Shown here: positions 1-64,000 of the stretch, piece by piece
Position numbering within the stretch: the first letter of the stretch is position 1
How the letters are laid out: every line of letters starts with the position of its first letter
Source: Thiotrichales bacterium
Lineage (GTDB): Bacteria; Pseudomonadota; Gammaproteobacteria; HK1
Direction: 5' to 3'
NCBI GenBank assembly: GCA_026709935.1
Contig: JAPOSC010000044.1
Span: 1,911 to 65,910 of the forward strand
DNA: 64,000 nucleotides
Notes under the pieces: model-generated
The model's input: the letters and a program-made list of their open reading frames with translations, nothing else
Told to the model about the DNA's origin: nothing
Database searches by the model: none
Position numbers and translations under genes: made by a program

Positions 1-69
1 AGCGGTTTTCCGATCCTTGCCGAGCACTAGTGAGAAATTCGAGTTCGCAGAACAAGAGGAGACAGAGGC

Positions 70-1617
70 ATGAGAAATCGAATTTCGGTATCGGTCGCCT
101 GCGCGGCGCTGTTGGCATCGTCGCTTGCACACGGGGCCGGGACGACCCTCAACGTCGGCATGGCGTCGGCCGACGCGGGCAAGCTGGATCCCCATGTCGC
201 CACCACCACGCCCGACAAGGGTCTGCTGCACTGGATGTTCAATGGTCTGGTGCGGATCAAGCCGGGTCAGGCGAGCCCGGCGTTCATCGAGCCCGATCTC
301 GCGGAGAGCTGGACCGCCTCCGCCGACGGTCTGGTCTGGACTTTCAAGCTGCGCCAGGGTGTCGAGTGCCACGGGGAGTACGGAGCGCTCGACGCCAACG
401 ACGTGGTGTTCTCGCTCAGGCGCGCGGCAAACAACGAGACGTCCGGATTCGCCAACGATTTCAAGGCGCTCTCGTCGATCGAGGCGACCGGCGACCATGA
501 GGTGACGATCACGCTCTCCGAACCGGTGCCAAGCCTGCTCGGTCTGCTGGTGGCCTATCACGGCGGCAACATCGTGTGTCAGGACGCCGTGGAGGCGCTG
601 GGCGATCAGTTCCAGCGTTCGCCCATCGGCACCGGCCCCTTCATGTTCGCCGAGTACCAGCCGCAGCAGTACGTGAAGCTGGTGGCGAACGAGGACTACT
701 TCCGCGGCGCGCCGAAGATCAAGGAGATCTACTACCGCTACATCCCGTCGGACGCCAGTCGCGACCTCGCCTTCCAGTCCGGCGAGATCGACATGATCTA
801 CGGCAAGCAGGATCAGACCTGGGTCGAGCGCATCAAGGAGATCCCCGGCACCATGGTGACGGTGATGGAGCCCGGCGAGATGTCGGTCATCCACCTCAAC
901 ATGACCATGCCGCCGCTCGACAACAAGCTGGTGCGCCAGGCCGTGGCTCATGCCATCGACCGCAGCGCCATGGTGCAGTTCAAGGGTGAGGCGGTCACCC
1001 GGGCCGCGGTCTCACCGGTGCCGGAGGGGTATCTCGGCCATACCGGCGACGTGCCGACCTACGAGTACGACGTGGCCGGGGCGAAGGCGTTGCTCGCCGA
1101 GGCGGGCTTTGCCGACGGCGTGACGCTGAAGGCGATCCACACCACCTTGCCCGGCATGCTGACCACCATCGAGGCGGTGCAGGCGCTGCTGAAACAGGCC
1201 GGCATCAATCTCGAAATCGAGCCGGTGGAGCATGCGACCTTCCACCAGCGGATCCGCGAAGATGCTTCCCAGGTGGTCCACTACTCGGCCGCCCGTTTCC
1301 CGATCGCCGATGTCTACCTGACGCAGTTCTATCATTCGGACTCGATCGTCGCGACGCCCTCGGCGATCACCAACTTCTCGCACTGCTCGGTGGCCGACGG
1401 CGAGATCGAGGCGGCGCGGGTCGAGCCGGACTCGGAGAAGCAGAACATGCTCTGGGCCGCGGCGCAGCGCAAGATCATGGAGGAAGTCTGCGCCGTGCCG
1501 ATTTACCAGAACCTCCAGCTCTGGGCCTGGAAGGACACCCTGGATCTCGGCTTCGAGGTGAAGGGATCGCTGAACCTCAGTCCGGCGATTACGGAACTGG
1601 CCAGCTTCAGCAACTGA
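70..1617 (+). CDS. ABC transporter substrate-binding protein, family 5 (peptide/nickel-like)
   Basis: Signal peptide; LDP, PDLAESW and PIGTGPF motifs; first gene of a Dpp/Opp-type operon. Confidence 0.9.
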   Translation: MRNRISVSVACAALLASSLAHGAGTTLNVGMASADAGKLDPHVATTTPDKGLLHWMFNGLVRIKPGQASPAFIEPDLAESWTASADGLVWTFKLRQGVECHGEYGALDANDVVFSLRRAANNETSGFANDFKALSSIEATGDHEVTITLSEPVPSLLGLLVAYHGGNIVCQDAVEALGDQFQRSPIGTGPFMFAEYQPQQYVKLVANEDYFRGAPKIKEIYYRYIPSDASRDLAFQSGEIDMIYGKQDQTWVERIKEIPGTMVTVMEPGEMSVIHLNMTMPPLDNKLVRQAVAHAIDRSAMVQFKGEAVTRAAVSPVPEGYLGHTGDVPTYEYDVAGAKALLAEAGFADGVTLKAIHTTLPGMLTTIEAVQALLKQAGINLEIEPVEHATFHQRIREDASQVVHYSAARFPIADVYLTQFYHSDSIVATPSAITNFSHCSVADGEIEAARVEPDSEKQNMLWAAAQRKIMEEVCAVPIYQNLQLWAWKDTLDLGFEVKGSLNLSPAITELASFSN

Positions 1618-1821
1618 AGAGGCTGTGTCTCGGGCCGAGGAAGGGGCATGTTCGGCGCTCGGTTCGGGCGTGAGCCTCCGCGCGCCACGCGCCCGTGGCC
1701 GCGGCGGGCCTTGATGTGGCGAATCACCTTCGGGAATCCGGCTCGACCATGAAGATCGACACGGCTCAAGGTGTCTAGCCGGAAGCGGCGCGTCGGCCAC
1801 AGCCGGCGCGCCGCCTCGTTT

Positions 1822-1894
1822 CTCCCGCCCAGGCGGGAATGACGCCATCGACAGGGTCACGGTTGTGGCAACAACGTCATTCCCGCCCAGGCGG
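1822..1894. repeat. REP/dRS3-like inverted doublet
   Basis: ctcccgcccaggcgggaatgacg (1822-1844) faces cgtcattcccgcccaggcgg (1875-1894); intergenic after the SBP gene, a typical REP position. Confidence 0.65.
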
Positions 1895-1911
1895 CCCTCC
1901 GGAACGGGCGC

Positions 1912-2859
1912 GTGCCGATGAGTGGTTTTGTCCTCAAGCGCGTCGGCTTTGCCGTCATCACGCTGTTCGCGGTCCTGACCATCGTCTTCTTCATCGTCCG
2001 CGTTCTGCCGGGCGATCCGGCGCTGGTCATTCTGGGCGACCAGGCCAGCATGGAGGCGATCGAGGCGCTGCGGGCGCGTCTCGGTCTGGATCGCCCGCTG
2101 GCGGTGCAGTATCTGGACTTCCTCTCCGGCGTGGTCATCGGCGAGTGGGGGGTCTCGATGGTCTCCGGCCGGCCGGTCATCGAGGAAATCCTGAAGGTGC
2201 TGCCGGCCACCATCGAGCTGACCGTGGTTTCCCTGATCCTCGGGGCCGCGCTGGGTATTCCGCTGGGGATCTGGTCGGCCATTCGCCGCAACAGCCTGCC
2301 GGACTACGTGACGCGCCTGGCCTCCCTGCTCGGGCTTTCCTTCCCGGCGTTCGTCTCCGCGATTCTGCTGCTGCTCGTTTTCGCCATCCAGCTTCGCTGG
2401 TTTCCGGTGATCAGTTCCATCCAGGGCGAGAGCATCGGAGAGCGACTGCGGGATCTGGCGCTGCCGGCGGTCAACCTGGGCATCATCATGGCGGCGTACA
2501 TCACCCGTGTCGCCCGTTCCGCCATGCTGGAGGTGCTCAATCAGGACTATGTGCGTACCGCGTACGCCAAGGGCATCGACTTCACCGCCGTCATCCTGCG
2601 CCACTGCCTGCGAAACACCCTGATTCCGGTGGTCACCGTGGTGGGCCTCTACCTGGGGATCCTCATCGGCAACTCGGTGCTGACCGAGATCGTGTTCAAC
2701 CGGCCGGGCCTCGGCAAGCTGATCGTCGGGGCCCTGAACCAGCGCGACTACACCATGCTGCAGGGCATGATGGTCATCTACACCCTGATCGTGGTGGCGG
2801 TGAATCTGATCACCGATCTCACCTACGGCCTCATCGACCCGAGGATCAAGTACCGATGA
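1912..2859 (+). CDS. Peptide ABC transporter permease (DppB-like)
   Basis: LPGDPA, LGLDRPL..QY and [10 protein letters not shown] (EAA loop) motifs; start may be 1918. Confidence 0.92.
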
Positions 2860-3752
2860 ACGCCGCTGTCCCCGGCCGGCGCGTGTCCCATCTGCGTCTC
2901 GGCCTGGCCGCGGCCGCCCGCGGTCTGGTACGGGCCTTCAACACCAACAAGACGTCCTGGGTGGGACTGGTGGTCTTTCTCGTCGTCTGCCTGCTTGCGA
3001 TCCTGGCCCCGCTGATTGCGGTGCACGACCCGCTGGAGCAGAACATCCTGTTCCGGCTCAAGCCGCCCTCGTCCGAGCACTGGATGGGCACCGACTACTA
3101 CGGCCGGGACATCTTCTCGCGTCTGCTCCACGGTGCGCGGATCTCCCTGGTCATCGGTCTGCTCGCGATCGGGGTCGCGATGATCATCGGCTCCTTCATC
3201 GGCCTCGTGGCCGGCTATCGCGGCGGGCGCACCGACATCATCATGATGCAGACCATGGATGTGCTGCTGGCCTTCCCCTCGCTGATCCTGGGGCTCATCG
3301 TGGTGGCCATGCTCGGGCCGAGCATCACCAACCTGGTGATCGCCATCGCGCTCACCGCCATTCCGCCCTTCGCCCGCATCGCCCGGGCGCCGACCATCGC
3401 CGTCAAGGAACGGGAATTCATCGAGGCGGGCCGGGCCCTCGGCTACTCCGACATGCGGCTGATGCTGGGGCACATCCTGCCCAACATCCTGCCGGAGATT
3501 CTGGTCATGGGCTCGCTGTGGCTGGCGACCGCGATCCGCGTCGAGGCCTCCCTCGCCTTCATCGGCCTCGGCGTCGCGCCGCCGATCGCCACCTGGGGCG
3601 GCATGATCCGCGAGGGCTTCGAGAACATTCTCGACAGCCTCTGGCTCACCCTCTTTCCCTCCATCGCGATTCTCGTGGTGGTCTTCGCCCTGAACCTTCT
3701 GGGCGACGGACTGCGCGACGCCATCGATCCGAAGCTCAGGGGCGAGCAGTGA
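2856..3752 (+). CDS. Peptide ABC transporter permease (DppC-like)
   Basis: [21 protein letters not shown] and [11 protein letters not shown] motifs; ATGA overlap with the upstream stop. Confidence 0.92.
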
Positions 3753-5563
3753 AGGGGGAGCGGGAAGCGGACGCCGATGCCCCCCCGGTTCTGACGATCC
3801 GCGAACTCACCACTTCGTTCCGGGTGCACGGCGAATGGAAGGCGGTGGTGCGCGACGTGAGCTTCGAGATCGGGGCGCGCGAGACGGTCGCGGTGGTCGG
3901 CGAATCCGGTTCCGGCAAGAGCGTGACCGCGCTCTCCATCATGCGCCTCATTCCCACCGCCAACGGTCGTATCGCCGGACACATCGCGCTGGAGGGCCGC
4001 ACGCTGACGGAGCTCTCCGAAGAGGCCATGCGCGATGTGCGCGGCGGGGAGATCGGCATGATCTTCCAGGAGCCCATGACCTCGCTCAACCCGGTTCTGA
4101 CCATCGGCTTTCAGGTATCCGAAGCGCTGCGCCGGCACCGCGGTCTCGGGCTTGCGGAGGCCGATCGCGAGGCCCTGCATCTTCTCGATCTGGTGCGCAT
4201 TCCCGATGCCCGGCGCCGCTTCAACGAGTATCCGCACACCTTTTCCGGCGGCATGCGCCAGCGGGTGATGATCGCCATGGCGCTGGCCTGCCGGCCCCGG
4301 CTGTTGATCGCGGACGAGCCGACCACGGCTCTCGATGTGACGATCCAGGCGCAAATCCTGGAGCTGATCCGCGAGCTGCAGGGCGAGATCGGCATGTCGG
4401 TGATGTTCATCACCCACGACATGGGGGTGGTGGCGGAGATTGCGGATCGGGTGGTGGTGATGCTGGAAGGCGAAAAGGTCGAGGAGGACGATGTCGTCCC
4501 GCTCTTTGCCGCGCCGAGTCATCCCTACACCCGGCGACTTCTGGCCTCCGTCCCGAAGCTCGGAGCGCTGGCCGGCGGCGCCGCGCCCCGACGCTTTTCG
4601 AGCGACCGGGACGAGGTTGCGAGCGAGGAGCCGGACCGGCGCGGCGAACCGATTCTTCAGGTCATGGACCTCACCACCCGCTTTGCGGTGCGCGGCGGTC
4701 TGTTCGGTCGCACCATCGGCAACATCCACGCCGTCGAAGGGGTGTCGTTCAGCCTGCGCGAGAGTGAGACGCTTTCACTCGTGGGAGAAAGCGGATGCGG
4801 CAAGTCCACCACCGGACGTTCGATCCTGCGCCTCATCGAGCCGCGGGCCGGCACCATCCGCTTCGAAGGGCACGATCTCGGACAGGCCGACAAGGCGGAG
4901 CTGCGCGATGTCCGCAAGCGCCTGCAAATGATCTTCCAGGACCCCTACGGATCGCTCAATCCGCGCAAGACCGTCGGGTCGGCCATCCGTGAACCCATGC
5001 TGGTGCACGGGCTGTGCAGTCGGGAGGAGGCGGACGAGCGGGTCGAGAAGCTGCTGTTGCAGGTGGGTCTGGAGCCCGAGTACGCGTTGCGTTTTCCTCA
5101 CGAGTTCTCCGGCGGTCAGCGCCAGCGGCTCTGCATCGCCCGCGCCCTGGGTCTGGAGCCGCGGGTCATCGTTGCCGACGAGTCGGTTTCCGCCCTCGAT
5201 GTCTCGATCAAGGCTCAGGTGATCAACCTGATGCTGGACCTCCAGGCCGAGCTCGGACTGGCCTATCTCTTCATCAGCCACGACATCGCCATCGTCGAGC
5301 GGGTCAGCCATCGCATCGCGGTGATGCTGCTGGGCGAGGTGGTGGAGATCGGCCCGCGGGCAGCCGTCCTCGACATGCCGCACCACCCCTACACCCGGAA
5401 GCTGATCCAGGCGGTGCCGCGGCCGGACCCCGGTCTTCGCCGCGGCCGGGTCGGCCTGGACACCGAGGAGATTCGGAGCCCGGTGCACCCCCCGGGCCAC
5501 GAAGTGGCGCAACGCCCGATGGTCGAGGTCGGGCCGGACCACTTCGTGCGCGCCTTCGATTAG
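3749..5563 (+). CDS. Peptide ABC transporter ATP-binding protein (fused DppD/F)
   Basis: Two NBDs ([16 protein letters not shown] and [16 protein letters not shown]); GTGA overlap at 3749. Confidence 0.92.
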
Positions 5564-5727
5564 CCCGGATTTCTCGCCCTGCCCCTTCCGGATCCCCGCG
5601 TACTCCGGTCGCGGTTCTTCTGCGCAGGACTTATACTGAAGCCGGAAGGAAGCGAGGTGCGCCGTCTGCGTCGTCGGCCCCCGACGAGCGGTGCTTCGGG
5701 TGAGGGTTCGGGGTGCGTCCGGAGAGG

Positions 5728-6057
5728 ATGGACGACAGAATCGCAAAGTTCCGCATCGGACAGATCGTGCGCCACCGCGTCTACCCGTTTCGCGGGGTGA
5801 TCTTCGATGTCGACCCGGTCTTCAGCAACACCGAGGAGTGGTGGGAATCGATCCCCGAGGACGCGCGTCCCTGCAAGGATCAGCCCTTCTACCACCTGCT
5901 TGCGGAGAACGAGTCGTCGACGTACATCGCATACGTTTCGGAGCAGAACCTGCTCGTCGATGAATCCGGCGAACCGGTGCAGCACCCGAACGTCTCCGAC
6001 CTCTTCGGCGAGCTGGACGCCGGGCAGTATGCGGTGCTCGACGCGATGATCCACTGA
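5728..6057 (+). CDS. hspQ: Heat shock protein HspQ
   Basis: KFRIGQIVRH..YPFRGVIFDVDP and DQPFYHLLAEN motifs. Confidence 0.88.
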   Translation: MDDRIAKFRIGQIVRHRVYPFRGVIFDVDPVFSNTEEWWESIPEDARPCKDQPFYHLLAENESSTYIAYVSEQNLLVDESGEPVQHPNVSDLFGELDAGQYAVLDAMIH

Positions 6058-6178
6058 CCGGGACGACCCGCCCCGATCGACCCTCTCCCGACCCCGTCCC
6101 GATTGTCCCCATGCCCGCGGGATGTCCTGCACGACATCGCGATCGAGAAGGATCCAGGTGACCTGAGGAGTCCGAACC

Positions 6179-7096
6179 ATGTCGCATCCGAAGTACGTCT
6201 ACCTCAACGATCGGGTCGTCCCGTGGGAAGAGGGCAGGGTCCATGTCGCCTCGGTCGGGTTCAAGTTCGGCATCGGGGTCTTCGAGGGCCTGCGTGGTTA
6301 CTGGAACCCCGAGAAGGAGCAGATGTACGTCCTGCAGCTCGCTGAACACATGCGGCGGCTGGAGTATTCGCAGCGGTTCATGCGGTTCGACGAGATCCTC
6401 CCGGGGCCGGTGGTGGGCGAGAAGATCCTGGAACTCCTGCGGGCGAACGCGTTCAGGGAGAACGTCCACGTCATGTCCACGGTGTTCGTCGAGGGGTTCG
6501 GCCCCCCGCACACCACGGGTCCGATCGGGCTCTCGATTCTCTCCGGTCCGCGCCACGACATCCCCAGAACCGAGACCGGTTGCACCGCCCACATCAGCTC
6601 CTGGCAGCGCGTCCCGGACACCGCGATGCCCATGAGGGTGAAGTGCAACGCGAACTACCAGAACGGACGGCTCGCCACGTTGCAGGCCCGGACCGACGGC
6701 TACGACACCGCCATTCTGCTCAACAGCCGCGGCAAGATCGCCGAGGGCCCCGGCATGTGCGTGTTCATGATCCGCGACGACAAGGCGGTGACGCCGCCGG
6801 TGACCAGTGACATTCTGGAGAGCATCACCCGGCAGACCGTGATGACGCTGTGCCGCGAGTACCTGGACATGGAGGTGGTCGAGCGCGACATCGATCGCAG
6901 CGAGTTCGCGGCGGCGGAGGAGGCGTTCTTCTGCGGCACCGCGTGGGAGGTGACGCCGCTCGTGGGTGTGGATCGTCTGGCCATCGGTGACGGAGAAGTC
7001 GGACCGGTGGTGCGTCGGCTCCAGGAGGTGTTCTTCGGGATCGCGACCGGCACGTGCGACGACCACGCCGAATGGCGCACGCCGGTGTACGGCTGA
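6179..7096 (+). CDS. ilvE: Branched-chain amino acid aminotransferase (PLP class IV)
   Basis: GVFEGLR, KCNANY (PLP Lys), EGPGMC, LESITRQTV and CGTAWEVTP motifs; exact substrate uncertain. Confidence 0.75.
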   Translation: MSHPKYVYLNDRVVPWEEGRVHVASVGFKFGIGVFEGLRGYWNPEKEQMYVLQLAEHMRRLEYSQRFMRFDEILPGPVVGEKILELLRANAFRENVHVMSTVFVEGFGPPHTTGPIGLSILSGPRHDIPRTETGCTAHISSWQRVPDTAMPMRVKCNANYQNGRLATLQARTDGYDTAILLNSRGKIAEGPGMCVFMIRDDKAVTPPVTSDILESITRQTVMTLCREYLDMEVVERDIDRSEFAAAEEAFFCGTAWEVTPLVGVDRLAIGDGEVGPVVRRLQEVFFGIATGTCDDHAEWRTPVYG

Positions 7097-7275
7097 CGGC
7101 TGGTGCGAGCCCTCGCCGTTTCGATGTTGCCGGCGTCGTGCGTGGGGCGACCCTCGGCCGCCGCGGGTGGACCTCCGGATTCCCGTCCGTCACGCCCCCA
7201 TCCATCGCGCCGCTATCCATCCCGCTTGTGTAGCTCCGGCCGCCATCGAACGACGACTACCCTCGGAATGCCGAC

Positions 7276-7776
7276 ATGACCGGCCCGGTTCTCGTGGAAC
7301 GCATCGAGGCGGCGCTCGAAGCGTCCGGGGTCGAGTACGAGATCTTCCCCTGCGATCCGGAGCTCGCCGACACTGCAGTGTTCTGCGAACGCTACGGCTA
7401 CCCGCTCGACGTTTCCGCGAACACCATTCTCGTGAAGGCGAAGACCGGCGGTGAGCGCTATGTCGTCTGCGTGGTCCTTGCCAACACCCGGCTCGACGTG
7501 AACCGCACCGTGCGCAAGCGGATCGGCGCGCGCCGGGTGTCATTCGCGTCGGCTGACGAGACCCGCGCGGCCACGGGGATGGAGATCGGCGGGGTGACCC
7601 CCCTGGCCTTGCCCGAGCAGCTCGAGATCTGGGTGGACGCCCGCATCATGGCCTGCGAATGGATCATCCTCGGCGGCGGTGACCGGGCGCACAAGGTCAA
7701 GGTGGCGCCCGCGCTGTTCGAGCGGATGCCGTCCGTCACCGTGGTCGAGGGACTGGCGCTCGATCCGTCGGCATGA
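7276..7776 (+). CDS. YbaK/EbsC aminoacyl-tRNA deacylase family protein
   Basis: [18 protein letters not shown] and ILGGG motifs. Confidence 0.8.
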
Positions 7777-7885
7777 GTGCCGTGCATCCCCCCTCTGCTC
7801 CGTCCGATCCGGCATCGACGCCGCCGCCGCGACTGCGGTACGTTTCGGTTCCGCGGCAATCGCGGGACTCCACCATCCTCGGGAC

Positions 7886-9223
7886 ATGACGCGCAAGCTC
7901 TACATCCGGACCTTCGGCTGCCAGATGAACGAGTACGACTCCGCGCGTACCGCGGATCTGCTTGCGGCGTCGCACGGGCTGGAGCGCACCGCCCGCGCCG
8001 AGGATGCGGATGTCCTGCTCGTCAACACCTGCTCGGTGCGCGAGAAGGCGGCGGAGAAGCTCTTCTCCGAGGTCGGCCGCTGGCGGGCCTGGAAGGAGGC
8101 GCGTCCCGACCTCGTGATCGGGGTCGGCGGCTGCGTGGCGAGCCAGGAGGGGGCGGCGATCCGAGAGCGTGCCCCGTACGTCGACGTGGTGTACGGACCC
8201 CAGGCCCTGCATCGCCTGCCGGAGATGATCGATCCGCGCCGCTCCCGCGCCCCGGCGGTGGACGTTTCCTTCCCCGAAATCGAGAAGTTCGACCGCCTCC
8301 CGGAGCCGAGGGCCGAGGGCCCCACCGCGTTCGTGTCGGTGATGGAGGGGTGCAGCAAGTACTGCTCGTTCTGCGTGGTGCCCTATACGCGGGGCGAGGA
8401 GTTCAGCCGCCGATTCGACGACGTGATCGCCGAGACCGCGGCGCTGGCGGAGCAGGGGGTCCGCGAGATCACCTTCCTCGGCCAGAACGTGAACGCCTAC
8501 CGTGGAGCCATGCACGACGGCCGCGAGTGCGATCTTGCCTTGCTCATCGCCTACGCCGCCGCGATGGAGGGAGTCGACAGGATTCGATACACGACCTCGC
8601 ATCCGGCCGAACTCACCGGCAGCCTCATCGATGTGTACGGGGAGGTGCCGGAGCTGGTGAGTCACCTCCATCTTCCGGTGCAGAGCGGCAGCGATCGGAT
8701 CCTCGCGCTGATGAAACGCGGCTACACCGTCCGGGACTACGTCGACAAGGTGCGGCGGCTGCGCGCCGTACGTCCCGATCTCAGCCTGTCCTCGGACTTC
8801 ATCGTGGGCTTTCCGGGCGAGACCGACGCCGATTTCGAAGCCACGATGGACCTCATCGACGAGGTCGGCTTCGATACCTCGTTTTCGTTCATCTACAGCG
8901 CCCGCCCCGGCACCCCGGCCGCCGGACTGCCCGATCCCGTGTCCCTCGACACCAAGCGCGAGCGCCTCGCCCGGCTCCAGGCCCGGCTCTCGGTGCTCGC
9001 GCGCGAGGTGTCGGAGGCGATGGTCGGCCGTCGGCTTCCGGTGCTCGTCGAGGGGCCGTCGAAGAAGGATCCGGACGAACTCCGCGGCCGTACCGCGAAC
9101 AACCGGGTGGTGAACTTCTCCGGTCCGCCCGACCTCGCCGGCACGTTCGCCGACGTGACGATCGTGGAGGCGCTTCCGAATTCGCTGCGAGGCGCGCTGG
9201 CGGGCGCGCCGTCCCGGCCGTGA
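7886..9223 (+). CDS. miaB: tRNA-i6A37 methylthiotransferase MiaB
   Basis: [27 protein letters not shown]-terminal TRAM domain. Confidence 0.95.
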
Positions 9224-9284
9224 ACGCCGCGATCCGCATGCGAACCCCGTCCCCGAACCACCGACTCCGAGCCGAGGCCTCCCC

Positions 9285-10274
9285 CTGAACGTTCCCACCG
9301 CACGCACCGAAACGGATATCCACCTCGAACCTGCGGACAACGAGCGGCTCGCAAGCCTGTGCGGTCCGCTCGACCGGCACCTCCGACAGTTGGAGCACCG
9401 TTTCGGGGTCGAGATCTCCACGCGGGGCCATGTGTTCCAGGTGCTCGGGGAGCCCGCCCCGGTCCGGGCGGCGAGCGCGACCATCCGCAAGCTCTACGCC
9501 TCGACCGGCGAAGAATCGCTCACCGCCGAGCGGGTCCACCTGTTCCTGCAGGAGTCGGAGATCGAGGAGAGCCTCGACGAGGCGTCCGGCGAGACCCCTG
9601 GCACCGGTGAATCGGTCAGGGTCCGACGCGGCGTGGTGCACGGCCGCGGCCGCAATCAGACCCGGTACCTGCGGGCGGTGCGTACGCATGATGTCAACTT
9701 CGGCATCGGTCCGGCCGGCACCGGCAAGACGTACCTCGCGGTGGCGCGCGCGGTGGAGGCGCTGGAGACCGACCGGGTCACGCGCATCGTGCTGGTGCGT
9801 CCCGCGGTGGAGGCGGGCGAGCGGCTCGGGTTTCTTCCCGGCGATCTCCAGCAGAAGGTCGACCCGTACCTCCGCCCCCTGTTCGACGCGCTTCACGAGA
9901 TGCTCGGCTACGAGCGCACCGCAAAGCTCATGGACCGCAACGTCATCGAGGTGGCGCCGCTCGCGTACATGCGCGGCCGTACCCTGAACGAGTCGTTCAT
10001 CATTCTGGACGAGGCGCAGAATACTTCGGTGGCGCAGATGAAGATGTTTCTCACCCGCATCGGTTTCGGTTCCACCGCAGTGGTGACCGGCGATGTGACC
10101 CAGATCGATTTGCCCGACGGTCAGGGTTCGGGGCTCCGCCACGCAGTCGATGTGCTGCGGTCGGTGAAGGGGATCACCTGGACGTGGTTCGATTCCAGGG
10201 ACGTGGTGCGCCACCCGATGGTGTCGCGGATTCTCGACGCCTACGACGCGGCCGATGAGGGCGAGCGGGGATGA
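9285..10274 (+). CDS. ybeZ: PhoH-family ATPase YbeZ
   Basis: GPAGTGKTYLAVA and ILDEAQN motifs; conserved N-terminus LEPADNERLASLCG lies upstream of the track start (9390), probable CTG start at 9285. Confidence 0.9.
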   Translation: MNVPTARTETDIHLEPADNERLASLCGPLDRHLRQLEHRFGVEISTRGHVFQVLGEPAPVRAASATIRKLYASTGEESLTAERVHLFLQESEIEESLDEASGETPGTGESVRVRRGVVHGRGRNQTRYLRAVRTHDVNFGIGPAGTGKTYLAVARAVEALETDRVTRIVLVRPAVEAGERLGFLPGDLQQKVDPYLRPLFDALHEMLGYERTAKLMDRNVIEVAPLAYMRGRTLNESFIILDEAQNTSVAQMKMFLTRIGFGSTAVVTGDVTQIDLPDGQGSGLRHAVDVLRSVKGITWTWFDSRDVVRHPMVSRILDAYDAADEGERG

Positions 10275-10735
10275 ACTCCGGGGTGGAGGTGCAGCGTGCG
10301 TGCGCGGCGCCCGGAATCCCGGCGGCGGCGAAGCTCGTGGAGTGGGCCGAGGCCGCGCTCGACGGCCGCTCCGAGGGTGCGCACATGACGGTGCGGGTGG
10401 TGGACGAGACCGAGGGAGCGGCGCTCAATGCCCGCTACCGCGGCAGAACGGGCGCCACCAATGTCCTCGCCTTCGGATTCGATGCCCCGGAGGCTCCTTC
10501 CGTGCGCATTCTCGGCGACATCGTTGTCTGCGCGCCGGTGGCCGCCCGCGAGGCCCACGAGCACGCGAAGCGCCCCGATGCGCACTGGGCGCATCTCGTC
10601 GTTCACGGCACCCTGCACCTGCTCGGCTACGACCACGACGAGCTCGATGCGGCCGGGGAGATGGAGGCGCTGGAGCGCGAGATCCTCGCCCGGCTCGGTT
10701 ATCCCGACCCCTACGCGGACGAGGTCGGGTCGTGA
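10271..10735 (+). CDS. ybeY: rRNA maturation RNase YbeY
   Basis: HLVVHGTLHLLGYDH motif; synteny. Confidence 0.95.
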   Translation: MNSGVEVQRACAAPGIPAAAKLVEWAEAALDGRSEGAHMTVRVVDETEGAALNARYRGRTGATNVLAFGFDAPEAPSVRILGDIVVCAPVAAREAHEHAKRPDAHWAHLVVHGTLHLLGYDHDELDAAGEMEALEREILARLGYPDPYADEVGS

Positions 10736-11598
10736 ACGAACCTCCGGACGGCGGTCCGAGTACGCGGCTCTGGTTCGGGCGCGTCTTCCGGGCGTTGCGG
10801 GGCGAGCGGAGCGAGCCCGGGGATCGGCGGGCGCTCGTCCGTCTTCTGCGCGACGCCGAACGGCGCAACGTGCTCGGCCCCGATGCGCTGGCCATGATCG
10901 AGGGCGCGCTCTCGGTCGGCGACATGCAGGTGCGCGACATCATGGTGCCGCGCGCACAGATGGTAGTCATCGACGGGGATCGGCCACCGGAGGAGTTCGT
11001 GGGCGCGGTGGTCGAATCGGGGCATTCGCGCTTTCCGGTGATCGGCGACAACCGCGACGAGGTGGAGGGGATCCTGTTCGCCAAGGATTTGCTCAGCCAC
11101 TTCGCGCGCAACGGAGACAATCGCTTCAACCTCGCGGACGCGATGCGCAGAGCGGTCTTCATCCCCGAGAGCAAGCGGCTCGATGTCCTGCTCCGGGAGT
11201 TCAGAGCCGGCCGCAACCACATGGCGATCGTGGTCGACGAGTATGGTGGGGTGGCCGGTCTCGTCACCATCGAGGACGTGCTGGAGCAGATCGTGGGAGA
11301 GATCGACGACGAGCACGACACCGGCGACGAGCATCTCATCAGCGCGCACTCCAACGGCGAGTTCACGGTGAAGGCGCGCGCCCCGGTCGAGGATTTCAAC
11401 GAGTACTTCAACAGCGCGTTCGACGACGAGGAGTCGGACACCATCGGAGGCATCGTGGTGCGGGCCTTCGCCCGCCTTCCCTCCCGTCACGAGCAGGTCA
11501 CTCTCGACGGGTTTCGTTTCACGGTGGTCCGCGCCGACAAGCGCCGCGTTCATCTGCTTCGAGTGCGACCGCTCGGAGACGAGGGCGGGGCGGACTGA
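10732..11598 (+). CDS. corC: Mg/Co efflux CBS-domain protein CorC
   Basis: VRDIMVPR, GHSRFPV, HMAIVVDEYGG and IEDVLEQIVGEIDDEHD motifs; GTG start overlapping the ybeY stop. Confidence 0.93.
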   Translation: MNEPPDGGPSTRLWFGRVFRALRGERSEPGDRRALVRLLRDAERRNVLGPDALAMIEGALSVGDMQVRDIMVPRAQMVVIDGDRPPEEFVGAVVESGHSRFPVIGDNRDEVEGILFAKDLLSHFARNGDNRFNLADAMRRAVFIPESKRLDVLLREFRAGRNHMAIVVDEYGGVAGLVTIEDVLEQIVGEIDDEHDTGDEHLISAHSNGEFTVKARAPVEDFNEYFNSAFDDEESDTIGGIVVRAFARLPSRHEQVTLDGFRFTVVRADKRRVHLLRVRPLGDEGGAD

Positions 11599-11610
11599 AC
11601 GGGACGCCTC

Positions 11611-13161
11611 ATGCGGGACGAATCGCCGCGCCCGACCGCTCCATCACGCCGGTACCCTCGCATGCGCGAGGTTGCCGCCGCGGGCGGATGCCTCGCGGCC
11701 GGGGCGGCGCTGCCGCTCGCGTTCGCTCCGTTCGGGTTCTTTCCCGTCGCGTTTGTCTCTCTTGCCGTGCTGTTTCTCGCGTGGTGCCGATGCGCGACGC
11801 CGCGGCGCGCCTTTCTGCTCGGCTGGCTGTTCGGGCTCGGGTCCTTCGGCGCCGGCATCTCCTGGGTGTACGAGAGCTTCGGCTTCGCCAACGTGGCGGA
11901 ACCACTGGCATTCGTCCTGACGGTGACGCTGGTCGCGGGTCTCGCGCTCTACCCCGCCGTTCTCGGGTGGATCCTGGTACGTGTCGCGCCTGCCGCGGAT
12001 GCGCCGCGACTGCTGGCAATGTACCCGGCGGCATGGACGCTGTGGGAGTGGGTCAGAGGGTGGGCGTTGACCGGATTCCCGTGGTTGAAGGTCGGGTATG
12101 CGCAGATCGACGGCCCTGCTTCGGGATGGCTGCCGGTGCTAGGGGTCCACGGTACGGGTGCCCTGGTCGCGTTCGTGGCTGGCGGACTGGCCCTGACCGT
12201 GACTCCGGCCTTCACTCCGACCCCGGCTCGCCGCGAAGGACGCGCGTTCGTGCCGCTCGCGCTTGCGATCGCAATGTGGGGCGCGGGGGCCGGGCTTGCC
12301 GGCGTCGAATGGGGGCGGGAGGCAGGACCGCCGGTGAAGGTCGCGATCGTTCAGGGCAACGTCGACCAGAGTCGCAAGTGGCTTCCGGAAATGCGAGGCC
12401 CGACCCTGGAGCGGTACTCGCAACTGACGCGGGAGCGCTTCGATGCCGATCTCGTGGTCTGGCCGGAAACGGCAATCCCCGGATTCCTCGATACGCAGAT
12501 GGAATTCATGCGCCGGCTCGGGGAGGAGGCGGCCGAACATGGCAGTGCGATCGTGGCCGGAGTGCCGGTGCGCGAAGCGCCCGGAGGTCCCTACCTGAAC
12601 GCGGTGGCGATGCTCGGGTCGGAGCCGGGGCTCTACTTCAAGCGTCGCCTCGTGCCGTTCGGAGAGTATCTGCCGCTCGGGTTCGCGCTGCGCTCGGTGG
12701 TGAAGGCGCTGGGGATCCGGATGGCCGACTTCAGCTCCGGCCCCCGCGAGCAGGCGCCGATGCGTCTCGGCTCCCACGTGCTCGGGGTGTCGATCTGCTA
12801 CGAGATCGCGTTCGGGAGCGCGGTGCGCATGGATCTCCCGCAGGCCGCGTTGCTGGTGACAGTGAGCAACGATGCGTGGTTCGGCGACTCCATCGGCCCG
12901 CACCAGCATCTGGAGATCGCACGGGTGCGCGCCGCCGAGGCCGGGCGGTGGCTGGTGCGCGCGACGAATACCGGGCTGAGCGCGGTCATCTCGCCCCGCG
13001 GCGAGGTGCGGGGTCGGCTCCCTCAGTTCGAGGTTGCGGCGGAGACGTTCGAGGTTGTCCCGATGCGCGGGGAGACGCCGTATGCGCGGTTCGGGGACGC
13101 CCCGGTGCTCGTGGCTCTCGTGGTGTGGTTCGTTGCGGGCCTGATCCGGAGGATTGAGTGA
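11611..13161 (+). CDS. lnt: Apolipoprotein N-acyltransferase
   Basis: VWPETA, KRRLVPFGEY, ICYE (catalytic Cys) and SNDAWFG motifs. Confidence 0.95.
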   Translation: MRDESPRPTAPSRRYPRMREVAAAGGCLAAGAALPLAFAPFGFFPVAFVSLAVLFLAWCRCATPRRAFLLGWLFGLGSFGAGISWVYESFGFANVAEPLAFVLTVTLVAGLALYPAVLGWILVRVAPAADAPRLLAMYPAAWTLWEWVRGWALTGFPWLKVGYAQIDGPASGWLPVLGVHGTGALVAFVAGGLALTVTPAFTPTPARREGRAFVPLALAIAMWGAGAGLAGVEWGREAGPPVKVAIVQGNVDQSRKWLPEMRGPTLERYSQLTRERFDADLVVWPETAIPGFLDTQMEFMRRLGEEAAEHGSAIVAGVPVREAPGGPYLNAVAMLGSEPGLYFKRRLVPFGEYLPLGFALRSVVKALGIRMADFSSGPREQAPMRLGSHVLGVSICYEIAFGSAVRMDLPQAALLVTVSNDAWFGDSIGPHQHLEIARVRAAEAGRWLVRATNTGLSAVISPRGEVRGRLPQFEVAAETFEVVPMRGETPYARFGDAPVLVALVVWFVAGLIRRIE

Positions 13162-13826
13162 ACGGAGGTTCGAAAGTGCTGAGATTTGTTCTGTATCCGT
13201 GTCTGTGCCTGGGCCTGGGCTTGGCCATGGGCGCGGGGGGCGCGGTGGCCGAGAACGTCGAGGTGCTGCGCGACGGCGATATCGCCGGATGGGAAGAGAA
13301 GGTCTTTGCGGGTGAAACGCGCTACGAGACGGTCCGGCGCGACGGACGGCTCGTGCTGCGGGCGACGAGTCGCGGGACCGCCTCGGGTCTGTACCTGGAG
13401 CGCCGGATCGATCTGGAGAAGACCCCGATCCTGCGCTGGACGTGGCGCGTCGACGGCACCTTGGGAGATATCGACGAACGTACCCGCACCGGCGACGACT
13501 ACGCCGCCCGGGTCTACGTCATTCGGTCACATCCGGTGTTCGCCTGGCGAACGCGGGCCGTGAGCTACGTGTGGGCGAGCACCCGGACCCCGGGCGAGAC
13601 GTGGCCGAACGCGTACACCGACGCCGTTCGTCACATTGCCCTCCGCTCCGGCGAGGAGGAGGCCGGCCGGTGGATCGAGGAGCGCAGAGATGTGCGCGCG
13701 GACTTCCGGGCGCTGTTCGGTGAGTCCGTCCGCGAAGTCGACGCGGTGGCGATCATGACCGACACCGACAACAGCGACGGCGCCGCAGTGGCGTACTACG
13801 GAGACATCACCTTCACGAGCGAGTGA
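13158..13826 (+). CDS. DUF3047 family protein
   Basis: Signal peptide; W.WRV...GDDYAARVYV and AIMTDTDN motifs. Confidence 0.8.
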   Translation: MNGGSKVLRFVLYPCLCLGLGLAMGAGGAVAENVEVLRDGDIAGWEEKVFAGETRYETVRRDGRLVLRATSRGTASGLYLERRIDLEKTPILRWTWRVDGTLGDIDERTRTGDDYAARVYVIRSHPVFAWRTRAVSYVWASTRTPGETWPNAYTDAVRHIALRSGEEEAGRWIEERRDVRADFRALFGESVREVDAVAIMTDTDNSDGAAVAYYGDITFTSE

Positions 13827-13949
13827 AGCCGGTACGTCACCGGCCGCGGGCCGCGTGCCCGCGTGGTCGGACCGACCGTGCAACCCGAATCCGATGATGT
13901 GCGGTGCCGGCGTAGTGGGCCACGTGCCGCGTGGTCAGGCTCCGTGTGG

Positions 13950-14414
13950 TCAGGCCGTGCCCCCGGCCCGGTGCTTCATTCGGATGAACACCGCGTGGGG
14001 CACGTGGATGAGGTCCGCGATTCGGCGCACCAGATTCTCCTCGTACTTGTCGAGGTGGCCGTCCGCATAGGCGACCCGCCACAGCAGCTCCACCACGTGC
14101 GCCTTCTGGTCGTGATCGAACTCCCGGTTGACGTGCCGGGTGAATTCGTAGAGGGAGGTCGCGTGTTCGGCCCGCTCCTCGGCCCGCGCCAGCAGGTCGC
14201 GCGTTTCCTCCGGTGAGAGGTCGTCGAACGCCGCCTCCAGGGCGCGCAGTACCACTGCGCGCTCCTCGGGCCGGGCCTCGTGGTCGGCCCGCATCACCTC
14301 GACCAGCAGCGCCGCGGTCGCGACGTGGTAGCCGTGCTCGCGTTCTTCGGCCTCCGTGGCCCGCCTTGCGGTGGCCACGGTGGATTCGAACAGTCGCTGA
14401 AATGCCTGGAACAT
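13950..14414 (-). CDS. TerB-family (tellurite resistance-like) protein
   Basis: ATAALLVEVMRAD, ATSLYEFTR and LWRVAYADGHLDKYEE motifs. Confidence 0.8.
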   Translation of the reverse strand: MFQAFQRLFESTVATARRATEAEEREHGYHVATAALLVEVMRADHEARPEERAVVLRALEAAFDDLSPEETRDLLARAEERAEHATSLYEFTRHVNREFDHDQKAHVVELLWRVAYADGHLDKYEENLVRRIADLIHVPHAVFIRMKHRAGGTA

Positions 14415-14445
14415 GTGGTCTCCGCGGCCCGAGGCCTGCGTCCAG

Positions 14446-14497
14446 CCCGGAAATTCACCTGCGCGCCCTCGCTTCGCGAATCGGTGAAATTTCCGGG
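14446..14497. repeat. Dispersed palindromic element, hairpin copy
   Basis: cccggaaattcacc...cggtgaaatttccggg; 14462-14497 is 35/36 identical to 38522-38557. Confidence 0.7.
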
Positions 14498-15994
14498 TCA
14501 ATGCACCGCCGCGAACATGATGTCCTCGTCGGTGACGCCGGCCGGCGAGAATTCCTCCACGATCCGCCCCTGGCGGCATACGAGGATGCGGTCCGACAGC
14601 TTGCGTACTTCCGGCAGGTAGGACGTGATGACCACGACCGCGAGCCCGTTGTCGGCCAGGGCCTGAATCAGACGATGAATCTCGTCGATCGCCGCGACGT
14701 CGACCCCGCGGGTGGGCTCGTCGAAAATGATCAGTCGCGGGGTCCGGATCAGCGCCTTGCCGATGACGATCTTCTGCTGGTTGCCCCCCGAGAGCTCGAT
14801 GACCCTCGCGTCGTCGTTGATCGCCCTGATGCCGATTTCCCCGCGCCATTTCCGCGCAAGGTCTCGCATCTCGCGCATGCTGACCGTCGAACGCCGGTGC
14901 AGGCCCGACGACAGGAGCGCCGCGTAGAAGTTCTCCGCGATCGACATGGAGTCGAAGAACCCCTCGGACTTCCTGTCTTCGGTGACGTAGACGATGCCGT
15001 CGGACACCGCCATGCTCGGAACCCGGTAACGCACCGGCTTCCCCCTGAACCTGATTTGCCCGCCGCGCGCGAAATCGCGCTTGTAGATCCCCGCGATCAC
15101 CTTTGCCGTTTCGGTCCTTCCCGAACCCACCAGCCCGAAAATCGTCGTGATCTGGTTCGAGAAGATGGAGAAGGAGTTGTTCTTGACCGCGGCTCCCATG
15201 GAAAGATCCTGTACGTCGAGGATCCGTTCGCCCGCGGGCCGGATGTCCTGGTCGCTTTTCGACTGGTACAGCGTGTCGGAGAGGCTGCGCCCCACCATGG
15301 CTCGAACCACCTCCCGGCGGTCGAGGTTGCGCGTCTCGTCGGTGAGGATGCGCTCTCCGTCGCGCAGGATGGTAATGCGGTCGCTCACCGCCAGCGACTC
15401 CTCGAGCGCATGGGAGATGAACACGAGCGAGACCCCTTCGCGGCGCAGCCGCTTGATCAGAGCGAAGAAGTGATGCTTTTCCTCGGGGGTCAGGGACGCG
15501 GTCGGCTCGTCGAAGATCAGCACCCGGGCGTTCAGGCGGACGGCCCGGGCGATTTCCAGCATCTGGCGCTGGGCCGCCCCCAGCGTCGCCACCAGCGCCG
15601 TTGGGTCCACCGTGAAGTTCAGCGACTGAAGGAACTGCTGGGCTGAAATGTTGATTCCCCGCAGCCGGTTCAGGAACTTCTCGTTCCCCAGGTAGAGGTT
15701 CTGCGAGACGGTCATGGACGGCACGAGGCTCGTTTCCTGGAATACCATCGCGATGCCCGCCGACAGGGCCTCGGACGGACTCCTGAAGCTCACCTCCCGG
15801 CCCCGGTAGCGCATGGTGCCGTCGGACGGATCGACCACCCCGGCCATGATTTTGGTCAGGGTGGATTTGCCGGCGCCGTTCTCGCCCAGGATCGAGTGCA
15901 GTTCACCTTCGAGCAGTTCGAAGTCGACATCTCTGACCGCCGTCGCACCGCGGTAGCGCTTCGAAACTTTCTCCATGCTCAGTACGACCGTCAT
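14498..15994 (-). CDS. Sugar (CUT2/RbsA-like) ABC ATP-binding protein
   Basis: GENGAGKST and LSGGNQQK motifs, two NBD halves. Confidence 0.92.
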   Translation of the reverse strand: MTVVLSMEKVSKRYRGATAVRDVDFELLEGELHSILGENGAGKSTLTKIMAGVVDPSDGTMRYRGREVSFRSPSEALSAGIAMVFQETSLVPSMTVSQNLYLGNEKFLNRLRGINISAQQFLQSLNFTVDPTALVATLGAAQRQMLEIARAVRLNARVLIFDEPTASLTPEEKHHFFALIKRLRREGVSLVFISHALEESLAVSDRITILRDGERILTDETRNLDRREVVRAMVGRSLSDTLYQSKSDQDIRPAGERILDVQDLSMGAAVKNNSFSIFSNQITTIFGLVGSGRTETAKVIAGIYKRDFARGGQIRFRGKPVRYRVPSMAVSDGIVYVTEDRKSEGFFDSMSIAENFYAALLSSGLHRRSTVSMREMRDLARKWRGEIGIRAINDDARVIELSGGNQQKIVIGKALIRTPRLIIFDEPTRGVDVAAIDEIHRLIQALADNGLAVVVITSYLPEVRKLSDRILVCRQGRIVEEFSPAGVTDEDIMFAAVH

Positions 15995-17097
15995 GTCCCG
16001 GCCCCGGTTTCCTGCGGCAGCTCCACGATGCAGTGCCCACCCTTCGACGTGGCGAATATCCGCCCCTGGATCTCGCAGCAACTCGTCATGCCGTGACGCG
16101 TGCCGTTGGCGCGGCTGTGGAAGCTCGCGGCCGGCGTTCCGTCGGCGCCGAGGCGCACGACCAGTCCGTAGGACAGGGTCGGCGCCCAGGGCTTGTGAAT
16201 CCCCATGATCTTCACGCCCCCCTGCTGGAGCGGCTCGAGAAAGCTCTCTCCCGTCCTCAACGCCGGGGCGATCCAGTGCTCCGGCGCCACGGTTTCGACC
16301 ATCTGCCGGCGGAATTCATCCTCCATGAGCACGAACTCGATGAGCCGGTTGCGTGGGGCGAAGATGCACAGCATCACACTCCCGTCCCGGAGCCGCGACA
16401 GCCTTGCGGGGTAGCCGTGGAGATTGTCCAGGACCGTTTCGGGCCGCCCTCCGCTGGAGCGGAGTCTGAGAATCCGGTGCCTCCAGGACTCGGACACGAG
16501 GATGCCGTCCGGCTCCGGCAGCACCACCGCCCCGTACGGCCAGGCCAGGCCCCCGGCGAGACACACCTCGGTGCCGCGGTCGAGATCGAGCATCCAGACC
16601 GAGCCGCTGTTGCCCGCCAGCATCAGGTCCCGGACGTTCTGCGACGGTGGCACCCGATCTGAGCCCTGGCACACCACGAGCTTCCGGGGGCCCGCGAAGC
16701 ACAGGGCCACGGGACACTTCAGGCGGTCCGGGCCGACCGACGGGAGCTCCACCACCGACTCCCCGGGTCCACGGACGATGATCGTCCCGTCGTCGAGGCC
16801 GACCGCATGGCTACCATCCGGAGCGCCCGCGAGGCACGCGATCTGCGCATCGAACTCCCTGATCACCTCCGGCTTGCCGTGGTCCGACGCCAGGTCGATG
16901 CGTTGCAGGCTCGCCCCGGACGAGCACCAGAGATCCCCTCCCACGTCGGCCACGTTGTCGGGCTCATGCAGGCTCGCCAGGACCGGAGCCTCGTCGAGCC
17001 GCATATTCGGCTGCATGGCCCCGTCGAGATGAGGGATCGTGATCGCCTTCGGTCTGAAGAGGTCCAGAAGACGGTCGAAGGCTTCATCGATGATCAA
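15991..17097 (-). CDS. Strictosidine synthase-like beta-propeller protein
   Basis: Propeller repeats (LAWPYG, ESWRHR, LHGYPARL, WIAPAL); TTG start overlapping the upstream TGA. Confidence 0.75.
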   Translation of the reverse strand: MIIDEAFDRLLDLFRPKAITIPHLDGAMQPNMRLDEAPVLASLHEPDNVADVGGDLWCSSGASLQRIDLASDHGKPEVIREFDAQIACLAGAPDGSHAVGLDDGTIIVRGPGESVVELPSVGPDRLKCPVALCFAGPRKLVVCQGSDRVPPSQNVRDLMLAGNSGSVWMLDLDRGTEVCLAGGLAWPYGAVVLPEPDGILVSESWRHRILRLRSSGGRPETVLDNLHGYPARLSRLRDGSVMLCIFAPRNRLIEFVLMEDEFRRQMVETVAPEHWIAPALRTGESFLEPLQQGGVKIMGIHKPWAPTLSYGLVVRLGADGTPAASFHSRANGTRHGMTSCCEIQGRIFATSKGGHCIVELPQETGAGT

Positions 17098-19217
17098 GGC
17101 GCACGGCCCCGATACGAGGACATTCCCGTCCAGTACGCGTTGGCACCGTCGAGCTTGTAGCGGCCGATGCGGTTGTTCAGGATTCCGCCCACGTAGAGAT
17201 AGCCCTTGTGCTCGCGCATGGAAGTCACCATCGGGTGGTGCTTCCCGCCGAGATCGCCAAGGGTGGTCAGAATCCGTCCGCTCTCGTCGAATTTCACGAC
17301 CCCGCCGGTATTGATGTTGGGGAACAGCCAGTCGTCTTTCGGGAGTCGGCGGGTCATCCTTCGTCTCGCCCCGGGTCGCCTCAGCATGAGGTCGAAGGTC
17401 GGGGTCCTCATGCCCAGCCACGCCATCCAGTAGGTGCCGTCGGACGCACGGTTGATGTTGTCGGGGTAGCCGGGCATGTCCCGAATGACGCATTCCAGTC
17501 GACCGGCCTCCGGGCCGCGGTACCAGTAACGGTTCACCCGGCATTCCCACGACTCGGCGAAGAAGAACGACTCGCCGTCATGCGCCATGCAGACGCCGTT
17601 GGGGTAGTTCAGCCTCCGGAGCAGGGTGCGCGTGCGCCCGATCTCGGGGTCGTAGACGAGCACCCGCCCCGTCGGCCGGTTCTCGACGCTGTCGGTCGCC
17701 CACTCGTGCGCGTCGTAGCGGGTGGTGGAGTCGGTGAAATAGATCCGGCCGTCCGAACCGATGTCGAGGTCGTTGGGGTCGCGCAGCCGCGCATCGTCCA
17801 CCACCGACAGCCAGGACCGATTGGTTTCCGCCGACAACCGTTCCACTCTTCGGTCGGGGGAGACCGAGTACAGCCCCATGGCCCCCACGCACACCTTCAG
17901 CGACCCGTCCCGGTCGAAGGCGAGTCCGAGAGGAAAGCCCCCGATGTGGGCGTAAATCTCCGACTCCCGATACTCCGGTGCGAAGTAGCGCACGATGTCG
18001 CCGTGCCGTGTCCCGCAGTACAGGTGGTCGTCCTCGTCCAGGATCACGTCCTCGGGTCCCTCGATCTCGCCGAGCCCGATGATCTCGGTTTCGGAAAGCC
18101 GATGGTTCAGGGCGTACGGCGTCCCGCTGCCGGGCAGCGCCGACGGGGCGGGTCCCATCGATGTGTAGACCGGCGCGACATAGACGTTGTGAAGCACCTT
18201 CTGGCGATTCTTCAGCCAGCGGATGTCCAGAATCACCGCTATTGCCAGCATCAGGCCCAGGACCATCTGGTTGGTCCCGCTGTGGTATCCCATGCGGATC
18301 AGGCTGTTGTTGATCGTGAGGACGATCAGGGCGCCGAGGACCCCCTTGGCGATGGAACCCCGGCCGCCGCCCAGGCTGATGCCCCCGACCACGCAGGCCG
18401 TCAGCGCCAGGATCTCCAGGTTGATTCCCGTGCCCGGGCCGGTCCCGTTCAGGCGGGCGCCGAAGAGGAAGCCGGCAATTCCGCAGCAGGCCCCGGAAAT
18501 CACGTAGGTCCAGAACACCGTCTTCCTCACGTCGATTCCGGTGTTGAACGCGGACCGTCGCGACCCGCCGATGGCGGTGATGTGCCAGCCCGGACGCGAC
18601 CGGCTCAGGAAGATGTGCGCCGTCACCAGGATGGCGATGGCGGCGATCAGGCTCACCGGGAACAGCCGGATCGAGCCGTCACCGATGAAGTCCCAGACCG
18701 GCGAGTCCCGGTAGGCGAGCTGGATCGCGGTTCCGAACTGGACCAGCGCGATGTCGTAGACCGCGCGCCCGATGACCAGGGTCACGAGCGTGGTCAGGAA
18801 GGCGCGGAGCTTGAAGAATCCGATCAGCACGCCGTTGAAGGCGCCGAATACCGCGCCGATGCCGACCGCGATCACGAATGCGACCGGTATCGGCCATTGC
18901 AGCAGATTGACGACCCCGACCGCGGCCAGGGCGCAGAGCGCGTAGTTCGAGCCGATGCTCAGGTCGATGCCGCCGGCCATCATCACGATCGAGATGCCGC
19001 AGACGATGATCAGGAACTCCCCCATCTGCCGGCCGGAGTCGCTCAGGCTCTGGGGGGACAGGAAGTTGGGGATGAGGTGATCGAGGACGACGATGGTGAG
19101 CAGCAGGAAGAGGAGGGGGACCGCGTTGTCGGCCCAGCGCTTGGACAGGACCTCCCCGAGCACATGGTCGGGGAACCAGTTGTACCGTGCCTTGCTCAGC
19201 GCTTCGGGGATCTTCAT
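17094..19217 (-). CDS. ABC permease fused to a strictosidine-synthase/SMP-30/gluconolactonase domain
   Basis: N-terminal RbsC-like TM region (GIDLSIGS, GGISLGGGRG); C-terminal GPED/PND/PNG/PDN propeller motifs. Confidence 0.88.
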   Translation of the reverse strand: MKIPEALSKARYNWFPDHVLGEVLSKRWADNAVPLLFLLLTIVVLDHLIPNFLSPQSLSDSGRQMGEFLIIVCGISIVMMAGGIDLSIGSNYALCALAAVGVVNLLQWPIPVAFVIAVGIGAVFGAFNGVLIGFFKLRAFLTTLVTLVIGRAVYDIALVQFGTAIQLAYRDSPVWDFIGDGSIRLFPVSLIAAIAILVTAHIFLSRSRPGWHITAIGGSRRSAFNTGIDVRKTVFWTYVISGACCGIAGFLFGARLNGTGPGTGINLEILALTACVVGGISLGGGRGSIAKGVLGALIVLTINNSLIRMGYHSGTNQMVLGLMLAIAVILDIRWLKNRQKVLHNVYVAPVYTSMGPAPSALPGSGTPYALNHRLSETEIIGLGEIEGPEDVILDEDDHLYCGTRHGDIVRYFAPEYRESEIYAHIGGFPLGLAFDRDGSLKVCVGAMGLYSVSPDRRVERLSAETNRSWLSVVDDARLRDPNDLDIGSDGRIYFTDSTTRYDAHEWATDSVENRPTGRVLVYDPEIGRTRTLLRRLNYPNGVCMAHDGESFFFAESWECRVNRYWYRGPEAGRLECVIRDMPGYPDNINRASDGTYWMAWLGMRTPTFDLMLRRPGARRRMTRRLPKDDWLFPNINTGGVVKFDESGRILTTLGDLGGKHHPMVTSMREHKGYLYVGGILNNRIGRYKLDGANAYWTGMSSYRGRAP

Positions 19218-19289
19218 TCGAAGCTCCCCGCGCGACTCCGCCCGCCGCCACGCCCGCGCAGTGCGGGCGTGGCGGGGCGGTTCCCCTGG

Positions 19290-20312
19290 TCAGGAAGCAT
19301 TGGCGGCACTGGCAGCATTGCGCTTCAGGCTCCAGCAGAACCCGGGATAGATGTCTTCCTTGGTGGTGATGGTCTCGTGGGTATAGTTGAAGATGGTCAT
19401 CGTGCCGGGCGGTAACCCGCTCTGAAGCAGGGTCTTGATCGTCGCGTTCACCGCCTGCGACTGCTTCGGCACCTCCGTCGACACCAGCGCATCGATGGTG
19501 CCCTCTTCAAGCATCTTGCAGTCCACTTCCTCACCACCGCCGGTGGTGATCAGCGCGATCTCGCCGGTCTTGCCCGCGGCCCGGATGGCGGCCGCGGTAC
19601 CCACCGCAGTGCCGTCCCAGAAGTCGATGATCGCGCACAGATCCGGATGTTGTTGCAGCATCGTGGTCGCGACCGCCTGCGCCTTGGTCGCGTCCCAGTC
19701 CGAGTAGGGCTTGGCGGCGATCGACAGATGATCATGCTGCGACACGATGTTCATGATGCCATGGTACTGGTCGATGCTCGACGCATTCACCTCCTCGCCC
19801 TGGATCAGACCGATCTTCCCGGAAGTGCCTTCTCCGCAGTGATCGAGGGCCGCCGTCGCCTCCAGCTCTCCCAGGGTTTCCCAGTTGCTGCCGAGAAAGG
19901 CATCCGTGGGGTAGGCGCTGCGGTTGTCGATCTGGATCACGTAGATGCCGGCCTTCTGGGCCCGCTTGAACAGCTTCACGTATGACTGGAGGTCAGGATT
20001 GTGGACGATGATCACGGCTGGTTTGCTGGCGATCACGTCGGTCAACGCCTGTGCTCCGGCTTCGACGCTCCAGTTGGGGTCGCGGGTCTCGAAGATGCCA
20101 CCGTACGACCTGACCTCCTTGCCGATGTAGTAGGCCCAGCCCTGGGCCAGGTCGAACCCCATGGCCATGGGCATCAGGACCACGCGCTTGCCTTCCATGG
20201 TCTCGCGCGCCCTTTCGGGGCCGGGGTCGTTGAGCTGTGCCGGTGCGGGCGCCGCGACTGCGAACGCCAGCGCACATGCGGCGACTTTCAGGATGTTTCC
20301 ACGGGTGTGCAT
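19290..20312 (-). CDS. Sugar ABC substrate-binding protein (RbsB-like)
   Basis: Signal peptide; DWDATKA and LQQHPDLCAI motifs; operon context. Confidence 0.85.
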   Translation of the reverse strand: MHTRGNILKVAACALAFAVAAPAPAQLNDPGPERARETMEGKRVVLMPMAMGFDLAQGWAYYIGKEVRSYGGIFETRDPNWSVEAGAQALTDVIASKPAVIIVHNPDLQSYVKLFKRAQKAGIYVIQIDNRSAYPTDAFLGSNWETLGELEATAALDHCGEGTSGKIGLIQGEEVNASSIDQYHGIMNIVSQHDHLSIAAKPYSDWDATKAQAVATTMLQQHPDLCAIIDFWDGTAVGTAAAIRAAGKTGEIALITTGGGEEVDCKMLEEGTIDALVSTEVPKQSQAVNATIKTLLQSGLPPGTMTIFNYTHETITTKEDIYPGFCWSLKRNAASAANAS

Positions 20313-20363
20313 GTGATTCTCCCCTTTTGGACTGACGTGGATATCAAGGCGTCGAAATGCGGG

Positions 20364-21362
20364 CTAGATGTCTCCCTGCTTTTCGGTCTGCTCGTCGCGC
20401 TGGTTCAGCAACGTGTCGGTCATGATTGCGGCCAGCAGGATGAGGGCCTTGATCAGGTTCTGGTGCGTGTCCTCGAAGTCGAGAATGGTCATCGCGTTGA
20501 CCAGGATCCCGATGAGAAGCGCACCGAAGACGACATTCCGGATCCCTCCCTTTCCTCCGCTCAGGCCGATGCCACCGAGCACGACGATCAGAATGACGTC
20601 GTAGAGGAGGGTGGAGTTCACGATCCGGGTATTCATGCTTTGCAGATTCAGGGCGACGATCGCCCCGGCCACGGATGCAAACAACGCGCAGGCGACATAT
20701 TGCAGGACCAGCATGGGCCGCACCGGGATCCCCAGATTGCGGGCCGCGGCAAAGTTGTCGCCGATGTAGTAGACGTACCGGCCGAACTTGGTGAATTTGA
20801 GGAACACGGTGGCCACGAGGCACACCGCGACGAAGACGAAGACTTCCAGCGGCACGCCCCAGAGCTTCAGCGTGCCGAGGGCGAGCAGCGTGGTGAACTC
20901 CGGAGGGATGAAGGCGACATCCTGGCCCATCAGTTGCGATCGGCCGAAACCGTACACGAACAGACCCATCGCCAAGGTCGCGAAGATCGGGGGGATCTCG
21001 CCATAGGCCACGAGGAACCCGTTGATGGCCCCCACCAGGATGACCAGCATCAGCACGAACAGGAACCCGGACCATATCGGCAGGCCCTGACCCAGCAGCT
21101 CGATGAAGTACGCAGCGGAAATGGCCAGGACGGAGACCACCGAGAGGTCGATGCCGCGGCCGATGATGACCAGGCCCATCCCCACCCCGAGGATCCCGAG
21201 CACGCAGATGTTGCGCACCAGCCCGATGAGATTCGATACCGAGAAGAAGCCGGTGAGGAAGATCGAGAACCCGATGAACAGCGCGGCGGCCATGATGACC
21301 ACCACCTTTTCCTGGGTCAGGCCCTTGCCGGGAAGCAACCAGTGCAAGCTGACCGCTCCCAT
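20364..21362 (-). CDS. Sugar ABC permease (RbsC-like)
   Basis: GRGIDLSV, TKFGRYVYYIGDN and VVLGGIGLSGGKG motifs. Confidence 0.9.
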   Translation of the reverse strand: MGAVSLHWLLPGKGLTQEKVVVIMAAALFIGFSIFLTGFFSVSNLIGLVRNICVLGILGVGMGLVIIGRGIDLSVVSVLAISAAYFIELLGQGLPIWSGFLFVLMLVILVGAINGFLVAYGEIPPIFATLAMGLFVYGFGRSQLMGQDVAFIPPEFTTLLALGTLKLWGVPLEVFVFVAVCLVATVFLKFTKFGRYVYYIGDNFAAARNLGIPVRPMLVLQYVACALFASVAGAIVALNLQSMNTRIVNSTLLYDVILIVVLGGIGLSGGKGGIRNVVFGALLIGILVNAMTILDFEDTHQNLIKALILLAAIMTDTLLNQRDEQTEKQGDI

Positions 21363-21628
21363 TGCGTCAGTCCGCTCCGGCCGTCACGAATGCAGCCACC
21401 GGCTCGATCCGGCGGCATGCCGGACATGTCGAGCCACGACATTGTTCGTCATCATGCGTCCGGCGGGGCTGACGCCCGGGTGTCCGCGCGCTCGGCGTCC
21501 CGGGTATTCCCCGGCCCCCGGTACGCCCGCGCGGCGGTGGCCTCCATTCGGCTCATGACCCTTTCCCTGCTTGCGCTGGTACCGAACCCGGCCTCCATCA
21601 TGGCACAGCAGTGCGCGGCCTTGCCAAC

Positions 21629-21664
21629 GTTCCAGGCAAAGTTCCAGGCAATGTTCCAGGCGCC
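21629..21664 (+). repeat. 3 x 12-bp direct repeat (gttccaggcaaa-like)
   Basis: gttccaggcaaa/gttccaggcaat/gttccaggcgcc in a divergent intergenic region. Confidence 0.7.
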
Positions 21665-21718
21665 GCCGGCTTCCGTCCTGTGCTTGAATGGTCGCCGGAT
21701 CGTGTCGAGGCCCATCGA

Positions 21719-22204
21719 ATGACGCTCAACCGTGTACACGCCAGACGGCTCGGCTTCGTTCTCGTGGTGCTGGCCGGAGTCTGGTTCGACCTCTCGCCCT
21801 GGGGGGCGCGGGTCGCGGACGCGGTGCTGGACCTGCAGCTTCTCGTGCTTGATGACCGGAGCCCGTCCGTGTCGGCCGGCGATGCCGCCGCGTCGCAGGT
21901 CGCGCCCGCAACGACCGCGCCGCGGCCGGAGCTTCGCCCGCTCTCGCCGGTGATGGCGACGAGCCTGGTGGTCATCGCCGCGCTGGTGTGGTGGGAATCC
22001 CGCCTGCTCGGCTGGGCGATCGCGTCGTCGGTGGTCGCGCTGGCGGCGTTGTTCGCGGTCTCGACGATGATGTTGCCGCGTGGCGTGCTGGTGCCCACCG
22101 CCGGCCCCGGGTTCGCGATCATCGCCGGGATGTTCGGCCGGCGCGCGCTCGAAGCCGTCATCGCGGCCCGCGACCGCCGCAACGGACACCGAGCGGCGCC
22201 GTAA
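21719..22204 (+). CDS. Hypothetical membrane protein (about 4 TM helices)
   Basis: ORF with one N-terminal and three C-terminal hydrophobic segments. Confidence 0.55.
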   Translation: MTLNRVHARRLGFVLVVLAGVWFDLSPWGARVADAVLDLQLLVLDDRSPSVSAGDAAASQVAPATTAPRPELRPLSPVMATSLVVIAALVWWESRLLGWAIASSVVALAALFAVSTMMLPRGVLVPTAGPGFAIIAGMFGRRALEAVIAARDRRNGHRAAP

Positions 22205-22292
22205 CGCCGCTGCGGGAGAGAGTCACCGTCAATGATGCCGGTGTCGGCGTCGAGAAGCGTCCGGACCCGGGCGTTATCCCGGCCGTGCGGAT

Positions 22293-22388
22293 TGGCGGAA
22301 GAGGGTGGGAGTCGAACCCACCAGACACGTGGTACGCGTCTCACCGGATTTGAAGTCCGAGCGCCCCACCGGGGTGCGATCCTCTTCC
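22293..22388 (-). tRNA. selC: tRNA-Sec (anticodon UCA)
   Basis: Minus strand ggaagagg...ggacttcaaatcc...long variable arm...ggttcgactcccaccctcttccgcca; 96 nt; adjacent to selB. Confidence 0.95.
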
Positions 22389-22415
22389 TCGGTCGTGTGT
22401 ATCCGCTGTCTCGGG

Positions 22416-24428
22416 TCAGTCGCCGGGGCCGTCCTCCGGGCCGAAGACCTCCGCCGCGGGCCGGCGGACCCGGCGGCGGTCGCCGAGGCGCTCCGTGAAG
22501 CCGCTGCGGTCGAAGAACTCCAGCAGCTCGATGGCGAAATTGCGCCCGATGCCCGCGTGGTTCTTGTACTCGGCCGCAGTGAAGCGCCCTTCGGACAACT
22601 CGTCCGCGAGGGACTCCGCGTACGCCGCCAGCGCGCTCACCGCGCCGAGCGGTACGAACCGGGTGCGGGTGACGGGCACCACCAGCCCCGCATTGGTCGC
22701 GCGTTTGAGCAGTGCGCCAAGCGCCGCCTCCTCGATCTTCAGTTCCTCGGCGGCCTGACGCAAGCTCGGCGGGCTGCCCTTCGCGGGATCGAGCGCATGG
22801 GCCACCCGCGGCCAGAGCCGTTCGTCGTTCGCACCGAGCGTGACCCGGTGCTCCGGGAGCCGGACGGTCACTCCGCGCCGGACGATGGTGCCGCGTTGCC
22901 GCAGCGAGGCGAGGGCGTGCTCGATGACGCCGTGGTCCACGCGGCGCGTGATTCCGAGCCGGATATCGTTCGTGTTCGCGCCGTGCAGCCGCGGGCGCTC
23001 GCGGTGGAAGACTTCCAGGAACGCCAGGACTTCGGCCTGAAGGCTCGCCCAGTGGACGGGCGAGAAGCACCGCTCGGCGCCGGCGTCCGGGGTCCGGACC
23101 GCGCCGGCGGCATCGAGGATGCGGTTCATCTCGGGGTCGGTGACGCCGAATGCGCGCCGGATCCAGCCGGTGCCCACCCCGGTTTCGGTGGATGCAAGCG
23201 CGCGGGTGACGGCCCCCGTCGGTCTCCCCGCGGTCTCGGACTCGATGCTCCGATCCGGAAGCCCGGCGGGAGCTTCGATGCCGCTGCGTTGCGGTCCGCG
23301 CATCTCGACCGCATCGAGCCAGGCGAGTCGATCCGGGCGGGCGCGCCCGCGTTTCGGGGAGAACGGGTCGATGACGGCGCCGCCGCCCATCGTGCGGGTC
23401 GCCGACTGGTCGCGGATGACGATGCGGTCGCCCGCGAGCGCATGCAGGGGACGGTCGAGCACGATCTGGACTTGCCCGCTCTCTCCCGGCGCGATGCTGC
23501 CCGCTCCCAGAACCGCGATCCGCGCCGTCGAATGCGCCGCTGCGAGGTGCGCGTGCACCGGTGTCCAGTGCCGTACCGCCCGCGGCTCGCCGGGGAGTAC
23601 GTGCAGACGTGCGTCGATGCGGTCGGTCGGGGCGTGCAGGGCGCGATCGACGATCCAGTTCCCGCGCGCGATGGCTCCGGAGCCGATATCGCGCCCCGCG
23701 AGGTTGAGGGCGCAGCGCTGGCCGGCGCGCGCATGATCGGCCGGCCGGTCCTGGGCATGGATGCTGCGGATACGGGCTTCAAGCCCTCTGGGGGTCACGA
23801 TCAGACGCTCCCCGGTGGCTGCGACCCCCGAGTGCACGGTCCCGGTGACCACGAGTCCCGACCCCTTGAGCATGAAGGCGCGGTCCACGCAGAGGCGGAA
23901 ACGGCCGTCCGCGGCCCGCGCCGCGAGGCCGAGAGCACGCTCGCGCAACGTCCGGGCGAGGGCTTCCACTCCGGCCCCGGACAGGGCCGAGATCCGGTGG
24001 ACCTCGGCGCCCCGCATGCCGGTGGCGGAGAGGAGGGCCTCGATCTCCTCGCCCACCTTGCCGACCCGCGCCGCGTCGACCTTGTCGACCTTGCTCACCA
24101 CTGCGATGCACTCGCTCACCCCGAGCAGGTCGAGGATCGCGGTGTGCTCGCGGGTCTGGGGCATCACCCCGTCATCTGCCGCCACCACTACCAGCGCGAG
24201 ATCGATGGCCCCCACGCCGGCCAGCATGTTGCGCACGAACCGTTCGTGTCCCGGGACGTCGACAAAGCCGAGCACGTGATCCGCATCGAGCGGGTGGTAC
24301 GCGAACCCGAGGTCGATGGTGAGTCCGCGCTGCTTCTCCTCCGGGAGGCGATCGGTATCGACCCCGGTGAGCGCCCGCACCAGCGCGGTCTTGCCGTGAT
24401 CGACGTGGCCGGCGGTGGCGACGATCAT
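22416..24428 (-). CDS. selB: Selenocysteine-specific elongation factor SelB
   Basis: [19 protein letters not shown]-terminal winged helix with [14 protein letters not shown]. Confidence 0.95.
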
Positions 24429-24561
24429 GGCGCGGTCGGGCGGTCGGACAGCGCGAGGATGCCGGTGTTGTCGGGCCGGCGCCGGACGAAGGGGAGGAGG
24501 GTGGGTGGAATCGGAATGAACACCACTCGGCTCTCCTTGGCCCGGTCCTCGATGGAAACGG

Positions 24562-26001
24562 TCAAGGCGCCGCCAGACGATCGAGCTGGGTGACGAAGCC
24601 CGCCTCGTCGTCGAGGCAGCGCAGGTCGAGGGTGAGCGCGCCGTCGTTCACGCGCCCGATCACCGGGGCCGGCAGGGCGCGGAGCGCCGTTGCCAGCGCT
24701 TGCAGCTTCGACGAGCGTCCCCGCCGCCCCCCTCTGGCTCCCATCGATGGAACGCAGCGCAGCCCCGCGCTCGGCAGTCGATCGACGGGCAGGGCGCCGC
24801 TGCCGATCTGGCTGCGGCAGGCCACGACCTCTACCGACCAGCTGTCGCCGAGCCGTTCCGCGAGCCGGGGCCGGATCCGCTGCGCTTGCGCTTCGATCGA
24901 CCCGCGGGCACGGGTGAGCAGGCGGAGCGACGACAGGCTCTGCGCGAGCCGATCCGGGTCTTCATGGAGTGCGAGCACCGATTCCAGGGCGGCGAGGGTC
25001 ACCTTGTCCGGGCGGAGCGCCCGCATCAGGGGATTGCGCTTGAGTCGGGCGACGAGGTCCGCCCGTCCGGCGACGATGCCCGCCTGAGGACCGCCGAGCA
25101 GCTTGTCGCCGCTGAAGGTCACCAGGTCGACCCCGTCTCCGATCATCGCCCGCACCGTCGGTTCGGGTGGGAGGCCGTATGCGGTCATGTCGACGAGCGA
25201 GCCGCTGCCGAGATCGGAGACGAGCGGCAGGCCGTGCTCGCGGGCCAGCGCGGCGAGCGGCCGCTCGCCCACTGAGGCGGTGAACCCTTCGATCGCATAG
25301 TTGCTGGTGTGGATCTTCATCAGCAGGGCGGTGCGCGGACTGATAGCGGCCTCGTAGTCGCGCAGATGGGTGCGGTTGGTGGTGCCCACTTCCACGAGCC
25401 TGGCGCCTGCCCGCTTCATGATGTCGGGCATGCGGAAGGCGCCGCCGATCTCGATCAGCTCACCCCGGGACACCGGGACTTCCCGGCGCTTCGCCAGTGT
25501 GTCGAGGACCAGCAGCACCGCGGCCGCATTGTTGTTGACGACGATCGCGGCCTCGGCCGAGGTGAGCCGGCGGAGCCGCGGTTCGACGTGCCGGTGTCGG
25601 TCCCCGCGCCGTCCGGTCTCGAGGTCGAATTCCAGGTTGCTGGCGCCCCGCGCCACCGCGGTCATGGCCGCGATGGCCGGTTCCGGCAGCGGCGCCCGCC
25701 CCAGATTGGTGTGCAGCACCGTTCCCGTGAGGTTGAACAGAGGGACCAGCGACGGTGCGGTGACGGCCTGCACCCGGGCCGCGATGTCCGCCTCGATCCC
25801 CGCCGGATCGATGGAACGCCCGGCCGCGATTGCGGCCCGCGCCCGGTCGAGCGCCCGGCGCACCGCTTCGAGCACGAGCGGACGGCCATGGCGATGGACA
25901 AGGGACGCCATCGCGTACTCGGCGAGCAGCCGATCCACGGAAGGAAGCCCGGAGGGAGACGAAATCGGAGACACGGGTGAAGAGTGCGAAAGCGTGGTCA
26001 C
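24562..26001 (-). CDS. selA: L-seryl-tRNA(Sec) selenium transferase SelA
   Basis: NLTGTVLHTNLGRA, VNNNAAAVLL, EVGTTNRTH and FSGDKLLGGPQAG motifs. Confidence 0.95.
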   Translation of the reverse strand: MTTLSHSSPVSPISSPSGLPSVDRLLAEYAMASLVHRHGRPLVLEAVRRALDRARAAIAAGRSIDPAGIEADIAARVQAVTAPSLVPLFNLTGTVLHTNLGRAPLPEPAIAAMTAVARGASNLEFDLETGRRGDRHRHVEPRLRRLTSAEAAIVVNNNAAAVLLVLDTLAKRREVPVSRGELIEIGGAFRMPDIMKRAGARLVEVGTTNRTHLRDYEAAISPRTALLMKIHTSNYAIEGFTASVGERPLAALAREHGLPLVSDLGSGSLVDMTAYGLPPEPTVRAMIGDGVDLVTFSGDKLLGGPQAGIVAGRADLVARLKRNPLMRALRPDKVTLAALESVLALHEDPDRLAQSLSSLRLLTRARGSIEAQAQRIRPRLAERLGDSWSVEVVACRSQIGSGALPVDRLPSAGLRCVPSMGARGGRRGRSSKLQALATALRALPAPVIGRVNDGALTLDLRCLDDEAGFVTQLDRLAAP

Positions 26002-26161
26002 GGAGGAGGTGGCATCGTACTGGACGGGACGCTTCGCTTGAACCGCCCAGGATCATTCCACGCCCAGGATCATCGACGACCCCGCCGGCGATGCCATTCC
26101 CGCGCTTGCAAGGGTATTGCTCCGTTCAGGCGGGTCCCGGCCGGGCCGCTCGGTCGGACTT

Positions 26162-27343
26162 TCACAGCAGGGACAGTTGACCGGTCTCCGGGAGGGGTGG
26201 GGTGAATCCCGAGGGGTCGAGGGCGGGAAAGCCGGGGAACTCCAGGCGCTGCACCGCGAGCCGGAACCGCTTCGCGATCAGCTCTGCGACCGGCCCGGTG
26301 CCCCGCATGCGCCGACCGAATGTCGAGTCGTAGTCCTTGCCTCCGCGCATGTCGCGGACCCGCTCCATCACCCGCCCGGCCCGATCGGGGTAGTGCTCCG
26401 CGAGCCATTCGCGGAACAGGTCCGCGATCTCCAGCGGCAGACGGAGCATGGTGTAGCTCGCGCCGAGTGCACCGGCCGCGCGGGCGTGCTCGAGGATGGA
26501 CTCCAGCTCCGCGTCGTTCACGAACGGGATCATGGGAGCCGCCATCACCCCGGTCGGGATTCCAGCCCCGGTCAGTCGGCGGATGGTCTCCAGCCGCCGG
26601 TGCGGAGCGGACGCGCGCGGCTCCATGCGCCGCGAGAGGGAACGGTCCAGGGTGGTCACGCTCACCGCGACGCTGCAACGGTTGGCCTTCGCCATCGCGC
26701 CGAGGATGTCGAGGTCACGTTCCACCCGTGCGGACTTGGTGACGATCATCACCGGGTGTCCGCACTCGGCCAGCACTTCGAGCACCGCGCGGGTGATCCC
26801 GAGGTCGCGCTCCACCGGCTGGTAGGGGTCGGTGTTCGAGCCCAGCGCGATGGGGGCGCAGGCGTAGCCGGGTTTGCCGAGCTCCGCGCGCAGCCGCGCC
26901 GCCGCATCGGGTTTGAACACCAGCCGGGTCTCGAAGTCGAGACCCGGGGAATAACCGAGGTACGCATGGCTCGGCCGTGCATAGCAGTAGATGCACCCGT
27001 GCTCGCAGCCGCGATACGGATTGACGGAGCGGTCGAAGGGGAGGTCCGGCGAGTCGTTCCAGGCGATGATGGTCCGGGTCGCGTCGGGGATGAGGGTGGT
27101 GCGGAGCTTCGGCGGCGGGATGTCGTCCGGGTCCCATTCCCACTCCTTGTGGCCGTCATGCGCTTCCGTCCGAAGGTCGTCCCGGTCGCGTTTCAGGTCA
27201 CGTTCCTGGCCGAGCTCCTGGCCGTTGCTCCAGCCGTCGTCGAACTCTTCTCGTACGAGCTGCTCGAACCGGCCGCTCGCATTGCTGAGCGCGCCGCGTC
27301 CCCGGTGGATTGACGTCCCGCGAGGTGGCGTCACGAGTCGCAT
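26162..27343 (-). CDS. PA0069/Rv2578c-family radical SAM protein
   Basis: GRGA.SN..GRFE, NPYRGCEHGCIYCYAR and TDPYQPVER motifs. Confidence 0.88.
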   Translation of the reverse strand: MRLVTPPRGTSIHRGRGALSNASGRFEQLVREEFDDGWSNGQELGQERDLKRDRDDLRTEAHDGHKEWEWDPDDIPPPKLRTTLIPDATRTIIAWNDSPDLPFDRSVNPYRGCEHGCIYCYARPSHAYLGYSPGLDFETRLVFKPDAAARLRAELGKPGYACAPIALGSNTDPYQPVERDLGITRAVLEVLAECGHPVMIVTKSARVERDLDILGAMAKANRCSVAVSVTTLDRSLSRRMEPRASAPHRRLETIRRLTGAGIPTGVMAAPMIPFVNDAELESILEHARAAGALGASYTMLRLPLEIADLFREWLAEHYPDRAGRVMERVRDMRGGKDYDSTFGRRMRGTGPVAELIAKRFRLAVQRLEFPGFPALDPSGFTPPLPETGQLSLL

Positions 27344-27517
27344 CTCCCGTGCATACGGTGCCGCACCGAGGCGGCGGAGCATCGGATGCCGTCCTCGTTC
27401 ATCTGCCGGATGTCGGATGACGCCTGCGGCCGATCCGACCGGCGGGCTTGCCCGCCTCGCTCGGCGCTTGCCGCCGGTCCATGCCCACTACCCGAGCCGA
27501 GGTCACGCGTCTGTTCA

Positions 27518-28171
27518 TCAGATGCGTTCGACGCCCTTGGCCGTGCCGATCAGCACCATGTCCGCGCCGCGGCGCGCGAACAGGCCGTTGGCGACAATGC
27601 CGGCAATCTGGTTCAGTTCGGATTCGAGCGTCGGCGGGTCCAGAATGTCGAGGCCGTGCACGTCCAGGATCTCGTTGCCGTTGTCGGTGACGAAACCCTC
27701 GCGTCGTTCGGGGCGGCCGCCGAGCCGCACGAGGGCGCGGGCGACGAGGCTGCGCGCCATGGGGATGACCTCGACGGGCAGCGGAAACCGGCCGAGCCGG
27801 TCCACGATCTTGGAATCGTCCACGACGCAGACGAATGTTCCCGCCGCCGCGGCCACGATCTTCTCGCGGGTGAGCGCCCCGCCGCCGCCCTTGACGAGAT
27901 GCCGGTGCCGGGTGGCTTCGTCGGCGCCGTCCACGTAGACCGGCAGGTTCCCGGCCGAGTTGAGCTCGACGACACGGATGCCGTGTTCGGCGAGTCGCGC
28001 CGCCGTCGCCTTCGAACTCGCGACCGCACCGTCGATGCGTCCCCGGGCGGTCGCCAGCGCGTCGATGAACGCGTTGGCGGTGGAGCCGGTGCCGACTCCC
28101 ACCAGCTCGCCGGGGACCACGAACTCCAGCGCCGCTTCCGCGACCGCGCGCTTCTTTGCGTCCTGGCTCAT
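27518..28171 (-). CDS. rpiA: Ribose-5-phosphate isomerase A
   Basis: GVGTGST, DGADE and [11 protein letters not shown] motifs. Confidence 0.96.
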
Positions 28172-28410
28172 CGAACCTCTCCCGCCGTGTTCTCCTTGCG
28201 GAGACAGTGACCCACTTCAGACCCTCTGTCCGGTGTCCTCGGCCTGCATGCACGGGGTTTCCCCGGAGAGTTCAGGAGTCGAAGCCAGGACCCTGTCCCT
28301 GCGGATTCGCGGGTGCCGCCGGGCGGCTCAGCCGCTATGATTCACCACCGCTTCCGCCGAACGCACTGCCCCCGTTCTCCCCAATCCACCCCAGTCCACC
28401 CCTTGGATCC

Positions 28411-29928
28411 ATGCCCCGCGATTACGTCACGAAGATCCTCAAGGCGCGTGTCTACGACGTGGCCCGCGAGACGCCGCTGGAGCTGGCCCCGAAGCTCTCC
28501 TCCCGGCTCGGCAGCGAAGTCTGGCTCAAGCGCGAGGACCTTCAGCCGGTATTCTCGTTCAAGGTTCGAGGCGCCTACAACAAGCTCGCGTCGCTCTCCG
28601 CGCCGGAACGCGCGCAGGGGGTCATCGCGTCCTCCGCCGGCAATCACGCGCAGGGCGTGGCGCTCGCCGCGCGCCGGCTGGGAGTGCGCGCCCTCATCGT
28701 CATGCCGGAAACGGCACCGCGCATCAAGGTGGAGGCGGTCGAACGGCTCGGGGCGGAGGTGGTGCTCGCGGGGGAATCGTACGACGGGGCGAAGGAGCGG
28801 GCGGAACGGCTCGCGGCCGAACGCGGGATGGTCTTCATTCCGCCGTTCGACGATGAGCACGTCATCGCCGGGCAGGGCACGGTGGGGATGGAGATCGTGC
28901 GTCAGCAGGGCGAGCCGTTCGACGCGGTGTTCGTCGAAGTCGGAGGCGGCGGCCTCATCGCCGGCATTGCCGCCTACATCAAGACGCTGTGGCCGCAGAC
29001 CCGCATCGTCGGCGTCGAGCCCGAGGACACCCCGACCCTGCACGCGGCGCTGGCGGCGGGGGAGCGGGTGGTCCTGGAGCAGGTCGGAATCTTCGCCGAC
29101 GGGGTGGCGGTGAAACAGATCGGGGCGGAGCCGTTCCGGATCGCGCGCACTTGCGTCGACGAGGTGGTGCTGGTCTCCACCGACGAGATCTGCGCCGCGA
29201 TCAAGGATATCTTCGAAGACACCCGATCCATCGCGGAGCCGGCCGGCGCGCTCGCGGTGGCGGGCCTGAAGCGCTGGGTCGATCGCGAGGGGTCCGCGGG
29301 CCGAAGGTTCGCGGCGGTGGTGAGCGGCGCCAACGTGAATTTCGACCGCCTGCGTCACATCGCCGAGCGAGCTCAACTCGGCGAGCAGCGCGAGAGCCTG
29401 CTCGCGGTGACCATCCCCGAACGCCCCGGAAGCCTGCGTCGGTTCTGCGAGCTCGTCGGCAACCGCGCGATCACCGAGTTCAACTACCGCTACTCCGACG
29501 TGGCGGACGCGCACATCTTCGTCGGAGTGGAGATCCGCGAGCCCGCGGCCGACAAGGAAGGACTCGTCAATGCGCTGGAGAGCGACGGCTACCCCGTGCT
29601 CGATCTCACCGACAACGAGATGGCCAAGCTCCACGTGCGCTACATGGTGGGCGGACACGCCCCCCGGGATCTCGACGAAGTCCTGTACCGTTTCGACTTC
29701 CCCGAGCGTCCGGGCGCGCTGATGCATTTCCTGTCCCGCATGGGTGCCAGGCCCTGGAACATCAGCATGTTCCATTACCGCAACCACGGCTCCGCCTACG
29801 GCCGGGTGCTGATGGGTCTGCAGGTGCCGGAGGCCGAGCGCGGCGAATTCCAGTCGTTTCTCGACGAGGTGGGCTACGAGTACCGGGAAGAGACGGAGAA
29901 TCCGGCGTACCGGCTGTTCCTGCGCTGA
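28411..29928 (+). CDS. ilvA: Threonine ammonia-lyase, biosynthetic
   Basis: KREDLQPVFSFKVRGAYN and SAGNHAQG motifs; two ACT-like C-terminal domains. Confidence 0.96.
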   Translation: MPRDYVTKILKARVYDVARETPLELAPKLSSRLGSEVWLKREDLQPVFSFKVRGAYNKLASLSAPERAQGVIASSAGNHAQGVALAARRLGVRALIVMPETAPRIKVEAVERLGAEVVLAGESYDGAKERAERLAAERGMVFIPPFDDEHVIAGQGTVGMEIVRQQGEPFDAVFVEVGGGGLIAGIAAYIKTLWPQTRIVGVEPEDTPTLHAALAAGERVVLEQVGIFADGVAVKQIGAEPFRIARTCVDEVVLVSTDEICAAIKDIFEDTRSIAEPAGALAVAGLKRWVDREGSAGRRFAAVVSGANVNFDRLRHIAERAQLGEQRESLLAVTIPERPGSLRRFCELVGNRAITEFNYRYSDVADAHIFVGVEIREPAADKEGLVNALESDGYPVLDLTDNEMAKLHVRYMVGGHAPRDLDEVLYRFDFPERPGALMHFLSRMGARPWNISMFHYRNHGSAYGRVLMGLQVPEAERGEFQSFLDEVGYEYREETENPAYRLFLR

Positions 29929-29969
29929 GGGGTGTGTGCCTGCGGGGGTGTGCGCCTGCGCAGTGACGG

Positions 29970-30176
29970 TCAGGTGACCTTGCGGCCGGTAATGGCCTCG
30001 CGCAGGCCCTCCAGCAGCCCTTCGAGCTTCGCCATGCGTTCCCGGAGCTGTCCGATTTCCGCGTGTACCTGGTTCAGCTCGGTCCGGAGTTCGGCCCGGA
30101 GCTGCCGATTCGATGCGGCGATTGCTACGAGGATCACGACCCCGGTGCCGATCACCGTCCACGCTTCAGGAGTCAT
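29970..30176 (-). CDS. Small TM + coiled-coil protein
   Basis: N-terminal hydrophobic helix, heptads, RERMAKLEGLLEG motif shared with 54965-55168. Confidence 0.7.
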   Translation of the reverse strand: MTPEAWTVIGTGVVILVAIAASNRQLRAELRTELNQVHAEIGQLRERMAKLEGLLEGLREAITGRKVT

Positions 30177-30348
30177 CGCTCTGGTCTTCCCGTTGATTGT
30201 GTCGGGTGATGGTACGCCAGCCTCACCCGGGGATGTCCAGCGATTTGGGATGGCCTGGAGCGATTCCGTTGTGGGCGTTCCGCGCTCTCGATGTAGGCCA
30301 ATGCCGCAGTTCGAGCCCGGCCGTCCCTGTGAGAACGATCGATCCGCG

Positions 30349-30807
30349 TCATTCCAGCGACAGGATGTGGTCCCACTCCTCGGTGCTTACCGGCATCACC
30401 GAGAGCCGGTTGCCCCGACGCACCAGCGCCATGCCCCCAAGCGCCGCCTGCGCCTTCAGCTCGGCGAGGGTGATGGTGCGGCGGAGCTTGCGTTCGAACT
30501 TCACATCGACGAGGTACCAGCGCGGGTGGTCGGGGTCGCTCTTCGGATCGTGGTGCTTGTCCGCAGGGTCGAAGGCGGTGGGGTCCGGATAGCCTTCGCG
30601 CGCGATCCGGGCGGTGCCGACCACCCCGGGCACGTCGCAATTCGAGTGGTAGATGAACACGCCATCGCCCCGCTTCATCTCGTCGCGCATCATGTTGCGG
30701 GCCTGGTAGTTGCGGACCCCGTCCCAGGGCTCGGTCTGGTCGGGGCAGTTCGCGAAATCGTCGATGCCGAACTCGCTCGGCTCGGTCTTCATCAGCCAGT
30801 AACGCAT
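30349..30807 (-). CDS. EVE domain protein
   Basis: YWLMKTEP, WDGVRNYQARN and NRLSVMPV motifs. Confidence 0.92.
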   Translation of the reverse strand: MRYWLMKTEPSEFGIDDFANCPDQTEPWDGVRNYQARNMMRDEMKRGDGVFIYHSNCDVPGVVGTARIAREGYPDPTAFDPADKHHDPKSDPDHPRWYLVDVKFERKLRRTITLAELKAQAALGGMALVRRGNRLSVMPVSTEEWDHILSLE

Positions 30808-31042
30808 GGGTCGGGCGCTCTGTCGGGCCGCGGGCGCGGTGTCTCCGGAATTGTAGCGGCTGAAGGCGAAGATGCAGGATGCCGGCCCCTCCCGAATGCC
30901 GGTCTCTCGCGATCAGCAATTCCCGCCACGCCGGAACACGCTCTCGGAAGCGCCCCGCTCGGCCGCACCGGAGGTCGAGACATTGCGGGAATCTCGTCGC
31001 AGGACGGCGTCCCGGGGAATCGCGGGAATAGTCGCCTCGCTA

Positions 31043-31627
31043 TTACGGAATGCGGACGGCGCGGTCGGTGACGACGGCGTCGAGGGGAATGTCCCAGTCG
31101 GCGGCATGGAGGGCGTCCACGCGCTGGATTTCGTAGGCCACTCCGATCCGCTTCGGCCTCGGCCATGCGTGGCGGCGCACTGCTTCGAACGTGCGGTCGT
31201 AGTACCCCCCACCCATCCCCAGGCGATTCCCGCGTTCGTCGAACGCGACCAGGGGAAACAGCACCAGATCGAGGAACAACGGGCGGATGCGACGGCGGGC
31301 CGGCGCCACCGGCTCCGGGATCGAGAAGCGGTTCTCGGCGAGCACGCTGCGGGCGTGGAACGGGAGAAACCAGAGCCGGGGGCCGAAGAGCCGCGGGAGG
31401 TAGGTGCGTTTGCCCATCGCCCACGCCCGTTCGACGAGCCGGGAGAGATCGATCTCTGCGTCGTTCGGGAGATAGACGGCGATGGTTCGGCTGTTGCGGA
31501 ACCAGCGAGTGCGGGCGAGACGGGCCGCCAGTGCCCGCGCCGCGGCGCGCCGCTCCGGTCCGGTCAATGAGCGTCGCCTCCGACGGATCTCGCGGCGCAG
31601 CGCCCGGCGTTCGGCCGGTGTCTCCAT
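31043..31627 (-). CDS. ygfA: 5-formyltetrahydrofolate cyclo-ligase
   Basis: PLVAFD.RGNRLGMGGGYYDR motif; lies downstream of 6S RNA. Confidence 0.93.
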   Translation of the reverse strand: METPAERRALRREIRRRRRSLTGPERRAAARALAARLARTRWFRNSRTIAVYLPNDAEIDLSRLVERAWAMGKRTYLPRLFGPRLWFLPFHARSVLAENRFSIPEPVAPARRRIRPLFLDLVLFPLVAFDERGNRLGMGGGYYDRTFEAVRRHAWPRPKRIGVAYEIQRVDALHAADWDIPLDAVVTDRAVRIP

Positions 31628-31839
31628 CCTCCGCGTCTCTTCCTGCGATCGGGTAGGGGTGGATGGGGGGTGCGGGCCGGCCGACGCACAGCGATTCCCG
31701 CCGACGCCCCGAGAGGCCGCCACGCGATGCGGTCCCGACAAGATTTCCGCCTTCGGAGCGTTCATCCGGGGCGATTTTCGGGGCGATTTCGAGCGCATGA
31801 GCCGGCCTGGTGGGAATTGCTTGCCGACGCAGTGAAAAT

Positions 31840-32019
31840 GACGCACCCCGTTGGCGCCGTAGTGCGCGATGACCTCTGAACCACTCGGGTTCAGGGGGGC
31901 GCCTGGCGGCACGCTTCAGGCTTTCCGCTTCTCGGGCGGACCTGCACAACGGCATGCCGTTCGGCTCCCGGCAGTATGAAATCAGGCTCGAGAGGTTGCA
32001 GGCGCACTCTCGCACACCA
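31840..32019 (-). ncRNA. ssrS: 6S RNA
   Basis: About 180-nt rod: gacgcccccgtggtgtgcg... pairs with ...cgcgcactacggcgccaacggggtgcgtc; cctgaacc...ggttcag arm; canonical position between zapA and ygfA. Confidence 0.88.
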
Positions 32020-32157
32020 CGGGGGCGTCGAAATCAGTCTAATGGGAAGTCCTTGCCTCTCACAACCCGAATTCCGGGGCTCGGGCGGTGTGAAACCGGG
32101 TGATGGATTTCCGTCTGCGCGGCGATGCGGTCGGGCTCGCCCGGAAATTTCACCGAG

Positions 32158-32466
32158 CTAGACGTCCTCGCGGCGACCGATTGCCGCATCGAGCTTTGCC
32201 TCGAGTTGAATGACCTTGTTCCGCACCGTGTCGAGTGCACCGGTCTGCTTCGATGTCGTCTGCTCGCGTTCGTGGATCACGTTGAGCGCGGCCATCACCG
32301 CCATGCGCTCGGCTCCCAGCACCTTGGTGCCCCCCCGCATGTCCTGCATGCGCTGGTTCAGCTCGCCTGCCGCCGCGACCAGACTCTCGCGTTCCTCCGG
32401 CGGGCACGCGATCCGGTAGTCCTTGTCCAGGATTCGTACGTTGAGCACTTCTCGCTCGTCGCTCAC
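32158..32466 (-). CDS. zapA: Cell division protein ZapA
   Basis: VRILDKDYRIACP and ERMAVMAALN motifs. Confidence 0.92.
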   Translation of the reverse strand: MSDEREVLNVRILDKDYRIACPPEERESLVAAAGELNQRMQDMRGGTKVLGAERMAVMAALNVIHEREQTTSKQTGALDTVRNKVIQLEAKLDAAIGRREDV

Positions 32467-32672
32467 GTGCCGGTCTCCATGCCCCGCAGGCGGGTGATCA
32501 TCGCCTCGACCCGCGACCGCGCCAGCTCGGATTTCTCCACCAGGGTTGCGCGCTCCGCGATCAGGCTGTTCTGCTGATCGCGCAGGGCACGGTTTTCGTC
32601 CTCGAGCCTCTCGCAGATTCGGATGAGCCGATCGATCTTTTCTTCGAGCGTCCTTGTGTCGAGAGTGTCCAT
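32463..32672 (-). CDS. TIGR02449/ZapB-like coiled-coil protein
   Basis: LEEKIDRLI...ERATLVEKSELARSRVEAMITRL; upstream of zapA. Confidence 0.85.
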   Translation of the reverse strand: MDTLDTRTLEEKIDRLIRICERLEDENRALRDQQNSLIAERATLVEKSELARSRVEAMITRLRGMETGT

Positions 32673-32821
32673 GGATGCTCCGGCGCCGATGGGCAAAGTA
32701 CGGGTGCGCCTGCCCCCACCGTGATTCGTCGATCAGGCGATTCGTTCAAACGGCAAATACGCGAATCGCTCAGGTGCGCGAACCGTCCGACGACAGGGAT
32801 CGCAAAGCACGCAAATTGTCG

Positions 32822-32944
32822 CCGCGAATCGTCTCCAGCAAGCGATTCGCCTCGAACCGCGAATCTTCCCCAGCGAGCGATTCGCCTCAAACCGCGAATC
32901 GTCTCCAGCGAGCGATTCGCCTTAAACCGCGAATCTTCCCGCAG
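32822..32944. repeat. Tandem array of about 3.5 x 35-bp palindromic units
   Basis: Units start at 32822, 32857, 32892 and 32927; each carries gcgaatc...gattcgc. Confidence 0.9.
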
Positions 32945-33200
32945 ACTATAGGGAACGACGGGATCGACGGTCAACGCCGCCCTCTGCCGCCGGCGGTGCC
33001 GGCAATGGCGCCTGACGATGGCTTGGCGTGAGAAAAGAACGTGTCGCGGTGATAGCATCCCGCCGGCGTGATGCCGTGATGGCCGCGGGTGGTGGCAAGG
33101 TGCCTCGGTGCTCGCGAGGTTGGGCACGGTACGGCGGCGCCAGGTGGTCGGGGTGCGGCCGGATTTCACGCTTCGGCCCCACTTGGGAGCATCGTTCGTC

Positions 33201-34520
33201 ATGCATCGACGTGAATTCGCCTCTCGCCGACGGCGTCTGATGGACATGATGGTGGAGGGGAGCGTCGCGATCATTCCGACCGCGCCGGTTCGGTCGCGCA
33301 ACCGCGATGTCGATTTCCCCCATCGTCCGGACAGCAGCTTCTACTACCTCACCGGGTTCGGCGAGCCCGAAGCGGTGGCGGTGTTCGCGCCGGGCCGCGA
33401 GCAGGGTGAGTTCATCATGTTCTGCCGGGAGCGCGATCCCGCGGCGGAGCAGTGGCACGGGTCCCGGCTCGGGCTCGAAGGGGCGTGCGAGCGCCACGGG
33501 GCCGACGACGCCTTTCCCATCGACGACATCGACGACATCCTGCCGGGGCTTCTGGAAGACAAGTCGCGCGTGTACTACGCGATGGGACATTACCCGGAGT
33601 TCGACCAGCGCATGCTGGCATGGGTCTCGAAGGCGCGTGGCGGCGTGCGTTCGAGCGGTGGCCCGAGCGAACTCGTCATGCTCGATCACCTCGTCCACGA
33701 GATGCGGCTGTTCAAGGGCAAGGCGGAGATTCGTGCGATGACCAGGGCGGCGGAGGTCAGTGCCGCTGCCCACGAGCGGGCCATGCGCATGTGCCGGCCG
33801 GGTCTGTACGAGTACCAGATCGAGGCGGAACTGCTCCACGAATTCAACCGCGCGGGGTGCCGGGCGCCTGCATATCCGTCCATCGTGGCCGGGGGCGCGA
33901 ACGCGTGCACCCTGCACTACACCGACAATATCGACCGGTTGCGGGACCGGGACCTGCTGCTCATCGACGCCGGCGCCGAGCACGACTTCTACGCGGCCGA
34001 CATCACCCGCACCTTCCCCGTCAACGGCCAGTTCTCGCGCGCCCAGCGCGACGTGTACTCGGTGGTGCTGGCGGCGCAGGAGGCGGCCATCGACACGGTG
34101 GGCCCCGGCCGCACCGTCGACGATGTGCACATGGCGGCGGTGCGCGTGCTGGTCGACGGGCTCGTCGACCTCGGCGCGCTCAAGGGTCGGGCGAAGCGCC
34201 TCATCGCCAAGGAGAAGTACAAGCGCTTCTACATGCACCGCACCGGGCACTGGCTCGGCATGGACGTGCACGATGTCGGGGACTATCGCATCGAAGACGA
34301 ATCGCGGATGCTCGAACCCGGCATGGTCGTGACCGTGGAGCCCGGACTCTACATCGCTCCCGGTGACGGCAAGGCCCCCAAGCGGCTGCGCGGCATCGGC
34401 ATCCGCATCGAGGACGATGTCCTCGTCACGAAGTCGGGTCGGCAGGTGCTGACCTCGGCGGTGCCGAAGTCGATCGACGAGATCGAGTCGATCGTCGGAT
34501 CGGATGCCGGCATCGGCTGA
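33201..34520 (+). CDS. pepP: Xaa-Pro aminopeptidase
   Basis: LLIDAG, DITRT, HRTGHWLGMDVHD, TVEPG and GIRIEDD motifs. Confidence 0.95.
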   Translation: MHRREFASRRRRLMDMMVEGSVAIIPTAPVRSRNRDVDFPHRPDSSFYYLTGFGEPEAVAVFAPGREQGEFIMFCRERDPAAEQWHGSRLGLEGACERHGADDAFPIDDIDDILPGLLEDKSRVYYAMGHYPEFDQRMLAWVSKARGGVRSSGGPSELVMLDHLVHEMRLFKGKAEIRAMTRAAEVSAAAHERAMRMCRPGLYEYQIEAELLHEFNRAGCRAPAYPSIVAGGANACTLHYTDNIDRLRDRDLLLIDAGAEHDFYAADITRTFPVNGQFSRAQRDVYSVVLAAQEAAIDTVGPGRTVDDVHMAAVRVLVDGLVDLGALKGRAKRLIAKEKYKRFYMHRTGHWLGMDVHDVGDYRIEDESRMLEPGMVVTVEPGLYIAPGDGKAPKRLRGIGIRIEDDVLVTKSGRQVLTSAVPKSIDEIESIVGSDAGIG

Positions 34521-35778
34521 CATCGTCCGGCTTCATGCGCGCTCCCCACTGGTCGCGGGCACCCGGTTCGATGTTGCGGTCGCCGGCGGGGGGGCGGTCG
34601 GCGCCGCGCTCGCCTGTGCGCTCGCCGACTCGGGGGCAAGCGTGCTGCTCGCCGATCCCTGGTTCGGCGTCGCCAAATCGTCTCCCGCGTTCGCTCCCCG
34701 GCCGATCGCGCTGTCATTCGCCACGGAGCGCGTGCTCGCCTCGCTCGGGGCGTGGGAGGGTCTCGCTCCCGCGGTGACCCCAATCGAATCGATCCACGTA
34801 TCGGAGGCGGGCCGGTTCGGGGCGACGCGGCTCAAGGCCGCGCAGTGCGGGGTGGAGCGGTTCGGGAGCGTGGTGACGGCCGACGCGCTGGGGCAGGCGC
34901 TCCGCGACGCGGTGGCGCGACGCGACGCGGTCTGCTGCACCGGGGGACGGATCGTCGATGCCCACCCGGGTGACGGGAAGGTCGTCTCGCGGGTGGCCGA
35001 CGATGCGGCCGGCACGTCGCGGCACATCGGCGCATCGCTGGTCGCGGTGGCCGACGGGGGACGCTCGGAGCTGCGTGATGCGCTCGGCATCGACAGCGCT
35101 GTTCGCGACTACCGGCAGTGTGCGATCGCGGCGGTGGTGAGGGCGCGGGCGCCTCGCGAGCACACCGCCCTGGAGCGGTTCACGACCGAAGGCCCGGTGG
35201 CGCTGTTGCCGATGGGTGGGAAGTGCTATGGCCTCGTGTGGAGCTGTGGCGAGGCGCACGCGGAGGAACTGGGTCGGCTTGACGAAGGCGCGTTCGCCGG
35301 GAGGCTCGCCGCGGTCTTCGGTGGTCGCCTGGGTGGGTTCGACGCCATTGGCGAGCGCACCCTGTTTCCGCTGCGGTTCGTGCGCGCGAACGCCATCGTC
35401 GCCGAGCGCGTGGCCTTGGTCGGCAATGCCGCGAACCGGCTTCACCCGGTCGCGGGTCAGGGGTTCAACCTCGGGATGCGCGACGTCGCCTGTCTGGCCG
35501 AGGTGGTCGCGGCGGCGGGCCGGGAAGGATGCGATCCCGGCGATCCGTCGGTGCTCGCGCGCTACCGGCGCTGGCGCGCCCCGGACCACGCCGCGGTCGC
35601 ACGCTTCACCGATGGGCTCGTGGACCTCTTCGGCCATCGTTGTTCTCCGATCGCGCCGCTCCGGGCACCGGCGCTCGTCGCTCTGGATCTCATGCCGGGG
35701 CTGAAGCGTGCGCTCGCCCGCCGTGCCATGGGTCTCGCCGGGCGGGTACCGCGGCTGGCTCTGGGAATCCGCGCGTGA
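34504..35778 (+). CDS. ubiH: 2-octaprenyl-6-methoxyphenol hydroxylase
   Basis: GGGAVG, ERFTTEGPVALLP and GNAANRLHPVAGQGFNLGMRD motifs; follows pepP. Confidence 0.85.
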   Translation: MPASADIVRLHARSPLVAGTRFDVAVAGGGAVGAALACALADSGASVLLADPWFGVAKSSPAFAPRPIALSFATERVLASLGAWEGLAPAVTPIESIHVSEAGRFGATRLKAAQCGVERFGSVVTADALGQALRDAVARRDAVCCTGGRIVDAHPGDGKVVSRVADDAAGTSRHIGASLVAVADGGRSELRDALGIDSAVRDYRQCAIAAVVRARAPREHTALERFTTEGPVALLPMGGKCYGLVWSCGEAHAEELGRLDEGAFAGRLAAVFGGRLGGFDAIGERTLFPLRFVRANAIVAERVALVGNAANRLHPVAGQGFNLGMRDVACLAEVVAAAGREGCDPGDPSVLARYRRWRAPDHAAVARFTDGLVDLFGHRCSPIAPLRAPALVALDLMPGLKRALARRAMGLAGRVPRLALGIRA

Positions 35779-35953
35779 GCCGCGAGGTGCTCTCTGCGGG
35801 GGAGCGGGGGCATCGGAGCGCCGCCGGCTCCCACCCGCCTGGCTTCCGGATTCGGCCCGTGAGATACGACATTGTTGGCCCATGGGGTGAGTGCATCGGC
35901 GTGCCGCCGGTCCCCGCCGGTCGGGGGCTCGGATTCGCGTCCGAGGGCCGCGC

Positions 35954-37186
35954 GTGAGGTACGACGTCATCGTCGCGGGCGGGGGGCTCGTGGGCGCGAC
36001 CCTGGCCCTCGCTTTGGGGGAGGCGGGTTTCGATGTCGCCATCGTCGAGCGTTCGAGCGAGCCCACCCCGGCCCCGGGGCCGACCTTCGGAGCGCGGGTC
36101 AGCACCTTCACGGTGGCGTCGGAGCGCATCCTGCGCGCGACCGGGGTATGGCCGATGCTGCCCGCGGAGCGGATCGGCCCGATGCGCGAGATGCACGTCT
36201 GGGAGCGCTCCGGAGAGGTGCACTTCGACAGCGCCGAGATCGGCGAGCCGTCCCTCGGCCATGTCATCGAGAATGCGGTGGTGCAATGGGCGGTCGAGCA
36301 GCGCCTCAAGGCGCAGCCGAATGTCGAATGGCATCGCGGAGAAGCGCTTGAAGGGCTCGTGGTCGACGGCGGCGGAGCACGGGCGGAGCTCGGCGGGCGG
36401 GATCTTCGCGGATCGCTCGTCGTCGGCGCGGACGGCGCGGGCTCGCGGGTGCGCGAGCTCGCGGGCATCGACGTGATCGAAGGCGACTATCATCAGAAGG
36501 CGGTGGTGGCCGAGGTACGCACCGCGATGGCGCACCGCGAAACGGCGTGGCAGCGTTTCCTGCCGGCCGGCCCGCTTGCGTTCCTTCCGCTCGCGAACGG
36601 CGCGTCGTCCATCGTGTGGTCGACAACGCCCACCCACGCGGCCGAACTGTGCGCGCTCGACGCGGATGCATTCGGGCTGGAAGTGGCCGACGCCTTCGAG
36701 TGGAGGCTCGGCGCGGTGGCCGCCCCGGCCGCCCGCGCGTCGTTTCCTCTGCGTCATCTCCATGCTCGGGCCTACGTGCGCGACCGCATCGCGCTGGCTG
36801 GCGACGCCGCCCATGTCGTGCATCCGCTGGCGGGGCAGGGGGTGAACCTGGGGCTGCTCGACGCCGCGGCCCTGGCCGAGGTGGTGAGCCGGGCGCGTCA
36901 GCGTGGGCGGGACATCGGATCGAGGGCGACGCTGCGCCGCTACGAACGCTGGCGGCGCGGCCATAACGCCGCGATGCAGGCGGTGCTCGGTGGCTTCCGG
37001 CACCTGTTCTCGGCCCCGTGGCCCCCCGCGCGGTGGATGCGCGAGACCGGATTCGCACTCACCGACCGCCTCCCGCCGCTCAAGGCGGGCTTCATGCGGC
37101 ACGCCTCCGGATTCGACGGCGACCTGCCGGCGCTGGCGCGCGGTGTTTCCGCCCCCGGCTCCGGCTCGATCCCCAGCGTGGGTTGA
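35954..37186 (+). CDS. UbiH/UbiF/UbiI-family FAD monooxygenase (UbiI/VisC-like)
   Basis: GGGLVG, WQRFLPAGPLAFLP and GDAAHVVHPLAGQGVNLG motifs. Confidence 0.88.
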   Translation: MRYDVIVAGGGLVGATLALALGEAGFDVAIVERSSEPTPAPGPTFGARVSTFTVASERILRATGVWPMLPAERIGPMREMHVWERSGEVHFDSAEIGEPSLGHVIENAVVQWAVEQRLKAQPNVEWHRGEALEGLVVDGGGARAELGGRDLRGSLVVGADGAGSRVRELAGIDVIEGDYHQKAVVAEVRTAMAHRETAWQRFLPAGPLAFLPLANGASSIVWSTTPTHAAELCALDADAFGLEVADAFEWRLGAVAAPAARASFPLRHLHARAYVRDRIALAGDAAHVVHPLAGQGVNLGLLDAAALAEVVSRARQRGRDIGSRATLRRYERWRRGHNAAMQAVLGGFRHLFSAPWPPARWMRETGFALTDRLPPLKAGFMRHASGFDGDLPALARGVSAPGSGSIPSVG

Positions 37187-37252
37187 TCAAGGATTCCCGA
37201 CAGGCACAAGAACCGGGCCGGACACTGCTCCGAGCCGAAACGAGGAACGACC

Positions 37253-38149
37253 ATGACTGCGATCTTCGAAACCGACCTTCCGGATCTCGAGCTTGTGGGG
37301 CGCGGCAAGGTGCGCGACATCTACGCCGCCGGGGAGGATCATCTGATCATCGTGGCGACGGATCGGCTCTCGGCGTTCGACGTGGTACTGCCCAATCCCA
37401 TCCCGGGCAAGGGCGCGGTGCTGACGGGGCTGTCGCACTTCTGGTTCTCGCGAATCGAGGGCATCGTGCGCAATCACCGAGCGACGGTGGGGCTCGAAGC
37501 GTTCGTGCCGGAAGCCGGGGTGCGGGCATCCATCGCGGGTCAGACCATGGTCGTGCGCCGTCTCCAGCCGCTGCCCATCGAGGCCATCGTGCGCGGCTAC
37601 CTCATCGGTTCGGGGTGGAAGGACTACCAGCGCACCGGGACGGTGTGCGGGATTCATCTGCCGCCGGGGTTGAGGCAGGCCGACCGGCTGCCCGAAGTCA
37701 TCTTCACGCCCTCCACCAAGGCCGAGGCCGGGGCGCACGACGAGAACATCGACTTCGATGCGGCGGCGGGGCTCGTCGGCCGGGAGCTGGCCGAGCGGGT
37801 GCGGGACACGAGCATCCGCGTGTACCGCGAGGCGTCCGAGTTCGCGGCGGCGCGGGGCATCATCATCGCGGACACCAAGTTCGAGTTCGCGCTCGACGCC
37901 GACGGCGCGCTGGTGCTCATCGACGAGGTGCTGACGCCGGATTCCTCGCGGTTCTGGCCCGCGGACCGGTACGCGCCCGGCACCAGTCCGCCGAGCTTCG
38001 ACAAGCAGTTCGTGCGCGACTACCTGGAGACCCTCGACTGGAACAAGGCTCCGCCGGCCCCCGCCCTGCCGGCGGAGATCATCGAGCAGACATCGCGCAA
38101 GTACCGCGAGGCGTTCGCACGGATCGCAGGTCCGGCCGCCGCCGGCTGA
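37253..38149 (+). CDS. purC: SAICAR synthase
   Basis: GKVRDIY, DRLSAFD, ADTKFEF and [12 protein letters not shown] motifs. Confidence 0.96.
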
Positions 38150-38521
38150 GACCGTCGCGAGTCGCCGCCGCGAGTCACCGCCAGGAGTCACTGGGGGTCA
38201 CCGCCGCGCCCGGTCCGAGGGCCGGAGGAATGCCCGCAGTCGGACGCGGAACATGATCCGGCGCCGCGGTGCGGCACGGCGGACACTGCGATCTCCTTCC
38301 CATGCCGGGCCTTTCCCGTCCTCGTCCGACGGGTCCGGATTCGACATCGGACGAGGCCGAATCCGACCCCGGGCGCGTTCCAGTCCTACGTCGAAGGGGA
38401 CTTCGGCCGATATCGGCGGGCGGGTCGCCCGGTCCAGGATCCTGGGCTCCATCCATGCGGGATGCACGGCTGTGGGCACGGATCTGACTGTTTTCGCCGC
38501 GGAACGCGGGATAACCATCTA

Positions 38522-38557
38522 CGCGCCCTAGCTTCGCGAATCGGTGAAATTTCCGGG
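38522..38557 (+). repeat. Dispersed element copy
   Basis: cgcgccctagcttcgcgaatcggtgaaatttccggg, nearly identical to 14462-14497. Confidence 0.75.
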
Positions 38558-38566
38558 GTTAGTTCA

Positions 38567-40594
38567 GTGACGGGAGGCATATATCCGGGCGCCGTGATTC
38601 GGGGTGGCCGGCGGCGCTGGCACGGCACGCGCCGCGGACAGTGCGGTGCCGTCCTGCTGGCCACGCTGGCGCTGATGATCCTCGCTGGCGCCGGGGTCCT
38701 GCTCGTGCGCTTCGACGGTACGGCGACGGTGCGGGCGCGAGAGGCCGCCGCGACCGCTCGCGCGCTCGCGGATGCGCGGCGGGCCCTCATCGGTTGGTCC
38801 GTCGGGGCCGGTCTGGCCGGGAGCGCAGAGGCGCATGCGCCGGGGCTGTTGCCCTTCCCGGATCGCAACACGGACCCCTACGGTTACGACGGCGAGGCCG
38901 ACTGCGTGACCGGCGGACTGTCCGATCGCCATCTCATCGGCCGGCTGGCGTGGGCCGGAGAGACGTCCCCGTGCCCGGATCGGGCCCTGGGGGTCGAGCT
39001 TCGCGACGGGTCGGGAGAGCCGCTGTGGTACGCGGTGTCGCGCAATCTCGTCAACCACCGGGGCGGCGGTGCGTCCGACCCGCCGATCAACCCCGGTCTC
39101 CTCGATCGCCCGCCTGCCTATCCGTGGCTGCGGCTGGTCGATGCCAATGGCCGCGTGGTGACCGCGAGCGACGGGGAACCGCTCGAGATCGCCGCGGTGG
39201 TCATTGCCCCGGGGCCGCCGCTGCCGGGTCAGAACCGGACAGGATTCGCGCCCGGCCCCGCCCAGTATCTGGATTCGGTCACCGTGAACGGAGTGACCTA
39301 CGACAACGCCGATGCCGACGGTTGCCATGATGCGGTCACCGGCGCGGGGGCGCACCCGAACTGTCCCGGTCGGGCCGGCGAGGAGTTCATTCTCTATCCG
39401 GACTCCCGCGACACCGCGACCGAGATGGATGCGTTCAACGACCGCGTCGCCTGGATCACGGCGGAGGAGCTGCTGCGGACGGCGGAGGCGCGCGCCCTCG
39501 GTGAGATGGCGGTGATCCTGGAGCGCTACCGGTCGCGCCACGGTGCATACCCGTGGCTGGCGCCGTACGCTGGCGATCCCGCGGCGGATCCGACGGGCAC
39601 GGTGCTCTACCACGGAGCCGCGGACGGAGCGGGTGGTACGCGCCACGGGATGCTCCCGGTGCACGCGATGCCCGGTCAGCTCTACGACACCGGGTATGTC
39701 CTGCGGTGGACGATCGATGCGGGGGCGGTGGTCGTCACCTCCGATCCGTCGTCCATCGGCTCGACGCCGCCGCCGACCGATGCCGAGCTGTACGCGCTCC
39801 TCTCCGCGGAGCCTCAGACCGTGAGCGGACCCGTCGTCTGCGCCTGGAACGGCGACGACGGCGTCCACTGTGCCGGAGAGCCGTACCGCTACGCTCCCGG
39901 CGTCGCCTTCATCCCGAGCGGATCGTTGGTGCGCGAGCGCGAGGTCCGAGTCGAGCACGACGAGGCAGCCTGGATCTTCTCCGGTGGCACCGTCGCGCCC
40001 GGTGCGGATCCGTCCGCGGCGGCGCCCCGCACCCGCACCGTGGCCGTCACCACGACCCTGCCGCCGTCCTTCATCGCGTCGGTCCGGGCGCGCAACCGAG
40101 AGATCCGGTGCGCCGATCCCGCCTGCTCCGCCACCATCACCACCGGGATGTCCGTCGAGCGCACCCTCACCGTTGACACCGGCACCCTCGCGACGCTCAC
40201 CTTCGCCGGTCTGGAGCACGACCTCAGCGTCGCCCGGGACGGCGTGCCGCGATGGTTCGTCGACAACGGTTGGTATCGGTACATCCGCGCGGCGGTGTCC
40301 GGCGAGGAGACGGGCGCGGGCGACCCATCGCCCGGACGCTGCATCGGTTCGGGGTCGGGATGTCTGATCCTGAGCGCGTCGGGGTTGGTGCGCGCGGACG
40401 TGCCCGCGTTCCTCGTCGGCTCGGGCCCGGCGCTCCCGCACCAGGCGCGTGACGGGTGCGGTGGCGCTTGCGCCGGGGCGTACTTCGAGCCCCCGCATGA
40501 TGCGGCCGGTGGCGATACGGCAACCCGCGCCGCGCTTGCAGCAGACTTCAACGATCAGGTCCGGGTGGCGGGTCCGCCGGGGACGAGCCCGTGA
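38567..40594 (+). CDS. Large minor pilin/pseudopilin-like protein (PilX/GspK-type leader)
   Basis: RRGQCG|AVLLATLALM class III-like signal; GLLPFPD, PLWYAVS and FNDRVAWI motifs; start uncertain (38567 or 38594). Confidence 0.65.
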   Translation: MTGGIYPGAVIRGGRRRWHGTRRGQCGAVLLATLALMILAGAGVLLVRFDGTATVRAREAAATARALADARRALIGWSVGAGLAGSAEAHAPGLLPFPDRNTDPYGYDGEADCVTGGLSDRHLIGRLAWAGETSPCPDRALGVELRDGSGEPLWYAVSRNLVNHRGGGASDPPINPGLLDRPPAYPWLRLVDANGRVVTASDGEPLEIAAVVIAPGPPLPGQNRTGFAPGPAQYLDSVTVNGVTYDNADADGCHDAVTGAGAHPNCPGRAGEEFILYPDSRDTATEMDAFNDRVAWITAEELLRTAEARALGEMAVILERYRSRHGAYPWLAPYAGDPAADPTGTVLYHGAADGAGGTRHGMLPVHAMPGQLYDTGYVLRWTIDAGAVVVTSDPSSIGSTPPPTDAELYALLSAEPQTVSGPVVCAWNGDDGVHCAGEPYRYAPGVAFIPSGSLVREREVRVEHDEAAWIFSGGTVAPGADPSAAAPRTRTVAVTTTLPPSFIASVRARNREIRCADPACSATITTGMSVERTLTVDTGTLATLTFAGLEHDLSVARDGVPRWFVDNGWYRYIRAAVSGEETGAGDPSPGRCIGSGSGCLILSASGLVRADVPAFLVGSGPALPHQARDGCGGACAGAYFEPPHDAAGGDTATRAALAADFNDQVRVAGPPGTSP

Positions 40595-40884
40595 AGACCG
40601 GTTTCGGTTCGAGGATGACCGGAGCAAGGACGCCGTCGCCTCGACCGACCCCCGGTCGCGGTCCTCGAACCGGTGATGCGGAGAGCTCAGGCCGTCCGGT
40701 CTCCGGCGCTCGGGTGACGACGGTCCGAGCCGCCACCCACCCGGGAGGCGCGGAGAGTGCCGGCTGCCCGGTTTCCGACTCCTTTCCGAGCTCGTCGCAC
40801 ATCCCTCCGACCGAGCACCCGGGCCGCGTCCGATGCGCCCGGACGCACCGCCCCCGTGTCTTTGCTCCCCGGAGATTCGGCGAC

Positions 40885-41718
40885 ATGCGCGTGCCGGACG
40901 ATCGACGCCGGCCCCGGCCCCGGCCCCGGCCCCGGCGTCAGGCGGGGTTCACCCTCGTCGAGCTTGCCGTGGTCATCGCGATCCTGGGTCTGGTGCTCGG
41001 CACGATGCTCGCTCCGTTGCGAGCCCAGATCGACGCGACGCGGATTCGGGCCGCGGAGCGGATGCTCGGCGAGATTCGCGAGGCGCTGATCGGGCACGTG
41101 ATTACCCGCGGGGCGCTGCCGTGCCCCGACGTCATCTCCGATGGCATCGACGGGGTGGCGCCCGCCGCCTGCGCTGGGGCGGCGCTGGCCGGGGTGCTGC
41201 CGTATCAGACCCTTGGGGTCGGGCGAGCGGACCCCTGGGGCCGACATTTCGGATACCGCGTCGCACAGGAGTTCTCGATCCGGGCCCTGACCGGTCAGCC
41301 ACCCGCCGCCGGCCGGCTCGATCTCACCGACACCGGCGATATCACGGTACTGGCCCGAGGCGACGATCCGGGCACCGCGGGCACCATCGAACTCAAGCAC
41401 CAGAGCGTCGCCACCGCGCTCACCCGCGCGGCCCCGGCGCTGGTGCTCTCGTTCGGGCCCGGCGGGCTCGGCGGCATCGACGCTGCGACCGGCCGCGCCC
41501 TCGCGTCGCCGTCCGGTGGCGCCATCGACGAAATCGAGAACGCCGATGCCGACGCGACGTTCGTCAGCCGCGTCCACTCGCCGGGTACCGACGGCTGCGA
41601 CGACGCCGACGAGTCGGCCGCACCACCGCCGCCATCGTGCGGGTTCGACGACATCGTGACGTGGATCTCCACCCCGGTGCTGATGGCGCGACTGGTCGAG
41701 GCTCGGGTTCTGCCGTGA
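40885..41718 (+). CDS. Prepilin-type minor pilin
   Basis: RRQAG|FTLVELAVVIAILG; DPWGRHFGY and FDDIVTW motifs. Confidence 0.88.
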   Translation: MRVPDDRRRPRPRPRPRRQAGFTLVELAVVIAILGLVLGTMLAPLRAQIDATRIRAAERMLGEIREALIGHVITRGALPCPDVISDGIDGVAPAACAGAALAGVLPYQTLGVGRADPWGRHFGYRVAQEFSIRALTGQPPAAGRLDLTDTGDITVLARGDDPGTAGTIELKHQSVATALTRAAPALVLSFGPGGLGGIDAATGRALASPSGGAIDEIENADADATFVSRVHSPGTDGCDDADESAAPPPPSCGFDDIVTWISTPVLMARLVEARVLP

Positions 41719-41876
41719 GCGCGTTCTGCCGTGAGCGTGTCCCCACCACCGTCGGGCAGGACCGGGCGCATCGTGACGTGGATTTCCACCCCGGTGCTGA
41801 TGGCGCGACTGGTCGAGGCGCGGGTTCTGCCGTGAGCGTGTTTCCGCCACCGTCGGGCAGGATCGGGCGCATCGTG
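41652..41876 (+). repeat. Tandem duplication of the prepilin gene 3' end
   Basis: Copies start at 41652 and 41769 (117-bp offset); a third begins at 41870. Confidence 0.9.
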
Positions 41877-42013
41877 CCGCGGGTCTTTGCTCCGCCACCG
41901 GGCGCGCCGGTCGCCCGACGCGCGCATGCGGCGATGGATGCATCCACGCGCTGCGGCCCGGGCCCCGGGAGCGCCCGCCCGGCGAGATCGGCGAGATCGG
42001 TGGGATGGGCGAG

Positions 42014-42781
42014 ATGAGCGCTGTGCTCGCGATCGCCCGTGTCACCGCTCTCGAAGCGGTGCGGGGCCGGTTCGCGTGGCTCGTGGTGGGATTCGCGGTG
42101 GCGGGGTGCGGGCTCGCGATGTTCGCCGGCGAGATCGCGATCACCGGGACGGAGGGCTATCGCAGTGGACTGCTCGGGGCCTGGCTGCGGTGGTGGGCGG
42201 TGTTCGCGGCCAGCGCGTTCGCGGTTTCGAGCGTGGTCGGGGACGCCCACGACAAGGGGCTGGATCTGATGCTGGCGACATCCATGCCCCGCGGTGCGTA
42301 CTGCGCCGGCAAGCTCGCCGGATTCGGCGCCGTCGCGCTGCTCCCGGCCGCGGCCGGTGCGCTGGCGCTGGCGTGGTTTGCGCCGTTGCCGCAGGTCGCG
42401 CTGTGGGGGGTCTCCCTCGCTCTGGAACTCTGCATCGTCGCGGCCGCGAGTCTGCTGTGCGCGTTCACCTTCGCCCACCTCGCATGGGCGATGAGCATGG
42501 TGCTCGGGTTCTACGTGCTCTCGCGGTCGATGACGGCGCTGCAACTCATCGCCCACGCCCCCGGGACTGATTCCGGATCGGCGGCCTGGCCGTTCATCCG
42601 GGGGTTCATCGATGCCCTCGCATATCTGTTGCCCGATCTCGACCGGTTCACCCAGTCGCAGTGGCTGATCCACGGCACCGGCACCCTGGCCGAGCTCGGC
42701 TTCGCAGCGGCGCAGACCGCAGTGTATCTAGCCCTGCTCGGCGCCGCGGCGGCGTTCGATCTCCACCGGAAGGTCCTTTGA
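42014..42781 (+). CDS. ABC-2 type exporter permease (PilI/XapC-like)
   Basis: About 6 TM helices; LATSMPRGAYCAGKL, LPDLDRF and FDLHRK motifs. Confidence 0.75.
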   Translation: MSAVLAIARVTALEAVRGRFAWLVVGFAVAGCGLAMFAGEIAITGTEGYRSGLLGAWLRWWAVFAASAFAVSSVVGDAHDKGLDLMLATSMPRGAYCAGKLAGFGAVALLPAAAGALALAWFAPLPQVALWGVSLALELCIVAAASLLCAFTFAHLAWAMSMVLGFYVLSRSMTALQLIAHAPGTDSGSAAWPFIRGFIDALAYLLPDLDRFTQSQWLIHGTGTLAELGFAAAQTAVYLALLGAAAAFDLHRKVL

Positions 42782-42926
42782 GCCCCGCCGCCTCCCCTGG
42801 AAAATCCGGGGTGGCCCGAGGCGGCGTTCGACCTCCACCGGAAGGCCCTTTGAGTCTCGCCGCCTCCCCTGGAAAGTCCGGGACGGTCCGCAGCGGCGTT
42901 CGATCTCCATCGGAAAGCCCTTTGAA
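42749..42926 (+). repeat. 2.5 x 72-bp tandem repeat of the permease 3' end
   Basis: Copies at 42749, 42821 and 42893; TGA retained at 42779, 42851 and 42923. Confidence 0.92.
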
Positions 42927-42954
42927 CCTGCCGTGCCGGCGCGGGGGCGGTCGC

Positions 42955-43656
42955 GTGTTCCGCTCCCGGGAACGGCCCGTCGCCGCGGTGCCGCAGGCGG
43001 TGCGGTGGATGCTGGCGGCGGCGCTCGCGCTCCAGATCGGCTGGCACGCCTGGCGGCCGGACCCACGGGCCGAAGCGTCGCCCCTCGGGCCGGTCCCCAC
43101 CGCCCCGGCGTTGCAGGTCGCGGCGCTGGGCGACCGGGCGGCCTTCGCCCGGCTGCTCATGCTCCGGCTGCTGATCCACGACCGCCAGCCGGGGGCGAGC
43201 ATCCCGTTCATGCGCCTCGACTACGCACGAGTCGCGGGATGGCTCGATGCGATCATCGATTTCGACCCCCGGCACGACGCGCCCCTGCTCGCGGCGGCGA
43301 GACTGTACGGGTCGGTGTCCGATCCGGTCCGGCAACGCACGATGTTCGCGCTCGTCCACCGGCGGTTCCTGGAAGACCCGGCCCGACGCTGGCCGTGGCT
43401 CGCGCATGCAGCGGTGATGGCGAAACACCGGCTCGGAGACCCGCGCCTCGCCCTGCGCTATGCCCGGGCGGTGACCGAACACGCGATCGGTCCGAACGTA
43501 CCGGCCTGGGTCCGGGACATGAGCGTGCTGATCGCGGCGGACCTCGGCGAGCTGGAGACCGCCCGGATCATCATCGGCGGCCTGCTCCACAGCGGAAGGG
43601 TCCGGGACCCGCACGAGATCCGGTTCCTCGGCGCGCGGCTCGCGGAGATCGAATGA
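42955..43656 (+). CDS. Pilus-associated hypothetical protein (PilG/XapA-like)
   Basis: N-terminal TM, then DYARVAGWLDAIIDFDPR helical region; follows the ABC-2 permease. Confidence 0.65.
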   Translation: MFRSRERPVAAVPQAVRWMLAAALALQIGWHAWRPDPRAEASPLGPVPTAPALQVAALGDRAAFARLLMLRLLIHDRQPGASIPFMRLDYARVAGWLDAIIDFDPRHDAPLLAAARLYGSVSDPVRQRTMFALVHRRFLEDPARRWPWLAHAAVMAKHRLGDPRLALRYARAVTEHAIGPNVPAWVRDMSVLIAADLGELETARIIIGGLLHSGRVRDPHEIRFLGARLAEIE

Positions 43657-43680
43657 CCCTGCGCGCGTTTTTGCGGCTCG

Positions 43681-43855
43681 AGCCTGCATTTCTTGCCGAG
43701 TTGCGAGTGAAGGCGTGGAGATGACCGCTTAGGCAAGGCGAACGCGAAACAACCCACTCAGGCATACCCGTAGGTACGGAGCGAGCTTGCGAAGCAGGCG
43801 GCATGCCTGAGTCAGATCCGCGTCCGCAGCCGTGAACTGGTTGGAAATGCAGGCT
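43681..43855. mobile_element. MITE-like element
   Basis: 12-bp terminal IR agcctgcatttc/gaaatgcaggct; internal IR actcaggcat (43756)/atgcctgagt (43803); no ORF. Confidence 0.5.
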
Positions 43856-44446
43856 TGGGCCGGTGCAGTAAATGGGCCGGTTTGAGGGAACACCGACCGC
43901 CGCGAGGAGCTGCCTCGTGTCCCCGCTCATGTCGTCGGGAGTGGATGCACTTCCGGCGGCATGGCACGCAAGTGCCTGTAGATGCTCGAAAAAGAGCAAT
44001 TCGGGGAGCAGCGAAGAACGGCGCGGGAGTCAGGTACAGTGGGTGTGACTGCATGTAACCCGACGCGCGGTCAGGAAAAACCCACACACGAGCGGGAGGA
44101 AGGATACTGCTTCGGGTGTGTTGTCAAATATCCTTAAACGACATTGATATCTTGAAAGCGACATTCTTGCTGGCGGACTTTTCTGCCATTCGGCACGGGC
44201 ACTCGTTCGGGAATGTGCGATTTTTTTCCTTTATTTACAACTGCTTGGCTCAGCGTCCAGAAGGGCGCGGAGCACCTGCGAGGCTGTGATCGGCCGTCGC
44301 AGTGAAGCGTCCGGCCGAGATTCGCCCATCGTCCCTTTCACCCTCTGAATTCGCCCCCTGCCGGCACATCGATGGTGACCGGCTCGGGACGCATTTCCCC
44401 CTCTGGGTAACACCTGGGGACACGCGGGTAACAAACGCGGCGGCTT

Positions 44447-44497
44447 GATTAGAGTCGGATGCGAAGCATTCGCATCTGCGTTGGTTGGGCTCTAATC
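44447..44497. repeat. Small nested inverted repeat
   Basis: gattagagtc...atgcgaa gca ttcgcat...ggctctaatc. Confidence 0.55.
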
Positions 44498-44865
44498 CTC
44501 TGTTTTATCTCGTTATTCGTCTCCGGCCCCTGGCCCTGAACGGGTATCTCCATGGCCTCGGGGACACGCCACCCCCCAATCACACCCACAGTACCTGACC
44601 GATCCGGCGGGGTCGGTCATCAAAACGCCGGGTGGATTCGCACTCCACGGCCAGCGACACACACACGCGCAGGGGGTCTGTACAGCCCTACTGCTTCAAC
44701 GCTTGGGAAACAGGCAGAGGCCGAGATGCGGGGCCGACGCCGATGCGTAGCGGGGGGGCCATGGCGGAGTCACGGGGCGGCGGGGTGCGCCGGCCCGTCA
44801 CATGTCCCTCCGAGATGGTCGCCGCCGACCGGGCGGTGAATCTTCAATGCACAACGGAGCGCAAC

Positions 44866-47403
44866 ATGATGAAAGCACGAACGAGCCTATGGGCGAGCCT
44901 GGCCATCGTGGCCAGCCTCGGCCTCGCCGGATGCGGCGGGTCGAGCGATAACGATGATCCGGCACCAACGCCGCCTAAAGTCACTACCCTGCCAGCCGAT
45001 CACGGCCTTATCGATGGGCGGGATACTACGATCGAGGCTGGTGGAACCCTGAAGACGTCTACTGGGACGCTGGCATGCCCTGAAGACGGCATGGATTGCA
45101 TGATCAAGGTCGTCGCGGAACTCGATGGTAGCTTTACGGCTACCTCGACGGGTGGTGAAGCCACGTTTACGGCGGATGAGCCCCCGACGCCTCCCAAGAC
45201 TGTCGCCGAGATGCAGATGGAGACCTTCGACAATGCGAAGGCTGCCATCGAAGCGGCGGCGACTGAGGCTGCGGCCCAAGCAGCCTATGACACGGTTGAC
45301 AAGGACGACATCACCGCCAAGCAGGCTGATGATTTGCAGACTGCGCTCAGCACGCGGATCGGTGAGATTCAAGCAGCGGCGCTGAAGCCTTTTAATGACG
45401 CGAAGGCCGCCATTGAAGGGGCTGCTACCGAGGATGCAGCGCAGGCGGCTTATGACGCCGTTGATCAGGATGCCATCACCGGGAAGCAGGCTGCTGATTT
45501 GGCTGCCGCACTCAGTATGAAGATCAGTATGCTTCAGAAGGACGGGCGGATTGTCACTCAGAAAGCAGAACTAGCGCGTCTCTCTGGCTTGATCGACACG
45601 TCCGACCTGTCGGATCAGGATAAGGTAGATGCCGCCAGACTAGCAATCACCGCTCTTCAGACTGCGCTGGATTCCGGCTCGCCTGATCTGACCGAGGAAG
45701 ATAAGGCTCAGTACGTAACTCAGTTGGGCAACGCCAATACAGCCGTCACGGCAGCGCAGGGTGGGATTGACCGGGATACTCGTCGGACGACTCAGATGGC
45801 GGATCTCGGGACTGCCGGTACCAATCTCCAAGCTGCGCTCGATGCGTTTGCCGGGAAGACGGCTACGAAGGATCAGCTTGATGATGCGAAGGCGGCTCGT
45901 ACCGCTCTGAAAGCTAAACTCGACGACGCCAAGGATCTGAGCGACGCCGAGAAGGCTCAGTACCAGTCTGCGTATAACAGTGCAGCGGGTACGATTGCCT
46001 CTGCGGAAACGGCCTTTAATACGGCTGAGACCAAGAGGATAACTGAGGAGACGGAAGCGACGGAAGAAATGGCCGAGGCCCTATACAGTGCAATCAAACC
46101 ACGCGGTGGCGCTACGTCCTTCAATTTCGGGACAACAGAAATAACTGCCTCAACGGATGTTAGCGAAGCCCAGAGCCTCGATGCTGGATACGGTGACGGC
46201 ACCACAGATGATGCGGCGGAGAACCAAACCAAGATCCTTATTGCTATCGATACCGATGACACTCCATCCGCCACTAACCCAGAAGTCTTCACGCTTTCAG
46301 AAGATAAGAAGACGACGGTCGCTTCCATCGGGGATTGGACGGGTAAGAGGTTCTATGCCCAAGAAGAGAGCGGGGATAAGCGCCTCCATGAGGCATTCGT
46401 CTACTCCTATGTCGGAGCACCTACGCCAGGCGATAAGTTCAGTACCGTCTATGGACTAGGAAGTGAAGAGGACAATTACGAGTTGGAGGCTGCGGAAGCG
46501 GACGGCGATAGCGATGGCGGTAGTGATGCATTTATCCCAGAGAGAGTGACGATTCCGAGCGTTACGCGGACGGCTGGTGATTATACGTTCGAAAAAGCGA
46601 GGGATCGTGATAGTGACATTGAAGTGCCGGGTAGTTATCACGGCGTAGCTGGCGTCTATGTTTGTTTGCCAACCAATGATGCCGGTACCTGTTCAGCCTC
46701 GGTCACGGGAGCTGGACTCGTGCTTGGTACGACTGATCAAACATGGACATTCGAAGTTAGCAACCGGGACGCAAAGGTTTCAGATAAATCCGATACTTCC
46801 TACGCCTCATTTGGTTGGTGGATAGAGAAAGACTCGGATGGCGACCCTAGCACTGTAAGCGTATTCGAGGATTTCAGAGGAACTGTCGGAACTGGCCTCA
46901 CTTCAACCGTCTTCAATGGCTTAGGGGGTACGGCAACCTACAATGGAGGCGCTGTTGGCAAGTACGCACTCAGGAGTTCTACGGGTGGCAAGAACGAATC
47001 TGGTCACTTCGTGGCAACCGCAATACTTGAGGCGGATTTTGGTACTGCTGGCGCTAGTGGTACCGCAGGCGATATTTCAGGCACCATCGACAATTTCAAG
47101 ATCGGTGACGCTGGAGAGGATCGAGACTGGTCTATCGCTCTTAAAGAATCTGACTTTGACTCCTCTACAGCAAATGTTGTTACTGCGGGCGAGTCTGATG
47201 ATGGAACGATTTGGACTATGGGCAGTGGAGACGACGTAAACGCAGCCAATGCGTCAGGTGGGTGGCAGATGAATCTCCGCAACAATACTAATAACGGCGA
47301 CGGTAACGTTCCCGAAGTCGCAACCGGAACGTTCTCCTCTGAGTTCGGTTCAGAGGGCAGTATGGTCGGTGCCTTCGGTGCGAGCTTAGAGAAGGCTCAG
47401 TAA
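44866..47403 (+). CDS. Large surface lipoprotein with TbpB-like C-terminal beta-barrel
   Basis: Lipobox LAG|C; two 55-aa helical repeats; C-terminal GTATYNGGAVG...ISGTIDNF...ATGTFSSEF...MVGAFGA; lower GC than flanks. Confidence 0.75.
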   Translation: MMKARTSLWASLAIVASLGLAGCGGSSDNDDPAPTPPKVTTLPADHGLIDGRDTTIEAGGTLKTSTGTLACPEDGMDCMIKVVAELDGSFTATSTGGEATFTADEPPTPPKTVAEMQMETFDNAKAAIEAAATEAAAQAAYDTVDKDDITAKQADDLQTALSTRIGEIQAAALKPFNDAKAAIEGAATEDAAQAAYDAVDQDAITGKQAADLAAALSMKISMLQKDGRIVTQKAELARLSGLIDTSDLSDQDKVDAARLAITALQTALDSGSPDLTEEDKAQYVTQLGNANTAVTAAQGGIDRDTRRTTQMADLGTAGTNLQAALDAFAGKTATKDQLDDAKAARTALKAKLDDAKDLSDAEKAQYQSAYNSAAGTIASAETAFNTAETKRITEETEATEEMAEALYSAIKPRGGATSFNFGTTEITASTDVSEAQSLDAGYGDGTTDDAAENQTKILIAIDTDDTPSATNPEVFTLSEDKKTTVASIGDWTGKRFYAQEESGDKRLHEAFVYSYVGAPTPGDKFSTVYGLGSEEDNYELEAAEADGDSDGGSDAFIPERVTIPSVTRTAGDYTFEKARDRDSDIEVPGSYHGVAGVYVCLPTNDAGTCSASVTGAGLVLGTTDQTWTFEVSNRDAKVSDKSDTSYASFGWWIEKDSDGDPSTVSVFEDFRGTVGTGLTSTVFNGLGGTATYNGGAVGKYALRSSTGGKNESGHFVATAILEADFGTAGASGTAGDISGTIDNFKIGDAGEDRDWSIALKESDFDSSTANVVTAGESDDGTIWTMGSGDDVNAANASGGWQMNLRNNTNNGDGNVPEVATGTFSSEFGSEGSMVGAFGASLEKAQ

Positions 47404-47418
47404 GCATCACTAGCACAA

Positions 47419-47449
47419 GGGGCGCTCTACCCGGAGCGCCCCATTTCTT
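47419..47449 (+). terminator. Rho-independent terminator
   Basis: ggggcgctc-tacccg-gagcgcccc followed by atttctt, just after the lipoprotein stop. Confidence 0.75.
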
Positions 47450-47481
47450 CCCTCTAGGAATCGTTCAGGAGCAAATGACCA

Positions 47482-47715
47482 ATGGCCACCGAGCGATTCC
47501 TGCACATGCGGCTCTCCCGCGAGGATTGCGCGACTCTTGATGCGCTAGTAGACCGGGTGAACCGCGAGGCAGGGCTGAGAGGGAAGAAACTTCCCCGTGT
47601 CGGGAAGTCTCGGGACTATCACAGTCAGGACTATCACAGCCAGAGTGACGTGGTGCGACTGGCGATCGCGGAAGCGTTGTTGAGGCGGTGCGAGGAGCAG
47701 CATCAAGCTGCCTAG
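47482..47715 (+). CDS. Ribbon-helix-helix (CopG-like) small DNA-binding protein
   Basis: Alternating beta strand FLHMRLS, helix EDCATLDALV, second helix SQSDVVRLAIAEAL. Confidence 0.55.
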   Translation: MATERFLHMRLSREDCATLDALVDRVNREAGLRGKKLPRVGKSRDYHSQDYHSQSDVVRLAIAEALLRRCEEQHQAA

Positions 47716-48190
47716 CAGTACACGACCCCGCCAGGGGCGCAGGACACGTAGGACAGACGATTTACGGAGAGGGTGGCGGCGTCGCCTCATAAGGATTCGT
47801 CGCCTCACCAGGATTCAGAGTCTTTCGAGGGCGCTCCCGGCGTCGTCATCCTCTCCACCTTCACCGCGTAGTGAGCCGCTCAGGGAGCGGTGTCGGTGTC
47901 TCGCGGGGATGTCTCAGATGGTCCCCCCGGGACGACTCCGACCGGCACCGCTCCCCCTTCTGTCTCGCCGTTGCGATGGTATCAGGCCCCATGGGAGAGG
48001 CGTCATCATGACTGACATCTGTTGGTGATTGCACCGGCCCCGGCGTGTCTCCCATCACGTCGGGGCCACCTCTACCTCTCCCCCGCACGCCATCTCTCCC
48101 ACACCCGCCATGACCCGCAATCGAGTGCGGTGATACCGCGTTCAACGCCGCGAAAACGTAGAACGCTCGCAAGGCAAACGTTGGTTCGAT

Positions 48191-48229
48191 CAGAGCCGCG
48201 TCCGCAGTCGTAGGCTGGTGAGAAATGCA
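48191..48229 (+). repeat. Direct repeat of 43813-43851
   Basis: 32/39 identical by manual alignment. Confidence 0.75.
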
Positions 48230-48497
48230 CCTCCAGGCCCCGGGACCGGTGCTCCGGCGGCCTACAAGCCCCGGGGCGATCGCCTACGTACGACGGCCTC
48301 CGGTTCGGATTCGCCGCTCGATTCGCGCAGATAGCATCGTGAACCGTGCCGGTGCGGAGACTCCACCGATTTGGGCTTTACGAAGCGCTCGGCGGGCGTC
48401 ACGGGGATTCGACGCAGTCCGCGCACCGCACGAGTGGTCGGTCTCCGGCAGGGGAGGCCGGTCTCCACCCGTCGCAACCTTTGGAGGTGCTTCGAAC

Positions 48498-49214
48498 ATG
48501 CCGCGCAGACAACACGGATTCACCCTCGTCGAAATCGCCATCGTGCTGGTGGTGGTCGGACTGCTTCTCGGCGGGATCCTCAAGGGCCAGGATCTCGTCA
48601 ACGGCGCCCGGGTCCGCAACCTCGCGGACATGAACGCCGGGGTGCAGGCCGCCTACTACGGGTTCGTCGACCGCTACCGGCAGGTTCCCGGCGACATGAC
48701 CGCTGCGGCCGTCGCCTCGGCCGTCGGCGACGCCTCCATCACCGTGGGCGGTGATGCGAACGGCAGTATCGATCCGGCCGACTGGGAGGAGGCGTCGGCG
48801 GCGTGGGTGCATCTCACGAGAGCCGGTCTGCTCCAGGGCAGCTACGACGGCGGGGCCACGAGTGCGACGCGGTACCGCGCCGCCACCGTGGCGCCCCAGA
48901 ACGCCTTCAATGGCTACATGCTGCTCGGCCGGACCCGGGATTACTCGACCACCGCCGGTGCTCCGACCGCGACTCGGGCGCCGCGGCTTGGGCTCGTCCT
49001 CGGAGACAACATCCCGGTCGATATCGCCCGTGAGCTCGACTTGAAGATCGACGACCAGCGTCCGTTGACTGGCGCACTCCGATTCACCGGGACGACCACC
49101 GTCTCGCACCGCGGCGTGAGCGAGGCGACAACGACATGCATGACCAGCGCAACCACCAACGAGTACGACATCGCGGGCGACGCGCAGCAATGCAATCTCG
49201 TCTATCTCTACTGA
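48498..49214 (+). CDS. Type IV prepilin, candidate major pilin
   Basis: ggagg RBS; RRQHG|FTLVEIAIVLVVVG; DLKIDD motif; C-terminal Cys pair. Confidence 0.88.
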   Translation: MPRRQHGFTLVEIAIVLVVVGLLLGGILKGQDLVNGARVRNLADMNAGVQAAYYGFVDRYRQVPGDMTAAAVASAVGDASITVGGDANGSIDPADWEEASAAWVHLTRAGLLQGSYDGGATSATRYRAATVAPQNAFNGYMLLGRTRDYSTTAGAPTATRAPRLGLVLGDNIPVDIARELDLKIDDQRPLTGALRFTGTTTVSHRGVSEATTTCMTSATTNEYDIAGDAQQCNLVYLY

Positions 49215-49341
49215 GCCCATGGGCCCGTGCCATGGGTAAGTGGCGGTCCGCGCGTATCGGCGACGCGGGCCGTCACGCCATGACGCGCGAGGGTTCGCCA
49301 TGGCGTGGAGGGCATGGCCCGAAATTTCACCGATTCGCGAA

Positions 49342-49406
49342 CCAGTGAGAAATGCGCATCAAGGCGTATGTGAAGGAGACGAGCATTGGGCCGCATTTCT
49401 CACCGG
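49342..49406. repeat. 15-bp inverted repeat (ccagtgagaaatgcg / cgcatttctcaccgg)
   Basis: 14/15 complementary; shares gtgagaaatgc with 48219-48229; immediately preceded by a reverse copy of the dispersed element (49318-49343). Confidence 0.7.
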
Positions 49407-49635
49407 CCCTCGAACCGGAGCCATTCAAGCCTGAGCGGTTCTCCGAGCCCTCCGAAAACTGGCGAAATTTCCGGTCTGCTGTCTCGCTTCGACTCCTGAA
49501 TGCTCGGGAAAGCTCGTGCATACAGGTCGCAGACCCCGGGCAGAATTTCAAAGTGAGATGCTTTCAGGAGAAGGGGAGAGGGGGGTGCCGCCACGGGCGG
49601 AGATTCCCTACAATCGTAACCAGGAGAACAATCCG

Positions 49636-49911
49636 ATGAACACCACCAGCTTCGACACCCTCGACGCGATGCGGCGACTCGAACAGGCGGGCATGGACAG
49701 GGCTCAGGCGGAAGCGACCGTGGAGACGATGCGCGACGCTCAGACCGCGCTCGCGACGAAAGCCGACTTGTTCGAGACGAAAGCCGAGTTGAAAGCCGAC
49801 TTGCTCGAGCTGCGCGCGGATCTCTACCGGGCATTGTGGATTCAGGGTGCGGGAATCGTTGCGATCAACAGCGCGTTCATCGTGACCGCCGCCGCTCTCG
49901 GACTCATCTGA
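49636..49911 (+). CDS. CCDC90/DUF1640-like head-neck-stalk-anchor protein
   Basis: FDTL..MRRLEQAGM..AQAEA head, LATKADL neck, heptads, C-terminal TM; aggag RBS. Confidence 0.75.
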   Translation: MNTTSFDTLDAMRRLEQAGMDRAQAEATVETMRDAQTALATKADLFETKAELKADLLELRADLYRALWIQGAGIVAINSAFIVTAAALGLI

Positions 49912-50020
49912 CCCTTCGTCGCCCGCAAGGCGTGCATCGCCCGAAGTGGATCGCCGGGTGTCCTGCGCGGATGCCATGCGACCGCCGTCGCGCTCGGACT
50001 CATCTGACCCCTCCCCGCCC

Positions 50021-50785
50021 GTGAGGCACACACCGCCCGAGGCGGAACGTCCGGGGGCTCGCACGGACGCCATCGGGTTTTCCGCCGTGACCAGGCGGCA
50101 CGGACGCCGTCCGGTAGTGGTCGATCTCTCGTTCGAGGTTCGGGCGGGCGAGATCTTCGGCCTCGTCGGGACCAATGGCGCTGGCAAGACCACCTGCATC
50201 AAGTGCCTGCTCGACCTGTGTCACCTCGACGCGGGCCGGATCCATATCTTCGGCCGGTCCGCGACCGCGCCGGAATCGCGTCGTTCGCTTGCCTACCTGC
50301 CCGAGCGCTTCGTGCCCCCGCGTCACCTCCTCGGGCGGGAGTTCCTGCATTTGATGTCGAGGCTGCACGCAGTGGACCCGGGCCTGGACTCGACCCGGGG
50401 CCGGCAGCGCGAGGTGCTCGCCGCCCTGGACCTGGCGCCGTCCGCTCTGGACGAGCCGGTCCGCCACTACTCGAAGGGCATGGCGCAGAAGCTCGGGCTC
50501 GCGGCCTGCCTGCTCGCCGAGAAGCCTCTGCTCGTGCTCGACGAACCGATGAGCGGCCTCGACCCCAAGGCGCGGGTGCTCGCAAGGCGCTATCTCCGCC
50601 GCTTGCGCGACGGCGGCGCGACGGTGTTCCTCAGCACCCACTTGCTCGCAGACACCGGCGATCTCTGCGACCGCCTGGGAGTGCTCCACGACGGCGCGAT
50701 GCGGTTCGTCGGATCTCCGGCCTGCCTGCGCGAACGCTTTCCCGCCGCCACCCTCGAGGAATCCTGGATCGCCTGCGTCTCGTGA
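50021..50785 (+). CDS. ABC exporter ATP-binding protein (PilH/XapB-like)
   Basis: GTNGAGKT, YSKGMAQK, LDEPMSGLDP and STH motifs; start uncertain. Confidence 0.88.
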   Translation: MRHTPPEAERPGARTDAIGFSAVTRRHGRRPVVVDLSFEVRAGEIFGLVGTNGAGKTTCIKCLLDLCHLDAGRIHIFGRSATAPESRRSLAYLPERFVPPRHLLGREFLHLMSRLHAVDPGLDSTRGRQREVLAALDLAPSALDEPVRHYSKGMAQKLGLAACLLAEKPLLVLDEPMSGLDPKARVLARRYLRRLRDGGATVFLSTHLLADTGDLCDRLGVLHDGAMRFVGSPACLRERFPAATLEESWIACVS

Positions 50786-50858
50786 CGCGCCGTTGTTCCC
50801 GTGCATCCCCGTGGGCTATAAGGCGCGGGACCCTACGTCGTTCATCCGGAAAGCGGCC

Positions 50859-53513
50859 ATGGAATCCACCATCTTCAAGTTCGTGCTCAGGTACAGCCTG
50901 CGCGAGCAGATCCTCCTGCTCGTGCTCACCGTCGCCTCATTCCCGTTCTTCTACCTCCTCCTCTACCTGCCGAAACTGATTGTCAACGAGACGATCGACG
51001 CCGACGGGGCCGCGTTCCCGGTCGAGGTTCTCGGCTTCAGGCTCGGGCAGGTCGAGTATCTCCTCGTCCTGTGTGCGGTGTTCCTCGCCCTCGTCCTCGT
51101 CAACGGCAGCTTCAAGTACTTTCTCAACGTCTACCGCGGGGTGGTCGGCGAGCGCATGCTTCGCCGCTTGCGCTACGACCTCTTCGTGCGCATGCTGCGC
51201 TTCCCGCTGCCGAGGTTTCGCCGGACTTCTCAGGGCGAGCTGGTCTCCACCATCGTGGCCGAGACCGACCCGCTCGGTGGCTACATCGGCGATTCCATCG
51301 CCCTGCCCGCGTTCCAGGGCGGGATGCTCATCACCCTGCTGATCTTCATGTTCATCGAGGACCCGGTGCTCGGAGTGGCCGCCATCGCGCTCTACCCGGT
51401 GCAGATGTGGCTCATCCCGAAGCTGCAACGCAAGCTCAACGCGAGGAAGAAGGAGCGGATCCGGCTCGCCCGCGCGCTCTCCGAGCGCATCGGGGAGGTG
51501 GCGAGCGGGATCCGCGAGGTCCATACCCACGACACCTCCCGGCTCGAGCGGGCGGAATACACGGAGCGGGTCGGGGAGATCTACCGGGTCCGGGTCCTGA
51601 TCTACCGCCTGAAGTTCCTGATCAAGTTCGCCAACAACTTCATCGCCCAGATCACCCCATTCTTCTTCTACTCCATCGGTGGCTACCTCGTGATCCAGGA
51701 CGACCTGACCTTCGGCTCCCTCGTGGCGGTCATCGCCGCCTACGAGAAGCTCGCCGATCCGTGGAAGCAGCTTCTCAACTTCTACCAGGTCAAGGAGGAC
51801 GCCAAGGGCAAGTACGAGCTTCTGCTCGAGACGTTCCAGGCGCCGGGAATGCTCGATGAGGCGAAGATCGACACCGAGCCGGAGACACGCGCCCCGATCA
51901 CGGGCGCCCTCGTTGCCACCAACCTCGATCTGAAGGAGGAGGACGAGAGCGACACGACGTTCTCCGGCGGGCTCTCCCTCACCACCGAGCTCCCCGCGAC
52001 TCTCGCGGTGGTCGGCGGCCAGGGCTGCGGCAGCGACCGCCTCGCCCATATCATCGCCGGCCTCAAGCGTCCCGCCGCCGGGCAGCTCCTGGCCGGCGCC
52101 CTGGATCTCCTCTCCGCCCCCGAGGCGGTGACCGGTCGCCAGATCGCCTACGTGGGCTCCGAGACGAGCCTGTTCTCCGGCACGCTCCGCGACAATCTGC
52201 TCTACGGCCTCAAGCACCGCCCGACGCGCGCCCCCGACTACGACGAATCCGGCGCCGCACAGTGGGAGCGGCTCCGGACCGAGGCCGAGCGGGCCGGGAA
52301 TTCGCCCCTCGACATCCGCGCGGACTGGATCGACTACGCCGGCGCGGGCGTCGAAGACGAGGAGTCGATGAATGCGCGCGCCATCGAGGTGCTGTCCGTC
52401 GTGGACATGGACGACGACATCTATCAGCTCGGGCTCCAGTCGAGCGTGGACCCCGACGCGGTTCCGGAGCTTGCCCGCGGCGTGCTGGAGGCGCGCCGGA
52501 CGCTGCGCGCGAGGCTCGCGGATCTGCGCGTCGAGCACCTCGTCGATCCCTTCGACCGCGACGCCTACAACGTCAACATGACGGTGGCGGAGAACCTGCT
52601 CTTCGGCACTCCGCAGGACCGGACGTTCGACCCGGAGAACCTCGCCGGGAATTCGTATGTACGCAAGGTGCTCGACGATGTCGGTCTGATGGACGACTTC
52701 GTGGACATCGGACGGCAGGTCGCGCGGCTCATGGTCGATCTCTTCGCCGATGTCGCCCCGGGCAGCGAGCTGTTCGAGCAGTTCAGCTTCATCGCGGCGG
52801 AGGACCTGCCGGTCTTCCGCGGCCTGCTCGCGCGCACCGAATCCGCGCGCGCGACCGACCTCGATGACGAGGACCGGACGATGTTCCTGTCGCTCACCTT
52901 CAAGCTTGTGCCGGCGCGCCACCGGCTCGGGCTCATCGACGAGCCGATGCAGGAGCGCCTGGTGCTGGCGCGTCGCCGGTTCTCGGAGGGGTTCGGCGCC
53001 GACGAGACCCCCATCGAGTTCTTCGACGCGGAGCGCTTCAACTCGTCGGTCTCCATTCTGGACAACATCCTGTTCGGGCGGCTTGCCTACGGGCGCCAGC
53101 GCAGCGCGTCGCGCATCAACGAGATGATCGGCGAGGTGGTGGATGCGCTGGGGCTGCGCCGACTCGTCACCGAGTGCGGGCTCGACTATCCGGTGGGGAT
53201 CGCGGGCTCGCGGCTCTCCTCGATGCAACGCCAGAAGCTCGCCATCGCGCGCGCGGTACTGAAACGCCCGGACGTGCTTGTCGTCGACCGCGCGACCGCG
53301 CCGCTCGACGCCGCGTCGCAGGCTCGAATCCTCGATAACCTGTTGAAAGAGTTTGATTCCCGCGCCTTGATCTGGATGGTCCACCGTGCCAGCCTTGCCG
53401 AGCGTTTCAAGCAGACGATCGTGATGGAGGGCGGCAAGGTGGTGGAGCAGGGGACGTTCGCGGAGTTGAACCGGCCCGGGACCGCGTTCCACACCCTGGC
53501 GCTGGCCGGCTGA
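50859..53513 (+). CDS. ABC exporter (TMD + NBD with large insertion, degenerate motifs)
   Basis: ABCB-like TM domain; GGQGCGSD Walker A-like, LSSMQRQK and VLVVDRAT motifs. Confidence 0.8.
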   Translation: MESTIFKFVLRYSLREQILLLVLTVASFPFFYLLLYLPKLIVNETIDADGAAFPVEVLGFRLGQVEYLLVLCAVFLALVLVNGSFKYFLNVYRGVVGERMLRRLRYDLFVRMLRFPLPRFRRTSQGELVSTIVAETDPLGGYIGDSIALPAFQGGMLITLLIFMFIEDPVLGVAAIALYPVQMWLIPKLQRKLNARKKERIRLARALSERIGEVASGIREVHTHDTSRLERAEYTERVGEIYRVRVLIYRLKFLIKFANNFIAQITPFFFYSIGGYLVIQDDLTFGSLVAVIAAYEKLADPWKQLLNFYQVKEDAKGKYELLLETFQAPGMLDEAKIDTEPETRAPITGALVATNLDLKEEDESDTTFSGGLSLTTELPATLAVVGGQGCGSDRLAHIIAGLKRPAAGQLLAGALDLLSAPEAVTGRQIAYVGSETSLFSGTLRDNLLYGLKHRPTRAPDYDESGAAQWERLRTEAERAGNSPLDIRADWIDYAGAGVEDEESMNARAIEVLSVVDMDDDIYQLGLQSSVDPDAVPELARGVLEARRTLRARLADLRVEHLVDPFDRDAYNVNMTVAENLLFGTPQDRTFDPENLAGNSYVRKVLDDVGLMDDFVDIGRQVARLMVDLFADVAPGSELFEQFSFIAAEDLPVFRGLLARTESARATDLDDEDRTMFLSLTFKLVPARHRLGLIDEPMQERLVLARRRFSEGFGADETPIEFFDAERFNSSVSILDNILFGRLAYGRQRSASRINEMIGEVVDALGLRRLVTECGLDYPVGIAGSRLSSMQRQKLAIARAVLKRPDVLVVDRATAPLDAASQARILDNLLKEFDSRALIWMVHRASLAERFKQTIVMEGGKVVEQGTFAELNRPGTAFHTLALAG

Positions 53514-53657
53514 GGCGCTGATGAAGCCGCTCGACCTCCCCGAGATCGTGACCTGCATCCCGGTTGCGGCCTTGTCTCCGTCGTCTGAAAGCTGTTTGCA
53601 AATTCGGCTCGACGGCAGGAATCGACGCCGCACGGGGCACCCAGGAATGACCGGCCG

Positions 53658-54146
53658 ATGACCATGGACCTCACCACCGAAGCCGAGATGCTTCGCAAGG
53701 TGCCGATGTTCTCGAAGCTGGAGCTCTCGAAGCTCAAGCTTCTCGCGTTCACCAGCGAGCTTTGTACTTTCGACCCGAGCGAGGTGCTGTTCGAGGCGGG
53801 CGACGCGCCGGACAGCGCCTACGTGATCATGGAAGGGGCGGTCGAGATCGTGGCCGAGACCGAGACCGGGTCGGTGGTGGAGGGCGTCCTCGGCACGAAC
53901 GAACTGTTCGGCGAGCTCGGAGTTCTGACCAATTCGCCCCGCTCGGCCACCATTCGCGCCCAGGACCGGCTCGTCGCGCTGCGCATCACCGACGAGATGT
54001 TCCTCAAGCTGCTGGCGGAGAATCCGGCGGTGGCGCTCGACGTGATGCGGCAGTTGAGCGAGAAGCTGGTGCGTTCGCACGAGCAGTTCGTGGCGCTGCA
54101 GAAGCGATTGCCGCCGTCCGGCGCCGGGGGCCCCGGCGTCGGCTGA
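53658..54146 (+). CDS. Stand-alone cyclic nucleotide-binding domain protein
   Basis: LFEAGD, FGELGVL and PRSATIRA motifs; no HTH domain. Confidence 0.88.
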   Translation: MTMDLTTEAEMLRKVPMFSKLELSKLKLLAFTSELCTFDPSEVLFEAGDAPDSAYVIMEGAVEIVAETETGSVVEGVLGTNELFGELGVLTNSPRSATIRAQDRLVALRITDEMFLKLLAENPAVALDVMRQLSEKLVRSHEQFVALQKRLPPSGAGGPGVG

Positions 54147-54171
54147 GGGGCCGGCGCCGGCCGCAGCGGCA

Positions 54172-54822
54172 GTGCGTGATTCCGGGAGCGGATCCTTGCT
54201 GGACCGACCACGTTTCGAAGCGCTGTGGAACCGCCGCATCGGCGAAGGTGCGGGCGAGGTGTTCGACGAACTCGAAACCCTGTACGGCGAGCCGCATCGC
54301 GCCTACCACGCCGCCACGCATATCGAGTACTGCCTGCGCCTGTTCGATCTCGCCGCCGAGGGCATGGACGAGCCGGACGCGGTCGAGATGGCGCTGTGGT
54401 TCCACGATGCGATCTACGACATTCCGCCCCGGGAGAACGAGCGGCGCAGCGCGGAACTGTTCGTGGCGCGGGCCGGGGAGCGGGGATCGGAGCGGTTTCG
54501 ATCGAAGGTACACGGGCTCATCATGGCCACGACCCACCTCGATCCGCCGACGACGCTCGACGAGGCATTCATCGTCGATATCGACCTTTCGAGCTTCGGC
54601 CGGCCCTGGGAGGAATTCCTCGACGACAGCCGCGCGGTGCGCGCCGAACTCGCGCATGTGCCGGATGCCGAGTTCTACCCCAGGCAACGGAAGTTTCTGG
54701 ATTCGCTCGCCGCTCGCCCCGAGTTCTGCTTCACCGAGTTCTTCCGGGAGCGGCACGGGGCGCAGGCGCGGAAGAACATCGCGCGGCTGTGCGCAGTGCT
54801 GGAGGCGCAGGGTAGGATCTGA
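54172..54822 (+). CDS. HD-superfamily metal-dependent phosphohydrolase-like protein (COG4339-like)
   Basis: YGEPHRAYH..THI, ALWFHDAIYD, NERRSA and DIDLS motifs. Confidence 0.75.
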   Translation: MRDSGSGSLLDRPRFEALWNRRIGEGAGEVFDELETLYGEPHRAYHAATHIEYCLRLFDLAAEGMDEPDAVEMALWFHDAIYDIPPRENERRSAELFVARAGERGSERFRSKVHGLIMATTHLDPPTTLDEAFIVDIDLSSFGRPWEEFLDDSRAVRAELAHVPDAEFYPRQRKFLDSLAARPEFCFTEFFRERHGAQARKNIARLCAVLEAQGRI

Positions 54823-54964
54823 ACGGGAAGAAAGACGCGCGCGATCACGATTTCGGCGCGTGGCCCCTGCTACATGACCGACTGCTGGGGTGCGACGCGT
54901 TCCGCGATTTCGTGACCGCTCTCGCCGCAAAGAATCTCGCCGGGATGCACCGACCTCCCGGGGC

Positions 54965-55168
54965 TCAGGTCGTCGCTTCCGGGCTCGGGCTCCCTCGGCG
55001 CTTAAACCCCTCGAACAAGCCTTCGAGGCGTGCTATGCGTTCACGAACGTCCGCCACGTCCCGGCGCAAGTCGTGCAAGGACGGGACGATGAGTGTTGCG
55101 AGCCCGATTCCGAGCGTCGCACCCACCGCGACAACGGAGACAATGATTGCAATCGTGTTGTTGTCCAT
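54965..55168 (-). CDS. Small TM + coiled-coil protein
   Basis: Hydrophobic N-terminus; RERIARLEGLFEG motif; paralogous to 29970-30176. Confidence 0.7.
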   Translation of the reverse strand: MDNNTIAIIVSVVAVGATLGIGLATLIVPSLHDLRRDVADVRERIARLEGLFEGFKRRGSPSPEATT

Positions 55169-55226
55169 GCGAATACCCCGGATGTCTCGTGCACTTTAAC
55201 TCATTGCCGTCGTGCGACAATACCCG

Positions 55227-56003
55227 TTACAACCCTGCGGATCCTCGCCCTGTCATCCTGGCTGCCGCCGGCTGTTCATCCCTCGACTTGCGTGCGCTCG
55301 GTATACCTTCGGCGGACGGAGCGGCAAGCGTTTGCGTCATCCGCGCCGGTTCCTGCCCGCGACTTGCGGGAAGCAACCGCGGATCCGAACGCGGTGGTTC
55401 GACGAAGGCGGCTGCGCTCGGGACTTCGCGAGCCGGAAGCGTTGCGTCCTCGTCGGGTGTCTCCGTCAGGACCGCGGTAGCCTGACGCTCGTACACGTCG
55501 CGCACCCTCCCGCTCCGGTCGACGGACTGTCCCGGCACAAGAATGGCACTCGTCCCCTCGCGCGATACCCGGATGCGGAACCCTCCGCCCGGTACTGCGT
55601 CGGTCTCGACGCGGACTCCCGCCGGAGTCGATCCTCCCGCGACGATCTCGACCCCGTTGACCCACGTTACCCGGTGACCGTCGCTGCGCATGACGACGCC
55701 GTCGAGGGTCACGGCGAATGCGGTCGAGCCACGTTCGGGCTCGGGACGTGATACGCGTCCAGCCGGGCCGGGGACCGGGATCGGCTCCGGGACCTCTCCG
55801 GGGCTGGTGTCGTCGCGAAGCCGATCGAGCTCGACGCGCTGTTCGGGACTGGAGAAGAGCCGCCCGATTCGCGACTGCGCGTGTGCGTCGGGGGCCGGTG
55901 CGAGGGGTGCAAGCGCGCCCGTTACCAGACAGGCGATGACGGGCGCTGTCCGCCAGCATCGAGTCGCAGCCGAAGTCCCGACGGCCGGGCCGATGCGCAC
56001 CAT
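55227..56003 (-). CDS. Pilus-cluster exported hypothetical protein
   Basis: Signal peptide then GRLFSSPEQRVELDRLR and DGVVMRSDG..VTWVNG; low-complexity tail. Confidence 0.6.
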   Translation of the reverse strand: MVRIGPAVGTSAATRCWRTAPVIACLVTGALAPLAPAPDAHAQSRIGRLFSSPEQRVELDRLRDDTSPGEVPEPIPVPGPAGRVSRPEPERGSTAFAVTLDGVVMRSDGHRVTWVNGVEIVAGGSTPAGVRVETDAVPGGGFRIRVSREGTSAILVPGQSVDRSGRVRDVYERQATAVLTETPDEDATLPAREVPSAAAFVEPPRSDPRLLPASRGQEPARMTQTLAAPSAEGIPSARKSRDEQPAAARMTGRGSAGL

Positions 56004-56083
56004 GCCGTCGCGTGGACGCTGGGCATCGCGCCGCGTCGGGCGTCCGGCCGTGGGCGCGCCAGAGGGCATCCGCGCCGGGCTGC

Positions 56084-56719
56084 TCACTGCCCGCCCTCGC
56101 TGCGCGCGAACGTGAACCAGCGCAGATCGCACTCCGCGCTCAGGTTGATGGCTCCGGGGCGCATGACGAAGTCCGGCCCCGACCGACGGATGCCGCAGCG
56201 CTCGATGTGGAACAGCCCGGCCTCCGCGCTCCTGAGCTCCCGGAACAGTCGTTCCAGATCGCCCTCGTGCAGGAGGCCGACCTCGACATGCACCACGGTC
56301 GAGAACGCGCCATGGCCGCCGGTATCGAGACCGGCGCCCGCTTCGTGGGCGGTGCGGGGTTCGATTCGGTAGCGCAGCGACGGCAATCCCACCCGTGCTG
56401 CCGCCGCGCGCAGAGTTTCGATCCATTCGAGCCGCCGCTCCTCGCCGATGACTCCGGCCGCCCGCAGCGAACGGTACGCCGGCAGCCAGGTCTCGATCTG
56501 CCGCTTCTGCTCGTCGATGGTTCGGTAGCGCGCACGTACTGTTTCGAGTCGGTTTTTCTCCCGGTCGTAGCCGCGCAATGCCTCGGCCTGGAGTTGCAGC
56601 GCGCCGGTGGCCACGGCCGTGCCGATGGCCGCGGCGCCCGCGACGAGCCCCAGAGGGCCGCGCAACATGCGCCAATCGATCCTGCGCACCGACTCAGGTC
56701 TCCGTCCCGTCCGGGACAT
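56084..56719 (-). CDS. PilO/GspM-like inner membrane alignment protein
   Basis: TM + coiled coil + ferredoxin-like LLHEGDL..LF...C..LRW segment; position in operon. Confidence 0.6.
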   Translation of the reverse strand: MSRTGRRPESVRRIDWRMLRGPLGLVAGAAAIGTAVATGALQLQAEALRGYDREKNRLETVRARYRTIDEQKRQIETWLPAYRSLRAAGVIGEERRLEWIETLRAAAARVGLPSLRYRIEPRTAHEAGAGLDTGGHGAFSTVVHVEVGLLHEGDLERLFRELRSAEAGLFHIERCGIRRSGPDFVMRPGAINLSAECDLRWFTFARSEGGQ

Positions 56720-58367
56720 CGGCGCGCAGGGTCACTCGCATCTCGAACGTCGCATCCTCGCCGGTGGTGCCGGCGGCTCCGGTCAGGGCGTGTTCCGATC
56801 CGAGTTCCAGCGGCAGACTCAGGATCCGCACGTGCTCGACCCCGGAGGGTGCGGCGAGCGCATCCGCGAGCCGACGGACGGTGTCGATGGCTGCACGATA
56901 GTCGCCGTCGAACGGTTCGATCCGTGCGCTGAAGCGCGCAGCCTGGAACTGCCGCCGCGAATCGTGCGGCGGCCGGTGGCCGGAGGGTCGCGTTTCGGTC
57001 CGGTCGTCACCCGGCGCGCTGACGGGCGCTTCCGGATCGTCGCTCGTGCGCCACGAGAGCGCCTCGATATGCACCCGCGGAAAGTCTGCGAGGGCCTGGC
57101 TCAGGTGCGCGAGAACATCCACCGGATCCGCCTGCCGGCGTTGCCGCGCGTTCACGGCCGAGACCACCCGTTCCAGCTCGACCGGCTCGGCCGGGGTGGA
57201 CGGCAGCGCCGCCTGCGCGGCCCGATACCGGCGCTCGTAGAGCGTGGCGTGTACGGCGAGTGTATCGGCGTGCCCGCGCGCGGCGACTCCTTCGAGAGCG
57301 ACGACTCCCCCGAACAGACCGGCCCCGACCGCGATGACCGCACTCCCGGCTTTCAGGGCGAGACCGATCCGCCCTGCCGAATGCCGGCGGATCTGATCGG
57401 GCGTCGCGTAGTGGTTGCGTGGCGGGTGGCCTGCGACCAGAAGGTGGACGAACAGCCGATCGGCGCTCGCTTCGCCGTCCCATCGGCGCAATCCGAGCCG
57501 ACGGGCGACCGTGGCGAGATCCACCACGCGGCACCGCGCCGGGGTGTCCTCGTCGTCGTTACCGCCCGCGCTGCCCGTGCCATCTTTTGCGTTCACGTCG
57601 GCGTCATGCGCCGCAAGCGCTCGCCGCAACCCTTCGAGCGGCGCGCCATGGCTCAGCACGTGAACGTCGAGGCGATCGCCGGATGCTCCGGAGCCCCGGC
57701 TCGCCAGATTCGCCAGGTTCCCCGGATTGCGCAGGTAGCGGCGAGTCCGTTCGATCTCGGCCAGGATGTGGGACTCGTGCCCGCCGGCGGCGGGATGGGG
57801 GAGGGCGGCGAGCCGCGAGAATCGCAGTTTCCCGCCCCGGAAGCAGGTCTGCCGGAGTCCGCCGCCGGACTGTCGCGAGACCACCAACACATGCTCGCCC
57901 ACCGCCCCGACCGCTTTCAGCATCGGTGCGGTGAGCATGGCGGGGGAATGAATGCCGGCGAGCGGGACGCCGCGCTCCTCCATCGCGGCGAGCCAGCCGG
58001 CGAGCGTCTCGGGCCGGGTAATCGCGCTCAGGCGCACGCGGTCGTCGCGCCGGCCGTCCGGCTCCCGCCCGAGCCGCGCCGCGTGCAGGTAGCGTGCGCC
58101 GGGGAAGGCCCGGGCCGCCCGCGCGCGCATCAGCGCCCCGCGTTCCCAGGCGAGCACGTGCGGAACCGTCTCCTCGCGGAACTCCTCCTCCACCACGTCG
58201 GCCACGACGTGGGTGATCTCGTCCGGGAACCGATCGAGGTAGCGCGCGAATTCGGCGCGTCCGTCTTCGTCCGCCCCGAACGGGAACGGGCCGAGCAGTT
58301 TCGAGCCGTGCCGGTGGTACGCAACCAGCCCCGCGCCCGAAATCACGAAGACCCGTCGCGCCGCCAT
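56694..58367 (-). CDS. PilM/PilN (GspL-like) fused alignment protein
   Basis: Cytoplasmic N-terminal domain (VVADVVEEEFREETVP), central TM, periplasmic C-terminal domain; ATG overlaps the platform gene stop. Confidence 0.6.
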   Translation of the reverse strand: MAARRVFVISGAGLVAYHRHGSKLLGPFPFGADEDGRAEFARYLDRFPDEITHVVADVVEEEFREETVPHVLAWERGALMRARAARAFPGARYLHAARLGREPDGRRDDRVRLSAITRPETLAGWLAAMEERGVPLAGIHSPAMLTAPMLKAVGAVGEHVLVVSRQSGGGLRQTCFRGGKLRFSRLAALPHPAAGGHESHILAEIERTRRYLRNPGNLANLASRGSGASGDRLDVHVLSHGAPLEGLRRALAAHDADVNAKDGTGSAGGNDDEDTPARCRVVDLATVARRLGLRRWDGEASADRLFVHLLVAGHPPRNHYATPDQIRRHSAGRIGLALKAGSAVIAVGAGLFGGVVALEGVAARGHADTLAVHATLYERRYRAAQAALPSTPAEPVELERVVSAVNARQRRQADPVDVLAHLSQALADFPRVHIEALSWRTSDDPEAPVSAPGDDRTETRPSGHRPPHDSRRQFQAARFSARIEPFDGDYRAAIDTVRRLADALAAPSGVEHVRILSLPLELGSEHALTGAAGTTGEDATFEMRVTLRADVPDGTET

Positions 58368-59569
58368 CAGATGCCGATGGTGGCGATCAGGTCGTAGATC
58401 GGCCCGAGCACGGAGAAGATCACCCAGAACAGGATCGCGCCGAGTACGACGGTGATAGTCGGGCCGATCATCGCCTGGAGCTGTTCCATCGACTCCGATA
58501 CGCCGCGGTTGTAGTAGCGGCTCACGTTGAGCAGCGCGGCGTCCAGAGCGCCGGTGCTCTCGCCGAGGCGCAGCATCCGCAGTACCAGGGGCGAGAACAG
58601 CCCCGTCGCCTCGAACCCCGCACTGATGCCGGCGCCCTCCGCGATCTTCGCCCCCGCCCGACGGGTGGCGTCCTCCACCGCCCGGTTTCCGGCGATGCCC
58701 TCGCAGATGCGGATGCACTCCAGCACTGTGATCCCGGATGCGTAGAGCAGCGCGAAGCTGCCCGCGAACCGGGCGAGGAGGATCCGCTGCATGATCGGAC
58801 CCACCAGCCAGGTCCGGAGCTTGAACGCATCCACCGCATGCGCCACCGCGGGACTCGCCCGGCCGAGCGCGCGCAGGAGAAGGAAGGCGGCGACGGGCGC
58901 CGTGAGAGCGAGATACCAATACGCCACGAACAGATCCGAGACGAGGATGAGCGCCCGCGTGTGGGCCGGAAGCGCTTGCCCCATCCCCTCGATGAAGGAG
59001 ACGAGCTGCGGCACGAGATGGGTCATCAGGAAGAACACCACGAGCATGACCACGGCGCCCGCGATGGCCGGATAGGTGAGCAGCCGGCGCATCAGCGCGA
59101 TCTGTTCGTTCTGCCACTTCAGGTGCTCGTTGAGGTGGCCGAGGATCTCTCCCACCCGACCCGACAGCTCGCCGGCGTGGACGAGGTTGACGAAGACCGC
59201 CTCGAATACCCGCGGGTGCTCGCGCATCGCGCCGGACAGCGTCGCGCCACCCTCGATCGACACCACCATGTCCGCCAGCACCTCGCGCAGGCGCGGGTTG
59301 CCGGCGGAGTCGCGCAGCGTGGCGAGTCCCTCCAGCACCGGCACCCCGGCGGTCAGGAGCTGCTCCATGTGGAAGCAGAACCCGACGAGATCGCCGCGGC
59401 GCACCCGGGCGCGCCGGAGCGCGCGTCGGACTCTCGCCTCGCGGAAGGTAACGAGGTCGAGTCCGAGCCGCGCGAGCCGGGCCTCCAGGTCGGCCGGGTT
59501 GGCGGCCTCTATCTCGCCGGTGCGCTTGCGGCCGCGCTCGTCGACCGCCTTGTATCGCATCAGCGGCAT
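58367..59569 (-). CDS. GspF/PilC/MshG-family platform protein
   Basis: LLTAGVPVLEGL, AGELSG and LGESTGALD motifs. Confidence 0.92.
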   Translation of the reverse strand: MPLMRYKAVDERGRKRTGEIEAANPADLEARLARLGLDLVTFREARVRRALRRARVRRGDLVGFCFHMEQLLTAGVPVLEGLATLRDSAGNPRLREVLADMVVSIEGGATLSGAMREHPRVFEAVFVNLVHAGELSGRVGEILGHLNEHLKWQNEQIALMRRLLTYPAIAGAVVMLVVFFLMTHLVPQLVSFIEGMGQALPAHTRALILVSDLFVAYWYLALTAPVAAFLLLRALGRASPAVAHAVDAFKLRTWLVGPIMQRILLARFAGSFALLYASGITVLECIRICEGIAGNRAVEDATRRAGAKIAEGAGISAGFEATGLFSPLVLRMLRLGESTGALDAALLNVSRYYNRGVSESMEQLQAMIGPTITVVLGAILFWVIFSVLGPIYDLIATIGI

Positions 59570-61311
59570 CAGCCGCCGACCCGATCGGTCAGCCGGCTGG
59601 TCAGATCGACCACGCGCGAGACTTCATCGAGACTCGTCACGCCTTCCCGCACCCGGCGGATACCGTCGTCGGCGAGGGGGCGGAAGCCCCTGCCGTCGGC
59701 TGCCTTCGAGATGTCGAGGGTCGACGCCCCATGGGCGACGAGCTCGTCGAGCTCCGCGTCGAACCGCAGCAGCTCCAGCAATGCGAGTCGACCGCGATAG
59801 CCTTGGTGCTCGCAGCGGTCGCATCCCCGCGGCCGGTACACCGGCGGGGAGTCCGAATGCGGGCCGAGACCGAGGATCCGGCGCTCCAGCCGCGCGGGCT
59901 CGTACGCCTCGCGGCACTGCGAACAGAGTCTGCGCACGAGCCGCTGGCCCACGATGCCGATGATATTGCCGGCCATGACCCCGGGGGAGACCCCGGTCTC
60001 GACGAGGCGCGCGACCGCGCCGGCGGCGGAGTTGGAGTGCAGCGTGGAGTAGACCTGGTGACCGGTCATGGCGGCCCGGAACGCCATCTCCGCCGTCTCC
60101 GCGTCGCGGATCTCGCCGATCAGAATGATGTCCGGGTCCTGTCGCAGCAGGCTCCGCACCCCGCTCGCGAAGGTGAGTCGGGTGGCCTCGTTCGCCGCCG
60201 TCTGGCGGACTCTGCCCATCGGATACTCGACCGGATCCTCCAGGGTCATGATGTTGACCGACTCGGTGTCGAGATGGCTCAACATGGAGTAGAGCGTGGT
60301 GGACTTGCCGCTTCCGGTCGGCCCGGTCACCAGGATGATCCCCTCGGGACGGGCCATCATCAGGCGCAGTTCGGCCAGTGCATCGTCGGCGAGTCCGAGC
60401 CGGTCGAGGGCCACGATGCCCTGGTGCCGGTCGAGCACCCGCAGCACGATGTTCTCGCCGTGGATGGTGGGCAGCGACGAGACCCGGAAGTCGATGTCCC
60501 TCCCCGAGACCGACAGCGAAATCCGCCCGTCCTGCGGTACGCGCCGCTCCGCGATGTTCATCGATGCCATCACCTTGAGCCGCACCGCGATCGCGGCCCA
60601 GTGGTCTCGGTGCAGGCTGCGGATCTGGCGCAACACGCCGTCGATGCGATACCGGATGCGCAGGAACTCGTGCGCGGGCTCGAAGTGGATGTCCGATGCG
60701 CCCCGCCTCACCGCATCCGAGAGGAGCGCATTGACGAGCCGTACCACCGGCTGCCCGTACTCCTCGTTCCCCGTCTCCAGGAGCCGCGCGTCGATTTCGC
60801 CGGTCTCGATTTCCACCAGGATGCCGTCGAGCGACAGCTCGTGCCCGTAGAACTGCTCGATGGCCTTGTCGATCTCCACCTCGCCTGCGAGCACCGCCCG
60901 GATCTCCACCCCCGGGTCGAACAGCGCCCGCACCTGATCCATGGCGACGATGTTGAACGGATCGGTGGTTGCCACCGCGAGCTGTCGTGCCGCCGGGTCC
61001 CAGGTGAGCGCGAGCACCCGGTAACGCCGTGCAGTCTCGCGCGGTACGCGCTTCACGACGTCGCTGTCGATCAGCACCTTCGACAGGTCGACGCTGTCGT
61101 ATCCGAGCACCCCCGCGAGCATGTCGCGGATGACGCCTTCGGTGGCGAACCCGAGACGCACGAGGATGCGGCCGAGCGGCTCGTCCCGGTGCCTTTGCTC
61201 GGTGCGCGCGATCCGCATCTGGTCCTCGCTGACCACCCCCTTCGCGACCAGGACCTGGCCGATGTTCTCGGTGCGTGGGCTGTCGGTGGGGAAGGACACG
61301 TCAGTCCGCAT
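59569..61311 (-). CDS. GspE/PilB/MshE-family assembly ATPase
   Basis: MshEN-like N-terminus; GPTGSGKST, LEDPVEY, LRQDPDIILIGEIRD and CxxC pairs. Confidence 0.93.
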   Translation of the reverse strand: MRTDVSFPTDSPRTENIGQVLVAKGVVSEDQMRIARTEQRHRDEPLGRILVRLGFATEGVIRDMLAGVLGYDSVDLSKVLIDSDVVKRVPRETARRYRVLALTWDPAARQLAVATTDPFNIVAMDQVRALFDPGVEIRAVLAGEVEIDKAIEQFYGHELSLDGILVEIETGEIDARLLETGNEEYGQPVVRLVNALLSDAVRRGASDIHFEPAHEFLRIRYRIDGVLRQIRSLHRDHWAAIAVRLKVMASMNIAERRVPQDGRISLSVSGRDIDFRVSSLPTIHGENIVLRVLDRHQGIVALDRLGLADDALAELRLMMARPEGIILVTGPTGSGKSTTLYSMLSHLDTESVNIMTLEDPVEYPMGRVRQTAANEATRLTFASGVRSLLRQDPDIILIGEIRDAETAEMAFRAAMTGHQVYSTLHSNSAAGAVARLVETGVSPGVMAGNIIGIVGQRLVRRLCSQCREAYEPARLERRILGLGPHSDSPPVYRPRGCDRCEHQGYRGRLALLELLRFDAELDELVAHGASTLDISKAADGRGFRPLADDGIRRVREGVTSLDEVSRVVDLTSRLTDRVGG

Positions 61312-62710
61312 CCGTTCGTGATTCGAGGATGCGGATGCGCTCGCGGACCGCTTCCGTCTCGAAGCCGGTGCGAGTGCCTTGCGCCAGCACGAGCGCCTCC
61401 CGGTACAGCGCGAGCGCGTTCCGGGGCTGCGACAGATGGTCAAGGCCGACTGCGAGGTTGTAGGCGTGGTCCGCGTTGCCGCGCTCGAGGCGATAAGCGC
61501 GGAACCAGGCCCGCTGCGCCTCGGGCCATCGCGACTCGGCGGCGTAGAGGTTGCCCAGGCTGAAGTGCAGGTGTGCGGCCTCCGGCTCGATCCGCAGCAG
61601 TGCCTTCAGACCACTCTCCACGCGCGTCGGATCCCCCTCTGCGATGGCGATGAGGGCGGCGCGGGCGGTGGTGTCGGCGGGGTGGGAGGCGAGGAGGGTC
61701 GTGTAGTGTTCCGCCGCCTCGTCCTGTCGGCCGGCCTGGGCCGCGACTGCCGCGAGCCCCAGCCGGGCGTCGCGGTTGCGAGGCTCGTGTCGGAGCACGG
61801 ACCGATATGCCTGTCCGGCCGCTTCGCCGTCCCCGGCGAGGTACGCCCGGTAGGCGCGTTCGAGCGACTGCGCGACATGATCGGCGTGCGTGCGCTTCGT
61901 GATGACGATGTGGCGGCCGGAGCCGGACGCCATCGCAACCGTCTCGTCCGGCTCTCCCTCCGGCGCGTTGTTCCCGGCGGGCAGTGCTACCGCCTCCGCG
62001 GTTGTCTGCGGGGTCGGGTGTCCTTCACCGCGCGGTGTCGTGGCGAGCATCGGGATGCCTTCGCCGTTCTCCGCCGTCGCGGAGCGGCCGGGAGGATTCC
62101 CGCTTTCGGTTGCTTCTGCCGGCCGGTCCGGGCGGATGCCATCGTCCGGCCCCGCCGCGAAGACGGCGGCGGGATCGTGCGGTGCTGACGCCACGGCCCC
62201 GGTTGGCTCGCGGGCATCTGCCGCGACACTCCCTGCATGCGTCCGAGCCGGCTCCACTGCCGCCTCTTGCCGCGGCGGCAGCCCCCTGACCAGCGCGGGT
62301 CGCGTCAGCTCCGTCTTCCACAGGAAGGCGCCGCCGCCGGCCGCCGCGCCCGCGGCGACGAGCATCGACACCGCGATCCCGATGCCGCGCCCGATGCCGC
62401 GGCTCCCGGGCAGGGACCGGAATCCATCGCGTTCGACCGCACGGGTCCCATCCGCATCGCTTGCGGCGGTGCCGGCGGAATCGGAAGGCATACCTCCGCA
62501 GGCGGCGGGGATGGGGCCCGGAGGCTCCGGTGCGGCGAATTCGGCGCCATGAATGGCCGCATCCACGGCCGCACCGTCCCTCGTTGCCCGCAAAGGGCCG
62601 AATTCTCCCAGCTCATCGGCGGTGCGATCGGTCGATTGATCAGCCGTTCGGGCATCGGCCTCCGGTGGCGGGTTTTCGGCGAGCTTCAGTGCGTGTGTCA
62701 GCGGGTTCAT
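61301..62710 (-). CDS. TPR protein (MshN-like)
   Basis: MNPLTHALKLAE N-terminus, TM, low-complexity linker, C-terminal TPRs (AHLHFSLGNLY, YNLAVGLDHL). Confidence 0.8.
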   Translation of the reverse strand: MNPLTHALKLAENPPPEADARTADQSTDRTADELGEFGPLRATRDGAAVDAAIHGAEFAAPEPPGPIPAACGGMPSDSAGTAASDADGTRAVERDGFRSLPGSRGIGRGIGIAVSMLVAAGAAAGGGAFLWKTELTRPALVRGLPPRQEAAVEPARTHAGSVAADAREPTGAVASAPHDPAAVFAAGPDDGIRPDRPAEATESGNPPGRSATAENGEGIPMLATTPRGEGHPTPQTTAEAVALPAGNNAPEGEPDETVAMASGSGRHIVITKRTHADHVAQSLERAYRAYLAGDGEAAGQAYRSVLRHEPRNRDARLGLAAVAAQAGRQDEAAEHYTTLLASHPADTTARAALIAIAEGDPTRVESGLKALLRIEPEAAHLHFSLGNLYAAESRWPEAQRAWFRAYRLERGNADHAYNLAVGLDHLSQPRNALALYREALVLAQGTRTGFETEAVRERIRILESRTDAD

Positions 62711-64000
62711 GGTTGCTCTCCGACGAGCGGCCGCGGGCCGGCCGATGGATGCGTGGTTCCAGCGGCTCCGGTGGCGTCAGGGAGCCAGGATCGGAAGTCC
62801 CGCAGGTCCGCTTCGACGCTCGGGGTCCGGATGACCCTCGGACGAATGAAGATCACCAGCTCGGTCTTGACGGACTCGCTCTTGCGAAACCGGAACGCGG
62901 CGCCGAATCGGCCCGTGTCCGACAGGCCTGGTATCCGGTCGTTGTCGCCTCGATGGCTGTCCTGCATGAGCCCGCCGAGAATCGCGGTCTGGCCGGAGTT
63001 GAGTCGGAGCACCGACTCCATCTCGCGCACCAGCAGCTCGGGCACCGGGTTGGTGACGCCCGCGGCCGCCAGTTCCGGCTGCGGATCGTTGACGAAGCGG
63101 TTGACGCGCGTGATGGTCGGCCGCACGTTCAGGATGATCTCGTCGGCGTGGCTCACGTGTGGGGTCACTGCGAGCATGATGCCTTCGGGTGCCGTCCGCG
63201 CGTCGGTGTCGATCCTGGCCGTCCCGGGCGTGGTGTCCGTCCCGCTCGCAGTCTCCACGTTCACCTCGAAGTAGACGATGTTGCGCATCGCCTTCAGCAC
63301 CGCGGTCTGGTTGTTCAGCACCACGAGCTTCGGGCTGGAGAGCACCTGCACCCTGCCGAACTCCTCCAGCAGTCGCACCGTCAGCCCCAGCGACCCGCCC
63401 CGGTAGCTCAGCGCGAAGAATGGCGGGGTCTCCAGGTTCCCGGCGAGCAGGCGCTGGCTCGCCCCGATGCCGTCGTTGCGCGCAAGCCGTTCCCAGTCGA
63501 CGCCGGCCTGGAAACGCTCGCTCAGCTCGACCTCGACGATCGTCGTCTCGACGAGCACCTGACGGCGGGCGCTCGCGAGCACGTCGTCGAGATAGGCCTC
63601 GACCTCGCGGTGCCGGCGGGCGGTGGTGCGCACGAGGAGGATCCCCGCCTCCGGGTTCGGGATCACCGCGGCCCCGGCGCCCGGCTCCAGCGCCGCGCCC
63701 GGTCCGGCCGGCGGTGCGCCTTCGGCCTCCGGCGCCGCCGCGCCGCCGGGGTCGGGGTCGTTGCCTTCGAGCACGATCGCGCGCACCGCGGTGGCGATCG
63801 TCTCCCAGAAGCGGTGGCTCGAGAGGCTGTCGATATCGGTGGAGGAGTTGTTGCCGAGGCTCGCCTCTCCCTCGCCTCCGGCCGACACCTGGGTCGCGGT
63901 GGAGCTGCGCGAGCGAACGTCGCGGGCCACGTTGACGTAGTCGATCCGGTAGCTGCGCAGCACCGGAGTGTCGGGCTCGATCACGAGTACGCCGTTGCGG
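62707..64000 (-). CDS. Secretin (MshL/GspD/PilQ family), 5'-truncated by the window edge
   Basis: QVLVETTIVEVELS, LSSPKLVVLNNQ, GQTAILGGL, PGLS and TELVIFIRP motifs. Confidence 0.92.
   Translation of the reverse strand, partial: RNGVLVIEPDTPVLRSYRIDYVNVARDVRSRSSTATQVSAGGEGEASLGNNSSTDIDSLSSHRFWETIATAVRAIVLEGNDPDPGGAAAPEAEGAPPAGPGAALEPGAGAAVIPNPEAGILLVRTTARRHREVEAYLDDVLASARRQVLVETTIVEVELSERFQAGVDWERLARNDGIGASQRLLAGNLETPPFFALSYRGGSLGLTVRLLEEFGRVQVLSSPKLVVLNNQTAVLKAMRNIVYFEVNVETASGTDTTPGTARIDTDARTAPEGIMLAVTPHVSHADEIILNVRPTITRVNRFVNDPQPELAAAGVTNPVPELLVREMESVLRLNSGQTAILGGLMQDSHRGDNDRIPGLSDTGRFGAAFRFRKSESVKTELVIFIRPRVIRTPSVEADLRDFRSWLPDATGAAGTTHPSAGPRPLVGEQP

Follow-up and report, generated by a model that had tools for sequence, protein, structure and literature searches.

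We analysed a 64,000-nucleotide stretch of DNA from a Thiotrichales bacterium (the window). Five genes lie together on its minus strand, in the order permease 1, substrate-binding protein, a fusion of permease 2 to a six-bladed propeller, a free propeller, and a double-domain ATPase. A preliminary description of this DNA had claimed this order, and both the open reading frames and the Pfam domains agree with it. The last three genes are joined by stop-to-start overlaps: the TTG start of the free propeller overlaps the stop of the fusion (TTGA), and the ATG of the ATPase overlaps the stop of the free propeller (ATGA).

Permease 1 (20364–21362, minus strand; 332 amino acids) is of the CUT2/RbsC type (Pfam BPD_transp_2, E = 1.7e-27). 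Its best matches in NCBIfam are ribose and arabinose permeases, all under the equivalog cut-offs. Both permeases match PF02653 (BPD_transp_2, the RbsC/AraH family), with 96.7 and 125.3 bits versus a cut-off of 26.8. The periplasmic substrate-binding protein (SBP; 19290–20312, minus strand; 340 amino acids) is a class I binding protein with an export signal: it matches Peripla_BP_4 (136.8 bits, E = 1.2e-39), and its signal peptide has a hydrophobic segment at residues 7–25 followed by APAPAQ; the mature form would begin at about residue 27. The proteins of known structure nearest to it bind allose and ribose, but with E = 1.5e-16 at best they are too distant to give the SBP a ligand name. The ATPase (14498–15994, minus strand) has two ABC_tran domains in one polypeptide and is AraG/XylG/RbsA-like across residues 30–526 of the long open reading frame (427 bits to the AraG/XylG-like models of NCBIfam, below the equivalog cut-offs). 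Its most likely start codon is the ATG at 15994, for a length of 498 amino acids; the TTG at 16081 is less favoured.

The BPD_transp_2 permeases, the Peripla_BP_4 protein, and the double-domain ATPase identify the system, by sequence family, as a CUT2-type (TC 3.A.1.2) ABC importer for a sugar-like solute, so the earlier assignment to the sugar-type importers holds. Every subunit falls far short of the NCBIfam equivalog cut-offs for CUT2 systems with known substrates (ribose, allose, arabinose, xylose, AI-2, and others). For instance, the SBP scores 76.9 bits against the AlsB equivalog, whose cut-off is 335.

The fusion (17094–19217, minus strand; 707 amino acids) has three parts. Its membrane part, permease 2 (residues 1–343; 18189–19217), matches BPD_transp_2 at residues 68–327 and has ten helices in the AlphaFold2 model. 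A flexible tether (residues 344–366; 18120–18188) runs from the last helix to the propeller, and the model's pLDDT is below 50 at residues 336–352. The fused propeller (residues 367–707; 17094–18119) is of the SSL/TGW6 type and matches SSL_N (residues 367–410), Str_synth (PF03088; 482–568), and SGL (PF08450). The free propeller (15991–17097, minus strand; 368 amino acids, TTG start) has no Pfam match of its own; some of its relatives carry PF03088.

Rfam models matched only tRNA-Sec between 13800 and 22600, with no riboswitch or leader. Scans for promoters and terminators gave no signal exceeding that of shuffled sequences.

Conservation and lateral acquisition of the operon

The fusion is found in Alpha- and Gammaproteobacteria, Acidobacteriota, and Binatia. 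Its architecture recurs in over 3,000 protein clusters, most members are exactly 707 amino acids long, and mean column identity is 82%. Because the family is broad and its length is conserved, we ruled out that the fusion is a frameshift artefact. The free partner forms 342 clusters at 50% identity. All of the 80 related loci from other species keep the order permease 1, SBP, fusion, free propeller, ATPase. Out of about 185,000 species genomes, at least 304 carry this layout. Where close versions of the fused propeller stand alone, nearly all are fragments.

The operon was acquired horizontally, as a five-gene cassette that moves between phyla. None of the other 52 genomes of the order has it. 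DNA from the sister genome aligns up to about 14430 and resumes from about 21665, which sets the approximate limits of the cassette at 14430–21664; only the five genes lie within. This insertion of about 7.2 kb is beside tRNA-Sec and has a lower GC content (0.59–0.67, versus 0.69–0.74 outside). The gap between terB and selB is 7.9 kb here versus 0.16–1.1 kb in three genomes from the same genus. No direct repeats, tRNA-derived or otherwise convincing, bound the insert.

The genes that flank the operon vary by host. They include a CMD/AhpD-family gene; an aminotransferase and a quinone reductase; a glutamine-synthetase-like gene with an isochorismatase and a formylglutamate-amidohydrolase-like gene; tetrose-type genes in Pantoea; and, in Sulfitobacter, acyl-CoA genes beside a paralogue. 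Since the flanks differ between hosts, the context points to no single substrate. The recurrent flanking genes match no curated pathway, and in this window none of them adjoins the operon (the best counterpart of the glutamine-synthetase-like gene in this genome has only 38% identity and lies on another contig). In sponge symbionts, the cassette may mark a host- or community-derived compound that was worth acquiring it for. Culturable carriers exist (Pantoea sp. At-9b with pPAT9B04, Mesorhizobium sp., and Ancylobacter crimeensis), so the system is directly testable.

A hydrolase-type propeller and its paralogue

The fused propeller has Pfam scores of 75.2 bits for Str_synth (cut-off 25), 54.8 for SGL (cut-off 26.3), and 54.2 for SSL_N (cut-off 18.9). 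The ESM Atlas gives the same SSL assignment, and the AlphaFold2 model places blade strands across residues 378–688. The GPE, PND, PNG, and PDN motifs that had been noticed in the fusion are all there, and the corresponding residues (E389, N482, N540, and D586-N587) do not vary among 78 relatives. In the same 78 sequences, D480, D483, D586, and E555, beside the tetrad, are also invariant. Thus, the fused domain keeps hydrolase-type ligand residues on blades 1, 3, 4, and 5.

The best match of the fused domain in the PDB is rice TGW6 (8KG3, E = 4.9e-25). Column for column, the Glu/Asn/Asn/Asn tetrad E389/N482/N540/N587 aligns with E59/N167/N226/N272 of TGW6. TGW6 is a hydrolase for the glucose ester of indole-3-acetic acid (IAA), and its crystal structure has no Ca2+ at the Glu/Asn/Asn/Asn site (PMC10958001). 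The preliminary description had taken these motifs as the mark of a Ca-dependent enzyme. Because this tetrad held no Ca2+ in the TGW6 crystal, the ligand motifs are no proof that the fused domain is a metallo-hydrolase, and by analogy its calcium dependence is doubtful. The accompanying claim, that the domain is not a Pictet-Spenglerase, fared better. In a HMMER alignment, the HIE column of strictosidine synthase (Glu309 of Rauvolfia STR1, in blade 6) is MVT in the fused domain, and this threonine (T665) is invariant. A profile alignment of the free and fused families also puts a threonine (T338 of the free family) at the matching column. So neither family has the catalytic glutamate of a true strictosidine synthase.

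The propeller is the more conserved half of the fusion: the mean frequency of the majority residue is 86%, versus 80.5% for the membrane part, and the propeller is as conserved as the ATPase. The dN/dS of the fusion is about 0.05 (0.048). Such high conservation suggests many protein contacts, and a structural or regulatory role could account for it as well.

We judge from alignments that the free propeller is a true paralogue of the fused domain (BLASTP E = 1e-12; hhalign of the two families, probability 99.4%, E = 3.9e-21). Its AlphaFold2 model is a confident propeller fold (pLDDT 85.5), and its top Foldseek matches are strictosidine synthases and TGW6 (E of about 1e-12 to 1e-13). The motifs PDN, CPVA, WPYG, and YPAR, which had been placed only roughly opposite the ligands of the fused domain, do sit at homologous columns in the profile alignment. 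Across the free family, the first ligand column is aspartate (D47) in 78 of 78 sequences; the second is threonine in 71, valine in 5, and serine in 2; the third is tyrosine in 42, asparagine in 16, histidine in 8, and glutamine in 5; and at the fourth, alanine, serine, or cysteine is followed by an arginine (R232) that is present in all 78. With Asp/Thr/Tyr/Arg at the tetrad columns, the ligand set is therefore absent, and three of the four ligands are missing family-wide. The earlier reading of this protein as an apparently inactive partner is thus right about the ligands, but "inactive" goes too far. About 50 residues are invariant within the free family itself, which also has a conserved 28-residue insertion, and its dN/dS of about 0.12 indicates purifying selection. 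The N-terminal helix of the free protein (residues 3–14) is conserved too. Judging by these patterns, the free propeller is a constrained subunit.

Predicted pairing at the cytoplasmic face

When the fused and free propellers were modelled together, the free propeller was predicted to bind the fused domain with an ipSAE of 0.87 (0.88, 0.87, and 0.83 across runs; 0.00 for the best of three controls), a score that is the model's own confidence given alignments built in this analysis. For calibration, 58 of 80 solved complexes attained this ipSAE mark, as did 2 of 110 mismatched pairs. Contacts agreed between runs at 91% or above, and the partner's pLDDT was at least 86. The interface includes segments that are disordered in the monomer models (residues 602–638 of the fusion and 250–306 of the free protein). 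Interface residues include W630 of the fusion and L252 and Q291 of the free protein. In both proteins, conservation is higher in these segments than elsewhere (free, 0.81 versus 0.65, p = 9e-5; fused, 0.925 versus 0.852, p = 0.008). Residues 360–361 of the tether are also within the predicted interface. A 905-amino-acid protein (P0493) joins a free-type propeller to the ATPase; it is a singleton from one assembly and may have arisen by frameshifting across the ATGA overlap, and for this reason we did not count it as evidence of contact. We predict that the fused domain pairs with the free propeller as a heterodimer.

The pair is predicted to be in the cytoplasm. No solved structure was found to match the permease part by sequence, so its topology cannot be read from a homologue. 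In the AlphaFold2 model, four of the ten helices of permease 2 lie between the cytoplasmic coupling loop (residues 204–233, invariant and rich in arginine and lysine) and the C-terminus. Four positive residues (R333, K336, R338, and K340) come directly after the last helix, and the free propeller has no signal peptide or hydrophobic N-terminal segment, nor does its family's consensus N-terminus. Together, the ten helices, the positive stretch, and the partner without a signal peptide place the pair in the cytoplasm; the preliminary description had proposed such a topology prediction. We also considered that the fused propeller might be periplasmic and might process the solute before or during its binding by the SBP. 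Eukaryotic SSL proteins have a transmembrane anchor, then SSL_N, and then an extracytoplasmic propeller, which is the domain order here, and one of the ten helices (residues 267–277) is short, so that the helix count could be odd. However, a periplasmic propeller seems inconsistent with the positive cluster, the cytoplasmic coupling loop, and a predicted partner that lacks any export signal, and predictions for CUT2 permeases generally give 10 transmembrane segments (PMC3654945). We consider it very improbable.

We propose that permease 2 bears, on a tether of about 25 residues at its cytoplasmic C-terminus, a TGW6/strictosidine-synthase-like hydrolase propeller, and that the paralogous propeller encoded by the next gene, which would have lost the Glu/Asn/Asn/Asn ligand set, binds to it. 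Binding would involve helical inserts between blades 5 and 6 and the 28-residue loop that is unique to the free family, and the resulting heterodimer would be roughly pseudo-symmetric. At the transporter's cytoplasmic face, the pair would process the emerging solute, with lactone opening or cleavage of a sugar ester as the most plausible reaction. The first catabolic step would thus be part of the import machine. As a whole, this proposal (a mobile CUT2 importer with a cytoplasmic pair of a hydrolase propeller and a ligand-less partner, acting on the emerging solute) seems to us about evenly balanced between right and wrong. If the pair does act on the incoming solute, then the system would clearly exemplify, in nature, transport that is physically coupled to the first catabolic step, and it would also be a tractable example of an enzyme/pseudo-enzyme heterodimer. 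The system might even be an obligate transporter-enzyme machine, with a closed two-propeller chamber under the permease exit, the 28-residue loop as its lid, and hydrolysis at release. We think that this is unlikely. If it is true, then import would be vectorial and akin to group translocation, with chemistry, and not ATP hydrolysis alone, making uptake by an ABC importer irreversible.

Both propellers could instead be enzymes. The free one would be metal-independent, with an active site formed from D47, C128, R232, E203, and H327-S328-R329, and the heterodimer would carry out either two consecutive steps or chemistry other than hydrolysis, such as that of a lyase or an isomerase. In favour of this, the free propeller is under purifying selection, with about 50 invariant columns, polar or charged residues at or beside the former ligand columns, and an invariant arginine in place of the fourth ligand. 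Furthermore, strictosidine synthase, its top Foldseek match, catalyses on the same fold without a metal. But the catalytic glutamate of that enzyme is absent from both propellers (T338 in the free one), position 188 of the free protein varies (Y/N/H/Q), and many of the invariant residues belong to the predicted interface and not to the central pocket. On balance, we do not expect this to be the case, but we give it some weight. Another possibility is that the propellers are non-catalytic and form a cytoplasmic ligand-sensing or gating module, in which binding of a metabolite regulates the transporter. A model for this is the trans-inhibition that MalK, MetN, and ModC exert through their C-terminal regulatory domains. 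The strong conservation of the fused propeller, the failure of TGW6 to bind metal with the same tetrad, and the differing catabolic genes around the operon are all compatible with gating. However, to our knowledge, the regulatory domains of ABC importers are on the ATPase and not on the permease. Also, the invariance of the four ligand positions and of D480, D483, D586, and E555 is more typical of an active site, and TGW6, the nearest characterised relative, is reported to be an enzyme. We consider gating to be quite unlikely.

Comparison with known systems

The fused domain shares its fold and its inner-strand ligand positions with PON1, SMP30/regucalcin, DFPase, Drp35, and the gluconolactonase XC5397 (54.8 bits to SGL), but the sequence relationship is weak (E of about 0.004). 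Those Ca2+-dependent propeller hydrolases have at least two acidic ligands, while the fused family, like TGW6, has one glutamate and three asparagines. TGW6 also shares the six-bladed fold and lacks the glutamate of the Pictet-Spenglerases. Unlike the fusion, TGW6 is a soluble plant protein with neither a transporter nor a paralogous partner, and the match, of moderate identity, covers blades 2–5, which does not imply a shared substrate. The free propeller resembles strictosidine synthase (PDB 2FP8 and 6S5U; Foldseek E = 2e-13, TM-score 0.73 by target length), which also has helical insertions after blade 5. But identity is just 10–15%, and the Glu309 column is threonine in both of the window's propellers. 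A lactonase-type propeller is also attached to an unrelated protein in Deinococcus radiodurans, whose Cu/Zn superoxide dismutase is naturally fused to a beta-propeller lactonase (PMC12362111); there, the fusion partner is a soluble enzyme, and the abstract mentions no paralogous partner subunit.

As in the CUT2 importers of E. coli (RbsABC, AlsBAC, AraFGH, and YtfQRT-YjfF), the system has BPD_transp_2 permeases, a Peripla_BP_4 SBP, and a single double-domain ATPase of about 500 amino acids. Its two different permeases recall YtfT/YjfF and LsrC/LsrD. A parallel to the propeller genes is rbsD in the rbs operon, where a cytoplasmic sugar-processing function is encoded alongside the importer. In the literature that we searched for the fusion and for bacterial SSL enzymes, we found no description of this importer, and no characterised CUT2 system with an enzyme-like domain fused to a permease and a gene for its paralogous partner. 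ABC importers are usually regarded as transporters and nothing more; the additions known are permease-fused binding proteins and regulatory domains on the ATPase. What distinguishes this system from other CUT2 importers, as judged from its domains, is the 360-amino-acid enzyme-type domain on a membrane subunit, together with a dedicated paralogous partner as the fifth gene.

A five-gene transport operon in an inserted cassette

Five successive genes on the minus strand span 14498–21362. Permease 1 (21362–20364; 332 amino acids) matches BPD_transp_2 and is followed by a Peripla_BP_4 binding protein (SBP; 20312–19290; 340 amino acids) with an N-terminal hydrophobic signal segment. The third gene (19217–17094) encodes a 707-amino-acid fusion: residues 68–327 are a second BPD_transp_2 permease, and residues 367–707 are a propeller that matches SSL_N, Str_synth (75 bits), and SGL. 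(No PDB chain matches the permease part, 18183–19217 on the minus strand, by sequence at E ≤ 0.01.) The free propeller (17097–15991; 368 amino acids) matches neither Pfam nor NCBIfam. Our reading of the junctions is that its TTG start overlaps the stop codon of the fusion (TTGA), and that an ATG at 15994 overlaps its own stop codon (ATGA). The ATPase, which has two ABC_tran domains, is therefore most likely 498 amino acids (14498–15994) rather than the 527-amino-acid ORF from 16081. We assign the system to the CUT2 class of sugar ABC importers (ribose/arabinose/allose). None of its subunits reached an NCBIfam equivalog cut-off, and by this comparison it is not orthologous to any importer whose substrate is known.

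The free propeller (E ≤ 1e-30) is absent from all 52 other genomes of this order, including 11 from the same genus, and the fused propeller (E ≤ 1e-10) is absent from those 11. Both terB and selB are present in every same-genus genome, and the gap between the two genes is 0.16–1.1 kb in three of these genomes versus 7.9 kb in the window. Sister-genome DNA aligns until about 14430 and again from about 21665; GC content is 0.59–0.67 between these points and 0.69–0.74 outside. The five genes are therefore a clean inserted cassette of ~7.2 kb. We looked for repeats bounding the cassette and found none. It lies ~0.9 kb from tRNA-Sec (22297–22388, minus strand, 73.6 bits), which is directly downstream of selB and selA (22416–24428 and 24562–26001, minus strand). 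Other sponge-associated MAGs, labelled Alphaproteobacteria, Arenicellales, and Poriferihabitaceae, hold the nearest relatives of the cassette (78–85% for the fusion), and near-identical DNA is found in sponge metagenomes from several studies.

In this genus, the selB/selC–terB stretch is a hot-spot for variable insertions: besides the three short gaps (0.16, 0.93, and 1.1 kb), it measures 5.1–5.3 kb in two genomes, 7.8 kb in one, and 14.9 kb in another. The 5.1-, 5.3-, and 7.8-kb inserts, which are those that we compared, carry different cargo, and nothing in them matches any of the operon's five proteins. Between the cassette and tRNA-Sec, a segment of ~500–575 bp (about 21665–22240) is conserved in four genomes of the genus, with 77–91% nucleotide identity. 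It is spanned by ORFs (21611–22204, plus strand; 21452–22189, minus strand) that have no Pfam match; the segment may represent a small gene that lacks annotation, or a regulatory element. On the other side, the TerB ORF (13950–14849, minus strand, 299 amino acids) and the 3' end of the ATPase gene overlap. TerB homologues from the same genus align with this ORF only below about 14417, so terB probably has its true start downstream of where the cassette ends.

The fusion architecture occurs in over 3,000 protein clusters, mostly of exactly 707 amino acids. Mean column identity across 78 fusion sequences is 82%, and the window's propeller part is still 74–77% identical to those from Mesorhizobium, Pseudomonas, and Binatia. 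A scan with one genome per species gave 304 encoding stretches, and all 80 of the loci that we kept have the order permease 1, SBP, fusion, free propeller, ATPase. A second subfamily, ~55% identical, has the same layout and gene lengths on plasmids of Sulfitobacter, Salipiger, and Paracoccus. Almost all short proteins that are close in sequence to the fused domain are partials or fragments at contig ends, so in this clade the fusion seems to be obligatory. The free family has 342 representative clusters at E ≤ 1e-30. In the literature that we searched, we found no description of a permease-propeller with such a partner. In one Arenicellales MAG, the same operon lies at the ends of two contigs (L002 and L003) with identical match statistics, likely an assembly duplicate or a true repeat.

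The free propeller as a predicted partner of the fused domain

The free protein and the fused domain are genuine paralogues. BLASTP aligns 268 residues of the two at 23% identity (E = 1e-12), and comparing profiles from 78 sequences of each family gives a probability of 99.4% (E = 3.9e-21, 296 columns). Modelled with its alignment, the free protein has a confident fold (pLDDT 85.5, pTM 0.85), and its top structural matches are strictosidine synthases, the rice strictosidine-synthase-like protein TGW6, and PON1. The free family's residues in the four ligand columns are D47 (78/78), T/V/S at 130, Y/N/H/Q at 188, and A/S/C at 231 followed by an invariant R232. It also has ~50 invariant columns of its own, including C128, H327-S328-R329, and E203/W205 (shared with the "ESW" of the fused domain), and a conserved 28-residue insertion (~283–310) that the fused domain lacks. 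Among sponge-symbiont relatives, dN/dS is 0.12 for the free propeller, 0.08 for SBP and permease 1, and 0.05 for the fusion and the ATPase, to be read with caution because dS is ~1.1–1.4 and partly saturated. The free protein is thus a subunit under constraint, not the product of a decaying gene, although the ligand set has been lost.

We predicted the complex of fusion residues 345–707 with the free protein, using alignments built in this analysis. The ipSAE was 0.87 (0.88, 0.87, and 0.83 across runs), and the highest value among three controls was 0.00; in the tool's calibration, 58 of 80 solved complexes reached this mark, as did 2 of 110 mismatched pairs. The runs share at least 91% of contacts, with a partner pLDDT of at least 86. 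As a prediction, this supports binding between the two propellers, and three independent observations fit. The predicted interface (fused 602–638 and free 250–306) consists of exactly those segments that are disordered in the monomer models (pLDDT below 50). Conservation is higher at interface residues than elsewhere in the protein, both in the free family (0.81 vs. 0.65, p = 9e-5) and in the fused family (0.925 vs. 0.852, p = 0.008). And the contacts are reciprocal: fused T607 meets free W275 and fused W630 meets free L252, where W630 is homologous to W275 and L252 to T607, which fits the pattern expected if a paralogous heterodimer descended from a homodimer. Extra contacts come from an additional loop of the free family (286–299). 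On the fused side, contacts include 386–387, 662–663, and 680–682, which adjoin E389 and H661, so the partner may cover the pocket of the fused domain.

We also noticed that residues 1–30 of the free propeller are highly conserved but modelled at low confidence, with an amphipathic helix (3–14) and then conserved R15, K17, A18, P22, and G26. They occupy the place of the membrane helix and tether in the fused paralogue, so they might dock on permease 1 or the ATPase. A single 905-amino-acid Logan-assembly protein (P0493, the only member of its cluster) joins a free-type propeller (residues 17–370) to an ATPase with both domains; this may represent either a Rosetta-stone fusion or a frameshift at the ATGA overlap.

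Location, ligand site, and proposed role

In the AlphaFold2 model, the permease part of the fusion has ten helices; the general prediction for CUT2 permeases is 5+5 (PMC3654945). The invariant, R/K-rich loop at 204–233 (GGSRRS...G) is the coupling loop, which must face the ATPase, and four helices follow it, so the C-terminus of the fusion is predicted to be cytoplasmic. The short helix 267–277 is the weak point of this topology. If the fused propeller were instead in the periplasm, it would be hard to explain the coupling loop with its four following helices, R333, K336, R338, and K340 immediately after the last helix, or a partner whose N-terminus, in the window and in the family consensus, has no hydrophobic segment. 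On this model, we consider a cytoplasmic propeller to be very probable and a periplasmic one very improbable.

Across the 78 fusion sequences, E389, D480-P481-N482-D483, N540-G541, and D586-N587 are invariant. The nearest solved protein is TGW6 (PDB 8KG3; E = 4.9e-25), which is reported to hydrolyze the IAA-glucose ester (PMC10958001). Counting through the HMMER alignment, E389/N482/N540/N587 align exactly with TGW6 E59/N167/N226/N272, which its authors call a "partially conserved Ca2+ site". By anomalous diffraction they found no Ca2+ there, and they point out that the site has a single acidic ligand, as against two or more in DFPase, Drp35, and gluconolactonase (PMC10958001). The preliminary description was therefore right about the motifs, but its "Ca-dependent" label is not secured.

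Allose and ribose binders are no more than distant relatives of the SBP. A small CMD/AhpD-family gene adjoins the operon in 43 of 80 species loci and in Pantoea sp. At-9b, often with a branched-chain-type (PRK13356-type) aminotransferase and an NADPH:quinone reductase. Other frequent neighbors are a glutamine-synthetase-like gene, an isochorismatase-family amidohydrolase, a formylglutamate-amidohydrolase-like gene, and an RpiR regulator. None of these recurrent genes, CMD/AhpD included, is beside the operon in the window. In Pantoea sp. At-9b the neighbors resemble tetrose or erythrulose catabolism, and the Sulfitobacter paralogue is near acyl-CoA enzymes. We conjecture that the solute is a "sugar-X" conjugate or lactone and that its products enter pathways particular to each host, which would fit both this diversity and the sugar-ester chemistry of TGW6.

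We propose that this is a laterally mobile CUT2 importer with an SSL/TGW6-type hydrolase domain tethered to the permease on the cytoplasmic side, which would work as a heterodimer with its ligand-less paralogue and would act on the incoming solute. We give this reading as a whole about an even chance. It retains much of the preliminary description, whose five-gene layout, fused ligand motifs, and free propeller without the ligand set are confirmed. That description's interpretation, hydrolysis of a lactone or ester coupled to transport with an apparently inactive partner, is partly supported, by the CUT2-type importer, the fused ligand positions, the ligand-less paralogue, and its predicted binding to the fused domain. 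Ca dependence is uncertain, "inactive" goes too far for so constrained a partner, and the coupling to hydrolysis is putative. A non-catalytic regulatory pair of propellers seems improbable. A pair of two enzymes, or a non-hydrolytic pair, is unlikely, if a little less so.

Neither propeller is a Pictet-Spenglerase of the known type. Where strictosidine synthase has its catalytic glutamate, the fused domain has an invariant threonine (T665), and the profile alignment of both families places T338 of the free family in this column. The fused domain and TGW6 have identical residues at all four aligned ligand columns.

Follow-up and report, generated by a model that had tools for sequence, protein, structure and literature searches.

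The window, a 64,000-nucleotide stretch of DNA from a Thiotrichales bacterium, carries two convergent arms of genes: a minus-strand arm encoding a secretin, motor and associated envelope proteins, and a plus-strand arm encoding pilin-type subunits together with components of an ABC transporter. GC3-based gene calling, combined with Pfam and NCBIfam, recovered every gene listed in the original prediction at much the same coordinates:

62707..64000, minus strand: outer-membrane secretin, 3′ part, running off the window (PF00263, E=3.8e-34; weak Secretin_N_2)
61301..62710, minus strand: bitopic TPR protein in an MshN/TadD-like position (TPR_19, TPR_16 and related matches, residues 276-443)
59569..61311, minus strand: GspE/PilB-family extension ATPase with N-terminal MshEN domain (T2SSE, E=6e-128; MshEN, E=2.6e-16)
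58367..59569, minus strand: inner-membrane platform protein, GspF/PilC/MshG family (two T2SSF repeats, E=8.6e-43)
56694..58367, minus strand: bitopic 557-aa protein, PilM/PilN-type (GspL/MshI-like) fusion as judged from AF2 model and Foldseek
56084..56719 (start maybe 56668), minus strand: bitopic 211-aa protein in the PilO/GspM/MshJ position (position and topology)
55227..56003, minus strand: exported 258-aa protein in the PilP/MshK position (signal peptide, family alignment A6)
38558..40594 (start uncertain: 38462, 38558 or 38567), plus strand: large Glu5-less pilin-derived protein, about 678 aa (leader and hhalign)
40885..41718, plus strand: prepilin X, 277 aa (N_methyl, E=2.4e-8)
42014..42781 (start maybe 42005), plus strand: ABC-2-type permease, 255 aa (homologues and profile A1)
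42955..43656, plus strand: HEL, membrane-anchored periplasmic TPR-like protein, 233 aa (linkage and AF2)
48498..49214, plus strand: prepilin Y, 238 aa (N_methyl, E=9.8e-8; alignment A8)
50087..50785 (alternative start 49976), plus strand: ABC ATPase of the DrrA/NodI/GldA/PmtA class, 232 aa (ABC_tran, E=4.5e-23)

The alternative start of the ABC ATPase sits in duplicated DNA. A gene call at 55276-55959 was rejected for the 55227..56003 frame, which homology favours.

The full length of the secretin (556 aa) is supplied by a metagenome contig identical to the window (L001). Its best NCBIfam model is MshL – 222-223 bits against a cutoff of 250.2 – with GspD at 136 and PilQ at 92-105. Across loci the secretins score 222-250 bits with MshL versus 136-152 with GspD, those of Janthinobacterium falling short of the MshL cutoff by 0.3 bit. 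Over 505 aa the window secretin shares 26% identity with a Legionella protein annotated as MshL; E. coli GspD aligns over 285 aa. Next to the secretin, a position kept across loci, is the TPR protein, in which a transmembrane helix (about residues 106-124, from hydropathy) and a Pro/Ala-rich linker precede the C-terminal TPR repeats. The extension ATPase passes the cutoff of the MshE-type c-di-GMP motif model (NF053729, 45.5; cutoff 38) and stays under the cutoffs of both GspE (535.7) and PilB (528.5); with Legionella MshE it shares 38% identity over 565 aa, and with E. coli GspE 45% over a 390-aa core. Its MshEN domain is a predicted c-di-GMP receptor, and binding by the window protein stays a prediction because, as read from the translation, the first residue of both motifs is not Arg. 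The platform protein scores 277 bits with the GspF model, under its cutoff.

Three accessory proteins follow. The 557-aa protein comprises a cytoplasmic actin-like domain, a transmembrane helix at about residues 340-358 and a periplasmic coiled coil with a C-terminal alpha/beta domain. It has no Pfam, NCBIfam or PDB sequence match, and PGAP labels its orthologue 'hypothetical'. Its AF2 model (pLDDT 74.8), on the other hand, matches PilM by Foldseek (5eox, 2ych and 5eou; E 5e-9 to 4e-8), as well as GspL/EpsL (4pht, 1yf5 and 1w97) and FtsA. The modelled fold, the transmembrane helix and the C-terminal alpha/beta domain together confirm the PilMN-like fusion that had been proposed. The 211-aa protein, with a single N-terminal transmembrane helix, an invariant Cys pair and an LLHEGDL motif, is kept directly after the fusion in 54 loci. 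It had been labelled 'PilO-like', which holds for position and topology only: a single member of 24 matches T2SSM (E=0.017), and the family has no PDB match. The 258-aa protein carries a signal peptide, a GRLFxTPxERAxLD motif and a C-terminal beta domain, and alignment A6 unites it with a 154-aa Pseudoduganella-type protein. Its similarity to the MshK-position protein of Legionella is weak and local (hhalign E=0.0017, prob 15%); it has no PDB match, and the term 'PilP-like' finds no significant sequence support. The accessory profiles matched no Pfam, NCBIfam or other curated family, nor, significantly, the MshI/J/K-position proteins of an annotated MSHA-type locus.

All three prepilin-type proteins that had been predicted are present, the large one being a Glu5-less pilin paralogue. 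Its N-terminal core of about 310 aa is a paralogue of pilin X (hhalign to the pilin X family, 99.8%, E=1e-27) and is followed by an extension of about 360 aa of unknown fold. The leader, RRGQCG↓AVLLATLALMILAG (RRGQCG↓AVLL), fits the consensus of its relatives, [KR]xQRG↓AALL. The protein has no Pfam or PDB match, and relatives range from 246 to 996 aa. We term it 'tip'-type; its likeness to GspK lies only in the missing Glu5. Prepilin X has a class III signal peptide (...RRQAG↓FTLVE), conserved LPCPD and LPW/YxxLG...DxWG motifs and a weak GspG match (29 bits); its family profile matches solved pilins at their N-termini only. Prepilin Y has a near-invariant N-terminus (GFTLVEIAIVLVxxGLLLGGxLKGQ), the motifs DRYRxxPGD, GGNGNG and ELDxKxDDG, and a C-terminal Cys pair. 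Pilin Y is probably the major subunit, although the GspG match belongs to pilin X. Two-component genes lie just 5′ of pilin Y in 13 loci.

Between the two pilins lies the ABC-2 permease. Its window copy matches no Pfam family; among its 116 homologues many match PF12698, PF12679 or PF12730. In source annotations homologues are labelled Cu-processing or Na+ efflux permeases. Profile A1 identifies PmtD, the permease of the PSM exporter, as the nearest solved permease (E=8e-4); PmtD expels amphipathic helical peptides. The family is not of the Wzm type found in glycan transporters. Its N-terminal helix, IARxTxLExxR, has an invariant E14 and R17, even where no ATPase adjoins. HEL, the constant partner of the permease, represents a new TM-anchored TPR family: the AF2 model (pLDDT 84) has a transmembrane helix at residues 14-32 and a helical solenoid, with generic TPR matches only in Foldseek (including YfgM and PilF, E>=0.014). 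No Pfam family covers HEL; of 1.84 billion representative clusters 665 belong to its family, with lengths of about 230-260 aa throughout. The ABC ATPase (drrA, 145 bits) bears the signature HYSKGM, in agreement with the predicted YSKGM, and its orthologues, 42-84% identical, lie directly 3′ of pilin Y or, in two loci with an ATPase-permease-TPR arrangement (L018, L042), directly 5′ of the permease.

The original prediction turned on whether the ABC genes accompany these pilins in other genomes. They do: 80 loci in other Beta- and Gammaproteobacteria hold the permease and TM-helical protein with pilins and machinery in the same gene set, usually as a single co-directional operon. The order is secretin, TPR protein, MshEN-ATPase, GspF, PilM/N fusion, 'PilO'-like and 'PilP'-like proteins, followed by the Glu5-less pilin paralogue, pilin X, permease, TM+TPR protein, pilin Y and, often, the ABC ATPase. 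The collinear operon is found in Oxalobacteraceae, Sulfuricella, Rhodocyclaceae, Methylococcaceae, Ectothiorhodospiraceae and many gammaproteobacterial MAGs. The TM+TPR gene is directly 3′ of the permease in 70/72 loci; pilin X lies at most 5 kb upstream of it in 61/68, pilin Y at most 4.5 kb downstream in 53/59, and filament machinery upstream in 44/55. With the collinear operon turning up in dozens of genomes from different orders, the association is far above chance. The ABC 'trio' fared less well: a cognate ATPase adjoins in only 20/55 loci, and therefore the conserved unit is permease plus TPR protein. In the remaining 35/55, among them every Janthinobacterium and Pseudoduganella locus, a cognate ATPase is not encoded within 10 kb, so the module may not always be an ATP-driven transporter, or the ATPase may be encoded elsewhere. 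As predicted, no PilT or prepilin peptidase was found among the window ORFs scanned, nor an MshM/GspA-type ATPase; tblastn searches with GspO and GspA of E. coli and MshM of Legionella found nothing in the window or in any of 82 loci, and no locus holds a retraction ATPase.

Compared with its relatives, the window operon is disrupted: its machinery arm is inverted, other genes (11.6 kb) separate the arms, and the pilin/ABC arm is split by a 4.4-kb insert of lower GC, which a 40-nt direct repeat flanks. Permease and ABC ATPase are 7 kb apart. Taken alone, such a layout might suggest a chance juxtaposition of a machinery arm, stray pilins and two ABC systems that form no functional unit, the more so as the genes for an 884-aa ABC protein, a cNMP-binding protein, a 216-aa protein, a CCDC90-like protein and a lipoprotein are confined to close relatives. 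We regard this as highly improbable, and for the core genes reject it on the linkage counts and the operon in relatives: the core genes are contiguous on one strand both in loci with 59-66% identical permeases (L011-L013, L015, L037) and in distant Betaproteobacteria, and one inversion plus the repeat-bounded insert accounts for the layout. The two arms are thus real but no trait of the system; like the separation of permease and ATPase they are secondary rearrangements specific to this genome. Similarly, the span 38567-64000 stands as one system for its core genes, whereas the 884-aa ABC, cNMP-binding, CCDC90-like and lipoprotein genes are lineage-specific neighbours outside it, and to these alone the chance explanation applies.

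A critical question is the kind of machine encoded. It could be a T2SS-like secretion machine, with a short pseudopilus as piston: the ABC exporter would bring a peptide, lipid or glycan into the periplasm independently of Sec, and this cargo would be expelled by way of the secretin. The locus shares with the T2SS (Gsp/Xcp) a secretin, a motor and platform of the GspE/GspF families – the ATPase, 45% identical in its core to E. coli GspE, scoring slightly higher with the GspE model than with PilB – and the GspL-like fold of the 557-aa protein; the Glu5-less subunit recalls GspK, the N-half of pilin X is weakly GspG-like, retraction ATPases are lacking, and the nearest solved permease belongs to a peptide exporter. 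Yet every Gsp NCBIfam score is far under cutoff, tblastn detected none of GspC, H, I, J, K, L and M, and the secretin is MshL-like, accompanied by a TPR protein and an MshEN domain. Pilin Y, moreover, is large (about 180-230 aa mature) with a disulfide, like true pilins, the permease is not of the glycan type, and the operon holds no conserved cargo or biosynthetic gene. We therefore judge a secretion machine unlikely.

The Vibrio MSHA pilus is closer; within the TFF superfamily it constitutes the 'MSH' class (Denise et al. 2019, PMC6668835). The likeness extends to the secretin's best model, the MshEN domain, the MshN-like TPR protein beside the secretin, the PilM/N-type, PilO-position and PilP-position proteins, and a locus – a single operon in most genomes – without prepilin peptidase or retraction ATPase; MSH loci are likewise single and peptidase-free (PMC6668835). 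This raises the possibility of a divergent canonical MSHA whose ABC genes are passengers and serve something unrelated, for instance peptide immunity, Na+ efflux or Nos-like export. The near-threshold Janthinobacterium secretins, the names given to permease homologues and the many loci lacking the ATPase fit such a reading. But MshM (an ExeA/GspA-type AAA ATPase), mandatory in the MSH model of TFFscan (PMC6668835), is missing from the window and all 82 loci; MshF, MshO, MshP and MshQ are not recognisable; there are only three pilin-type genes; the order is L-N-E-G-I-J-K rather than I-J-K-L-M-N-E-G; and the accessory proteins go unrecognised by Pfam, NCBIfam and PGAP. The pilin genes, moreover, are interrupted by those for permease and TM-TPR protein (with or without an ATPase gene), an interleaving too constant across orders for passengers, and the TPR partner family is small and specific. 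A canonical MSHA with passenger ABC genes is accordingly improbable.

With its sub-threshold MshL-like secretin, an ATPase under the PilB and GspE cutoffs and no MshM, the locus does not fall wholly within canonical MSHA or T2SS, as had been anticipated. It is an unnamed, widely conserved relative of MSHA-type pili with built-in ABC-2 transporter genes. 'Hybrid', the earlier term, captures the distinctness but overstates the case, because the lineage is coherent and vertically conserved rather than a patchwork. On balance we favour, somewhat above even likelihood, a distinct conserved type IV filament lineage closest to MSHA-type pili whose pilins are handled by the ABC module. Most likely this is an MSHA-like filament gated by c-di-GMP, with a role for the ABC genes suggested by gene order and analogy. 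The ATPase, licensed by c-di-GMP on its MshEN domain, would drive the platform, and pilin Y would polymerise below a tip of the Glu5-less protein and pilin X. Pilins would be processed by a prepilin peptidase encoded elsewhere, and the filament would exit through the secretin. The ABC-2/TPR(/ATPase) module would act on pilin in the inner membrane, perhaps delivering, extracting or clearing the membrane-embedded subunit. Culturable carriers from soil and water, among them Janthinobacterium, Duganella and Undibacterium, offer a possible route to understanding why some pili need an ABC transporter.

Among known transporters, small 6-TM ABC-2 permeases with ATPases of the DrrA/NodI/GldA/PmtA class and an accessory periplasmic partner (compare NosD or GldG) characterise the peptide/immunity exporters PmtABCD, LanFEG, NosFY and GldAFG. 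Here, by contrast, the permease lies within a pilus operon, its partner is the new TPR family, cargo and immunity context are absent, and the PmtD match is weak. Geobacter Xap (xapD, GSU1501) also places ABC genes beside type IV pilin genes (PMC5585712), a likeness of architecture alone; Xap is described as a sugar/exopolysaccharide exporter, whereas no glycosyltransferase or polysaccharide genes occur here. The analogy on which the proposed ABC role draws is Myxococcus xanthus PilG/PilH/PilI, on which piliation and pilin export depend (Wu et al. 1998; PMC3724824, PMC6060248) and which are described as essential for pilin translocation across the inner membrane (PMC3724824). In that deltaproteobacterium the host machine is a canonical T4aP that has PilT, and the gene order is pilA-G-H-I, whereas the ATPase here is often not adjacent; what the two share is an architecture with three proteins encoded beside the major pilin gene, one an ABC ATPase and one a membrane component.

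Genes in the window, whose GC content is about 68-72%, were called by third-position GC and then checked against Pfam and NCBIfam. All of the genes listed in the original prediction were found. They fall into two arms: a minus arm encoding the filament machinery and a plus arm encoding pilins and ABC genes.

Genes of the filament system in the window (coordinates, strand, description, supporting match)
62707 to beyond 64000, minus strand: secretin (PF00263, E=3.8e-34)
61301-62710, minus strand: TPR protein
59569-61311, minus strand: ATPase with MshEN and T2SSE domains (PF00437, E=6e-128; PF05157, E=2.6e-16)
58367-59569, minus strand: GspF/PilC-family platform protein, T2SSF (PF00482, two repeats, E=8.6e-43)
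56694-58367, minus strand: PilM/N-type fusion, 557 aa (fold match)
56084-56719, minus strand: PilO-position protein, 211 aa (position and topology only)
55227-56003, minus strand: exported PilP-position protein, 258 aa
38558-40594, plus strand: pilin paralogue lacking Glu5, about 678 aa
40885-41718, plus strand: pilin X, a 277-aa prepilin (N_methyl and TIGR02532 matches)
42014-42781, plus strand: ABC-2 permease, a 255-aa multi-TM protein
42955-43656, plus strand: TM-TPR protein, 233 aa, TM and helical
48498-49214, plus strand: pilin Y, a 238-aa prepilin (N_methyl and TIGR02532 matches)
50087-50785, plus strand: ABC ATPase with HYSKGM signature (ABC_tran, E=4.5e-23)

The GspF gene occurs in identical form on sponge-metagenome contigs and in a Thiotrichales MAG; those contigs give a full secretin length of 556 aa and place its gene after tyrS, at the head of the arm. 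The class III signal peptide motif of the pilins (G/FTLxE) is kept in relatives. No PilT, prepilin peptidase or MshM/GspA-type ATPase was found among the window ORFs scanned, and the earlier remark that neither PilT nor a prepilin peptidase was in view therefore holds. Nor did tblastn with E. coli GspO find a prepilin peptidase in 82 loci; the enzyme is presumably encoded elsewhere in the genome, as it is for loci of the MSHA-pilus class (MSH). Public gene calls for the exported protein differ in frame and length (227 aa or 286 aa); the 55227-56003 frame is preferred over 55276-55959 (minus strand) on the basis of homology to 28 or more loci. A 67-aa single-TM ORF (54965-55168, minus strand) trails the minus arm. 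Upstream, amid housekeeping genes, lie selB and selA (22416-26052), which encode selenocysteine incorporation machinery and are unrelated to the filament system.

Several of these proteins are poorly served by existing annotation. The 557-aa protein gave no sequence match in Pfam, NCBIfam or a profile search of PDB sequences. Its AlphaFold model (pLDDT 74.8, from a 34-sequence alignment) has an N-terminal actin-like domain, then a TM helix and, at the C-terminus, an alpha/beta domain. Foldseek pairs it best with PilM (5eox, 2ych and 5eou, E 5e-9 to 4e-8), the cytoplasmic domain of GspL/EpsL, and FtsA; the proposed PilMN-like (GspL/MshI-like) fusion is confirmed. Profile searches against PDB sequences returned nothing significant for the PilO-position family, the PilP-position family or the large pilin paralogue. 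For the 211-aa protein, described earlier as PilO-like, position and topology fit that description and sequence lends it no support; a single T2SSM hit in a Pfam scan (one of 24 members, E=0.017) was discarded and is not evidence. The exported protein combines a conserved GRLFxTPxERAxLD motif with a small beta domain and bears only a faint resemblance to a PilP/MshK-position protein.

The large protein that opens the plus arm has a hydrophobic N-terminus preceded by RRGQCG, without Phe1 or Glu5, and over its first ~310 residues it is homologous to full-length pilin X (hhalign 99.8%, E=1e-27). It is a pilin paralogue with a C-terminal extension; its likeness to GspK lies solely in the absence of Glu5. 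The claim of three prepilin-type proteins is borne out: two have N_methyl matches, and the large one is homologous to pilin X. PGAP labels the Pseudoduganella orthologues of the PilM/N fusion, the PilO- and PilP-position proteins, the pilin paralogue and the TPR partner as 'hypothetical protein'. At least six protein families unnamed by Pfam, NCBIfam and PGAP are defined here: four whole proteins (the PilM/N fusion, the proteins at the PilO and PilP positions and the TM-TPR partner) and two globular domains, those of pilin X and pilin Y.

Central to the argument is the finding that this gene set recurs. An alignment of ten permease sequences, scanned against one genome per species, recovered 80 loci in other genomes; these were annotated by tblastn, the queries being all window proteins plus the proteins of the Pseudoduganella operon. 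The carriers include many Gammaproteobacteria MAGs, Ectothiorhodospiraceae, Methylococcaceae, Oxalobacteraceae (Janthinobacterium, Undibacterium, Massilia, Duganella, Pseudoduganella and Herminiimonas), Sulfuricella, Rhodoferax, Rhodocyclaceae, Magnetococcales and one 'Deltaproteobacteria' MAG. Searching the plasmid collection for the PilM/N fusion gave no homologue; plasmids there do not carry the system. In almost all loci with enough flank the genes form a single co-directional operon: secretin, TPR protein, ATPase, platform, PilM/N fusion, PilO-position and PilP-position proteins, then the Glu5-less pilin paralogue, pilin X, ABC-2 permease, TM-TPR protein and pilin Y.

Linkage was counted over loci with enough flank. 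The TM-TPR gene lies directly downstream of the permease in 70 of 72 loci; pilin X lies at most 5 kb upstream of it (61/68) and pilin Y at most 4.5 kb downstream (53/59), while the machinery – platform, PilM/N fusion and PilO-position protein – is found within 10 kb upstream in 44 of 55. The original prediction was to fall if the ABC genes did not accompany these pilins in other genomes; they do, with the permease and TM-TPR genes interleaved between the two pilins.

Some loci also carry embedded regulators. In 13, a REC+HTH_8 regulator (205 aa) and a histidine kinase (~360 aa) stand just before pilin Y; loci from other genomes with two-component genes in the interval between the TM-TPR gene and pilin Y include L022, L024, L026-L030, L035, L036, L043, L044 and L049. 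In a further locus, L031, the interval separating pilin X from the permease contains an oppositely oriented gene for a 562-aa multi-TM histidine kinase (8188-9876). Such embedded genes suggest that the permease, TPR and pilin Y part is a separately regulated unit, as is often the case for major pilin genes. Janthinobacterium loci have a gene for a BOF (bacterial OB-fold) protein after pilin Y.

The window's 255-aa multi-TM protein has no direct Pfam match of its own. Its 116 homologues often match PF12698, PF12679 or PF12730 (those carriers being 36-70% identical), and the family profile matches PmtD, the PSM exporter permease (E=8e-4); on these grounds the protein is assigned to the ABC-2 permease family. 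Its N-terminal helix motif is invariant. The model of the TM-TPR protein (pLDDT 84) shows a TM helix and a TPR-like solenoid, for which a fold search returned generic TPR matches only, YfgM and PilF among them at E>=0.08, and no functional lead. With 665 clusters at 50% identity among 1.84 billion representatives, it is a small and specific family.

The cognate ABC ATPase, by contrast with these two, is adjacent in 20 of 55 loci (42-84% identity), either directly after pilin Y or, in L018 and L042, directly before the permease; in the other 35, including all Janthinobacterium and Pseudoduganella loci, it was not found within 10 kb. Distal 'ATPase' matches of 31-34% identity in six loci proved to be LptB beside KdsD, KdsC and LptC, and were left out of the counts. 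At three plus-arm junctions in the window, gene ends have been duplicated in tandem. Pilin X has a second copy of its 3′ end (41626-41882; 100 nt, 86%), the permease 3′ end is present as three 72-nt repeats (42744-42959), and a 94-nt unit is doubled immediately ahead of the ABC ATPase (49884-50073). The last of these explains a spurious N-terminal extension of the ATPase (calls of 269 aa as against 232 aa).

The two-armed layout of the window is a departure from the arrangement of its relatives. Those with 59-66% identical permeases (L011-L013, L015 and L037) keep the single operon, and in most of them an 884-aa ABC protein, a cNMP-binding protein and a 216-aa protein follow the ATPase; in the window the machinery arm is inverted to the far side of these three genes. 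In addition, a 4.38-kb insert of lower GC (55-60%) separates the TM-TPR gene from pilin Y (43812-48229), with a 40-nt direct repeat at its two ends (43812-43851 and 48190-48229, 83% identical). Within it an ORF (44866-47403) encodes an 845-aa lipoprotein-like protein with an LGLAGCGG lipobox and Ala/Asp/Thr-rich repeats, for which neither Pfam nor PDB gave a match; a related ORF is found at this position solely in L009, the closest relative. Its C-terminus was considered as a TbpB/Slam-substrate barrel, a reading dropped when Pfam and PDB searches gave no support. The insert is not tRNA-associated, the 30-64 kb stretch having no tRNA, and an Rfam scan of 38-64 kb gave no match. A CCDC90-like gene lies between pilin Y and the ABC ATPase. 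All core genes are full length, and the system therefore looks intact in this genome; the 884-aa ABC, cNMP-binding, 216-aa, lipoprotein and CCDC90-like genes are lineage-specific neighbours outside the conserved system.

The trio that follows the system's ATPase (50859-54822) is confined to the window and the close relatives L008 and L010-L013. It comprises the 884-aa ABC exporter (TMD and NBD, plus a large insertion), a cNMP-binding protein of 162 aa similar to TIGR03896, the 'bacteriocin-type transport-associated' family, and the 216-aa protein, which is without any family. The 13-nt motif GGTGAGAAATGCR occurs seven times in the window against 2.07 expected (none of 100 shuffles reached seven). 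Five copies flank pilin Y (43685-43697, 43839-43851, 48217-48229, 49344-49356 and 49392-49404), two of which, just past the gene, form an inverted pair; the motif could be an operator or a small repeat element. Low-depth contigs from sponge metatranscriptome X25, 85-95% identical, cover most genes of both arms, with none over 45.7-47.0 kb. They are compatible with transcription of related systems; as assembled contigs with possible DNA carry-over and contributions from other strains, they are too weak to use.

The locus encodes the components of a type IV filament machine, whose operation might run as follows: c-di-GMP bound to the MshEN domain would activate the ATPase; the platform would polymerise pilin Y under a tip of the Glu5-less paralogue and pilin X; and the growing filament would exit via the secretin, its pilins processed by a peptidase encoded elsewhere. 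The likeliest major subunit is pilin Y, which has the most conserved pilin N-terminus and, in some genomes, its own regulators.

A critical issue is what the ABC module does. The role we favour is one at the pilin step, in the inner membrane. Pointing to this are the constant interleaving of the module between two pilin genes, the occurrence in L018 and L042 of an ATPase-permease-TPR arrangement, the invariant N-terminal helix motif of the permease, and the fact that PmtD, its nearest solved relative, is a peptide-expelling ABC-2 permease. The main rival holds that a T2SS-like piston expels cargo that an ABC exporter delivers; against it, no conserved cargo or biosynthetic gene accompanies the operon. 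The main point that a pilin-step role leaves unaccounted for is the frequent lack of an adjacent ATPase. One specific version – that permease, TM-TPR protein and ATPase form an ATP-driven pilin extractor or loader, which would shift the hydrophobic stem of the pilin into or out of the inner membrane and thereby take on pilin supply, recycling or retraction-like roles in a PilT-less machine – we regard as an improbable conjecture. If true, it would be a mechanistically new type IV filament module and would explain the requirement for PilGHI, the pilus-linked ABC system of Myxococcus.

Type IV filaments are among the best-studied bacterial nanomachines, and yet, to our knowledge, the need of some of them for an ABC transporter has had no explanation since PilGHI was described, reportedly in 1998. 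In the present lineage the link between ABC module and pilus is obligatory at the level of gene order, and carriers include the easily grown, genetically tractable Janthinobacterium, Duganella, Massilia and Undibacterium; why pili need an ABC transporter is therefore directly testable. Our literature searches found no ABC-coupled MSHA-like system of this arrangement and no description of a Janthinobacterium MSHA. A survey of the type IV filament superfamily (TFF) that screened by guilt-by-association reported no additional systematically associated proteins (PMC6668835).

Membership of the superfamily itself is borne out here by a GspE/PilB-family hexameric ATPase, a GspF/PilC-family platform and subunits with class III signal peptides. 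Within it, the nearest affinity is to MSHA. The best NCBIfam model for the secretin is MshL (TIGR02519, cutoff 250.2), at 222 bits in the window genome and 249.5-249.9 in Janthinobacterium; for GspD the scores are 136-152 (136 in the window, cutoff 351) and PilQ scores 91-105 (cutoff 284). The secretin aligns over 505 residues to an annotated Legionella MshL as against 285 to E. coli GspD. The ATPase scores 45.5 for the MshE-type c-di-GMP motif NF053729, above the cutoff of 38 (64.4 in Pseudoduganella), and with this MshEN domain is predicted to be a c-di-GMP receptor. Both motif copies (residues ~17-66; NIGQVLVAKG..., PLGRILVRLG...) are without the leading Arg. The ATPase scores alike as GspE (536, cutoff 630) and PilB (528, cutoff 676), below both; it shares 45% identity with E. 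coli GspE over the core and 38% with a Legionella MshE over the full length. The platform reaches 277 against a GspF cutoff of 424.

MshM is mandatory in the TFFscan MSH model (PMC6668835); here the machinery arm has no AAA_22-type gene, and tblastn with Legionella MshM and E. coli GspA found no match in the window or 82 loci. Accessory profiles compared with Legionella proteins at the MshI/PilN, J and K positions gave hhalign probabilities of 0.4-15%, a comparison of low power with its one reference locus. E. coli queries for the T2SS components GspC, H, I, J, K, L and M gave no tblastn match, and each locus has one T2SSE-family gene, leaving none for the PilT retraction ATPase of T4aP. These sub-cutoff scores, the absence of MshM, the gene order and the unmatched accessory profiles place the system in an MSHA-related but distinct lineage, outside canonical MSH, T2SS and T4aP by the tests run. 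The earlier view that it fits none of the three is upheld by the missed equivalog cutoffs, the missing MshM and the different gene order. TFF classifiers would probably label such systems 'generic' or mis-file them as MSH.

Shared with MSH loci are the single locus and the absence from it of a prepilin peptidase (MSH traits according to PMC6668835). The MSH gene order, seen in a Legionella MSHA-type locus, is I-J-K-L-M-N-E-G followed by the pilins, whereas here it is L-N-E-G-I-J-K-pilins. A canonical-order MSHA-type locus in Legionella adelaidensis (L090; NZ_LR134433.1, 257543-268967) has pilins, MshI/PilN, J, K, MshL, an AAA ATPase, an MshN-position gene and MshE; it adjoins uvrB, cytochrome oxidase and ubi genes, and the record, listed as a 365-kb 'plasmid', looks like chromosomal sequence. 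For the ABC module, the only characterised precedent is PilGHI, reported essential for pilin translocation across the inner membrane (PMC3724824). The likeness is one of gene architecture alone: both systems set an ABC ATPase, a permease and a third protein beside a pilin gene, the local order here being pilin X, permease, TPR protein, pilin Y and ATPase.

What the first reader, a model, noticed from the sequence alone, without database searches (positions are those of the whole stretch)
43813..48229. Repeat-bounded lower-GC cassette inserted in the pilus operon
Seen: 39-bp direct repeats (32/39 identical) at 43813 and 48191 bracket about 4.4 kb containing the lipoprotein, a terminator and the RHH gene. 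Three sampled 60-nt lines of the lipoprotein gave 28-36 GC versus 47 in a flanking pilin line. The cassette separates the ABC permease/partner from the major pilin and ABC ATPase. Inference: horizontally acquired cargo, moved between MITE-like ends or swapped by recombination at these repeats, i.e. a variable surface-protein slot.
Basis: partly seen in the sequence, partly recalled or inferred. Interest (0 to 1): 0.7.

Follow-up and report, generated by a model that had tools for sequence, protein, structure and literature searches.

The report
Phase-variable surface-lipoprotein cassette in sponge symbiont
The low-GC block is a foreign gene cassette for a TbpB-like surface lipoprotein, missing from sister species and sitting beside a dispersed repeat, and a 571-bp DNA switch upstream of the gene is found in both orientations in wild populations of one strain of this uncultured sponge symbiont.

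Summary
A 40-nt direct repeat (33/40 identical) brackets 4.4 kb of low-GC DNA: GC3 is 0.56 in the lipoprotein against 0.83-0.91 in host genes. Seven sister species keep the flanking genes adjacent with no cassette, so it is an insertion. Conspecific strains carry it at this locus.

The repeats are not MITE ends. They belong to a dispersed intergenic repeat family. The right copy looks resident, because sister species L004 has one at the same place without a cassette. The left copy sits at the cassette's left end at two other loci as well. No excision junction was seen.

Three things are new.
1. Segment 44029-44599, bounded by 23-nt inverted repeats about 270 nt upstream of the lipoprotein ATG, is inverted in a conspecific genome. 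The crossover maps inside the repeats. Both orientations occur in one SNP haplotype across samples and within one sample, so this is an active invertible switch.
2. The cassette belongs to a family with at least five loci per genome. Most share a ~1.1-kb leader carrying the switch. All share the signal peptide, a small 3' gene and a hairpin. The lipoprotein bodies are unrelated and are swapped between strains and slots.
3. The lipoprotein has a TbpB-type C-terminal barrel.

The recombinase, the promoter and the ON orientation are unknown.

The parts
43003..43656 (+). Left flanking host gene ('partner', about 217 aa, no known domain). Host homology with sister species ends at its stop codon.
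   Evidence: tblastn finds it at 77-88% identity in L005-L012, where it lies 190-525 nt upstream of the pilin gene. blastn homology with L005 ends at 43652.
43779..43854 (+). It marks the left border of the cassette.
   Evidence: A homologous unit sits directly left of related cassettes in L052 and in L001, where a ~105-nt hairpin element is interposed.
43855..44865 (+). Conserved ~1.0-kb non-coding leader. It is shared at 71-82% identity by at least five related cassettes that carry unrelated lipoprotein bodies.
   Evidence: blastn and alignment with L001, L052, L053, L057, L060, L061. Logan contig depth is 5-12x that of the flanks.
44029..44051 (+). Left inverted repeat (IR-L): GTCAGGTACAGTGGGTGTGACTG.
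   Evidence: the repeat finder pair I5, 23 nt, 91% complementary. Near-invariant in all related leaders, which are otherwise 71-80% identical.
44029..44599 (.). 571-bp invertible segment (inverton). It ends 266 nt upstream of the lipoprotein ATG.
   Evidence: It is inverted in the conspecific 3.82-Mb genome (L044 7133->6564, 96.5% identity), with the inner IR SNP exchanged and the outer SNP retained. Both orientations occur in one SNP haplotype in runs X8 versus X11, and they are mixed in X9/X10.
44577..44599 (-). Right inverted repeat (IR-R). Its reverse complement reads GTCAGGTACTGTGGGTGTGATTG.
44866..47403 (+). Lipoprotein gene (845 aa). Signal peptide and lipobox LAGC (Cys23). Small beta domain 39-103, long helical stalk 113-409, beta 'handle' 439-655, C-terminal TbpB-type barrel 661-841.
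   Evidence: AF2 mean pLDDT 82.8. Foldseek hit to TbpB C-lobe 5kkx_A, probability 1.00, E 2e-3. hhalign 97% probability to the Pfam TbpB_B_D region of P0071. 73 homologs, all unannotated.
44854..44956 (+). Conserved RBS, signal-peptide and lipobox block. It acts as the 5' homology arm where lipoprotein bodies are exchanged.
   Evidence: Homology with the related cassettes ends at 44948-44956. The L003/L058 strain pair is 99% identical up to this block and unrelated after it. L003 homology starts at 44854.
46060..47400 (+). Allelic C-terminal half of the lipoprotein gene (handle plus barrel), replaced between conspecific strains.
   Evidence: Window versus L044: about 100% nt identity over 44900-46000, 19-75% over 46060-47400, then 95-100% again. 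Protein identity is 95-100% for aa 1-410 against 25-59% after that.
47419..47442 (+). Terminator-like GC-rich hairpin followed by a T-rich tail, after the lipoprotein gene.
47482..47715 (+). Small conserved gene (77 aa, possibly ribbon-helix-helix). It closes every cassette of the family.
   Evidence: 69-79% identical (blast; alignment identities run a little higher) in cassettes with unrelated lipoproteins. 64 clusters, all in this symbiont clade, with at least 6 paralogs on the 3.82-Mb contig. The fold is not confirmed.
47883..47955 (+). ~75-nt structured hairpin element that recurs after cassette genes.
   Evidence: Conserved in L001, L002 (twice), L052, L053. 27 predicted pairs, 3 of them with compensatory changes, and many G-U pairs.
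48159..48233 (+). Right copy of the repeat unit (core 48190-48229). Host homology resumes at 48233-48237.
   Evidence: blastn with L005 resumes at 48233 and with L004 at 48237. L004 has a copy at the same place upstream of its pilin gene with no cassette.
48498..49214 (+). Right flanking host gene: prepilin-type pilin (238 aa).
   Evidence: Pfam N_methyl, E 1e-7. 82-94% identical in sister species.

Best explanation
Region 43779-48233 is a horizontally acquired cassette in an uncultured, high-GC gammaproteobacterial sponge symbiont. It lies between two conserved host genes (partner and pilin), beside a resident copy of a dispersed ~75-nt intergenic repeat. The cassette brought or kept a second repeat copy at its left end, which explains the direct repeats.

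The cassette encodes a surface-type lipoprotein with lipobox, helical stalk and a TbpB-like handle plus barrel. It also carries a terminator, a small conserved possibly DNA-binding protein and a structured 3' hairpin.

Inferred: expression is phase-variable. Shown: the 571-bp segment bounded by 23-nt inverted repeats in the conserved leader inverts by recombination inside the repeats. Inferred: the inversion reorients a promoter or terminator relative to the gene. Inferred: the recombinase acts in trans, because at least four loci per genome carry the same inverted repeats and none encodes a recombinase.

Shown: the lipoprotein body, or only its C-terminal half, is exchanged between strains and between slots, with breakpoints at conserved cassette sequences. 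Inferred: this happens by homologous recombination using the leader/signal-peptide block at the 5' end and the small gene and hairpin at the 3' end as arms.
For: Insertion. Seven sister species have partner and pilin 190-525 nt apart with no cassette. Composition is foreign.

Repeat family. More copies lie at 1-41, 38466-38489, 49335-49359 and in the related loci. L012 has one copy in the empty site. L004 has one at the pilin-proximal position and a synteny breakpoint exactly there. L052 and L001 have one at the cassette's left end, and L057 has one at the right end.

Inversion. The L044 segment is flipped, with the outer IR SNP retained and the inner one exchanged. With identical SNP haplotypes, the X8 unitig joins the left flank to the interior in window orientation. 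X11 contigs join the reverse complement of the right flank (CGCCGGATCG) to the same interior end, and the reverse complement of the interior start to IR-R plus the right flank. In X9/X10 the interior unitig breaks inside the IR, with loose ends of both junction types.

Family. L052, L053, L060, L061 and L057 share leader, IRs, signal peptide, small gene and hairpin, but not the lipoprotein body. Contig depth is 5-12x at the conserved ends. The small gene has at least 6 paralogs on one genome.

Swapping. (L003 versus L058: flank 99% identical, bodies different, and the L003 body 98% identical to the window's).

Fold..
Against: No recombinase gene was found in the cassette, in the window ORFs tested, or beside the related cassettes. 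No sigma-70 consensus promoter was found in 43650-48520, so the link between orientation and expression is inferred and the ON orientation is unknown. Only one of about 10 assembled copies is flipped. The read evidence comes from Logan contigs, not raw reads. Related cassettes elsewhere in the genome blur contig evidence outside the haplotype-specific SNPs. Direct repeats flank only this cassette; at other loci a repeat sits on one side only, so integration at the repeat is not shown. Pfam does not hit the window lipoprotein directly, and the Foldseek hit is modest (TM 0.44 on the target). No Slam or TonB-dependent partner gene is nearby.
Confidence: 0.72

Rival explanations
1. One reading: the 39-nt direct repeats are the active ends of a mobile unit (MITE-like, or attL/attR of an integrative cassette), and the unit moves or excises by recombination between them.
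For: The repeat pair is far beyond chance. Host homology with L005 and L004 resumes exactly at the right repeat. An empty site (L012) holds a single copy. A synteny breakpoint in L004 lies exactly at a repeat copy. Repeat copies border other cassettes.
Against: The ends are direct, not inverted, and there is no target-site duplication. No integrase or transposase is present. No in-register deletion junction was seen in four runs. The two joints that were seen (skips of 4331 and 4369) are out of register, are supported by only 22-25 nt, and have single-copy depth, which fits other repeat loci. The two copies are only 83% identical. Related cassettes have a repeat on one side only. The observed exchange breakpoints are at the signal-peptide block and the gene's 3' end.
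Confidence: 0.13
2. The repeats play no part. They are ordinary REP-like intergenic repeats, common in this genome, and two of them happen to lie on either side of an island that entered by homologous recombination of flanking DNA or by some other route.
For: At least five related copies lie in the 64-kb window, at sites without cassettes (14461-14497, 38466-38557, 49318-49470, 1-41). Related units are found in sister species between other genes (L006 9057-9092, L004 601-628).
Against: The repeat lies exactly at a cassette border in four independent loci, and at the L004 rearrangement breakpoint. That association is closer than chance placement in intergenic DNA would readily give, but it has not been quantified genome-wide.
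Confidence: 0.3
3. The inversion is an occasional RecA-mediated accident between short inverted repeats and has no regulatory role. The lipoprotein is expressed constitutively or not at all.
For: Only one assembled copy is flipped. No promoter was detected in the segment. No invertase was found.
Against: A 23-nt imperfect repeat is a poor RecA substrate. Yet both orientations are seen in one haplotype, with no SNP differences between them, in three samples, and they coexist in one sample. The IR blocks are the longest invariant stretches of a leader that is otherwise 71-82% identical across loci. The position just upstream of a surface-protein gene is the classic inverton arrangement.
Confidence: 0.12
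4. The cassette is ancestral at this site and was lost in the sister species. Its low GC reflects selection on the protein, not foreign origin.
For: Cassettes of the same family exist elsewhere in sister genomes (L057 in the L004 genome; L001).
Against: Seven species lack it and show no remnant of leader, gene or hairpin in the gap. GC3, a mostly synonymous measure, is 0.56 against about 0.87. A 98% identical gene body sits in another slot of another strain.
Confidence: 0.05

Closest known systems
Bacteroides fragilis capsular-polysaccharide invertible promoters under the trans-acting Mpi invertase; more generally 'invertons' (from my own knowledge; inverton surveys are in PMC11602134 and PMC11892184, found, titles and abstracts only)
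   Same: Several unlinked surface-structure loci in one genome each carry a short invertible segment bounded by the same inverted repeat, with no recombinase at the locus. Mixed orientations occur within a population.
   Different: Here the host is an uncultured gammaproteobacterial sponge symbiont. The cargo is a lipoprotein, not a polysaccharide operon. The segment sits in a 1.1-kb conserved leader. No invertase has been identified and the promoter is unmapped.
Escherichia coli fimS switch (FimB/FimE) (from my own knowledge)
   Same: An invertible intergenic element of a few hundred bp lies upstream of a surface-structure gene, and recombination occurs inside short inverted repeats.
   Different: fimS has 9-bp repeats and adjacent recombinase genes at a single locus. 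Here the repeats are 23 nt, there are several loci, and no recombinase is adjacent.
Mycoplasma penetrans mpl lipoprotein family, and the M. pulmonis vsa and M. bovis vsp systems (from my own knowledge)
   Same: A multigene family of surface lipoproteins in which each gene is switched by site-specific DNA inversion. The signal-peptide and 5' regions are conserved and the bodies vary.
   Different: The phylum and cell envelope are different and the proteins are unrelated. Here the genes are dispersed in separate chromosomal slots rather than clustered.
Neisseria/Moraxella TbpB-type, Slam-dependent surface lipoproteins (Pfam TbpB_B_D, PF01298)
   Same: Lipobox, a flexible N-terminal linker, and a handle plus 8-stranded barrel lobe. 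Allelic diversity between strains is strong.
   Different: There is a single lobe preceded by a ~300-residue helical stalk. Pfam gives no direct hit. No Slam or TonB-dependent receptor gene is adjacent. The ligand is unknown.
REP/BIME-type dispersed intergenic repeats as recombination hot spots (from my own knowledge)
   Same: Short, imperfect, multicopy intergenic units that compose into mosaics (direct copy, hairpin element, second core in L001) and lie at rearrangement breakpoints.
   Different: The sequence is unrelated to known REPs. The association with cassette borders has not been quantified. No RAYT-type transposase was seen.

Membership tests
Invertible promoter switch (inverton) | Short intergenic segment bounded by inverted repeats | tested here: met
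   23-nt IRs at 44029-44051 and 44577-44599 with 525 nt between them.
Invertible promoter switch (inverton) | Both orientations exist in nature within one strain | tested here: met
   L044 is flipped. With the same SNP haplotype, X8 is unflipped, X11 is flipped, and X9/X10 are mixed. This rests on contigs, not raw reads.
Invertible promoter switch (inverton) | Conservative crossover inside the repeats | tested here: met
   The outer IR SNP (position 10) stays with the flank and the inner SNP (position 21) moves with the segment in L044. The crossover therefore lies between IR positions 11 and 20.
Invertible promoter switch (inverton) | A promoter or terminator inside the segment, so that orientation sets expression of the adjacent gene | tested here: inconclusive
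   The consensus scan found no sigma-70-like site. By eye there are only weak candidates: + strand TTGGTT-N16/17-TTTTAT near 44484-44516, and - strand TTGACA (44127-44122)-N15-TATCCT. A terminator-like hairpin lies on the - strand at 44096-44081. No RNA runs hold the locus.
Invertible promoter switch (inverton) | A dedicated tyrosine or serine recombinase | tested here: inconclusive
   None in the cassette, in the roughly 35 window ORFs scanned, or beside 8 related cassettes. The rest of the genome could not be searched.
TbpB-like surface lipoprotein (PF01298 barrel; Slam substrates) | Signal peptide with lipobox cysteine | tested here: met
   MMKARTSLWASLAIVASLGLAGC, with Cys23 nearly invariant in 61 homologs.
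TbpB-like surface lipoprotein (PF01298 barrel; Slam substrates) | C-terminal handle plus 8-stranded barrel homologous to TbpB_B_D | tested here: met
   Pfam does not hit the window protein directly. The family profile aligns aa 685-841 to the TbpB_B_D region of P0071 with 97% probability, E 5e-11. The AF2 model matches TbpB C-lobe 5kkx_A with probability 1.0.
TbpB-like surface lipoprotein (PF01298 barrel; Slam substrates) | Adjacent Slam (DUF560) translocator or TonB-dependent receptor partner | tested here: not met
   No such domain appears in the genes flanking this cassette or the eight related ones.
TbpB-like surface lipoprotein (PF01298 barrel; Slam substrates) | Surface exposure and ligand binding | not testable with these tools
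   Needs an experiment.
MITE / transposon | Terminal inverted repeats, target-site duplication, transposase (or a parent element) | tested here: not met
   The ends are direct repeats. There is no duplicated flanking sequence and no transposase. IS elements occur only as secondary insertions in L050 and L057.
Site-specific integrative island (attL/attR) | Direct repeats at both ends and a single copy in the empty site | tested here: inconclusive
   Direct repeats are present. Single copies are present in L012 and L004 but not detectable in L005-L008. Related cassettes have a repeat on one side only.
Site-specific integrative island (attL/attR) | Integrase and a detectable excision product | tested here: not met
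   No integrase. No in-register junction.
Integron gene cassette | An attC site with R''/R' core sites after each ORF, and an integron integrase | tested here: not met
   The 75-nt hairpin recurs after cassette ORFs. It lacks GTTRRRY cores, its pairs rely on G-U (which favours an RNA-level role), and no IntI is present.
Ribbon-helix-helix (CopG/Arc/MetJ) regulators | N-terminal beta strand followed by two helices; sequence-family match | tested here: inconclusive
   AF2 monomer (pLDDT 69) shows an extended N-terminus, helix 13-32, a disordered loop and helix 54-76. Foldseek gives no match. The best profile hit among solved structures is ORF56 (2k9i_A), which I recall as the RHH protein of plasmid pRN1, at E 0.12. 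No Pfam hit.

The most novel reading that the evidence does not exclude
Sponge-associated gammaproteobacteria carry a dispersed, lineage-specific system of at least five chromosomal slots. Most slots hold a conserved 1.1-kb leader with an identical invertible switch, and all hold a common signal peptide, a swappable TbpB-like lipoprotein body and a conserved small regulator. A single trans-acting invertase flips all the switches. The small protein cross-regulates the loci. Each cell therefore shows a changing subset of surface lipoproteins to the host's phagocytic cells or to phages.
Probability: 0.3. Interest if true: 0.75.

Novelty: new member of a known kind. Interest (0 to 1): 0.6.

Why it matters
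How uncultured sponge symbionts persist inside an animal that feeds by engulfing bacteria, and under heavy phage pressure, is an open question. Here a dominant symbiont lineage shows a surface-lipoprotein family that varies in two ways. It varies by reversible DNA inversion, with both states seen in wild populations of one strain. It also varies by exchange of the receptor-like domain between strains and slots. This gives concrete targets: orientation ratios per host individual, the invertase, and the lipoprotein's ligand. All can be studied from metagenomes and by heterologous expression. It also shows that a repeat-bounded low-GC island can hide a regulatory switch that composition scans miss.

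Tried and rejected
- Rfam found nothing in the cassette, either over the whole window at gathering thresholds or over 43500-50000 at E<=1. The only hit was a chance miRNA match.
- The sigma-70 consensus scan found no promoter.
- I considered a sigma-54 reading of CTGGTGAGAAATGCA. I rejected it because GG and GC are 8 nt apart, not the 10 nt that sigma-54 needs (by inspection).
- I considered an attC/integron reading of the 75-nt hairpin and rejected it.
- An exact-pattern scan of the JGI metagenome contigs for the IR gave two unrelated chance matches.
The flipped junctions were instead read from loose ends on the window sequence.
- No RNA runs hold the gene, so there are no expression data.
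- The lipoprotein has no sequence match among solved structures. The small protein has only E>0.1 hits and no structural match.
- Protein P0077 is not on record.
- The out-of-register 'skip' joints (43804->48136 and 43804->48174) are read as other repeat loci, not excision.
- Runs X1, X4 and X6 (window haplotype) show only the window orientation. In X7 a short TTGGGGGG loose end is ambiguous, because related cassettes have similar flanks.

Full report
**Origin of the window.** The window is about 68% GC. Identical proteins occur in sponge-metagenome assemblies and in MAGs labelled Thiotrichales, Chromatiales or Gammaproteobacteria. The window is 99.9% identical to a 245.7-kb scaffold, seen here as L045.

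**Check of the observation.**
- The direct repeat is present at 43812-43851 and 48190-48229, with 33/40 positions identical.
- In 40 shuffles of the surrounding 8 kb that roughly keep its dinucleotide content, the best 40-mer direct match was 30/40 or less.
- A profile search shows the homologous unit is about 75 nt long: 43779-43854 and 48159-48233.
- GC falls to 50-60% between 44.0 and 47.4 kb, against 65-79% outside.
- GC3 is 0.56 for the lipoprotein gene, and 0.50 in its last two thirds. It is 0.72 for the small gene and 0.83-0.91 for 30 host genes. Codon usage is far from the host pool.
- The block holds a lipoprotein gene (44866-47403, lipobox LAGC), a terminator-like hairpin (47419-47442) and a 77-aa gene (47482-47715).

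**It is an insertion relative to sister species.** A scan of species-representative genomes with the pilin protein returned 40 loci.
- In seven close species (L005-L010, L012; flanking proteins 60-90% identical) the gene order is conserved: large unknown protein, pseudopilin, membrane protein, partner, pilin, ABC ATPase. Partner and pilin are only 190-525 nt apart there. More distant relatives (L013, L015, L016) are similarly compact; in L014 the gap is about 1.7 kb.
- Against L005, host homology stops at 43652, the partner gene's stop codon. It resumes at 48233, immediately after the right repeat.
- Conspecific strains (97-99.9% nt identity; L044-L050, L056) all carry the cassette at this site.
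- The cassette was therefore gained in this species' lineage and has been kept since.

**What the repeats are.**
- The unit is one member of a dispersed intergenic family. Further copies or variants lie at 1-41, 14461-14497, 38466-38557 (- strand) and 49318-49470 in the window, and in the related loci.
- L012 has a single copy in its empty partner-pilin gap.
- L004 is the closest other species (pilin 94% identical). It has a copy at exactly the position of the window's right copy, upstream of the pilin gene, with no cassette. Left of that copy its synteny switches to a different locus, MFS...Transglut_core2/TPR_9. A chromosomal rearrangement breakpoint therefore lies at the repeat.
- At that TPR_9 locus, other genomes (L001, L052) have a repeat copy followed by a cassette of the same family.
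- In L057 a copy lies at the right end of a cassette.
- I conclude that the right copy is resident and the left copy belongs to the cassette's left border.
- Integration by recombination between repeat copies is plausible but not shown. There are no terminal inverted repeats, no target duplication, no integrase or transposase, and no in-register excision junction in four runs.

**The invertible switch.**
- The repeat finder listed a 23-nt inverted repeat at 44029-44051 and 44577-44599.
- In L044, from a 3.82-Mb contig of a conspecific strain, the 571-bp segment between the outer ends of these repeats is inverted (L044 7133->6564, 96.5% identity). Both flanks remain colinear.
- The two repeat arms differ at positions 10 and 21. 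In L044 the position-10 base has stayed with each flank and the position-21 base has moved with the segment. This places the crossover between positions 11 and 20 of the repeat.
- Runs X8-X11 carry exactly the L044 SNP haplotype: 14 interior SNPs and 3-4 in the left flank.
- In X8, a 381-nt unitig runs from the left flank through IR-L into the interior in window orientation.
- In X11, a 356-nt unitig carries the same interior. It is preceded by CGCCGGATCG, the reverse complement of 44600-44609, which is specific to this locus's right flank. Another X11 contig joins the reverse complement of 44049-44078 to IR-R and the right flank.
- In X9 and X10, which come from one sample, the interior unitig stops at 44039, inside the repeat. 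Loose ends of both flipped junctions are present there.
- One strain haplotype therefore exists in both orientations, between samples and within one sample. That is what an active phase-variation switch looks like.
- Runs with the window haplotype (X1, X4, X6) show only the window orientation.
- Among assembled copies, this locus in L045, L048, L050 and L056 and the related cassettes in L001, L052, L053, L057, L060 and L061 are unflipped. L044 is flipped.

**Unknowns about the switch.**
- No consensus promoter was found.
- By eye there are weak candidates on both strands, and a terminator-like hairpin on the - strand at 44096-44081.
- I cannot say which orientation is ON.
- No recombinase is encoded in the cassette, in the window ORFs scanned, or next to any related cassette (and the gene tables).
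- Because the same repeat arms occur at several loci, a trans-acting invertase is the natural inference.

**A cassette family.**
- In the same 3.82-Mb genome, at least four further loci carry a lipoprotein gene: L052, L053, L058 and L060.
- Three of them have a leader 75-81% identical to 43855-44865 with near-identical repeat arms. L058 lacks the leader.
- All four share the same RBS and signal-peptide block, a 67-69-aa homolog of the small protein, and the 75-nt hairpin. Their lipoprotein bodies are unrelated.
- The small protein has 64 clusters, all from this symbiont clade, including six on that one contig.
- Contig depth over the leader, signal peptide and small gene is 5-12x that of the flanks. 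The lipoprotein body has flank depth.

**Swapping of lipoprotein bodies.**
- The window and L044 are about 100% identical over 44900-46000, only 19-75% over 46060-47400, and 95-100% after the stop codon.
- L003 and L058 are 99% identical through an oligopeptide-ABC/Uma2 locus and up to the signal peptide. After that, L003 carries the window's lipoprotein body (98%) and L058 carries a different pair of genes.
- At the TPR_9 slot, L001 holds a 70% relative of the window's lipoprotein and L052 holds unrelated ones.
- The visible breakpoints lie at conserved cassette sequences, not at the 39-nt repeats.

**The proteins.**
- The AF2 model of the lipoprotein (pLDDT 82.8) shows a disordered lipidated linker, a small beta domain, a ~300-residue helical stalk, a beta handle and a C-terminal barrel.
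- Foldseek's best specific match is the TbpB C-lobe (5kkx_A, probability 1.00, E 2e-3).
- The family profile aligns the barrel to the region of P0071 that scores as Pfam TbpB_B_D.
- Homologs are all unannotated. They occur in MAGs assigned to several phyla and apparently deposited as one set, judging by their locus-tag style. This may be real cross-phylum transfer, or mis-binning of a compositionally odd island.
- The small protein could be ribbon-helix-helix, but this is unconfirmed.
- The 75-nt hairpin has compensatory and G-U changes. This favours an RNA-level role such as termination or stabilisation.

**Comparison with known systems and verdict.**
- The system works like known invertons, above all the multi-locus Bacteroides capsule promoters that are flipped in trans. 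It also resembles the Mycoplasma lipoprotein families switched by inversion.
- It meets the structural and population criteria for an inverton. The promoter and recombinase criteria remain open.
- It is not a MITE, an integron cassette or a demonstrable att-flanked island.
- I rate it a new member of a known kind, in an ecologically interesting and uncultured host.

Noticed in passing
window 22293-22388 (-) and 31842-32028 (-): A tRNA-Sec gene (ARAGORN and Rfam, 73.6 bits) and a 6S RNA gene (60.1 bits).
   Followed up: no
window 42739-42925: A 72-nt tandem repeat, 2.6 copies, 86% matches, between the membrane-protein gene and the partner gene. It is also present in conspecific strains.
   Followed up: no
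window 41652-41882: A ~114-130-nt tandem duplication covering the 3' end of the pseudopilin gene and the DNA after it (81% identity between copies). L005 and L012 match both copies.
   Followed up: no
window 49884-50073: A 96-nt tandem repeat, 2 copies, 77% matches, spanning the end of a 91-aa gene and the start of the ABC ATPase ORF.
   Followed up: no
window 14473-14493 (-), 38533-38553 (-), 49321-49341 (+): A perfect 21-nt repeat, GAAATTTCACCGATTCGCGAA, at three intergenic sites. It appears to be a variant module (..TCGGTGAAATTTCC..) of the same dispersed repeat family as the finding's repeats (section 5c).
   Followed up: partly
window 49323-49425 (composite to 49470): A 43-nt-arm inverted-repeat element after the pilin gene, 85% identical to L001 8833-8962. 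In L001 it sits between a repeat copy and the cassette. The core GTGAGAAATGC thus also flanks the pilin gene (48218 and 49345).
   Followed up: partly
loci L006, L008, L009, L010, L012, between the ABC ATPase and the fused ABC gene (equivalent to window 50785/50793): A second variable slot. The two genes are 8 nt apart in the window, but 0.7-6 kb of extra DNA separates them in sister species (5.4 kb in L006, 6.1 kb in L010).
   Followed up: no
L050 6125-7108; L057 12317-13441: IS elements (IS1595-type, and DDE_Tnp_1 / IS4-type) are inserted inside cassettes of this family, interrupting or separating lipoprotein genes.
   Followed up: no
L004 9668-9742 (OZ244909.1): In the closest sister species, the pilin locus is joined at a repeat copy to the TPR_9 locus. 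This is a chromosomal rearrangement with its breakpoint at the repeat.
   Followed up: yes
L002 10361-12596: Two successive 'gene + 75-nt hairpin' units follow the small gene in a lower-GC (56%) contig. The contig also carries GmrSD, patatin and methylase genes, so the cassette lies in a defence-island-like context.
   Followed up: partly
window 58367-59569 (-): A T2SS/T4P platform protein gene (Pfam T2SSF), so a secretion or pilus apparatus is encoded about 9 kb downstream of the pilin gene.
   Followed up: no
homologs P0024, P0031, P0042, P0067: Lipoprotein homologs are labelled as coming from Acidobacteriota, Chloroflexi, Rhodospirillaceae and Albidovulum MAGs. The locus-tag style suggests one deposition. 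This is either cross-phylum spread or mis-binning of a low-GC island.
   Followed up: no
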